Shown here piece after piece: positions 1 through 34,849 of a stretch of 34,849 nucleotides of DNA; position 1 is the stretch's first letter; the number at the start of each line of letters is the position of its first letter. The stretch comes from Neolecta irregularis DAH-3. Lineage: Eukaryota. The notes below the pieces were generated by a model. The model was not told the origin of the DNA, searched no databases, and saw nothing but the letters and a program-made list of their open reading frames with translations. Made by a program: the position numbers and the translations under genes. The DNA lies in contig LXFE01000603.1 in assembly GCA_001929475.1 (NCBI GenBank), forward strand, positions 1 through 34,849, written 5' to 3'.

Positions 1-189
1 GCTGGGTGGCGATACCTGCGACTGGCCCGCCTGGGATGATCGGCGACCCTTGCTGCTGCTTGTGCCAGTTCCGGTACTTTGGCGGTGGCGGTGGCAAGCT
101 GGTGGGGGTTGCGACGTTGTGGTAAAGTCGTGTCCCCACATATAGTAACCGTCAATGTGGATGCAGGTCAAACTGGTTCGTATAGGCAT
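1..189 (-). CDS. Possible 5' part of a low-complexity (Pro/Ser/Gln-rich) protein gene running off the window edge
   Basis: The minus strand is open from the ATG at 189 to base 1 (MPIRTSLTCIHIDGYYMWGHDFTTTSQPPP...). The region is GC-rich and other minus frames are also open over much of it, so the frame is uncertain. Confidence 0.2.
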   Translation of the reverse strand, partial: MPIRTSLTCIHIDGYYMWGHDFTTTSQPPPACHRHRQSTGTGTSSSKGRRSSQAGQSQVSPPS

Positions 190-746
190 ACCTCCTTTGC
201 TGTTTTGTGTTTCTCTTCTTTCGTCTACCACTCTTGTTCGGTGGAGATAAAAGCTAGGCAGTTCCTCCCTTCTCTACAGCCTTCACGAATGACATGTTGA
301 AGTCTCACTTCTCTACATTGATCATTCACTAACGGCCTATCCATCTTTAACTCCGGATCAGCCGTCCCGCTGATCCTGCATGCCGTGATATTCCCATTTT
401 CATGAAAGTAGGAGAAAAAAAGTTATTTATGGACTTGTTCACTTGTGCCTTGGTCTGAATTACTCTTCAAAAACCGAACCACAACTAATAGGGTCACGCT
501 TGGTAAATTTAGCATCATCCTCCATAGCTCAACTTCAAAATCTCGTTTCCAGCTTGTTTTTTTCTCGTCTTGCCGTGCAATGTGCAACGTATAAAAGTGA
601 CGTCTATCCTCACACTAAAACAACTGTCTTTACACCTTCAAAGAGCTTCGAATCAATCTTTGTATCTCCAAAAGTCAATTTTACATATTTAGAGGAAACA
701 ATCTTAGTCCAGGAAAGATAATTGTTACCTTGAAAAGCCTCGTGCA

Positions 747-2094
747 ATGGGAAGTGAGGTATGCATTTGCCTCTTATACACTAAGCGCTTATTTTTTAGT
801 TGAAACCTCAAGAAAGACAGACTTTCTTGAACAAGGCATTCAAGTAGCTGCAGTCAGTCAACAATTCGGTTGATACCATCAGGTCTCTATTCGTGTGTTG
901 TACCGGCGGAAAACATGACTCTACGTAACATTCCCAGGTCCATTCTTAGGGTTGATCAAGCAGAGTTCCCTCTCCACTACCACTTTCAGCCCCCAACCCA
1001 AGAAAGAGCAACGCTGCAAAGCCCGAGTCCGTAGACACAGGCCGGACTCCGAAAAGCGTAGAGAGTGTTCATTACCGCAAAAACCACCTACTGCCCGCCG
1101 GAATTGTCATCAGTCAATTTGATAAGAATTCTAATAAGCTCATACCACTACCTCCATATCTCAAGAAGGCAATTAACGAACTTCTTTCAGATCTGGTACG
1201 TACCAACGTTCTATTGGTCTAGACTTCTCAGGGACAAGTAGGATATCCAAAAGGAGATCTGAATATCGCTCAACGGATTCTTGAAAACGCTTCAAGCTGC
1301 AAGAGAAATGGATGCTCAGAAGCTGAATGGGTTTCCGAAGTATATGATCAAATTTGCCTTGCTTGTGAGGACAAAATATCTTCCCCTTACATTAAGCAAA
1401 CGCACAATAAAGGTTGATTTCCCAAGCTGATTGCTAGTATCAGTTGTCTATGGAGTTCGGACTACCTCACAGGCTCGATCTGCCGTCCAGCACCAGACCG
1501 GAGCTTTGCTTTGCGTGTACGTGAAGAACACGACACTGTGGTCGAGCACGGTGTTTTCAGGATCAAGAATCTGCAAAGACTATCAGGCGAGAAGTGGCTT
1601 TACGGTTGTCCTGAACGAAACCGCACATTACATATATTTCCATTTTTTGTCATAGAAGCCAAGAAAAGCAGTTCAAGGAGAATGAAGGAGTCCGGATTGG
1701 ACTATCTCGAATTTGTTGCTGCGAATCAATTGGCGGGATCATTATCTGTGATGCTGAAGATGCTCGAAGGAAATGGGATGGGAAAAACGCCACTTTACGG
1801 TTTATCTGCTGTTGGTGACAGTTTCAAGCTCTTCGTTGTGTTTAGACAGTCAAATAATGGCCTCATGAACAAGGATCAGGTATTTTGACTTGTTGCTCTA
1901 ACTAAACTTGTAAGATTGTGTTAAGGGAAGTTTGGGACTTGGAATTTGGGGGGAACCAAAAGAACGTGCTGATCCTTATAACACTCATTCGAAGGATCAT
2001 TGCATATGGAGCTGGACCATACCGAAAACGGACTGACCAGTATATACGGCGACAGCTCAGCAGGCGAAATAATTACATCAGTTCACTTGGTTAA
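747..2094 (+). CDS. Multi-exon hypothetical protein with a PD-(D/E)XK nuclease-like motif set
   Basis: Manual splicing: ATG 747; introns about 759-799, 844-882, 925-963, 1196-1230, 1396-1437 (GC-AG) and 1880-1914; TAA 2092-2094. Spliced frame contains ...SEAEWVSEVY...RPAPDRSFAL...FPFFVIEAKK...AANQLAGSLSVML. The 5' exons are less certain. Confidence 0.6.
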
Positions 2095-3132
2095 TGTCTC
2101 TTCCTCGTCATCTTTTATCGTTCCTATTTACCGCATTCGGATAATCAGAGGCGGATATTCGTTGCAACAATAGTCTCATTTGTATAATTAATTCATGCGG
2201 TCTAGCTTCGTTTTGTAACTTCATGTCAACTTGAAGTTCTGCTGTGCTTTACTATCCTGGACACATCTCAGCATAATGTTTTGGCTTCTTGATACTTTGA
2301 CATTATCAAGTCTCCAAATTATATGATGCTATTGTCCCGTTCTTCATTGTTCAAGACCACCAGGAACTGGATAACGATATAACCTTGATATATCTATCCA
2401 TTTTTCAAGCGAATCAATGGATCAAAATCAATAATTCATTGAAATATAAAAGGACTGATTTTTGTTTTTGAAAATATCAGACTTAATACTGTTACTTTCG
2501 AAATTCATATCCTATACTACGCCAAGGAATTTTATAAATAGAACAAGGAGTCTCGTACCCGAAAACACAAAGGAAATATCTAAGGAAGGAAGGAAAAGGG
2601 TGCTAGTAACGCGTTAGCTCATTCAAGAAATTCTGACCCTGCTTGCTTCCAAAATCATTTGGCCCCAAGTCTGTCAACTTAAGACCGGGAATAGATTTTA
2701 CGTTACGGCGCTCAAGCGAACTGGTCGCTGAAGGTTACGTCTAAAACAATCAGGATACATGGGATTTCGCCAGCGCGACCCGCAAGGAACTCCACTTGTT
2801 TCCTGAACCATTATCGAACTAGCTTCAAAAAGAAGGTTAAGTTTTGAACCCTATAGTTTTGTCCATTATATGCTGTGACTGACCCTTGATCAATGGCTCA
2901 GGTTTGTATCGCAACTTTTGATCTGCCCCTGTTTTTTCCATTTAACTGACAGGCATCACCATAAATTGAGTCGCAATACTGCTCTATACGAGTGCAATCA
3001 TAATCGTCGTTCTCCGATCGTGAGCCCGGCTAAACCCCATTAAAGAAACCGTGGGATAGCTTCATGTGAGAAGTCACCAACCTCTCAATTGATCCTCACC
3101 AACCAAGCGCGCTGAACACATTATCTCCAGAA

Positions 3133-4272
3133 ATGCGCCAGCCTGGCCCTCGTCGTATAGCTATCGCGCTAGTCGTCTGTCTTGTAATGATCTACTTCTT
3201 TTATCCGAACTCCGATTTAGACTTTCCTTCAAACCCGACATCAGTTAGACCTGCAGTGAGAGAACCTCCCATACAGAAATCTCCACGAAAGCGTCCGAAA
3301 ACACAGCCAATCCTCAAACACTACCAGACTCTGCGTGAGAATTTAGAGTATCAATTCCCTTACGATATTTCGGGGATGTTTCCTACATATATATGGCAGA
3401 CATGGAAATTCAGTCCGAATCAAGATGAGTTCGACGAGAGATTGAGAGAACCGGAGGCGAGCTGGACAGGCATGCATCCTGGCTTTATCCATGAAGTATG
3501 TGTTTCTCCTATTTATGCCTTAATCCTCAGGTCATTGACGATAAAATGGCCGCTGCTCTAACACGACATCTCTTTTCTTCGACGCCTGAAGTTATAGAAG
3601 CATACAATGCTCTTCCTCTTCCCATTTTGAAGGCCGATTTCTTTCGGTATCTTATTCTTCTCGCTCGGGGAGGTATCTACAGTGACATCGATACCGCGGC
3701 CCTTAAACCTGCAAAAGAATGGATTCCGTCTACAGTTTCTCCAGACACTGTCGGAATGGTGATTGGTATCGAGTCTGATCCCGATTTGGATGATTGGGAA
3801 AAGTATTATGTTCGAAGAATTCAGTTTTGTCAGTGGACGATACGAGCCAAGCCAGGTCACCCGATTCTTCGAGAAGTCGTTGCAAGAATCTCAGAGGAAG
3901 TGTTATCAAGGAAAAGTCTCGGCACATTGCTGGATGTAAACGACGTTCTTGAATTGACTGGACCAGGTGTCTGGACTGATTCAGTTTATTGGTGGCTAAA
4001 TCAGATTTCAAATGGACAAAAGGTTTCATGGGAAAATTTCACTGCCATGAGGGATCGGAAGCATATTGGAGACATTCTAGTTCTTCCAATAACTGGTCTT
4101 TCTTTCTTGACCATATGAATACTAATTCGATTAGGATTTTCGCCTGGAGTACGTACAATGGGCGCAGAAGATGATGATCATCCTATGGCAATGGTCAAAC
4201 ATTATTTTGAAGGTGACTTCAACTATTCATGGTCTTTCTGATGCCTTTCTAGGATCTTGGAGAGAGGAATAA
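3133..4272 (+). CDS. OCH1: Initiation-specific alpha-1,6-mannosyltransferase (GT32), Golgi type II membrane protein
   Basis: N-terminal TM anchor; FPTYIWQTWK; ILKADFFRYLILLARGGIYSDID (DXD motif); RRIQFCQWTI; TGPGVWTD; LPITGFSPG; KHYFEGSWR. Introns 3496-3530, 4096-4134, 4213-4252; TAA 4270-4272. Confidence 0.93.
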
Positions 4273-4915
4273 TAATTAATGGATAATTTACAGCATTCTT
4301 TGGCCGGTGTACTGGAGATCTAGCATTCCCAATTTATATGAGGGTTTCCTGACATTATCACTTTCTCCCTGACCCTTCTTAAATATTTTTGCTTAACTGC
4401 TTATCTGCTGTAACGCATGAACTCGACTCGATTTAACGAATCTTCGCAATTACAACACTATTTAGAGATTCCTCTTGGACTGTTCCTAATTTATGAACTC
4501 CACATGTATGCAGGCATGAGATTGTAATTCAGCTCCGAATTTTGGGAAGTTTCTGGCTTAGATGGCTTCTTTGAAGGTACCATGACAATACCGAGAGAAT
4601 ATTTAGTCATAACTTTCAGGGGTTCAACCGAATGGGATACGAATGCCAAATTGCTTTACCAATATCTAGGAAATGTTATTTTAAACATCAATCAAAAGAT
4701 TTAATCGTCTCAGAAAGAAAGATTTGTACCCGATATTTTCTCAAAAGATTATCAACTATGTACACTGGTTATCTATAAGTACACAGAACAATAATAGAAC
4801 TTGGACAGAAAGAAATAAAGTATTCCATAATCCCAATCTGAAGCCCACCAGAGAAAAGAGATTCCCACAGAATACGCCGACCCCGAAAAAAAACAATGCT
4901 GATAACCGCCAAAGT

Positions 4916-7900
4916 TCACCTCAAACTCAACAAACTCAACAATACGATTGCTTGACGATCGCTGCGTTCGGGATGGACCATCGCTAAGACGACGCCTTCG
5001 CCAGTGGCGTCAGATGAGCTAAGTAAACGAATATCTCGACCAGGGATGATTTGGACAAGGACACCGTTGTCAGCATCGTGAACTTCGACAAAATCGGAGT
5101 TCACACCAACGACGTAACCGTAATAATGTGCAACATGACGAGGTCGACCATACCATTCAAGAGTTCGCTGCCTTGATACATCACCATGTTTGTCAACATA
5201 CAAACCACATTCTATAGGTCAGTACGCGCATCTCGACACAAAAGGAAACCATCATAACAAAGCAGAAACTCATTTTCATTTAGCCTGAACATACCTAATG
5301 GCCGAGTGCTATCAAGCCTACTCTTCAGAGCATTCAAATTGGATTCCCGAAGATTAGGAATCGTTTCTGGCTGTTTCGTATCAAGAGTCAAGACCTCGAA
5401 CCCTAGAATTAGGTTCATCTTGTTATAAACATAACGTACCTCTAGTGCATTTAATACACATACTAGCCTTGAAAAAGTGTACGCCATAACAATCCGTCGG
5501 AATGAAAAATTCATCAAATTCGCGAAAGAATTCGGTAGTAGCAGAGGCACTCCACGCACTTCTCCTCAATGAAAATTTATTTTTTTTGGATGAAGTTTTC
5601 CCGACAACAGGTTCGAGGGCCTTGAATACAGAGTTCATTCCCTGTTTCTTTTTGTAGATAACAAGTAATCGATCTTTCTGTCGTCCAACAGAGAAAAACC
5701 CAACGTCGGCTTTTCCTGAGAGTTTATGAGCGGGCTTCGTAGCAGGGCCAGGAGAGAGAATATCCATGGTATACGCAGTGAGTATCTGGTCGGCGAGAAC
5801 AACAATAACCCCGAATTCCTCAAGGACTTCGATTTGTTGGATTTTGTGGAGTGTCAAGATACTTCTCCACCCTCGGATATCTCCAACTTTTGCGACCCAT
5901 AAACCTTGTTCTGTGCCGATTAGAATCATTTTGCTTCCATCGTCATGAGTGAATTCGGTCGCACAAGTGACTCGTGCGAATGTTGGAGCACGTCCACCTT
6001 CAGGGTACTCTTCTTTTAATTCCCTAAATGCTGAATCAAGAGGAGATCCTGGAACGAGAAACCCGTCCTCCATTGCCCCATTAGAATTCATCTCAACACC
6101 GGTGGACCCATCCACATTTCCAAAACAAGCGTCTGAAAGAACGCGAATGTAGAATGGCTCAACGTTTAATTGAGCCAGCTGGTCCACACGACGGCTTTTA
6201 GCGAATAGAATCCGCTCAATCCATTGCTGACGAATATTTCGATCAGCGGCAAATAACGTCCATTCTCCTCCGGACTTTCCAAGATGTTTGATTGTAAAAG
6301 GGAATATCGCGGATTTATCATTTGGAGAAGGAGAAGAATCACCAAGGTGTAATGAATGTCCAGGTTGAATGGCGCCTGTTTTACGTCCAAAGCTGTGAGA
6401 TCTTTGAGATCGAGTGTTTGATAAATCAGCATAAGACCCGTTAGTGTTCACTGTGGAAGTTAATGTTCCAAGGACTTTTGTGGTGCTTGATTTGACGACG
6501 CATTCTTCAGAGCCAGGAGCAATTACGAGGAGGTCAAGTGGAATAGGCTTTCATCATCAGTGAGTCAGCAGAAAGAATGATACCTGTTTTGAAACATAGT
6601 AACGATTTCCACCCAAATCTTTATCTTTCTTGACTTTGGTCATCAGAAGAAAATTATCCAAAAGAACAAGATGAATGTCAAGCCATTCAAGACCAGTTTC
6701 GCTCTTCCTCTGAACGTCTCCTCTCATCAAAATCTCACGCCCTGGATCCTTCAACTCTAGATTCTATATAATTAGTCGTATTTACCAAAACGAAAGAACC
6801 GTTTCATTATTACTCCTGAAAACAATGCGATCGTCCAACTCACGTAACGATAATTTCTTTTCGGTGATCGCAACTTGAATATCGCTTTCTCGACAAACAG
6901 CCTTAATCTCCTCGTTCGCAAGCTCCAAAATCTCCTTGTCAGGATTGGCAAGGTTCGTTTTTTTTAAAACCGTCTCGAGAAGAAGTGTATAACGTTGAAG
7001 ACGTTGTGTAGGTCGCTGTAAAAAACTCCGAAATTCAAGTCTTCGTGAACGGACATCAGCCTGGCATTTCTATTTTTCAGAAAAATAAAAGGTAGGAAAG
7101 CATACATCCAACCATAACCGAAAACTGGGATTTTTTGCCTTCTCTTCACGTACCAGAGCGTCAGCGTTTGGAAAATTGGCATTGTAACTGATATAATTTT
7201 TCCTTGCTCTTCGAATCCATTCAAGAAACGAATCCCCAAGTTCAGTTATCAACCATTTCTGTTCACTTTGTCTCTGTCTCAGACTGTTCAGCAGAGCATG
7301 GTTGTATTTCAAAATGGGCTCTAACCGACCAAAAAGCATCTGTCGAAAATAATCCAAGCGTCCACGGTCGAAAATAACATGTTGCGTAAGCGATTCTCGA
7401 TATAAAGAAAGCAAGAGATCCAGATCGTAGACATACTCATCTTCGGTGAATATAATTTCGTGGATAACATTTTGTCGTGTGATTTCTTCCTTGGAAAGGT
7501 CTTCGAGTTGGTCATCTGTAAGTGACCAGTAGGACATCCAGTCCTTCGAGTTAGCAACAGTGGGTTGCATTGTTATTTTGTAGAGGGTCCGGGAGCATCG
7601 GGGGGCGTAGCATCGGGAGCCATTCAACCCGTCTAGACATCTAGGACTGTAGCACCCTCGACCAGAGAGAGTTGGAAGCACACCAGTGACCGGCCAGCCT
7701 GTATACTGGACATGATCTCCGTCTTGTTCAAACGCCCCTTGCGACATTAAATTTGAAAGAACATGCTTAGCTAGATTTTCCGCGATGACAGTTGACAGAG
7801 TTGGAACGTAATGCTGAAATAGCTGTGTAAGACCATGAATCGATTCTTTTCCCATCAAGGGGTTATTAAGCTCTGACACCCAGATCGCCAATGAACTCAA

Positions 7901-8758
7901 GGCCCAAGGTTCCTCGCATCTTTCGAAATCCTTCGCTGACAGCTTATTGTTGAACGTAGGTGGCAATGAAGGAAGTAGTGGGGTAAGTCCAGTAGGTGGG
8001 ATCGGTTCACTTGGAGTCCGCCGATGTTGAGCAATTATATTATGACTTTGTGATCGAACGACAGAACCAACAGCTACTACGCCAAGGTTATTTGACGGAA
8101 CAATGTGCGATTGCGAGCGATTAACTCGGTGTTTATAAATTGAAGGGTCATAACTGGTAGATTTTGGAAGTGGTCTAGAATAGGATGAGCTATATGGAAT
8201 TGGCGGAGGAGGTCGATTAGGTCCTAGTGGCTGTTTTATGTCTAGGCTCTGGACTTCATAGATATTTGGATGAACTTGAGTTTCAGGAATCAATTCTTGT
8301 CCACGATGAAATGAATATTGACTGCTGGTGCTAGATCTTGTGGGTGGTCGATTGTTCGGAACAGGAGGTAGAGGATGACGAAGCTGCGAATGCTGATACA
8401 AGTTCTGTTTAATAACTGGAGACAGGTAATCCTCGTAAACATCGCTAGGACTCACTTCAGCTGACTCAATAGAGTAATGACTCGAATGTCGATGGACAGG
8501 AGCCAAAGGAAGTGGTTTTCTCTGCGGATGAAGTTCTGAAGACGAAGGGTAAATCACGGTTCCCGGCCTGTCACTTCGGACTGCATAATCCTCGAACTCC
8601 TCATATGGCTGATATGACGAGGGAGAATCTGGCCTCTGCAGATGACCCAACGTCTCGCGATAATCCTGTAGCAGGTTACTCAAGCGGTGATCACGCTTCA
8701 GAGGGACAGGAGGTGGCAATTGGCGTGGTGGAGGAGGAATCCTCCAGTGGTCTCCCAT
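4916..8758 (-). CDS. rgf3: Rho1 guanine-nucleotide exchange factor, Rgf3/Tus1 type (Pro-rich N-terminus, DH-PH-CNH)
   Basis: EPWALSSLAIW; Cys motif CYSPRC...CYAPRC; DH start RQNVIHEIIFTEDEYVYDL; RPTQRLQRYTLLLE; PH HLVLLDNFLLMTK|PIPLDLL; CNH RPLGMFRLNENEFLLCYD. Introns 7070-7105, 6764-6799, 6548-6583, 5403-5439, 5212-5249. First in-frame ATG is 8758; the frame is open to about 8932, so an upstream exon is possible. Confidence 0.88.
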
Positions 8759-9156
8759 ATATTCCGCCGTGGTGGATGGTGATGTAGGGTCTGGCAATGA
8801 CGACGTCAATTGAAATGATGGTTTGGTGTAGACATACCTCCGCTGAGTCACGTTCGGCCTAGTCGTCGCTGTTCCCCACAAACAAAACTTTGTCCGCAGG
8901 GATGCCCAATCTTGGCGTACTGCTTTCGCCAATCTGCACCAATTATATGAACTGGTTTGTCTAGTATCTCCTCATGCTTTGTCGTACGAGAATTCTCCTG
9001 CGAGTCTTCGCAGGGATACTTCTATCTTGCTGATCAGTGAATAAACAATGATGCTTATTTGCTTTGCTTCATACCTTGCGCAAGTTATCCAGGGCTACTG
9101 GAATTATACTCCCCACCAGATGGGGCAGAATAAGATTATATATCAGCTAATTTATC

Positions 9157-9768
9157 CTACTGCATGCTTATCTTCAACTCTGGTTTCCCAGTCCAGGTCT
9201 TATCAATCTCAAATTTTGCCTCTTCATCCCATTCACTATTGAAATGAACCAATCTGCTTTCACAATTCAAAATCGGTTCATTGGGTAGTTGCAAAATACT
9301 TCTCATAAAGTCTGCGTGCCCGACTACAACGATGACATTTTCTTTTCGTTCGCGAAGCCATTGACGGACTTGTTTGGTTCGCTCATCGAGCATCGATGGG
9401 TCGTAGATATCGATCTTTGCGGGATACGGAGGAACACATAGATCTAATTTGAACGAGTAGGCCTCATATAGCTTTCGAAGAGTACGAGTTGGCTGACCAC
9501 AATCACATGGAAATGAATTCGATTCTTGACACTTAGGGTGCACAATTACCGGACTCTGATCGTAATTCAATCCGAGGATCACTGTTTGCATTGTTCTAAG
9601 TAGGGGAGAAGAAACGATCAACTCTATTGGGATGTGATCGAACATTTCATGAAGGGCTCGCGCTTGACTTTCACCCAAAGGAGTGAGAGGTGGATCTGGG
9701 ATATAGTAACGTTCTCCAAGGTTGTGTTCTGCTTGGCCGTGGCGAATGATATAGATTATAGGCGACAT
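9157..9768 (-). CDS. Histidine phosphatase superfamily (phosphoglycerate mutase-like) protein
   Basis: IIRHGQAEHN catalytic motif, DPPLTPLG, VSSPLLRTMQT, QE...PCDCG, VVVGHADF; apparently a single exon of 203 aa. Confidence 0.88.
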   Translation of the reverse strand: MSPIIYIIRHGQAEHNLGERYYIPDPPLTPLGESQARALHEMFDHIPIELIVSSPLLRTMQTVILGLNYDQSPVIVHPKCQESNSFPCDCGQPTRTLRKLYEAYSFKLDLCVPPYPAKIDIYDPSMLDERTKQVRQWLRERKENVIVVVGHADFMRSILQLPNEPILNCESRLVHFNSEWDEEAKFEIDKTWTGKPELKISMQ

Positions 9769-9993
9769 CTGGTTTGAGGTTGCGTGGTATAAGCCTGTAA
9801 TGACTTAGTGGATAATTTTATCCAGTTCTTAACAACGCTGGGGTAATCGCTTACTTTTCAAGCAAATAAATGCTTGAATAATGAATTTGCAGTGGGCTTT
9901 GCTTCTTGAATATTAGGACTAGCAGCTATACAATTTGAGCTTATTTCTTAGATTTTGAATTTTCAGTAACGTGTTGTGCTCTTGTGTACAAGT

Positions 9994-10067
9994 AAGACTA
10001 GGTTATATTCCTTAATCTAAGCTTGTAGACTTTATGAGCTTAGGTTAAGGTATGCCGGCTAAGTCTT
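9994..10067. repeat. Imperfect inverted repeat between two divergent genes
   Basis: CCTTAATCTAAGCT (10010-10023) pairs with AGCTTAGGTTAAGG (10037-10050) at 13/14; outer AAGACT (9994-9999) pairs with AGTCTT (10062-10067). Confidence 0.5.
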
Positions 10068-10470
10068 CATATACTCTAAGTACAATTGCCGTTATTTCTT
10101 TTCCACCACTTGCTCCATTTGTAAGATATATCCGGTAATACCCCAGATATATCCTTACAGTCAGCATCGGTTTCAAAATATTTCTCTCCAGTGACCGAAT
10201 TTTGAGGTTCTCAATGCGTATGCTCTTGTTTAGAGTCTCGGCAATGTCAGAAACTATTATAATAGACTTTTATTCAATCAGAATAACTTAATAAGTCAAC
10301 CCAGCTGACCAAACTTTGATTTTCACTTAGTCAGGACTTACCGATACTACAAGTTTCTGAGTTATTTGTATAAAAATCAATATTTTATGTATATTTATCA
10401 ACTGAAGTGGTCACGGATTCAATTCATTACTCCGTCCATACCTCGACATTTATTACCCTCATCCTGAATT

Positions 10471-11152
10471 ATGAGCACAACTCCGGCCTGTCCCGTATAC
10501 GCTCCCTTCTTTGGGTTTGCAGGCATAGCAGGAGCCGTATATCCCTTTCTTCTAGCCATTCCTGAGATTTTAGATGGTTTTATCTTGTAGGTCTTTCTAG
10601 GAATGATACATCCTTTCTGAACAAGATAGCCTTTGGTGCAGCTTACGGAACTGCAAAGGCAGGAATTGGAATCAGTGGAGTCGGGCAATTTAATCCAAGT
10701 TTAATCATGAAAGTATTTTGCCATTTTCTCATTTAGTTTAATCAGTAGTCTTTGATCCCAGTGGTGATGTCTGGTATTATCGCAGTATATCCCCGCTCCC
10801 TCAAAAACTAAAAGATCTAAAGGTCTACGGCCTTGTTATATCAGTGTTAATCGTTGGGGATATGTCACCACATGCAAATTACTCGCTTTTTAACGGCTTC
10901 ATCCATCTGGCAGCTGGTTTATGTGTTGGATTCTCAGGGTTAAGTGCCGGCTATGCGATCGGAATTGTCGGTGATATGGGAGTGAGGAGCTACCTTAAAG
11001 AACGGAGGCTATTTGTTTCTATGGTTTGTCTTTCCATTCGATCAATGGTTGCTCAAGAAAAGGTTCTTATATTGATTTTCGCGGAAGTACTTGGGCTTTA
11101 CGGTCTTATCGTTGGATTGATCCTGAACACAAAGACGACAAAGATCTGTTAG
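10471..11152 (+). CDS. VMA11: V-ATPase V0 proteolipid subunit c'
   Basis: [79 protein letters not shown] with the essential Glu. Introns 10537-10573, 10587-10629, 10713-10748, 10785-10822, 11024-11062; 13-nt micro-exon 10574-10586. Confidence 0.9.
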
Positions 11153-12575
11153 AGTGTCATTTGATGGAGCTGTACAGACCAGGAAGAGCATCGATTTGGA
11201 TAAGCGTTTGCATAATAATATCTTGCTTCTCTTTATTGACGTCTCGCATTCTTCCTAGGCAGGATATGAACGAGGTTCAAAATTTATTTTTTTGCGAAGA
11301 GTTTGCAAACCGGCAACAGGCAAGACATAGACTTTGTGATACATGACTCGTCTCTGCAATTCCAAAACTCTCTAACCTTGATGAGCTGGTCATTTTCTGA
11401 TTCTTTCTCAACGTAGATGTCCCTTTTTGGAGAGCCTCATATCTTAGGCTAGAGATACATCCTAGTCTTATTCGTATTGAGGTCTGATACATCATCCCTT
11501 TTGCACCTATTTGTAGCATATACCCCTTGGGATTATGGTAGGAAGGCTGGCCATAATATTATGGCCATTAAATTGGGAATATGTAAGTAGATTCGAGGAA
11601 TACCTCGCCGAAATTCAAGTGTTCATTTTAGCTAGTTCCCAATGTAACTCAGTCTTGTTCGTACTTGAGCTCAGATGCTTATACTATTTATATTTTCTTA
11701 CTTATGTTAAAAATAGATACAACGGTTAATAGCTGTTAAAGTTTGCTATTTGTTGGCTTGAAAGTCCCAGAAGCAACATGTCCATCTAAGCTCCTTCAGT
11801 TTACTGAACCAAGCTTACAGCAAATGATTCCGTCATGGTATAGATAAGCTTTAGTACTTAATTTCTGGGGGCTGAAAATAGATTGAAATTTTCAAGTAGG
11901 GTAATATCTCGATGTTCACTCAGGGCAGCGATAATTCTTGATTCTTAAAATTTAAATCTAACCCAATGTGGAGATGTCACTCTCAAAACATTTCTTATGG
12001 GCAATGAGATAATTTGGCAACTCAAGTTGGCAGGTGGGATTTCTATGCAAGCAACGAAACTCCATTGATATTATTCCACCACTGTTTGTCACGATGACAT
12101 AATACAACAATGAAGACTTGTGTAAATATCTTGATAATCAATGGTGGTTAGTCAGTAGAAAGAGCACTGGGCATTCTGTATGAGAAATTACGAGTTTGCT
12201 GTTCTTGCCTAGTCAAATTAAAGACTCACTAGAAGGAGATCAATTTCCGTGTCACACTCTTCTATTCCCAACGTTAATTAGCGACAAGTTTCTCTTTGGA
12301 AATTTGAAATAGTCAAAAGGGTTGCTAAACGGGGTAGTGCTCCGCCAACACCAGCCGAAACCGTTCTAGTCAAGTTACTTGAACTCTTTTCGATCAAGGT
12401 ATCAACACCCAGTTATCAGTCACAAAAGACGTTTCGGGATCTCAGTATCAGTAAATGTATAAAGCATCACCTATCGCTAACAGATACGCCCGACATCCTC
12501 TCATTCATGATCTCCTGCAAGAACAAATCAAACACTAAGTAAACAACCAAAACAGGTTACACCTACAACAGAAGT

Positions 12576-13302
12576 TTAGAGAATATCGCACTTGTTCATG
12601 ATTTTCTTGCGATCTTTATGAGCAGTTCCAGCGCCAACTTCCTTCCTCATGATCTGTCTACAGAGGTCGGTGAAGACTTCGTCAATGTTGATTCGCTTTC
12701 GAGCAGATGTTTCGTAGAAGGGGGAATTTCCAAACTTTTCAGATAGTTCAATTCCTTGGGCTCTGGACACCACTCGGTCGTCTTCCAAGTCACATTTATT
12801 ACCCACGAGAACGAGCGGGATCTGTATAATGAGCGAGGTAAAGAGGACGACGCACGTCACGGATGTTATCAGTATCTTTTACGCGAAGGATTTGATCATG
12901 GAGATCTTGAAGATCTCTGACGGAGGCTTGCGAAGTAATACTGAAGACGAGCACGAACCCTTGACCGTTCTTCATGTAGAGATCTCTAATCCCAGTGAAT
13001 TGCTCGGTGCCGGCAGTGTCAAGGCTAGTCTGTCAGCGGGGTGATTGTGTGGTTTAAGGGGCTACATTTCGAGGGTGCATTGGCGGCCGTCTATCTCCAC
13101 CATCTTGCGATAGGAATCTTCAATTGTGGGATCTGGGGCATAAGAAGATGGCATGGACGGCAGGATGTACCATATCGCTCAACCCAGACAGAGCTGACGA
13201 ACTGCACGGTCATTGCGGATTTCCCAACACCGCCGCAGCCTTGAGAGTCAGAAGCGGCCAAGACAGGAGAGCACCAAGAACTACAATCTTGTACTCTCTC
13301 AT
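12576..13302 (-). CDS. RSR1: Ras-family small GTPase, Rap1/Rsr1(Bud1) type
   Basis: [43 protein letters not shown] (Thr61 is the Rap signature); [13 protein letters not shown]; CaaX CDIL. Introns 13240-13274, 13133-13170, 13025-13065, 12822-12855. Confidence 0.9.
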
Positions 13303-13438
13303 AGCGACTGGAGGGCTGTGTGGAAAAGATATTCGTCAAGGAGACAAGCAAGGGGAAGTATTGGTGGAAGAATCGGCGGGAGGAGGAGACGGGGGTGTTT
13401 TTCTTGTTATCCACTTATCGGCGGGCTCTCAGCCACCC

Positions 13439-13445
13439 TTTTATA
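13439..13445 (-). promoter_or_regulatory. Candidate TATA box of RSR1
   Basis: TATAAAA on the minus strand, about 137 nt upstream of the ATG at 13302, standing out in GC-rich surroundings. Confidence 0.4.
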
Positions 13446-13538
13446 AGGCGCGTGCCCAAACGGCCGCGGCTATAGCCTTTGAGCAAAGGTTTGTTCTACG
13501 CCGGCAATTCAGACTAGCGGATTCTGTTATTCGCTGGT

Positions 13539-13680
13539 TCCCGGATATCTGCGATATATTGCTCCTCCCGGATATCTGCGATATGTTGTTACCCGCGATA
13601 TCGCCATACTCCAGTTCCTCATCGCCGCTACGGCCTACTCCTGCTACTCGTCGTCGCTGCCCGCGACATCGCCATACTCC
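13539..13680. repeat. Degenerate direct repeats derived from the SND1 3' coding end
   Basis: CCCGCGAYATCGCCATACTCC at 13592-13612 and 13660-13680 (20/21); TCCCGGATATCTGCGATAT exact at 13539-13557 and 13566-13584 (27-nt period). Confidence 0.8.
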
Positions 13681-16458
13681 CAAACGCCCCGGCGCTCCCG
13701 CCGCGCCGCGTCCATCGCCAGCACCAGCTCCCGCCCGGCGCCCTTCTTCAGGCTGACTATGCCCTCGCGCACAAGCTCCGCCGCCACCGCCTGCAGGTCC
13801 AGCCGCAGCACGCCGCCCTCCCGCGACTCCACCACCGCCGCGACAGGATCCGCCAGCGCCCCCAGGAACTGCTTGTACTCTGCGAGATAGTCGTGGTGCA
13901 GTCGCAGGTGCGACGCAGCAGCAGCCTGCGCCTGTCCAGGCAGCGAGCCAAACCGGGGATCGCCAAGCTCGCGAATCTCGTTCTGCGGCAAGGTCTCTGT
14001 GTTTCCGTAATCAATGTATTTCTCCTGGTCAGCACCGGAAATGAACAACAGGGGGAGTTACAACGTCCACTTTGGCGCCAGCAACACGGACGACTTTGGC
14101 TCGATACCACAACCCGTCTTCGCTAAACCTGGCTGCAACCAGCTCGCCGTTGCGGAGTTTCTTGCTGCTCGGCGGCTTGGCTCCCGCATGGAAGCTTCGA
14201 AATTCTTTCATCAATCGATCCAGCTGTTGGACACCTTCATAATAAGACTCCATATATAATATAATACCATACCATCGCCGACGATCTGCACACTCAAGGC
14301 CCCCTCGTCATCCACATCCGTAACGATAACCTGGACCTCTTCCATCCTTGTCCCCACGGGAGTCTCTTCAACAGCATCGACATAGTCCACCCACAGACCC
14401 TTCTTGCCCTCTTTTGCTGCTGTCTGCAGATCGCTATATTTCTTTGGAATATTGTAACCGTTTGCATACCCCCAACCTTGCTCAAGCAAACTTTCGCCAA
14501 AGTCCAAGCCTTTGAGATACAGGGTTCCAATAAACCCCCCGTTCCGGTCGACCCCTTCAATACTAACTTCGACATCTCGTTGTAATACCCGATGAACAGA
14601 ATACCGCAAACTTTCAGGACCATGGGGATCTTCAGAGCGCGGAGACCGAATATTACTCAACACCAACAGAATCTTCACATTCTGATTCCCCAACAATATC
14701 TTGAATCTAGATGCGGAAGAGACAAATTCGACTGTACCGGTCATACGTTTCTGTCGCTGAAATGTGGATAGATAGGATTTGGCTCGGGTGGCGGTTTCAC
14801 TTGCATCAACAATTCGCTGAACTACAGGTGGTTTTATTGAAAATATCCCTTTCTGACTGGTTTGCGACTCGAGTTCGGCAGAGAGTAACTGATCGTAAAT
14901 CGGACTTCTGTCTTCATCGTCCTTCCGGTGACGTACGACAGTAGCGCGTCCTCCTTCGACCAATTTCAAAGCTATATTTCTATTATTTAGAAACCTCAAT
15001 GGAACAAGTACACTTACTGGCCATTCTGAATTATTGTCGCACAGTCACGTTCTTCAAAGCCCTCGTTAGCAGGCTTGGTATAGTCAATCGTAACGTGAAC
15101 TGTTTTCCCAATTATTTTCTTGCGAAGAAATTCTTTGGTTTCTGGGAGCCATGCCGCTTGAGTTGGATCCGCTGCTCTATATCTCTTAATATCTCTACCT
15201 ATATTGGGTCGAGATACTTTGGTTGTCGAATACTGCTAAGCTGAACTCGTTTTTCTTCCCCAGATTTCAGGAGGAGATCGAGAGTATCTCCATTCTGAAT
15301 TCGAAATACAGTAGCATCGAAGGATTTCAAATTCCGGGTCTTTGCAATATGTCCTTTCCATAAATTTAATTTAATTTCTTTTGCCGCTCTTCTAATTAGT
15401 ATTTCTCAATGCATAAATCTACCTTTCAGCATTTCGAAGGGCAGCCATATCATTTCCAACAAGGCTACTCATCCAATCGACACATCTAGCCAGACCTGAA
15501 TTCAGCAATGCCTCGGCGATATTTCCAGCAGGATGTTTAATTAATCCAATAAAGAGATTTCCGGATTGATTTGTACCAAGGAGTGTAATCTTCACAGTTC
15601 GCTGGAGAAGTCGTTGTTCCACAAACCACTTGGCCTTGTACGAATTAGCCTTTGAATCTATGGGATATTTACTTGATCTCCGAATTCTTCTCCAAGTTCA
15701 TTGTTATCGTCACGAGCGGGATTCGGAGCTCGAATTCCGGCGATGATGACTGGTAGCATCTGATGACTATTCCCTGAAAGCAGTAATCGAGCTCGTAATT
15801 GATCCCCGGATCTTACCTGTTCGATAATTGCTGCTCTAGTTATCCAAATGCTCTATTAAATCTGGAATGATGATACCATCAACCTCTCGACCCCTAAATT
15901 CCTCCAAAAACCCAGTCGGTTCAGAAATATCATATTTCACAATCAAACTATCTTTGTTTCTCCAAATTCCTCGTTCTTCCTTCCGAGCAACATCCTCGTA
16001 TCCTTTCAAGATTTCCAAAATCTCTTCATCTCGATTCATGGCATCGTCGCGAAGTCGGACGACTCCCTCTTTCACAGCCACCTGTAGAATATCCTGACCA
16101 TTCAAAAATACCGTGCCGTATTCGCGTTGGGAAGTCGGTACTGTGTAATGAATAACAAAATCGACCTCCTTCCCAACAAGAAGCTTTCGCAAGAATTCTC
16201 GGGAAAAGAAAGCCCACGGCTTTACCAATTAGTTTATCTTTGAAAATCTGATCGCAAAGACATACTTCATCGCCTTCTCGTCGGAGACGAGGAGCAGAGA
16301 CCCACGCGAGAGAAAGGGTTCGTTCGAGAGGCGGTTGGTTTCCTCTGGGTTTTCCGGCGAGAACAATTGTGTCTCCAGAGTTAACTGATCAATTACGCCA
16401 ATTGAAACAACTTGAAGCAAATACCCAATTTTACTTTTGCGTGCATAGTTCCTTGCAT
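13644..16458 (-). CDS. SND1: Tudor-staphylococcal nuclease (Tudor-SN/p100)
   Basis: AKVKLVNSGDTIVL; APRLRREGDEPWAFFSREFLRKLLVGK; GNIAEALLNSGLA; VVRHRKDDEDRSPIYD; Tudor ARFSEDGLWYRAKV...YIDYGN; C-terminal GVWEYGD. Introns 16385-16424, 16220-16265, 15831-15876, 15635-15672, 15389-15422, 14980-15017, 14235-14272, 14025(or 14022)-14061. Start is 16458 or 16446. Confidence 0.92.
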
Positions 16459-16728
16459 TTTTGATGGAGAGAGAAGTTGTTGATGATGATGTGCTTGCGT
16501 CACCAGATCGACGACAGAATTTGTGGAGGTTTGGTAGGGCAGGAGCCTGCTTCTACGTTCTAGTTATGAACCAAACTTCATCCGATTTTCTATTTTAGTG
16601 ACGACTAGTTTTCATATTTTGGAAAACGCAGGATTAATGAACAGATGATACATGAACGGACGACTATGCAAAATAATCACAGTAATGTTAAACAGCCATG
16701 GACGTTTATTTTTGATGCCAGAGCAGAT

Positions 16729-17825
16729 TCAAGCTTGTTCCAGCTTTTTCTTCAACAACTCTTTCAGAGAAACAGCATCTGCTGCAAATTTTCGAATACC
16801 TTGAAAGTGAGCTGTTCACATTCAAAGAGGAGACATACCATCACTCAATTTATCAACAGCCATTTCATCTTCATTGAAAGCCCATCGGAATTCCGACTCA
16901 TTGTTAATGTACGATACTTTTTCCATCTTTTGTGATTTCGCTATTCCATGTCAATCGACTATAAAAAAGGAAAGATGAACTACCACTTTCTGGCGAGAGC
17001 TTTGCCGTGATTTTAGTGTTGGAGTTTTTGAGTTCGGAGAGGAGAGAAGGTGAAATGGTAAGATAGTCACACCCAGCCAGTTCAATGATTTGATCGGTGT
17101 TACGGAAGCTCGCACCCATGACAATTGTCTTGAATCCGAATCGTTTGTAGAATTGATAAATTTGTGTAACTGTTTGAACACCAGGATCTTCGGAACCATT
17201 GTAGTTCTTCCCGGTCTTGGCTTTGTAGAAATCAAGAACGCGGCCAACGAAAGGGGAAATAAGAGTAACACCGGCTTCTGCACATGCCACTGCCTGAGCA
17301 AAGCTAAACAAGAGAGTCAGATTGCAGTGCACGCCATGGTCTTTTTCGAGAATGCGTGCGGCGTGGATACCTTCCCAAGTGGACGCGATTTTGATCAAGA
17401 CGCGGTCCTTGGAGATTCCCTGTTCCTTATACAGATCAATGATATGGAGCGCTTTCTCGATGGTTTTCTTGGTGTCGAAAGAAAATCGAGCATCAACTTC
17501 AGTGGAGACGCGGCCGGGGACGATCTTGAGGATTTCTCGGCCGAATTCAACCAGGAGACGATCGAGAGTTGCATCTGTCTTGGCGCAGAGAGGACCTGAA
17601 TAATGTTTGCCGTACTTTACAGCGGCATCGATGAGGTGAGAATAGGCAGATTTCTGGGCAGCGACGAGCAGGAGAGATGGATTTGTGGTTGCATCCTGAG
17701 GTTCATACTGCGCAATGCTTTCAAAGTCGCCACTGTCACTAACGACAACAGTTCCGATTGCCTACTCAGAGTTAGACAGGTCAAGGAAAGCCGGGTGCTT
17801 TGAGCTGGTCGAGTACAGACGTCAT
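16729..17825 (-). CDS. TAL1: Transaldolase
   Basis: [53 protein letters not shown] (Schiff-base Lys); [26 protein letters not shown]. Introns 17762-17798 (GC-AG), 16941-16983, 16800-16838. Confidence 0.95.
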
Positions 17826-17942
17826 GGTGGAGAGTGAACCACTGACGCGCGGCCTGAAATAGTGGCTTGTCGGCCCGTGACTTTGTTATATTGCTTGTTT
17901 ATTAATGAAATTAGCCGCTTTACTTGATCTGCCATCTTCCCC

Positions 17943-18368
17943 ATGTACTTCAAAACACTGTGGCCTTCTCCCTTGGCCTTTCTTTTCCATTTACCTAAAA
18001 AACCTTCCAAGCGCAAGCTCTTTGGCCGCAAATGCTCCTTTCGTATACCGCAACAAGTCCGAGAGATCCGCGACGACATCACCCAAAGTCAAGCCTCCAC
18101 CTACGCTGACTCGGTTTTTTCAGCAGAAAGCATTGGGACCGAAACAGATGCCAGCACTTTACACACTAGTCTCAAGAGGAAATCTCGTGCGATCCGGATG
18201 CATCCACACAATCGCTGATGTGCAGGCTATTCGCAGATTTGTTTCCTAGAGATCTTTGATGACGAGATCTGCATTTCCACTCGTTTCCGGAAGTTTTTGC
18301 AACTGTTGTTCATTTACATTCTTTTGACTTGTCGCCGACCTGAAAGCCCGAAATCGTGGTCCCCTTGA
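17943..18368 (+). CDS. Hypothetical small protein, divergent from TAL1
   Basis: 91-aa ORF from ATG 17943. Removing a 39-nt GT-AG intron (18187-18225, branch-like GCTGAT) extends it with RYSQICFLEIFDDEICISTRFRKFLQLLFIYILLTCRRPESPKSWSP to TGA 18366-18368. No family recognised. Confidence 0.4.
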
Positions 18369-18831
18369 ATCGGTGCCTACTAACGCCGTAGTGTAATTTA
18401 TTATCTGATCAACAAACTAAAAACCCGAGAGAATATTGTGAACGTACGTAGAGATATGGCCTTGAGCCTACCGAGTTGGGGGTTTATGTAACTGCATAAT
18501 CTTGTTCTTATTTCGATTGAAAATAAAGTCATACTTTCCAATTCCACATTTTGCTTCCCTACTTACAACAACTTCTTTTCGCTTTGCTGTCCCATCGTCC
18601 ACAGTATTCCAATTAGCCCTCAAGAAGACCTTTTCAAGGTGGGCAGGCTGCGACTACATAGAAATCGGACGCAGCTGAAGCGGAATAAGCAGGGGAGAGA
18701 AATTTGTACAACGGGAGTCTTCGGCAAAAATATATATTACAACGAAATGACGTTGCTATACACCCAAAGAAACATCACTGATCCCCCTTAGGCCTTTTCA
18801 CACTGCACTAGATTTCGATCATCTTCGATAT

Positions 18832-19617
18832 CTAAATTGTATTGGCAGATGCAAGACCTTTCCGCATCTGTGGATGCTTAATCTGAGCGTACATTGGAAA
18901 ATTTATCTCTTCATCGATATCATTCCGCTTTAGTAGTGGGGATTTCTTTTGCGCTTTATTTGGCGGTAACTTGCGTCTGAGTTTCTCTGCGGCGGCAAAT
19001 TTCTGTTCATTCGTGTTGATTCCCTCAATCTTGGAGGCTAACCCCATTCTCATTTGCGGTGTTTCGATCTGACTATCCTCCGGGATATCGAATTCATCAT
19101 TGGTGACTTTCTTCATTACTCTTCGAGCTTTAAATTCCGGTTGGGTACTTGGATTCAAACCATATCGATGGCCTTGCAAAGGTCGATTCTCCATAGTCTT
19201 ATCGGTATTTAATGTGCCTAAAGCAGGTTGCGTCGACGATAAAGCAGGTCTTTGTCTAGGGACCGGTCGAACCTTATTCGATAATAGCGCAGGTCCTCGT
19301 CTAGGTACTGGTCGAAACTTTGCATTAAAGTCATCGAAATAGGGAAAATCATCCGAAGAAAGCTTTTCAAAAACGCCTTTTGGATGTTGTAGTTGCCTGC
19401 CAGTGACCTGCTCCTTTCCATTGCCTATAACAGCTCTCCGCCATTCTGTTCTGAGTATTCTGGGAATCTTGTTGCTGGAAAAAGAGCTAAAGGCAAATGT
19501 ATTTGGAAATGGTTCTTCGCGATGACTTTCAATACTTTGCGCCTGCGCGGGGGTTGGGGCTTTTTTACCAAATGTGAAGCTTGCTAGAGACGATAGAAAT
19601 ATGAAAGCGTAATGCAT
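18832..19617 (-). CDS. Orphan putatively secreted basic protein with internal repeats and dibasic sites
   Basis: 261-aa ORF; hydrophobic N-terminus MHYAFIFLSSLASFTFG; repeats KFRPVPRRGPALLS/KVRPVPRQRPALSS and PQMRMGLAS/PQMRKGLAS; many KK/KR/RR pairs. Confidence 0.65.
   Translation of the reverse strand: MHYAFIFLSSLASFTFGKKAPTPAQAQSIESHREEPFPNTFAFSSFSSNKIPRILRTEWRRAVIGNGKEQVTGRQLQHPKGVFEKLSSDDFPYFDDFNAKFRPVPRRGPALLSNKVRPVPRQRPALSSTQPALGTLNTDKTMENRPLQGHRYGLNPSTQPEFKARRVMKKVTNDEFDIPEDSQIETPQMRMGLASKIEGINTNEQKFAAAEKLRRKLPPNKAQKKSPLLKRNDIDEEINFPMYAQIKHPQMRKGLASANTI
19235..19324. repeat. 45-nt imperfect tandem duplication inside the secreted-protein ORF
   Basis: GACGATAAAGCAGGTCTTTGTCTAGGGACCGGTCGAACCTT vs GATAATAGCGCAGGTCCTCGTCTAGGTACTGGTCGAAACTT, giving a 15-aa period. 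Confidence 0.7.
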
Positions 19618-19940
19618 AATATGCGAGCGCCAAGAGCGGATCCCGAAGCTTTTTATCCAACGCCTCCTGCAAATGTCTCAGCATAACGACGCATTTGGAT
19701 TATACTGTTGAACTCGATGAAACGGGAAATTACACGTGATGAAATTGGAAAATGTGTAACTCGTGATGAAGGACAACTTTAAACCATTCCGAGATCATGT
19801 CATATTCATTAACGAGGTGGGCTTGTTTGAGAGAACTTTGGCCACCTCTCCGAAATATACGAGGATTCTACACGGACCAGTCTCATCAAACAAACAAAAA
19901 AGACGCTAAACTCCAAGACCACATTGCCCGGAAACAGTAT

Positions 19941-22573
19941 CTATATTTCAATACCATCGTTGGGCTCAGAATCAGATTCCGATCTATTAGATGTAGGTGG
20001 AAAGTCCTTTGATAAATCGCTTTTTGAAATTCCTCCAGCTGGAGGTTTTATCCTTGTAGCCCGTCCTGTCCGCCCCATAGGCGTATGAGGAGGCGGACGA
20101 GAAGGCGGTAAAATTGGAGAAACGGCAGTTCCCAATGGCATATCAGACATTTCAGTTCTCAGGTAGAATGGATGTTCGGGTTTTTGTGAGCCTTGGAAGG
20201 CAGGTTCAGGCATGGCAACACGAGCAAGATCTTCATCTGCTGTGCGAATTCGTCGTGGGTCATGTGGAGAGACATAGCTTGTACTGTCGTCTCTTGAATA
20301 TTCGGCAGGGGATGACTTCAACCCACCACTGTTATTATTTTCTTTGAACCATCGAAAGGGTTTAAATCGGTCTCTTACTTCTCGAACTTTTACACTTGAA
20401 GTTTTCTTTGACGTTGGTCTTAGCACCGGTGTAGTAACAGGATCATCCGGTGTTCTTCGCTTTTTTTGATGTCGAAGTGGCGATGCAGGTAGATCACCCC
20501 TCCTGGGCCTTGATCGTAGAACAGGAGACTTTCCAGATTCAGGTACATTAGGCATTGCAATTTTCTCTTCAAAGTCGCTTTTTGGGTAGGGAAAGGGGGA
20601 AGATGACACTGTTTGCGGTATTGAATCTTTTGACTTTCGTTTCAGACGCCGTCTTTGGGGTTTCTCCGATGATGAAGCAGACACTGAACTGCTTGAACTG
20701 AAATTTCGTTGCTTTTTATGTTTCGGACGAATTGTAAAGCGATCTTCAGCAATAACGATATCTTTTATTCCTTTGTAAGACTTTCCTTCAATCCTCCAGT
20801 ATTCCCTACCCCAGATCCACCCAATGCCTAGCCATCAGATCATCAACCTTAAATGGCATACTGATGAAGCAGATGGTTAAAAACAACAAGATTGATCCAT
20901 AATTCCAGGTTCTATAATCAACAGGTTTGAAACGAGGAAATAGAGCCACGGCAAGTTGAAACAGAACCCAGAAGATTGCAGTTGAATTTGACAGTGAGCC
21001 AACTATTCCTAGGTGAAAGCCACGATGAAATGGGAGAGTGTGTCTTCCTCGAAATGAGATGACAAGAAGCGGAATAACTGTGTGTCAGTAATACATGCGA
21101 GAGCAAAGGATACGGTATATGACTTGATAAACAATTGGACCAAACGTTGTAAGAGTTTGAAAGACCAGTGGATCGACAAAGTAGAACATTATGACAACCA
21201 TTGGAACCATCACAGTCACCACTATTGCGTTTTTGGGAGTTTGATAGCGGCAATGCAAAAGGAATAGACTAGCTGTAAACATTATGTTGATAAGAGGGCG
21301 TACCCATGGTGTCCAGACTCTCTCGAGACACTCCATAACACCTTACTGGAGCATGATATCAACATAGACGAAGCGATTAGCCCGAATATTGTGACCATAC
21401 CAGTTAGTATCGTAGCTATAACGTTATACGTGGCATGATTGGCAAGGAGAGTAAGATATGCTGATGGAATATTCAGATATACAGGATAAGCTGAAGGAAG
21501 ACCAGATTTAGGAATAATGAAGAGTAGCGCAAGAAGGAATATCGTGCCGGTACATATATTTATCAATGTTGAGCATATGATTGCTTTGGCAACTCCGAAT
21601 TTTGGATTAAGTGCTTCCTCTTGGAGAGACGAAACGCTTTCGAACCCGGTGAACGTAAATGAAGAAGTCATTATACCGAGGGTAAAGACATAGCTATTGG
21701 TTGTCCAACTAGTTGTTAGCTATATAGATGAGGTGGAAATACCCGCTCGAGTTTATCCAACCAAAGAAAGCAGTCCCAGCGCTGTTTACGCGAGGCGCCA
21801 TTCCCAACGCCATGGCAACAGAAAGAACAGTCCCCAAAAAAGTGAAAATTACTGCAAGTGTTATAAGAGTAAAGCAAGAAAGTTACGAAACGGGGTTACA
21901 AGCGAAACGGTTGTCAATTGGCTGCCTATATTCCACAGTGCCAAGATCAACAAGAACAAGAGCGAGGTCAAAATAACATGCCAGTCTTGGGTATTGAACG
22001 AGGAGTGAAATAGAGGTATGATGCCAAATATTTGATATGCGGAGCCAAAGGTTAGCTGTGTAATTAACAGCCATTGGGCGATAAGTGTTAAATATGCGGC
22101 AAGAAATGACTTTATATTAGGACCAGTTACAAGTAATTCTGTTACCAGATAACGCCTATATGAGGCGCTACTAAGATGGAATATCCATACCCATGGACCA
22201 CCATTTACTGGGAAGCAACTTGCTATTTCGGCTATACTGAGGGCTTGATAGTCAGATATTTCAACAATCGTAGAGATCACCTAGAGGAATTGTCATGAGA
22301 CAACTAATTAGCCATCCCCAAAACATAACTTCCTGACCCCCCCAAATTACATAGTTGGAAAGATTATTGACGATCTGACTGACCGGCCTATATATCACCG
22401 TCAGACCCTGAATCTTGAGATACATACGAAACAATTAAAGCTTGGATAGCTATTATTTGCCACACTGTAAATCCACGTTTGAGTATGGGCTGGTATCCCA
22501 TCAGTTCTAGGTCAATGTCATCCTGGCGAATCTGGCGAGCAAGAGCCCTCAGGTGAGGAGGCGGGCGATTCAT
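19941..22573 (-). CDS. APC-superfamily amino-acid/amine permease (GABA/choline-transporter-like) with a long hydrophilic C-terminal tail
   Basis: LELMGYQPILKRGF; WGGQEVMFWGW; SIAEIASCFPVNGGPWVW; FTGFESVSSLQEEALNP; WSVSRESG; TPKNAI; FPRFKPVDYRTWNY. Introns 22388-22427, 22244-22280, 22110-22145, 21852-21886, 21709-21742, 21269-21303, 21078-21113, 20828-20861. Last exon 19941-20827 is in frame with the 247-aa ORF of the track. Confidence 0.82.
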
Positions 22574-23064
22574 ACGTCAAGAGTTGCTGCGATCGACCAG
22601 TGAAGAGGAGAGCACACGCGGTGGTTCAAGAAGAACTTTCTTTTCTAATGTTTATTGTTTTGAAGGATGGAATTACACTATCGTTATTTCGGTTAGTGCT
22701 CTTCTCGGGTTCTTTAAACTCCGTTAAAGCTTTGAAATGAAGATCAGGAAACAGATTCTAGTGATAATCCATTTTCCGGTAAGTTTGCAACCAATTCACT
22801 TGATAAAGTCAACCAATACAAATGACTCAATCCAAGCGATGGTCATGTTTCGTTTGTCCATAGGCAGAAAGGGGTTAATAAGCCTGATCTTCTTCCAACA
22901 TAGACAAAAAGTGGTGCTCTGGAGATGATGGAAATTTTATAATATTGTAAAAGCAGCCGGTGGGAATTTGGAATAGTCAAAAGTGTTTTGATCTAGAGGT
23001 TTTCAGATCTTGGGGATTCATTGGAGTTCGATCTAAAAACTTAACACCACAGCTACTAACTGGG

Positions 23065-24704
23065 ATGTCCTTGGCAGACGAACTTCTTGCTGATTTCGGA
23101 TCAGACCCCGAAGATCAGGACCACAATCAAGAAGAACCAAACTCAAAGGATGGGGTTCACCATCCCATCTCTGACAACGACAATGAGGAAAGCACCACCA
23201 CGGCGATCAAAAACATCCAAACGGATAATGCGGATCTCACGGAAGCAGAACAGATCGAGAAGATCGTGATGAAAGAAATACAAGATGTTGGGAGAGTCGC
23301 TAAAGTCATGCAGTCGAAATATGTCGATGAAGTGTTGAAAGTATTTGATCCCTTCTCTGAGAGAGTTGATGAATAGCAAATCGATTACTACAGTCAGCAC
23401 GAGAAATTGCAAATCGTTGGAAATATCGAAGATGATCCGGAATATCGACTTATTGTTCAGGCAAATAATGTTGTCGTGGATATCGATAACGAAATTTTGT
23501 TGGTTCATAAGGCATTATTTTTCTTTCCTGTAGAACTAAAGTGTAGTTCATCCGCGATCATTACGGAGAAAAGTTCACTGAACTCGAATCACTAGTCATA
23601 CATCCTCTTGATTATGCAAAGTCTGTAAAAGCTATCGGGAATGAAACCGATATTACGAAAGTCGATCTCAAATTTCTTCAAGCAGCAACAGTAATGGTCG
23701 TCACCGTTACATCTACAACTACAGCTGGATCCCCCCTCTCAGAGCACAGATTGAACATCGTCATGAAGGCCTGTGATATGGCTTTATCTCTAGACGCAGC
23801 AAAACGAAAGATTCTTGATTACGTACAATCACGAATGTCATTGATTGCTCCGAATCTTTCCGCAATTATCGGATCTTCGACAGCCGCGAAGTTGATCGGT
23901 ATTGCTGGAGGACTTACTGCTCTTAGTAAAGTACCTGCATGCAACGTTTCCGCCCTTGGTGCAAAGAGAGCAACCCAAATTGGATTTTCGACAGGGGTTA
24001 CTATACGACATCAAGGATTTCTATTCCATTCTGAGCTAATTCAGCGAACACCCCCAGACTTCAGAAAACAGGCACAACGTATTGTTAGCGGCAAAATCAT
24101 TCTTGCTGCTCGAATTGATCGCATTCACGAAAGCTTGGATGGTTCTCATCTTTCCCCAATCTAAACTAACTAAGTAGGCTCAGTAGGACTCAAACTGCTG
24201 GATGAAGTTACCACGAAACTCGAAAAACTTAGCGAACCTGCGCCCAAAAAGAATGTAAAGGCTCTCCCCGCTCCTGACGATCCCGCTCGGAGGCGGCGAG
24301 GCGGCAAACGCGTTCGAAAGCAAAAAGAAGCATTTGCAGTAACCGAACTTCGCCGCCAGCAAAATCGAATGGCATTCGGAAAGGAGGAAATGGAGGTTGG
24401 TGTTTACGATGAGACTGTTGGTTTGGGGATGATCGGCCAATCTGATCAGGGAAAATTGAGAGCTGCTGCAGCTGATTCGCGTACAAAAACTAAATTGCCC
24501 AAGCACCTCAGAAATCGAATGGATGCCCTTAGAAGTTCAGCCGGAAACACAGGAAATTTGGATGGGACGATGTCGAGTTTGGTTATGAGTAGTCAACAAG
24601 GGATTAGTCTTGTCAATCCACTGCTTGCGGAACAACAAAAGAATAAGCTAAAGGAGGCTAATGAAGGTTATTTCTCGGGAATTTGGACAAGTGTGAAAAA
24701 ATGA
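23065..24704 (+). CDS. PRP31: U4/U6.U5 tri-snRNP splicing factor Prp31 (Nop domain)
   Basis: MSLADELLADF; GNIEDDPEYRLIVQAN; VHK|FIRDHY; VQSRMSLIAPNLSAIIGS; SKVPACN; RRRRGGKRVRKQKEAFAVTELRRQQNRMAFGKEE. Introns 23341-23376, 23512-23546 (GC-AG), 24142-24177. Confidence 0.95.
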
Positions 24705-26316
24705 TTTCTGGCTCATCTCAGAGGTTTGTATATAATAGTTTATTGGCCTTCACCTGCATAAGTCTGATTTTATTTTCGAATATGGGTACATATCCCGGTC
24801 AGAAAGGGTTTTCTTCTACCATTCTAGAGATTGGTTTCAATTCTCCTGCGATACTATATCCCTTTAATCACGTGGTGTTCTTAGTTGAAGCTCTATGGAT
24901 TACTAATTGCAGAGAATCTCGTGCCAACCTGCTGATAAGATAATTGGTCAGAGTTTAATTATAGGTGCTATTAATATAATGGGGATTGTTCATTTCTAAT
25001 TAACGGAAATGTATTTTCTTGATATGAGACGTTGAGAGTTAACGTATTTCGAAGAGTTCGTCCGTCCCGTCTACCCTTTGGTAGCTCTAAACCAAATCTT
25101 GAATATGAAAGGCTCATTTCAGCTGCATTTTGCTGGAGCTTTGCAGAACACACAAATGTTTGAAAGGAACGACTCGGCATATGTTGTGTGACATAGTTTG
25201 AAGAAACCATGTGGAGAAAGAGAAATCCAGGCGAGGAATTGGATTGCATTCTTCAAATGAAGCAACCCATTGATTTTAGTCCTGTTAGATCCCATGGACA
25301 GATAATTTTCCCTTTGAGTAATTTAACTTCTGGGATTCAAACCCTAAGCTAAACAGTTATGTGAAAGGGAAGTAACGGCGAGTACAATTTGCTCAAGGGT
25401 TGCAGATGAGGTTTATTTTATTCCACTAGATGCAAATTGAATCTTAATTAACTTTCGTGGGAATCTTTATCAGGCCAGAAAACATGCCGTATGAGCCGAT
25501 CTTTAATGTCTTCTATAATATACCTAATTCTCGTTAGGTAATTAAATAGTAGATCGCGAACTTTGTGTATACGTGTTTGTAAGCTCCAAAATTTTCCACA
25601 TGTAGGAAGATCAAGCCTTTTGAAACTAAGAACCTGAGATAGCCTATTTTTAAATACTGGTTATTGAACTAAGATTAGAAGCTCTACAAACTGTTGCAAC
25701 TACTATTTTTGCTACAAATATTTACCATCTTGTCTAATAAACTTTCATATCTGCAAATTTTCCGTCAAAACAATTCGATAAGAGAGACGACATGAATTGC
25801 GCAAGAAAGTTGAAATGGCGGTTTCCAGGCTGTAGATAAGTTTTGGTTCCCGAACTCAGGCTAGTACCCACTGCGAAAGCTTCATCATGCCGATTTTAAG
25901 GCCGACCGCCACGAAACAACCGATATCACCTTTTTGAATCACCGTACAACCGCTCTACCGGACGATAACCGCTTATGAGAATTCAACTTGTGTTTGTTCC
26001 TCGTCCACGTAAGCCATCTCTGCGGGGATTGCCGTGATAAAATACCTTTGACGATCAGCATTGCGTATACTCTTTCAGTTACTGTCAACGCATACGATTC
26101 TTGGAAGACAATTTGCCTATGTTCTAAATTGTGTTGGATCTAGTCTGGCTTCTCCACTCTTTCCACGTCAATTGTGATTTCCAGAAATAGAAACTGGGGA
26201 CTAGAATATTTTTCACAACGCCGCATGTGTTAAATGACTGACTACCTCAGCAACCACGTACGTCATCATACAAGATATTCCGTGGCCACGGAAACGAAAT
26301 GAATATCAATTGAGTG

Positions 26317-26323
26317 TATAAAA
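26317..26323 (+). promoter_or_regulatory. Candidate TATA box of the downstream hypothetical gene
   Basis: TATAAAA about 136 nt upstream of ATG 26459, a spacing similar to that seen at RSR1. Confidence 0.3.
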
Positions 26324-26458
26324 TGCCATCGCTGTCAACTCTAGTCCACAAAAATTTCCTTGGTTTTTTTAGCCCGTCGACTTCTTTGACAGCAGTCGTC
26401 CTCCTCTCCGTCTCATCTAATTATACCTTTGTTTATCTACCAAGACCTAATCGCTGAA

Positions 26459-26994
26459 ATGAGCTTTATGATGGATCCATCAAAACTTATATTCGATTAC
26501 TCGTCGTATTCTTTTAACCTGTAATGCCTTTCTAATCCTAAAAGCTTCAAGAGCCCAGAAAGCCATTTTGCAACACCGGAACCGCTTCAAAAGAGACCAA
26601 ATAGTCGTCTCAAGTTTTATAACCCAATGGCTCAGGTCTGGGCCATTGTAACGCCTCATCGAGAGAGCATGTTTCTTCTTACAATTGTATGTATATTTCC
26701 CGTATTAAGCTCTCATTAATTCTTCTTGTCAAGTCCGGGCCTACCGACTACCCTCAGCAACATTGGTTGAACTGGGATATTCTCGACTCAGCGAAACAAT
26801 TTCTCGCAAAACAGTTGTGCTGTTACCCTGGTTGCGTTCAAGTTGAGACAATCGACCAGCGAAGCGGCGAGGTCCTCAGCGTTCGGGGCGAAAAAGATGG
26901 TACCCTTGAGTTCATCCGGGAGTGTTTTGGGCAATGGAAAAGGTATGATAAGGTTTGGGATCATCAAACTACTGGCCAGAAGGGAAAGCAGTGA
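26459..26994 (+). CDS. Hypothetical three-exon protein
   Basis: ATG 26459; introns 26506-26544 and 26687-26733 join a continuous frame MSFMMDPSKLIFDYSSFKSPE...FLLTI|SGPTDYPQQHWLNWDIL...GKQ*. An additional upstream exon from ATG 26323 is possible. No family recognised. Confidence 0.5.
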
Positions 26995-27254
26995 GCCATT
27001 TCGATTCAGACAGGGACTGGACGATTCTTTGTGATGGTTTTGTTAAGATAGGTGTGCGTGGTTCTTTTTTGTAAATATTGACTTCGTCTCGGTCTTGGCG
27101 TCGGTCATATGTCTCTTCTTTTTGGTGTTTGGGAGGGTTGGAGAAGGCTTGTGACCAAGATAGTTATTTCCTTTGGGATGATATATACTGCAAAGCTCCC
27201 ATATATATCATACTACCCACCTTGATATCTAGTTTCTATTTATCCAGTCAATCT

Positions 27255-28062
27255 CTATTTCTCCAGAGAAGCGGCAAGATACGCAGCCCATCCAGCGTCT
27301 CGGTATCTCTTAGCCTCAACCACAACATCCTCCGCACCGTATATTCCTCTTCCGACTATGATCACGTCGGACCCCGAGTCGATGGCCTGCTGGGGGGTAC
27401 GATATTGCTGGCCAAATGAATCTCTGGAAGTGTCCAAGGACACACCGGGAGTGAAGACTAAAAAGTCATCGTCGGAGACCTTTCGTCCAGCAACAAATCC
27501 GATGACGAAATCTTTGTTCCTTTGAGCCATTGAGATACAGGATTCGGTGTAAGAACCGGTAGCCATCGATCCCTCTGACGACATTTCCGCCAAAAGAAGC
27601 AGGCCGCGTCCTTTCTCAAGACCGCCTTCCTTCAGCCCCGCGACGATCCCATCTCCGGGAAGAGGATGAGCATTGGTTATGTCGGCCCAGGACGAGATCT
27701 TGTAGATACCCGAAGTGTACTGCAGTTTGACGGTATTCCCGATATCCGCAAACTTGCGATCTTCGAAAATCAAAAAGTCGTGGCGGGCCTGGAGTTCCTG
27801 CAGCCGACGGATAAATTCCTGGTCAAAATCCTCGAGAATGTCGATATGCGTCTGCACGGGTCAACACCGAGACAGAGAAGCAGATGACTTTGAGCACACA
27901 GATGTAGGGTCCGACAGCATCAACAAGGGTGAGCAAAGCGGTCTTGCGCGTAAGGTCTGCGGCGACGCATAGATTCGAATTCTTGCGCTGGATGATGCCA
28001 AACAATCTCTGTACAACTGAATTGGTGTAGTGGGCTGCGCGCTCAGTGTAGGTATCAACCAT
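27255..28062 (-). CDS. URA3: Orotidine-5'-phosphate decarboxylase (ura4/pyrG orthologue)
   Basis: [36 protein letters not shown] active-site signature; [26 protein letters not shown]. Intron 27852-27888. Confidence 0.97.
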
Positions 28063-28461
28063 CGTTTTGGAGGCGAGTCCTAGCGTTGTTTTACTGTAAA
28101 AATGCAAACCAGTGTCATCGGAGAATCATAATTGAACAATTACATCTATCATACCATGCAAAACTGTGTGACATGAATCTTTCTTCTATCCTAAAGAATC
28201 GCGCACTCCCTACAGACAGTCATCAGCTCCGTTATGCAAGGAAACTTCCATGCAGATGATTCCCCTGACGTATATCTATATTATATATTGGAAAATATCA
28301 GAAGGAATAAATTGACCTCAAATAAACTCGATCAAGGAAACCTTGTACAACAAACAAAAAATCGATTACTCATACCCATCGCCAACTCCGAACAAAGTCT
28401 TGCATCAGAACAAGATAACACCGAGAAAAACAATCCGGGACCCCAGAAACAACAGTGACAT

Positions 28462-31400
28462 CTAAATGTGCCTCATTAGAGCATGGACTTGATTTTCTCC
28501 CTCCGAATTCTCGCATCCGTACAGAATCTCGCCCCCTTCGCCTAACTTACCTCGGCCATCGGATAGAAGAGTAATGTTATTACCAGGGATGACTTGACTT
28601 AAAGCTCCTGATTCCAGATGGTGAATCTCGATGAAGGAAGGTTCAAAAGCGAGTATGTAAGGGTAATTTAGCGCTGAAAATCAATTAGAGTAACTGAAGG
28701 AAGATACCAAATGATGAAGGCATTCCTTCCCAGTGAATAATCCAATCCGACCGTGCTCTCCAACCATTCTTGTTAACAAAAAAGGCGAATTCTAGCTTAT
28801 TAGCTCCTAAAAAGGGGTCTAGCGGACCATCGTAGCAAACGAGGAATTCTCCGTTCATTCTATATATTGCAATTGGCCTAACGGTTTCTCGCCGTTGGAC
28901 GAAATCCAAGCTCGTGTCCGCAGGATCCAAAAGACTTTGTGTCTCAAGATTTTCAAGACTTACAACTTCAAATCCTTTCGCGCAACCAACGCACAACTTC
29001 GTCTTGAGAAAGTGTATCGAAGAGGACTCAGTGGGAATGTAAAATTCCTGTACAATCAGCTGAAGCAGGAAGTGGATTGCACACCTTGAATACTTTCAAC
29101 ATTTCGGTTCCACCTTGCAACAACTTTCGAAATGCAGGTTGTTTTTTTCCTTTTGAAACATGATCTACGGGCTCAAATACTTTGATCGTAGATGACAAAA
29201 CGCTGCTTTTCACGACGCACACAAGAAAGCGTCCGAGACAAACACCAACTTTAAAAAAGTTGAGATGTCCAGCGATTTTTCGTGGCCGCTTATTGGCGAG
29301 AGTTTGATCATTTGGATCAAGAGCCTCAAGTGGAAAAGAAAACAACGATTTATCAGAGAGAACGAGGATCAATCCATATTCTTCGAGAATATCCATTTGT
29401 GCAACATTCGACAGCGTTAATGTGCGCACAGGAGTCGATTTTGTTGTACTGTGTGGTTTTCGATCAGATACATATATTCCAGTATCGGTTCCATATGCAA
29501 GCTTTCTTCCGCCATCTAAAGATTAGCAATTTCAATTCGTTAAACTTGCCGAAAGGAACCAGACAGTTTACTCTGTTCCCGCCCATGAAATATTTCTCAC
29601 AAGTAACTACAGAAACAAACACACGACTTCCTTCTATCAGAAGCCTCTGTTGTGAGGATATATTCTCGATCCACTTTCTCCGATTTACATAAGTTCCCGC
29701 ATATAGCGTTATCGTATAACCTCGTCTGCCGAGATGTGTAAAAACAAGTGAATAACCACCGCTTTTTCCAGTATCAGCTTTCGTGGTTTCCAATTTTCCG
29801 TTTTTTGAGGTTCCAGGTAATAAACTGGAACTAGGTCTTTTGGTTAAAGATCCACGCGGCTCTTCGGCAGTTGAAACAACGAGCAGTTCCAGTGGAATAG
29901 GCTTCTAGTTAGCATATAATAGAAACGAAAACGCACCCTTCTAGTGACTTTGTACTGTTCTCGTTTACTTACAACCTTCACTTTAACGATCAAGAGGGCA
30001 TGGTCAAATAAGAAAACTTGAACAGTATCACCTCTGGTATCACTTGAACTTTCACGTTTTTTCAGCATGCCCTTATGTAGCATTTGCCGGTTTGGATCTG
30101 ATAACTTCAAATCGACATTTTCGCCTTGTTTGAAAGAAAGCCGTTCTTCGAGTTGCATGAGATTGAATAAATTTTCCGATTTTCCAGATTCCTCGTTTAC
30201 TCGAGCGAGAAATTGACGGATAAGTTCAATGGCTTTTGGAATATCTTCGTGATCGGAATTATCTTCATCAGTATATTTAAGAACTGCTTCAAGTAACAGT
30301 GGATAACGGGCAAGACGAGTTGTGGGCTTTGTGAGATAGCCGTTTAATTCTAGTTTTCGTGACTCCTTTAATCGTTCTGTTTCTTCCGCAAACTTGGCGA
30401 AAAAGGGATTACTGGATTTTTCCTTTTCAAATTCGTATTTGCCCCAAAGTTGGTTCGCACCATACTTGATAAAAGGCTCAAAGCGAGGGACGTATTCGAG
30501 GAAAATGTCACCAATTGTAGAGACTACTGGTTCCCGTTGTTGGCGTCGAGTCAATGCTTCTGCGAGACGACAATTGACCACATGGACTTCTAAAATATTT
30601 GAAAAAACAGTTTTTATGAATTTGTCTCGGTAAGAATCAGAGATGGTAGATTGGATTCGAAGAGGTTTTATCCAAAACTATTTCCACGTCAGTAAAACAT
30701 AAAGGCACGGTCCACGGGGAAATGTTAAGCCTAGGACTCTGAATAGAGGAAAAACTTACATCTCGTAAATATTCAAGATCTTTTACAAAATCACGCTCTG
30801 TATAGCTGACTTCGCAAATAACTTCTTGTCGTTTCTTCTCCTTGTCGGATGTCAGTTCAGCAATTTCCTTTGGAACTGAATGGATCCAGAGTTTTTGCTC
30901 GCCTTCATCTTCTTTTAAGGAGGCTCTGGAATCCGCACGTTTAAGTCCCGTCGGTTTCAAATTCAATCGCGCTTGTTGTTCTAATCTCCTTGGACACGCG
31001 ATGCTATAACATAAACGATCTCTGGTACATGTTGGGCTATAGCATTCTGTAAGAAGAGTGAAAACCCCGTTTGGAAAATCGTCCATATCCCCAGAAACAC
31101 GAGGAGATGGGGATGAAATTAAATCTGCTAGGTCGCTCGGATTCTCGAAGCTTGGCGAATTAAGCCGCTCTCTGAATTGATATATCTCATTTGCTCGATC
31201 ACGAAGACGGTGCTCGTAGGTTACATCATGAAAAAACTTTTGAGCATCGAGAGATCGACCGAGTAGTAATGCGAGATTGCGGTCCGTAGTTTTGATTAGG
31301 TGCATTATCATATCGACCGCCTCAGATCCCGAAAATGCTGCCTTATATGTAAGCCCATCCTTCTGCTTGTCTGAAAGGAAAAGTCGATTCCGAAATGCTT

Positions 31401-32223
31401 CCGACACGAGAGATAATAGAGCGGGATAAGTAACAGCTGGTCTCTTTTGACGACTCTGAACGGTAGCAGTGTTTGTAGAAGCGATTGATGATATTGAATA
31501 GGTACGATCCACTTCTGAAATACCACTGAGATTCGACGTGGTAGTCGCTGTGGAGAACTGGCGCTTCGGCGGGGCTCGAGACATGCTGTCGCTTCGCGAA
31601 TCGGATGCGGAAGAGAAGCTATGCGACCGTTCTTGCGGCGTTTGGGATAAGGAACTTGTCGCGGAAATATTTCTATTGGGCGGGGGAGCTGACTGAAGAC
31701 TCCGTGTGCGATATGAATCGGAGTTAAGTGCTGGTGCAGTAGGCGGGTCACCCGAAGATATAGATCGAGAAGAGTATGCCGGGGGAGGATATGATCGTTG
31801 TGGAAATTGATTTTGATTGCTATCATATTGAGGAGCCGTATATGAACTGGGTGCAGACGGATGGTCGTGCACTCGAATTGGTGGTGGATTGCGATAGCCA
31901 TCAGATCCATTGAAAGGGAGTTGTGGCGGTCTTTGCTGAGGCAGGGGACGTTGCTGGTAATGATGCGCCAGATACTGGGAATCCGGATAATAATGTTGGT
32001 TAGTCAACGGAGGAGGTCTAAGTTGTTGAGGAGGATGATTCAGAGAATTGACGTAAGAGAAGTTGTTATAGCCAGGCGGGAGACTTGGTCTTTGCGGCCG
32101 TTGCCCTGGTAGATGACCGGATCGCGATTGGACACCAGGAGTTCGACCAGGCGGGGGAGCATTTCCAAAGATATTATTGAAGGCTGCAGAGCGCTGATCA
32201 GACGTCGTTGCATTCGCTCGCAT
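28462..32223 (-). CDS. rgf1: Rho1 GEF, Rgf1/Rom2 type (DEP-DH-PH-CNH)
   Basis: YPALLSLVSEAF; DEP DRNLALLLGRSLDAQKFFHDVTYEHRLRD; CYSPTC...CYSIACPRRLEQQ; RQEVICEVSYTERDFVKDLEYLRD|FW; RKLELNGYLTKPTTRLARYPLLL; CNH TQSLLDPADTSLDFV; ends GEILYGCENSEGENQVHALMRHI*. Introns 30678-30759, 29902-29936, 29516-29549 (GC-AG), 29048-29084, 28792-28827, 28674-28707. Confidence 0.95.
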
Positions 32224-32842
32224 TCCGGCCTAACAATGTGTAGACAAACGTGGTATATGCGATGGGAATCTACAGGAAAGGGCAGGTACTCGGGTAAATT
32301 ATGAAGAGGGGGTCGTTCGAAGATGAGTTTTTTGGTGGTGAGTTTTCGCTGCGAGATGTTTGCGCATGTGACGGGTGTTTATGATCCATTGCCAAGACAC
32401 TTGTAATTGAGGCAACCGGCAACCGACTTCCACTTACTCGTCGTTTCATTCGGTCCTGCAGAATATATTATTGTGGGAGCGAGAGGCCCTGGCGACCAGG
32501 GCCGCAGTGTAAAATCTCTCTTTAGTTTTACTCAAGAAAGAATTCATTCAGACGTCTATCTGCGATATACTGCAAAAAGAAATGATGAATTTTGGTCGTG
32601 AGGTTGCGTTTGCAACAAAGATTCCCAGTTGCATTATCTCAATGCCTACGACTGACGAAATCATTGGAGTAACTGTATTGGCCAACATTGTCTGACATAA
32701 AACTGTTGTGAGTCCAATGCATAAATCAATTGTCAATATTCATATTCAAGCCTACATCATAGACCATTCTCATGGTGCAAGTTGATGTGTACATCTATGA
32801 GTGAGTATCATCAATTGTAGAAGAAACATTGTTGAATGTAAG

Positions 32843-32894
32843 TATGTTGCATATACAAAATTCACAGCAATAAGCAGTGTGTCCAACAGCCCGC
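32843..32894 (+). repeat. Two short blocks repeated about 1.2-1.5 kb downstream
   Basis: TATGTTGCATATACAAAATTCA (32843-32864) vs TATGCTGCACATACAAAATTCA (34310-34331), 20/22; CAGTGTGTCCAACAGCCCGC (32875-32894) vs CAGTGTGTCCACCAGCCTGC (34087-34106), 18/20. Confidence 0.7.
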
Positions 32895-33092
32895 TGCCAG
32901 TTTTATGAATGTAGTTCAAGAGGCATAAATACAAGATCTTGGATCAAAATGACCATGCACAACGTTTAGGGTTAGGTTCGGGAAACCACCTTTCCAACGT
33001 AAATAATATTGGAATTGGAAATATATGACGTTTCAGCATGATTAGATTTGCGGTCAAGACAAATTAGAACATTACCTATTAATATAAAAGAA

Positions 33093-33595
33093 TTACTTGT
33101 TAGTAATCCCGGTAGTGAACAAGTCACGAATCCCCGTAAAAAAGCTATCAAACATTTGAGTTATGTGGTTTGGCGCTCTTTTTTCCAACTTGTCATGACC
33201 ATTCATCCAAATCTTCTCATGGACTTTGGCAATAAAATTTTTGGTAGCGGCACCGAATTCCTCAATAGCTGTTGGTCCAAAGTCCTTGTCAAGGTGATCG
33301 ACCTTATTTTTGACTTAAAATGTAAGGAGATCTGTGTGCATATAAAGTTATACGTTCGTAGACGTTAACATCAATATTGTTCTCATCGAATAATTTCTGG
33401 GCGTGGTCCAACTCTTTATCGGCTTCAACTTCGAAATCTATACAAGTCAAATGGATAAATCAGGGAATGTGATCGCATGCCTTTAACTTCGTTCAACTCT
33501 TCCTCATCAATTCCAGAATGGCCATATGGGTCAGCGGGAGCGGCTGTTATCAGAGTTGCGACTGAAGCAAAGAGAACGAGATGTTTGAGTTGCAT
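33093..33595 (-). CDS. Orphan secreted prepro-peptide: signal peptide, acidic pro-region, KR site, 27-aa C-terminal peptide (139 aa)
   Basis: Exons 33595-33481, 33437-33354, 33313-33093; introns 33438-33480 (GC-AG, 43 nt) and 33314-33353 (GT-AAG, 40 nt). Translation: MQLKHLVLFASVATLITA-APADPYGHSGIDEEELNEVKDFEVEADKELDHAQKLFDENNIDVNVYELKNKVDHLDKDFGPTAIEEFGAATKNFIAKVHEKIWMNGHDKLEKR-APNHITQMFDSFFTGIRDLFTTGITNK*. Confidence 0.72.
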
Positions 33596-33945
33596 CGTGA
33601 TAACAATTGTATTTGTACTGATTGGTAGATCGGTTTCACCTACCCGATATGCCATATTTAGGGAAAATCCTGCGACTGGCTTGGCATTTGCCGTATGCGG
33701 CCTTACACCACATGCAGGTTCTTGGCCTGTTAAAAAAAGACCGCAATAAGAAATAATCTCGAATCGTGGTGTGAAGGGGTATAAAGAGGTCTCTTCAACC
33801 AACACCGAATTGTCGCTTTCGGCAAATTTCCTAAAACAGAATGCAGTGCGTCCAACTTGAAGCATGTGGTATTGTTGATAAGATATCGTGTGCAACACCA
33901 ATTTCAACAGAAAGAAGTCCTTGTAAGGATATATCCAAACTTTCT

Positions 33946-34221
33946 AACAAGTAAGCAAGTCCAATTCTGGACTTTGGACTTGCTTGCTTGCATATTTCAG
34001 GCCTTTGCACTTGCTTGCTTGGACTTACTTGCAATTTTACTTGCAAACTTGGACTTGCTTGTCTGGACTTGCTTGATAAATTTTTACAGTGTGTCCACCA
34101 GCCTGCCCGACCCGGCCGGAGGATCTCCGGCCGGCGGGCAGGTCAATCAATCTCCGGCAGGCGGGCGAGCGGGTCAAAACGTTTCCTGCAGGCAGGCAGG
34201 TCAACCCGTTTTTTTGGACAA
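33946..34221. mobile_element. Probable non-autonomous DNA-transposon (hAT/MITE-like) end remnants
   Basis: Array of (GG)ACTTGCTTG motifs with an inverted CAAGTAAGCAAGTCCA copy at its left end (33946-34075). A CAGTG-starting GC-rich block follows (34087-34221) with the palindrome CCGGCCGGAG-gat-CTCCGGCCGG and repeated GGCRGGCAGGTCAA. No transposase ORF is visible. Confidence 0.45.
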
Positions 34222-34343
34222 TTAGGATAGGTGCAATACAATATTCACTAAATAACCCAAATTGCTTACATAAAATGATTCTATCTGGCCATTTCTTTCA
34301 TTGGTGAAATATGCTGCACATACAAAATTCATGTCATATCATC

Positions 34344-34760
34344 GTTATCACCGTGTCACGTGATCCTTGACAACTTCAGGTACATCTTACTAATACGGCA
34401 AGAGGCGTGGAATCATATTGCGGCCTTTATGGCCGGATATAAACTTGATGTAATTAGAATACCTAGCTGGAGATACAACACTTAGGCTAGTACTATAAAC
34501 CTGGTCTTATTTGTACTCCGGAGCTTCAAAGCTTATAGGGGGAGTGTCAGCACACCGACTTGGACTTGGTGCTTTGTGAGACTCGGGTTGGATACTTGTG
34601 AGTACTTGACTCAGTGTTGGCAACGGGTCATGGACCGGGCCCCCCAAAAAAGCCCATGGGTTAGCCTATGGGCTAAGATAGGCTTTTTTATGTGATACCG
34701 TGATAACTAGATTATATACCTACCACTACCATGCCCACTAACCCAGTGTTGGAAACAATA
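34344..34760. repeat. Non-coding patchwork of short inverted and direct repeats, possibly further transposon relics
   Basis: GTTATCACCGTGTCAC (34344-34359) is inverted at 34692-34707 (14/16); GACTTG/GACTCG motifs at 34557-34611; CAGTGTTGG at 34612 and 34744; hairpin AGCCCATGGG-tt-AGCCTATGGGCT at about 34651-34674. Confidence 0.4.
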
Positions 34761-34849
34761 TATAAAAATAAAGATAATACATTTGTTCTGTCCCACCTGT
34801 GGAATCGCCCAGCCTCACCACCAAATCCACTAGCCTCATAAAATATACC

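Follow-up and report, generated by a model that had tools for sequence, protein, structure and literature searches.

How introns of little more than 34 nt, many of them with weak 5' splice sites, are recognized is the question raised by a contig of Neolecta irregularis DAH-3, which was analyzed over its whole length of 34,849 nt (the window). The usual fungal donor follows the consensus GTRNGT with a well-kept G at position +5. The genome of N. irregularis comprises 14.5 Mb with 44 % GC, 99.4 % of its predicted genes being reported as supported by RNA-seq (PMC5309816), and a comparison of 1211 ortholog alignments counted 4202 of its introns at aligned sites (PMC7940399). A first, sequence-only reading had suspected that unusual introns might already have been noted in this lineage; no paper describing short weak-donor introns for Neolecta was found in our search, and the class as such has been known since 2008.

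Gene models and splice junctions

Eleven gene models were rebuilt, all of which translate as single open frames, and ten of them contain a total of 47 introns. The remaining one, a histidine-phosphatase (PGAM-like) gene (minus strand, 9157..9768; 203 aa, Pfam His_Phos_1), is a single open frame in which no intron was found. All 47 introns start with GT or GC and end with AG, and their excision leaves single open frames in the ten genes. Junctions were called independently of the first reading by spliced protein-to-genome alignment that ignored donor positions +3 to +6, using 8 transaldolase, 48 Tudor-SN, 24 Rom2, and 16 Rgf3 homologs, while PDB alignments, Pfam profile coordinates, and enumeration of frame-compatible GT/GC..AG pairs served for the remaining genes. 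Every junction is a prediction from protein homology or reading frame: 23 of the 47 draw on spliced alignment to 8–48 homologs, 7 on PDB alignments, 5 on Pfam coordinates, 3 on a donor that has no alternative in the reading frame, and 9 (Prp31 intron 1 and the eight amino-acid-permease introns) on the reading frame only. Homology fixes 35 of them.

At most of the voted junctions, the homologs were near-unanimous. The Rgf3-like RhoGEF (minus strand, 4916..8758; Pfam WH_RGF3, RhoGEF, PH_5, and CNH) has five introns, at 7070-7105 (36 nt, GTATGC..TAG), 6764-6799 (36 nt, GTTCTT..TAG), 6548-6583 (36 nt, GTATCA..AAG), 5403-5439 (37 nt, GTACGT..TAG), and 5212-5249 (38 nt, GTTTCC..TAG), with 16, 16, 16, 15, and 15 votes from 16 homologs; its start codon is uncertain, the frame staying open to 8971. 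Tudor-SN (SNase repeats plus Tudor; minus strand, 13644..16458; 817 aa) is interrupted nine times, at 16385-16424 (40 nt, GTATTT..CAG), 16220-16265 (46 nt, GTATGT..AAG), 15831-15876 (46 nt, GTATCA..CAG), 15635-15672 (38 nt, GTAAAT..AAG), 15389-15422 (34 nt, GTAGAT..AAG), 15177-15217 (41 nt, GTATCT..TAG), 14980-15017 (38 nt, GTAAGT..TAG), 14235-14272 (38 nt, GTATGG..AAG), and 14022-14061 (40 nt, GTAACT..GAG). The votes of the 48 homologs were, in this order, 9, 36, 48, 48, 44, 43, 44, 40, and 37, the C-terminal part having been realigned with 15 homologs; a 37-nt version of the final intron, ending in CAG, drew 10 of 48 votes.

In the Rom2-like Rho1 GEF (minus strand, 28462..32223; 1167 aa, Pfam DEP, RhoGEF, and PH_5), 24 homologs gave 24, 19, 24, 23, 24, and 24 votes to introns at 30678-30759 (82 nt, GTAAGT..TAG), 29902-29936 (35 nt, GTGCGT..AAG), 29516-29549 (34 nt, GCAAGT..TAG), 29048-29084 (37 nt, GTGTGC..CAG), 28792-28827 (36 nt, GTCCGC..TAG), and 28674-28707 (34 nt, GTATCT..CAG). 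The 82-nt intron carries a consensus donor, the best of the set; a 31-nt GT..AG alternative nested inside it was discarded, as it would add 17 residues absent from all homologs. A 33-nt in-frame GC..AG stretch at 31136-31168, although called an intron by 12 of the 24 homologs, was rejected as a lineage-specific insertion. The transaldolase gene (minus strand, 16729..17825; 325 aa in the rebuilt model) has introns at 17762-17798 (37 nt, GCACCC..TAG), 16941-16983 (43 nt, GTAGTT..TAG), and 16800-16838 (39 nt, GTATGT..AAG), which received 8, 7, and 8 votes from 8 homologs. At the protein level, the transaldolase exon shows 99 % identity with the NCBI protein of N. irregularis DAH-3. The NCBI transaldolase protein P0001 maps exactly and shares introns 2 and 3, while its model differs at intron 1, a 55-nt GT-AG intron whose donor GTACTC lies 18 nt upstream of GCACCC. 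The 37-nt GC-AG intron keeps the residues VLDQLK and matches the N-termini of the 10 listed homologs, including the 87 %-identical P0002.

PDB alignments guided two plus-strand genes. The V-ATPase proteolipid c' (Vma11-like; 10471..11152, 162 aa), aligned to yeast c'/c subunits, contains introns at 10537-10573 (37 nt, GTATAT..TAG), 10587-10629 (43 nt, GTAGGT..TAG), 10713-10748 (36 nt, GTATTT..TAG), 10785-10822 (38 nt, GTATAT..AAG), and 11024-11062 (39 nt, GTTTGT..AAG). The fifth coincides exactly with a 13-residue gap in the alignment, exon ends agree at IMK|SL and A|VYGLV, and a 13-nt micro-exon (10574..10586), flanked by two of these mini-introns, restores both the spacing and the peptide MVLS as in the yeast c' chain. 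Prp31, a U4/U6 snRNP protein (23065..24704, 510 aa), was aligned to human Prp31 and has introns at 23341-23376 (36 nt, GTATTT..TAG), 23512-23546 (35 nt, GCATTA..TAG), and 24142-24177 (36 nt, GTTCTC..TAG). The first is forced by an in-frame stop, with its donor unpinned by homology; exon 2 ends in VHK where the human protein has IHK112, with exon 3 beginning at F113, and the end of exon 3 and the start of exon 4 fall on the same G314. A rival donor for the GC-AG intron, GTTCAT 9 nt upstream, would give a 44-nt intron and delete VHK.

Among the remaining genes, the Och1-like glycosyltransferase (plus strand, 3133..4272; 341 aa, Pfam Gly_transf_sug on the main exon) has introns at 3496-3530 (35 nt, GTATGT..CAG), 4096-4134 (39 nt, GTCTTT..TAG), and 4213-4252 (40 nt, GTGACT..TAG); the donors of the latter two are unchanged across all frame-compatible alternatives, and the first could otherwise be read only as a 29-nt GTTTCT intron. 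The Ras-family (Rsr1/Rap1-like) GTPase (minus strand, 12576..13302; 192 aa) has introns at 13240-13274 (35 nt, GTGCTC..AAG), 13133-13170 (38 nt, GTACAT..CAG), 13025-13065 (41 nt, GTAGCC..TAG), and 12822-12855 (34 nt, GTGCGT..CAG), and its exons are continuous on the Pfam Ras profile (6-29, 29-51, 53-103, 104-161). Its intron 1 has no frame-compatible alternative, and the sole one for intron 4, of 61 nt, would delete 9 residues. In URA3 (OMP decarboxylase; minus strand, 27255..28062, 256 aa), the single intron at 27852-27888 (37 nt, GTCATC..CAG) lies at VLK|THID, where profile positions 1-31 of Pfam OMPdecase end in VLKV (exon 1) and positions 30-221 start with QTHID (exon 2). Finally, the amino-acid permease with a long C-terminal tail (minus strand, 19941..22573; 781 aa in the rebuilt model, one open frame) has putative introns at 22388-22427 (40 nt, GTATGT..TAG), 22244-22280 (37 nt, GTGATC..AAG), 22110-22145 (36 nt, GTAACA..AAG), 21852-21886 (35 nt, GTAACT..CAG), 21709-21742 (34 nt, GTATTT..TAG), 21269-21303 (35 nt, GTACGC..TAG), 21078-21113 (36 nt, GTATCC..CAG), and 20828-20861 (34 nt, GTATGC..TAG). 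These were placed by eye on the basis of the reading frame; Pfam AA_permease_2 covers two exons only, and a homolog search for checking the permease junctions returned nothing. The least certain is 22110-22145, which is in frame and free of stops.

Intron length and splice-site composition

The pattern of tiny introns with weak donors on this contig is confirmed. Where the first reading had counted 46 introns, 45 of them of 34–46 nt, the recount gives 46 of 47 in this range (median 37 nt), the other being the 82-nt intron, without which the standard deviation is 3 nt. The histogram has a sharp lower edge at 34 nt and a right tail (34 nt: 6, 35: 6, 36: 9, 37: 6, 38: 6, then falling). Likewise, 29 of 47 donors lack +5G (28 of 46 in the earlier count), and the 3 GC-AG and 12 AAG-ending introns were recovered as claimed. 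The 18 introns with +5G exceed the base composition of 0.215 (binomial p=0.0065) and fall far under the roughly 75 % that is typical (p=1e-7); in the homolog-voted subset, the share is 11/23 (48 %), and the information at +5 amounts to 0.16 bits in a set of 39 introns. To call the donor collapsed, as the first reading did, is nevertheless an overstatement: A is found at +3 in 34, a pyrimidine at +6 in 42, and G at −1 in 26 of the 47, with about 1.5–1.7 bits over +3 to +6. Where +5G is missing, the other donor positions (−1, +3, +4, and +6) do not compensate for it (all Fisher p≥0.2).

GC donors usually carry a strong flanking consensus. The three GC-AG introns, compared with an expectation of 1 % (p=0.012), have the donors GCACCC (transaldolase), GCATTA (Prp31), and GCAAGT (Rom2); the last has the flanks typical of GC donors, and the flanks of the other two are poor. 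Acceptors are TAG in 24, AAG in 12, CAG in 10, and GAG in a single intron.

Branch site and spacing

Inside the introns, no signal is stronger than the branch motif YTRAY, which 30 of the 47 carry 6–11 nt upstream of the 3' splice site, as compared to 3.8±1.9 (maximum 10) in 300 shuffles. In 29 introns, the 5' splice site lies a median of 27 nt from the branch A (range 26–36, SD 2.3), with a sharp minimum at 26 nt. Once the branch site is set, the true donor is found from spacing alone in 26 of 29 cases (chance 15.7), and a leave-one-out donor matrix does so equally often (26/29). An AG only 3–7 nt past the branch A is skipped in 8 of 30 introns. The combined pattern of GT, a length of 34–46 nt, YTRAY at 6–11 nt, and AG fits 27 of the 47 real introns and occurs 14 times in 17,952 nt of exon. 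The view that branch site and spacing carry most of the internal information is supported, and the earlier interpretation that introns are defined mainly by branch site plus distance is borne out in part.

How the introns may be recognized

The most probable explanation, to which we assign a probability of about 0.75, is that these are ordinary U2-type introns, reduced nearly to the minimum length that still permits splicing, in a member of the Taphrinomycotina whose genome is compact and rich in introns. Each intron would constitute a three-part unit of donor, a spacer of approximately 27 nt ending at the YTRAY branch site, and 6–11 nt to the first usable AG, and the shortness and uniformity of this unit make it most likely that the intron is recognized as a whole (intron definition). 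Branch site and fixed spacing to both ends would then supply much of the specificity, and the donor may need little besides GT, with A favored at +3 and a pyrimidine at +6. The length distribution presumably reflects a lower physical limit combined with deletion bias or selection for compactness, with no special ruler. Some observations sit less easily with ordinary introns: 17 of the 47 lack YTRAY at the expected place, so that the branch site leaves part of the set unexplained, the poor-flank GC donors are not predicted, the absence of +5G goes uncompensated at other donor positions, the deposited P0001 model disagrees at one of three introns, and one contig with ten intron-bearing genes may not represent the genome.

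Alternatively, a dedicated ruler might set the donor by a fixed distance from the branch site, with U1, U6, or Prp8 changed such that pairing at +5 goes unchecked. The scarcity of +5G and its low information, the lack of compensation, the three GC-AG introns (two with poor flanks), the success of spacing alone in finding the donor, and the sharp 26-nt minimum would all be in line with such a device. We nonetheless regard it as unlikely, as the equal success of the donor matrix means that donor sequence is still informative, +3A and the +6 pyrimidine are retained, and the 82-nt intron with the best donor argues that the spacing is not obligatory. Moreover, if lengths simply pile up at a lower limit, the same distribution follows with no need for a ruler. 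Intron-rich species with donors of 1–4 bits are not known to depart from ordinary snRNAs. The donor of about 1.5 bits falls within this range as published (PMC2483917). No snRNA gene lies within the window, and altered U1/U6/Prp8 proofreading is pure conjecture.

It is also quite improbable that wrong junction calls inflated the anomaly, with GC-AG introns really being GT-AG introns with upstream donors. Many introns have in-frame alternatives, nine junctions follow from the reading frame only, +5G climbs in the best-supported subset, and both GCACCC and GCATTA have an in-frame GT upstream, the first of which is used by the NCBI model. Yet the votes are near-unanimous at most junctions, these two alternatives delete conserved residues (VLDQLK, present in all 10 listed homologs, and VHK, corresponding to human IHK), and their donors GTACTC and GTTCAT are themselves non-consensus. 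Furthermore, the weak donors GTCTTT, GTGACT, GTTTCC, GTGCTC, and GTATCT are the sole GT/GC permitted by the frame. That the pattern is local, the rest of the genome resembling other Taphrinomycotina, is very unlikely: although the sample comprises ten intron-bearing genes on one 35-kb contig, the same length class recurs in all ten unrelated genes, which span housekeeping enzymes, signaling proteins, a transporter, and a splicing factor, with nothing to suggest common regulation or origin.

Relation to known short-intron systems

The pattern seen in Neolecta fits a category of genomes with short introns that is already known from elsewhere, and represents a fungal case of it. Irimia and Roy (2008) discuss short-intron, intron-rich lineages with degenerate donors, reporting donor information of 1–4 bits in intron-rich species and 0.5 bits in dicyemids (PMC2483917); the Neolecta value of about 1.5 bits lies at the low end of this range and above the dicyemids. 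High intron density, a narrow band of short lengths, and a donor consisting mostly of GT(A) are shared with Paramecium tetraurelia, the Bigelowiella natans nucleomorph, and dicyemids. In contrast, the introns of these three measure some 18–25 nt and have no branch-point signature according to the relevant sections of that paper, whereas those of Neolecta measure about 37 nt and are strongly enriched in YTRAY at a set position; nor do ascomycetes, to which Neolecta belongs, appear in the short-intron class as set out there.

With Schizosaccharomyces pombe (median 56 nt; PMC2483917, Table 2) and Cryptococcus (mean 65 nt, degenerate signals; PMC5851062), fungi whose short introns are recognized by intron definition, Neolecta has in common U2-type GT-AG introns, a CTRAY-type branch site near the 3' end, several introns per gene, and splice signals weaker than those of budding yeast, judging from the parts of these sources that treat introns. 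It differs from them in its shorter (median 37 nt) and far more uniform introns and in a nearly uninformative +5. In a cluster of 14 species, of which 10 are fungi, length was found to be an important contributor to the recognition of introns (Iwata and Gotoh 2011, PMC3033335), a source of specificity also seen here in the 26 of 29 donors found from spacing alone; in that study, as far as its species comparison goes, Neolecta is not included, and length is a statistical feature rather than a mechanism, its contribution in Neolecta having been gauged by another method. GT-AG accounts for 98.7 % of introns in annotated fungal genomes and GC-AG for <1 % in model organisms according to the survey figures in PMC7072748, as compared to 3 of 47 for GC-AG on the Neolecta contig.

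Intron length and splice-site composition

In the early-diverging ascomycete Neolecta (Taphrinomycotina), the introns of ten genes on one contig fall into a narrow band of length: 46 of 47 measure 34-46 nt, with a median of 37 nt, and one measures 82 nt. The distribution comprises six introns each of 34, 35, 37 and 38 nt, nine of 36 nt, three of 39 nt, four of 40 nt, two each of 41, 43 and 46 nt, and the single one of 82 nt; in a set of 39 introns, the standard deviation without this outlier was 3.0 nt. The 47 introns are spread over 17,952 nt of coding sequence in 11 genes. The only long one, at 30678-30759 (-) in the Rom2-like gene, carries the best donor of the set, GTAAGT. It also contains a nested 31-nt GT..AG unit that shares its acceptor and whose GT is a possible alternative donor; if this shorter unit were spliced instead, the protein would gain 17 residues that none of the 24 homologs has.

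The donor is degenerate beyond its first two nucleotides. A G at +5 is present in 18 of 47 introns (38 %; by our own estimate the 95 % interval is about 25-54 %), and in 11 of 23 when only the introns placed by homolog vote are counted. This frequency exceeds the expectation from base composition (p = 0.0065) and lies far below the roughly 75 % typical of ascomycetes (p = 1e-7). Among the other flanking positions, +3 is A in 34, +6 is a pyrimidine in 42 and -1 is G in 26 of the 47, and no donor hexamer is found more than four times. Positions +3 to +6 together carry 1.73 bits of information, or 1.54 bits with small-sample correction, and the donor is therefore weak but not empty. Every intron starts with GT or GC and ends with AG, 44 being GT-AG and three GC-AG, the latter count giving p = 0.012 against a frequency of 1 %; a survey of annotated fungal genomes gives 98.7 % GT-AG and cites less than 1 % GC-AG for model organisms (PMC7072748). 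The acceptors are TAG (24), AAG (12), CAG (10) and GAG (1). An earlier manual count in the sequence-only reading (46 introns, 45 of them in the same length range, 28 without +5G, three GC-AG and 12 AAG) was thus borne out almost exactly by the rebuilt set, which has 29 introns without +5G and likewise three GC-AG and 12 AAG.

Support for individual junctions

A codon-usage gene finder of our own (a dynamic programme) served as a first map only; some small exons were fused or lost and several junctions came out wrong, giving, for example, a URA3 intron of 64 nt against the true 37 nt and a Rom2 intron of 85 nt against 34 nt. The junctions themselves were examined with our own spliced protein-to-genome aligner, which accepts an intron only if it opens with GT or GC and closes with AG, admits lengths of 25-250 nt at a flat intron cost and disregards donor positions +3 to +6, so that consensus donors cannot be favoured. 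Spliced alignment placed the three transaldolase introns with 8, 7 and 8 votes from eight homologs, the nine Tudor-SN introns with 9-48 votes from 48, the six introns of the Rom2-like GEF with 19-24 votes from 24 and the five of the Rgf3-like GEF with 15-16 votes from 16. Three further candidates, Rom2 31136-31168 (12 of 24 votes), Rgf3 6068-6097 (11 of 16) and Rgf3 6393-6437 (3 of 16), are in frame without a stop and were rejected as introns in favour of lineage-specific insertions.

Two junctions of Prp31 are fixed to the residue by alignment to human Prp31: exon 2 ends in ..VHK where the human protein has ..IHK112, exon 3 begins at F113, and G314 is both the end of exon 3 and the start of exon 4. 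A PDB search with Prp31 exon 1 gave no usable match, and the donor of intron 1 is therefore not pinned. When the V-ATPase c' gene is aligned to the yeast subunits, a gap of 13 residues coincides exactly with an in-frame intron of 39 nt, and the exon ends agree; a micro-exon of 13 nt at 10574-10586 (+), flanked by introns of 37 and 43 nt, encodes the peptide MVLS, which is identical at the corresponding position of the yeast c' chain. Pfam profile positions run continuously from exon to exon in the Ras-family gene and in URA3. The Och1-like gene has two introns with a single frame-allowed donor and a third with one alternative, which would make a 29-nt intron. Altogether, 35 junctions are anchored by one of three sources (homologs, PDB alignments or Pfam coordinates), and nine (the eight of the amino-acid permease and Prp31 intron 1) were placed by reading frame only; the Pfam signal of the permease exons was too sparse for junction support, and a metagenome scan with a permease exon found no relative. 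The same kind of scan with a transaldolase exon returned eight loci, all at most 64 % identical, which gave no gene structure of a sister species and were set aside. All 11 gene models, including the ten with introns, translate as a single open frame.

GC-AG donors and the deposited transaldolase model

GC donors usually stand in regular flanks, against which two of the three found here are poor, namely the GCACCC of transaldolase and the GCATTA of Prp31. Both have an in-frame GT donor upstream, by 18 nt and 9 nt, respectively. The deposited NCBI transaldolase protein of Neolecta (P0001), to which the exon at 16904-17761 (-) is 99 % identical, maps in such a way that its first intron is a GT-AG one of 55 nt, which starts at this upstream GT and removes six conserved residues, VLDQLK. 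The 37-nt GC-AG intron at 17762-17798 (-), on the other hand, was chosen by all eight homologs used and agrees with the N-termini of the ten homologs listed, each of which keeps VLDQLK; one of these proteins, 87 % identical and encoded on a short JGI contig, spans the first junction and is the one indirect indication that the segment is missing from mature mRNA. In Prp31, the upstream GT would cost the residues VHK, which align to human IHK. The conservation of VLDQLK and VHK argues for the GC donors over the upstream GT donors, and GCACCC and GCATTA are our preferred candidates for the donors in use, although both GC and GT sites may be used. As judged from protein conservation, the deposited transaldolase model is probably wrong at its first junction (17762-17825 (-)).

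The loss of the six residues appears to be due to gene prediction geared to GTRNGT and to GT as the sole donor. If the pattern holds genome-wide, tools of this type will mis-call junctions, and errors in Neolecta gene models may be found at weak donors, GC-AG ones included. Searches for Tudor-SN, Rom2 and Rgf3 recovered homologs but, unlike the search for transaldolase, no protein of Neolecta itself; these three genes are long and have many introns, and their deposited models may have been split or fused or may differ in some other way.

Branch site and spacing

Thirty introns have a YTRAY branch motif that puts branch A 6-11 nt from the intron end, and 17 lack it; in 300 trials with shuffled intron interiors, the motif occurred in 3.8 +/- 1.9 of 47 (maximum 10). 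In the 29 YTRAY introns shorter than 60 nt, the distance from donor to branch A has a median of 27 nt (range 26-36, SD 2.3), and the median distance between branch A and the 3' end is 8 nt. An AG located 3-7 nt past branch A is skipped in eight of the 30, which may explain why certain acceptors are AAG. The T content is 36 % in introns versus 27 % in exons. A combined pattern of GT, a length of 34-46 nt, YTRAY at 6-11 nt and AG fits 27 real introns and occurs 14 times in the 17,952 nt of exon; adding A at +3 leaves none of the 14 exon decoys and retains 16 real introns. Introns without +5G show no compensation at -1, -2, +3, +4 or +6 (Fisher p >= 0.2 each), nor by presence of the branch motif (p >= 0.2).

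A probable explanation: ordinary introns near a size limit

Most likely, these are ordinary U2-type introns of about the smallest size that still works, in a genome that is compact and rich in introns. The ends are GT/GC..AG in all 47, a branch motif lies near the 3' end in 30, and removal of the introns gives continuous frames that match homologous proteins. The sharp lower edges (34 nt overall and 26 nt from donor to branch), together with a right tail, would represent a pile-up at a physical limit. In introns this cramped, much of the specificity would come from the branch site and from its distance to either end, and a degenerate donor could then be tolerated. Drawing on established knowledge of short-intron splicing, we infer that recognition takes place across the intron and that the length limit is steric. 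The genome has been described as 14.5 Mb with 44 % GC and 5,546 genes, of which 99.4 % have RNA-seq support (PMC5309816), and 4202 introns at aligned sites were reported from 1211 ortholog alignments (PMC7940399).

The sequence-only reading had gone further and proposed a dedicated molecular ruler with altered U1/U6/Prp8 proofreading. Spacing is indeed informative, as the GT closest to 27 nt from the branch site is the true donor in 26 of 29 cases (15.7 by chance), but a leave-one-out donor matrix, likewise given the branch site, also finds 26 of 29, so that donor sequence discriminates as well as spacing. Moreover, the sole long intron has the best donor, and donor information lies within the published range for intron-rich species. 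A dedicated ruler is thus not required by the data, and the pattern alone does not show a new splicing mechanism. With respect to the machinery itself, the window gave no Rfam match at gathering thresholds, and its Prp31 gene is intact, with a product that can be aligned to residues 70-483 of human Prp31, an alignment that points to the ordinariness of this tri-snRNP protein only.

A bolder scenario, which we consider improbable, is a branch-first regime in which Neolecta would be the first fungus found to define nearly all its introns, at about 37 nt, mainly by taking as donor whichever GT or GC lies some 27 nt before the branch site. If true, it would explain the dispensable +5G, the absence of compensation and the working GCACCC and GCATTA donors, it would imply that contacts of U1, U6 or Prp8 with the donor are relaxed relative to other ascomycetes, and it would offer a natural system for defining the minimum donor sequence that a spliceosome needs.

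U12-type introns are characterized by the donor RTATCCTY and the branch TCCTTAAC. Of the 47 donors, one begins with GTATCCTT, that of the permease intron at 21078-21113 (-), which starts with GTATCCTTT, is 36 nt long and has a U2-type CTGAC branch; its resemblance is taken to be a chance one among pyrimidine-rich donors. With this single donor paired to a U2-type branch, and no convincing minor introns in Ascomycota according to a survey of more than 3000 genomes (PMC10639083), U12-type introns were rejected.

Comparison with other short-intron genomes

Short length, high density and a weak donor place Neolecta within a known kind of genome. The class set out by Irimia and Roy in 2008 (PMC2483917) is approached in its narrow band of short lengths, high intron density and low-information GT(A) donor; its lack of a branch-point signature, however, is not shared, as the branch motif in Neolecta is enriched and fixed in position. 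Neolecta is thus like this class in donor and length but not a full member as described. The same authors describe Paramecium and Bigelowiella nucleomorph donors as mostly restricted to GT(A) and give, for +3 to +6, 0.5 bits in dicyemids, 1-4 bits in intron-rich and at least 5 bits in intron-poor species, with 2.3 bits in Aspergillus fumigatus and a median intron of 56 nt in S. pombe (PMC2483917). The Neolecta donor (1.73/1.54 bits) is therefore weaker than that of A. fumigatus and stronger than that of dicyemids, and unlike Paramecium, the Bigelowiella nucleomorph and dicyemids, Neolecta retains a clear, fixed branch site. Iwata and Gotoh found in 2011 that, within a cluster of 14 species of which ten are fungi, intron length contributes much to the recognition of introns (PMC3033335), and Cryptococcus introns average 65 nt with degenerate signals (PMC5851062). 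Compared with other fungi, Neolecta introns are shorter, more uniform and weaker at +5.

The general phenomenon of short, dense introns with weak donors is already in print. For Neolecta itself, no treatment of intron length or splice-site make-up was found among the listed matches to published full texts, and the main text of the genome paper (PMC5309816) does not contain "intron" or "splic", although its supplement may give intron statistics; since the annotation is public, the raw intron facts are retrievable. If the pattern holds genome-wide, Neolecta introns would be among the shortest and most uniform of the fungi compared (S. pombe 56 nt, Cryptococcus 65 nt) and its donor signal among the weakest, and the species would link the short introns and clear branch site of fungi with the tiny introns and degenerate donor of protists. 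Its uncompensated weak donors and poor GC donors would then be natural substrates suited to S. pombe minigene assays.

Other features of the contig

The last exon of Tudor-SN (13644-14021) has about 70 % G+C as compared to a contig average of about 44 %; it is joined by a typical 40-nt intron and aligns to the C-termini of 15 of 15 homologs, and its composition could reflect local GC-biased conversion or something else. An open frame at 18832-19617 (-) encodes 261 amino acids with a hydrophobic N-terminus and no Pfam match, and contains two similar stretches, ..RPVPR..PAL.S.. and ..IE/KHPQMR.GLAS...

Follow-up and report, generated by a model that had tools for sequence, protein, structure and literature searches.

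Does the minus-strand locus at positions 33,093 to 33,595 of contig LXFE01000603.1 of Neolecta irregularis DAH-3 (GenBank assembly GCA_001929475.1) encode a precursor from which a short peptide is released, a small secreted protein that acts as a whole, an intracellular protein, or no functional product at all? The window analysed here is the complete contig of 34,849 nt. A preliminary description, made from the letters alone, had interpreted the locus as a hidden gene with two introns whose product carries a signal-like sequence, a strongly acidic pro-region and a single Kex2 site, followed by an amphipathic 27-mer regarded as the mature peptide.

Locus and gene models

The gene is not hidden: in GenBank, the locus is annotated as the hypothetical protein NEOLI_001571 of N. 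irregularis DAH-3 (183 aa). A literature search by this locus tag retrieved no paper, and three supplements of the genome paper do not contain it either. Other open frames on the same contig encode two DEP/RhoGEF/PH/CNH proteins, transaldolase, Prp31 and OMP decarboxylase, and further frames correspond to a histidine phosphatase and an SNase-domain protein. Short direct repeats flank the locus, and no mobile-element structure was found around them.

The 139-aa frame with two introns was reproduced by joining the coordinates of three minus-strand exons, which add up to 420 nt, i.e., 139 codons and TAA (Table 1). The frame of exon 2, exon 3, intron 2 and the acceptor of intron 1 are common to this model and to NEOLI_001571. 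The first intron of the public model, however, is 181 nt long and skips the exon with the signal-like sequence (signal exon), which is therefore missing from the public product. The annotation of the genome merges AUGUSTUS, SNAP and GeneMark-ES predictions in MAKER, with transcript evidence available (excerpts of the supplement of PMC5309816), and 99.4% of the gene models are stated to have RNA-seq support, a general figure that is not specific for this locus (PMC5309816, in excerpt). The RNA sequenced for the genome paper came from fruiting bodies and amounted to 6.6 Gb. Queries with the exon-3 and exon-1 frames found no transcript-derived protein fragment of the locus in the protein collection.

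Table 1. Features of the NEOLI_001571 locus and introns resolved elsewhere on the contig (+, forward strand; -, reverse strand).
Feature	Position	Strand	Remarks
Exon 1, 139-aa model	33481..33595	-	ATG at 33595; 38 codons and first base of a split codon; signal-like N-terminus
Signal-like sequence, 18 codons	33542..33595	-	One Lys, uncharged hydrophobic core, small residues before the proposed cut
Intron 1, proposed	33438..33480	-	43 nt, GC-AG; donor GCATGC preceded by aag, acceptor TAG
Exon 2	33354..33437	-	84 nt; acidic segment, predicted helical; common to public model
Intron 2	33314..33353	-	40 nt, GT-AG; donor GTATAA, acceptor AAG; common to public model
Exon 3	33093..33313	-	Stop TAA at 33095..33093; two predicted helices and LEKR
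LEKR, sole dibasic site	33177..33188	-	Predicted end of long helix, start of loop before last helix
C-terminal 27 codons	33096..33176	-	Amphipathic, net-neutral, Phe/Thr/Ile-rich predicted helix
First exon of NEOLI_001571	33619..33865	-	ATG at 33865; donor GTACAA at 33618
Candidate third intron	33076..33127	-	52 nt, GTGACT...TACTAAC...ATAG
Intron, Rgf3-like gene	7105..7070	-	36 nt
Intron, Rgf3-like gene	6799..6764	-	36 nt
Intron, Rgf3-like gene	6583..6548	-	36 nt
Intron, Prp31	24142..24177	+	36 nt
Intron, OMP decarboxylase	27888..27852	-	37 nt
Intron, transaldolase	16986..16941	-	46 nt; retained residues align to solved transaldolases
Intron, RhoGEF	30759..30678	-	82 nt
Intron, PH_5	29936..29902	-	35 nt; gap-free against paralogue
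Intron, CNH	29084..29048	-	37 nt; scores 226, alternatives 205 and 190
Intron, glycosyltransferase	3496..3530	+	35 nt

Sequence features of the predicted 139-aa product

The sequence features attributed to the product were all found as described. The stretch between the signal-like start and the end of the Kex2-type site (residues 19-112, 94 aa) is acidic, with 24 Asp/Glu against 12 Lys/Arg and a net charge of -12. The Kex2-type site itself, KR at residues 111-112 within LEKR (109-112), is the only dibasic pair in the 139 aa. The 27 residues that follow it carry hydrophobic side chains at positions 5, 8, 9, 12, 13, 16, 19, 20 and 24; their net charge is 0 and their estimated pI is 7.5, and the segment is not of the classic cationic antimicrobial type. 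The helical moment of this tail is 0.388, compared to 0.173 +/- 0.085 for shuffled sequences, 1.1% of which (5000 shuffles) reached the observed value. The amphipathicity of the tail is thus real but modest (p about 0.01). Its best 18-residue window has a moment of 0.64 at a mean hydrophobicity of about 0, the highest in the protein; the sliding hydrophobic moments of the earlier predicted helices are 0.40-0.47.

Each of the other features has its own chance level. A crude signal test, which asked for a positive n-region, an uncharged hydrophobic core of 11 residues and small side chains at -3 and -1, was passed by 9 of the window's 307 ATG-started frames of at least 30 codons (2.9%), the exon-1 frame included. 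When residues 19-139 were shuffled 20000 times, 18.9% of the shuffled sequences contained KR at least once. After the signal part, the product contains neither cysteine nor an N-glycosylation sequon and has an estimated pI of 4.5. No tandem repeat was found in the coding region.

Predicted structure and search for relatives

Two single-sequence AlphaFold models were of low confidence (pLDDT 39.5 and pTM 0.32; for exon 3, pLDDT 65.9 and pTM 0.38). In the numbering of the 139-aa product, helices were tentatively placed at residues 46-57, 64-76, 80-105/110 and 115-137, and the exon-3 model comprises helices 5-10, 13-43 and 49-70 with a loop at 44-48. In both models, KR falls where the long helix passes into the loop that precedes the last helix, and it is probably exposed at this predicted boundary. 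Structure neighbours in the ESM Atlas are generic helical bundles which align through to the C-terminus. A four-helix bundle may be read from these low-confidence models, which do not establish it.

The preliminary description had proposed to look for a family with a conserved pro-region and a variable mature peptide; no relative was detected in any collection searched. An exhaustive phmmer search with NEOLI_001571 against 1.84 billion representative proteins returned only the protein itself, and a word-indexed search of 5.8 billion clusters with the exon-3 frame likewise returned only NEOLI_001571. A word-indexed search for near relatives of the exon-1 frame gave no candidate. In a metagenome scan, none of 126 pattern matches was confirmed. 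Furthermore, there was no match in Pfam even at E <= 10, the best hit of a PDB sequence search had E = 0.37, a search of the ESM Atlas by features gave nothing, and tblastn with exon 3 within the contig found only exon 3 itself. With no relative to compare, there is no evidence of selection on the gene.

Whole protein or released peptide

Among the explanations considered, an orphan small secreted helical protein whose working unit is the whole protein ranks first, and we give it slightly less than an even chance. NEOLI_001571 would then be a genuine gene confined to the Neolecta lineage, with a 139-aa precursor that would be shortened to about 120 aa by signal cleavage and would consist of four amphipathic helices. 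Outside the cell, the helical protein as a whole would bind a surface or lipid with its amphipathic faces, the most hydrophobic of which would be that of the last helix. Kexin may nick the protein in the Golgi at LEKR, in the predicted loop that leads to the last helix, but this reading does not require such a cut.

The reading that ranks second, and that we consider unlikely, is the prepro-peptide of the preliminary description: kexin would cut after LEKR in the Golgi, and the C-terminal 27-mer would be the active product, a membrane-active peptide, a surfactant or a signal. The acidic 94-aa part would in this case serve as a carrier or a neutralising pro-piece. The low estimate arises from multiplication of three steps, namely secretion (rather probable), cleavage (only slightly better than even) and the peptide being the functional unit (almost as probable as secretion). 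The 27-mer begins with Ala-Pro, which is a start of the dipeptidyl-aminopeptidase type and speaks for a released peptide; an X-Pro dipeptidyl aminopeptidase might trim the product to a 25-mer, and Kex1 might take the final Lys. The position of KR at a predicted helix-loop boundary, the top hydrophobic moment of the protein in the tail, and the resemblance of an acidic pro-region beside a neutral hydrophobic peptide to precursor logic point in the same direction. LEKR also offers P4 Leu, P2 Lys and P1 Arg, in line with the Kex2 preference (PMC8528282, in excerpt), and the small P1' Ala agrees with a reported enrichment (PMC2515848, in excerpt).

Against this stand the frequency of KR in the shuffled sequences (18.9%) and the behaviour of predicted Kex2 substrates in vitro, of which, according to excerpts of PMC2515848, two thirds were cut and one third remained uncut, partly for structural reasons. 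The pro-piece of 94 aa is 3.5 times as long as the peptide and is predicted not to be a disordered spacer but to form three amphipathic helices. As the pro-piece is predicted to be helical, the tail could just as well be the fourth helix of a single small helical protein. The product has neither repeats nor a family, secretion depends on a predicted GC-AG intron, and an alternative 3' end, itself of low probability, also has to be reckoned with (both are treated below). In summary, the anatomy claimed for the precursor (signal-like start, acidic middle, single LEKR, amphipathic tail) stands, whereas the 27-mer as its functional product is unsupported.

A more specific version of peptide release, in which a large acidic helical carrier keeps a net-neutral Phe/Thr/Gly-rich helix soluble until LEKR is cleaved in the fruiting body and the released peptide is surface- or membrane-active, appears more doubtful still. 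Lipid-packing-sensor helices have a polar face of small uncharged residues, which the polar face of the 27-mer recalls.

Comparison with known systems

The whole-protein reading has its closest counterparts among small secreted helical-bundle proteins of fungi that bind surfaces or lipids, such as those of the HsbA and Mp1p type. The 139-aa product is similar to them in size class, in its signal-like start and in its all-helical amphipathic character as predicted. Since there is no Pfam match (E <= 10) and no PDB match below E = 0.37, this likeness is one of type only.

For the released peptide, several groups of precursors can be compared. In precursors of plectasin-like fungal defensins, an acidic pro-piece lies between the signal and KR, and a short mature peptide follows. 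In contrast to these defensins, the 27-mer has no cysteine and is predicted to be a single helix, so it cannot adopt a defensin fold.

Kex2-processed repeat proteins (KEPs: alpha-factor precursors, the Rep1 repellents of Ustilago maydis, Candida Ece1/candidalysin) have a secretory signal, to which the signal-like start predicted for the locus would correspond, together with the logic of Lys-Arg cleavage and short peptide products, and the Rep1 and Ece1 peptides are amphipathic like the 27-mer (PMC6339444, in excerpt). The survey pipeline described in excerpts of the same paper requires a minimum of three repeated, KR-flanked cores (PMC6339444). NEOLI_001571, in contrast, has one KR, no repeat, a net-neutral peptide and no sequence similarity to KEPs, and it falls outside this repeat-based definition.

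Secreted proteins with a Kex2-processed pro-domain (K2PP proteins, such as SnTox3 and ToxA) have a signal and a pro-part that ends in a site of the Leu-x-Lys-Arg type (PMC8528282, in excerpt), as would the predicted 139-aa product, and LEKR agrees with the K2PP motif (KR, RR or LxxR after the signal peptide). According to excerpts of this report, K2PP pro-domains are N-terminal, lie in the first half of the protein, are rich in disorder-promoting residues and usually without secondary structure, and precede a larger folded domain (PMC8528282). In the 139-aa product, however, KR is located at 80% of the length and not in the first half, the part upstream of it is predicted to be helical, and only 27 residues follow.

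Introns of the contig

Secretion under either reading presupposes the signal exon and its putative GC-AG intron. As a yardstick, ten introns of the contig were resolved one by one using Pfam profile coordinates, paralogue comparison and alignment to PDB homologues (Table 1); the introns of the Prp31 and OMP decarboxylase genes were fixed by comparison with conserved motifs of these proteins. (With three automatic intron-finding heuristics applied to the same contig, GT donors were no commoner than control dinucleotides.) Their lengths range over 35-82 nt, with eight introns at 35-37 nt. All ten are GT-AG introns with donors that are weak beyond GT, none has a GC donor, and in nine the A of a YTRAY-like or YTTAY-like motif stands 8-12 nt before the 3' end.

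Possible GC-AG introns elsewhere on the contig were rejected. This was done on homology for transaldolase (17005..16927), Prp31 (24121 and 24133), the Rgf3-like gene (6828..6764) and CNH, where the GC-AG alternative (29135..29060) scored 205 and the GT intron 226. Two copies of the donor-like word AGGCATGY are present in the whole contig, with 1.9 expected, so the word is not enriched. The other copy of AGGCATGC, at 3468, lies within an exon.

The 5' end of the gene

The two introns of the 139-aa model (43 and 40 nt) have branch-like motifs, TTGAC in intron 1 and CTTAC in intron 2, each with the A 10 nt from the 3' end, and fit the local geometry, whereas the 181-nt intron of the public model does not. 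The signal exon gives the better 5' end because intron size and branch geometry fit the resolved introns. Judged from the sequence, the 5' end at ATG 33595 is favoured and probably correct. The public 5' end at ATG 33865 is unlikely to be the right one, and what is left beyond these two would fall to other starts or to no gene.

The GC donor counts against the signal exon, as none was present among the ten resolved introns and the two in-frame donors that would join this exon to the acceptor of intron 1 are both GC (GCATGC, and GCCATT at 33522, which would give an intron of 85 nt). Putative intron 1 would resemble U2-type GC-AG introns in its GC donor with consensus-like flanks, the branch-like TTGAC and the TAG acceptor. 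Gene predictors of the kind used for the genome default to GT-AG introns; here they would have passed over the 43-nt GC-AG intron in favour of an upstream ATG and a GT-AG intron of 181 nt. As many as 687 two-intron combinations are open between ATG 33595 and the stop, so that joinability into an open frame is by itself not significant.

Codon log-odds, trained on 3547 codons of the contig (coding mean 0.11), were 0.18 for exon 1, 0.18 for exon 2 and 0.09 for exon 3, all three scoring below zero in the other two frames, and 0.065 for the first exon of the public model, which is ambiguous. The test is weak because the range of small stray ORFs (-0.13 to 0.15) overlaps the coding mean. No stop interrupts the frame over the 116 codons upstream of ATG 33595. 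With a local stop rate of 3.3% (23 stops among 696 codons, six frames), a given frame would stay open that far in about 2% of cases. This open stretch is a genuine argument for extending the signal-exon model at its N-terminus.

It also speaks for the public model, according to which NEOLI_001571 encodes an intracellular protein of 183 aa, the signal-like ORF arose by chance within its 181-nt intron, and KR never meets kexin. We regard this reading, too, as improbable. It was deposited from a MAKER run with transcript evidence available (PMC5309816 supplement, in excerpt), it needs only GT-AG introns such as those resolved in ten of ten cases, and the codon score of its first exon lies inside the lower coding range. 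On the other hand, its first intron far exceeds the 35-82 nt of the resolved introns and has a weak donor (GTACAA), and both a signal-like frame (2.9% rate) and an in-frame 43-nt intron of typical geometry would have to have arisen by chance. Moreover, the N-terminal 83 residues of the public protein are modelled with pLDDT values of 25-36 and belong to no family and have no relative, and the first exon extends to no more than about 75 nt from a plus-strand TATAAAG (33781). The public first exon (33619..33865) is probably non-coding.

The 3' end and the coding status of the frame

A perfect TACTAAC stands just before the stop TAA and could belong to a third intron of 52 nt (Table 1), which would skip the stop and lengthen the product by 34 codons of the open frame 32972..33160. 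The codon log-odds of the added segment (0.094) is uninformative, and CTAAC would be located 25 nt from the 3' end of this candidate, as compared to 8-12 nt in the resolved introns. Going by the sequence, we judge use of this intron, and with it an extended C-terminus, to be a slim chance. A 32-nt version (33127..33096) was rejected, since its AG follows the branch A by 5 nt and an AG so spaced is skipped in the PH_5 intron; it is further disfavoured by the Prp31 intron, in which an AG one base further is skipped.

The weakest explanation, an open frame that is either young or in decay, or else an artefact of the predictors, with features that arose by chance, agrees with the lack of any relative in 1.84 billion representatives, 5.8 billion clusters and the metagenome scan, with the weak codon test, the 687 alternative open splicings and the chance levels of 1-19% for the single features, but it is rather remote given that the three exons are counted as at or above the coding mean with the other two frames below zero, that both introns match the local geometry, that the features are found together and arranged as in a secreted protein, and that RNA support is claimed for 99.4% of the models in general (PMC5309816, in excerpt).

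Implications

The locus itself was already in GenBank, and what is new here is probably the correction of its 5' end, by which a signal peptide is gained. At present, the locus is a candidate for experiment and not yet a discovery. If the revised 5' end is right, a tiny GC-donor intron misled standard gene prediction and the signal peptide was lost, and no secretome built on the public proteome would include the protein. If, instead, the single-core kexin precursor were true, it would represent a kind of fungal secreted peptide without known relatives that secretome surveys would have missed, as the signal peptide is absent from the public model. Neolecta is an early-diverging ascomycete of interest for the origin of complex multicellularity, and a secreted amphipathic protein or peptide of its fruiting bodies could bear on the surface properties of the hyphae.

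Small introns of the contig

Of the ten introns resolved in the conserved genes of the window, which were placed by domain or homologue continuity, eight measure just 35-37 nt. These eight have donors that are weak past the GT, with a branch-like motif 8-10 nt from the 3' end. The size and branch spacing of the window introns look more constrained than their donor sequence. The same 35-kb contig carries two RhoGEF genes of similar RhoGEF-PH_5-CNH architecture; the alignment between their PH_5 and CNH parts is good enough to be of use in placing introns.

In two introns, the first AG downstream of the CTAAC branch motif is skipped and the AG located 3 nt further on is used instead. Counted from the branch A to the end of the AG, the skipped AG is found at 5 or 6 nt and the used one at 8 or 9 nt. 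These acceptors were called by the gap-free fit to a Prp31 motif and to the paralogous PH_5 domain.

Features of the window (positions on the contig)
Feature	Position	Strand	Remark
35-37-nt intron	3496-3530
35-37-nt intron	6548-6583
35-37-nt intron	6764-6799
35-37-nt intron	7070-7105
35-37-nt intron	24142-24177
35-37-nt intron	27852-27888
35-37-nt intron	29048-29084
35-37-nt intron	29902-29936
Skipped-AG site	24166-24177	+	first AG after CTAAC unused
Skipped-AG site	29902-29912	-	first AG after CTAAC unused
First RhoGEF gene	4900-9000	-	RhoGEF-PH_5-CNH; RGF3 winged helix detected
Second RhoGEF gene	28600-32400	-	RhoGEF-PH_5-CNH; DEP domain detected
Candidate third intron, 52 nt	33076-33127	-	TACTAAC before stop, downstream open frame
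Direct repeat, 25 nt	32840 and 34307		88% identity
Direct repeat, 20 nt	32875 and 34087		90% identity
TATAAAG	33781	+
Low-complexity stretch	33950-34210		upstream of NEOLI_001571

GC-rich part of the contig, and surroundings and 3' end of NEOLI_001571

The GC content of the contig peaks at 12000-14130 (0.506 vs. about 0.43). Long open frames overlap on both strands at 13058-14126; no Pfam match was found for the largest of them.

The low-complexity stretch upstream of NEOLI_001571, the orphan gene under study, contains a 26-nt unit in three imperfect copies, a GC-rich 21-nt unit that is also present three times, and two short inverted repeats. It is crossed on both strands by several long frames without a stop, and no coding role is evident. 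Furthermore, the gene is bracketed by two short direct repeats (within 32840-32894 and 34087-34331), whose order differs between its two sides; they are too short for interpretation, and either chance or common regulatory words may account for them.

Directly 5' of the annotated stop codon of NEOLI_001571 stands a perfect TACTAAC, and a 62-codon open frame runs on past this stop. A 52-nt third intron at this place is unlikely; if used, it would make the protein 34 residues longer.
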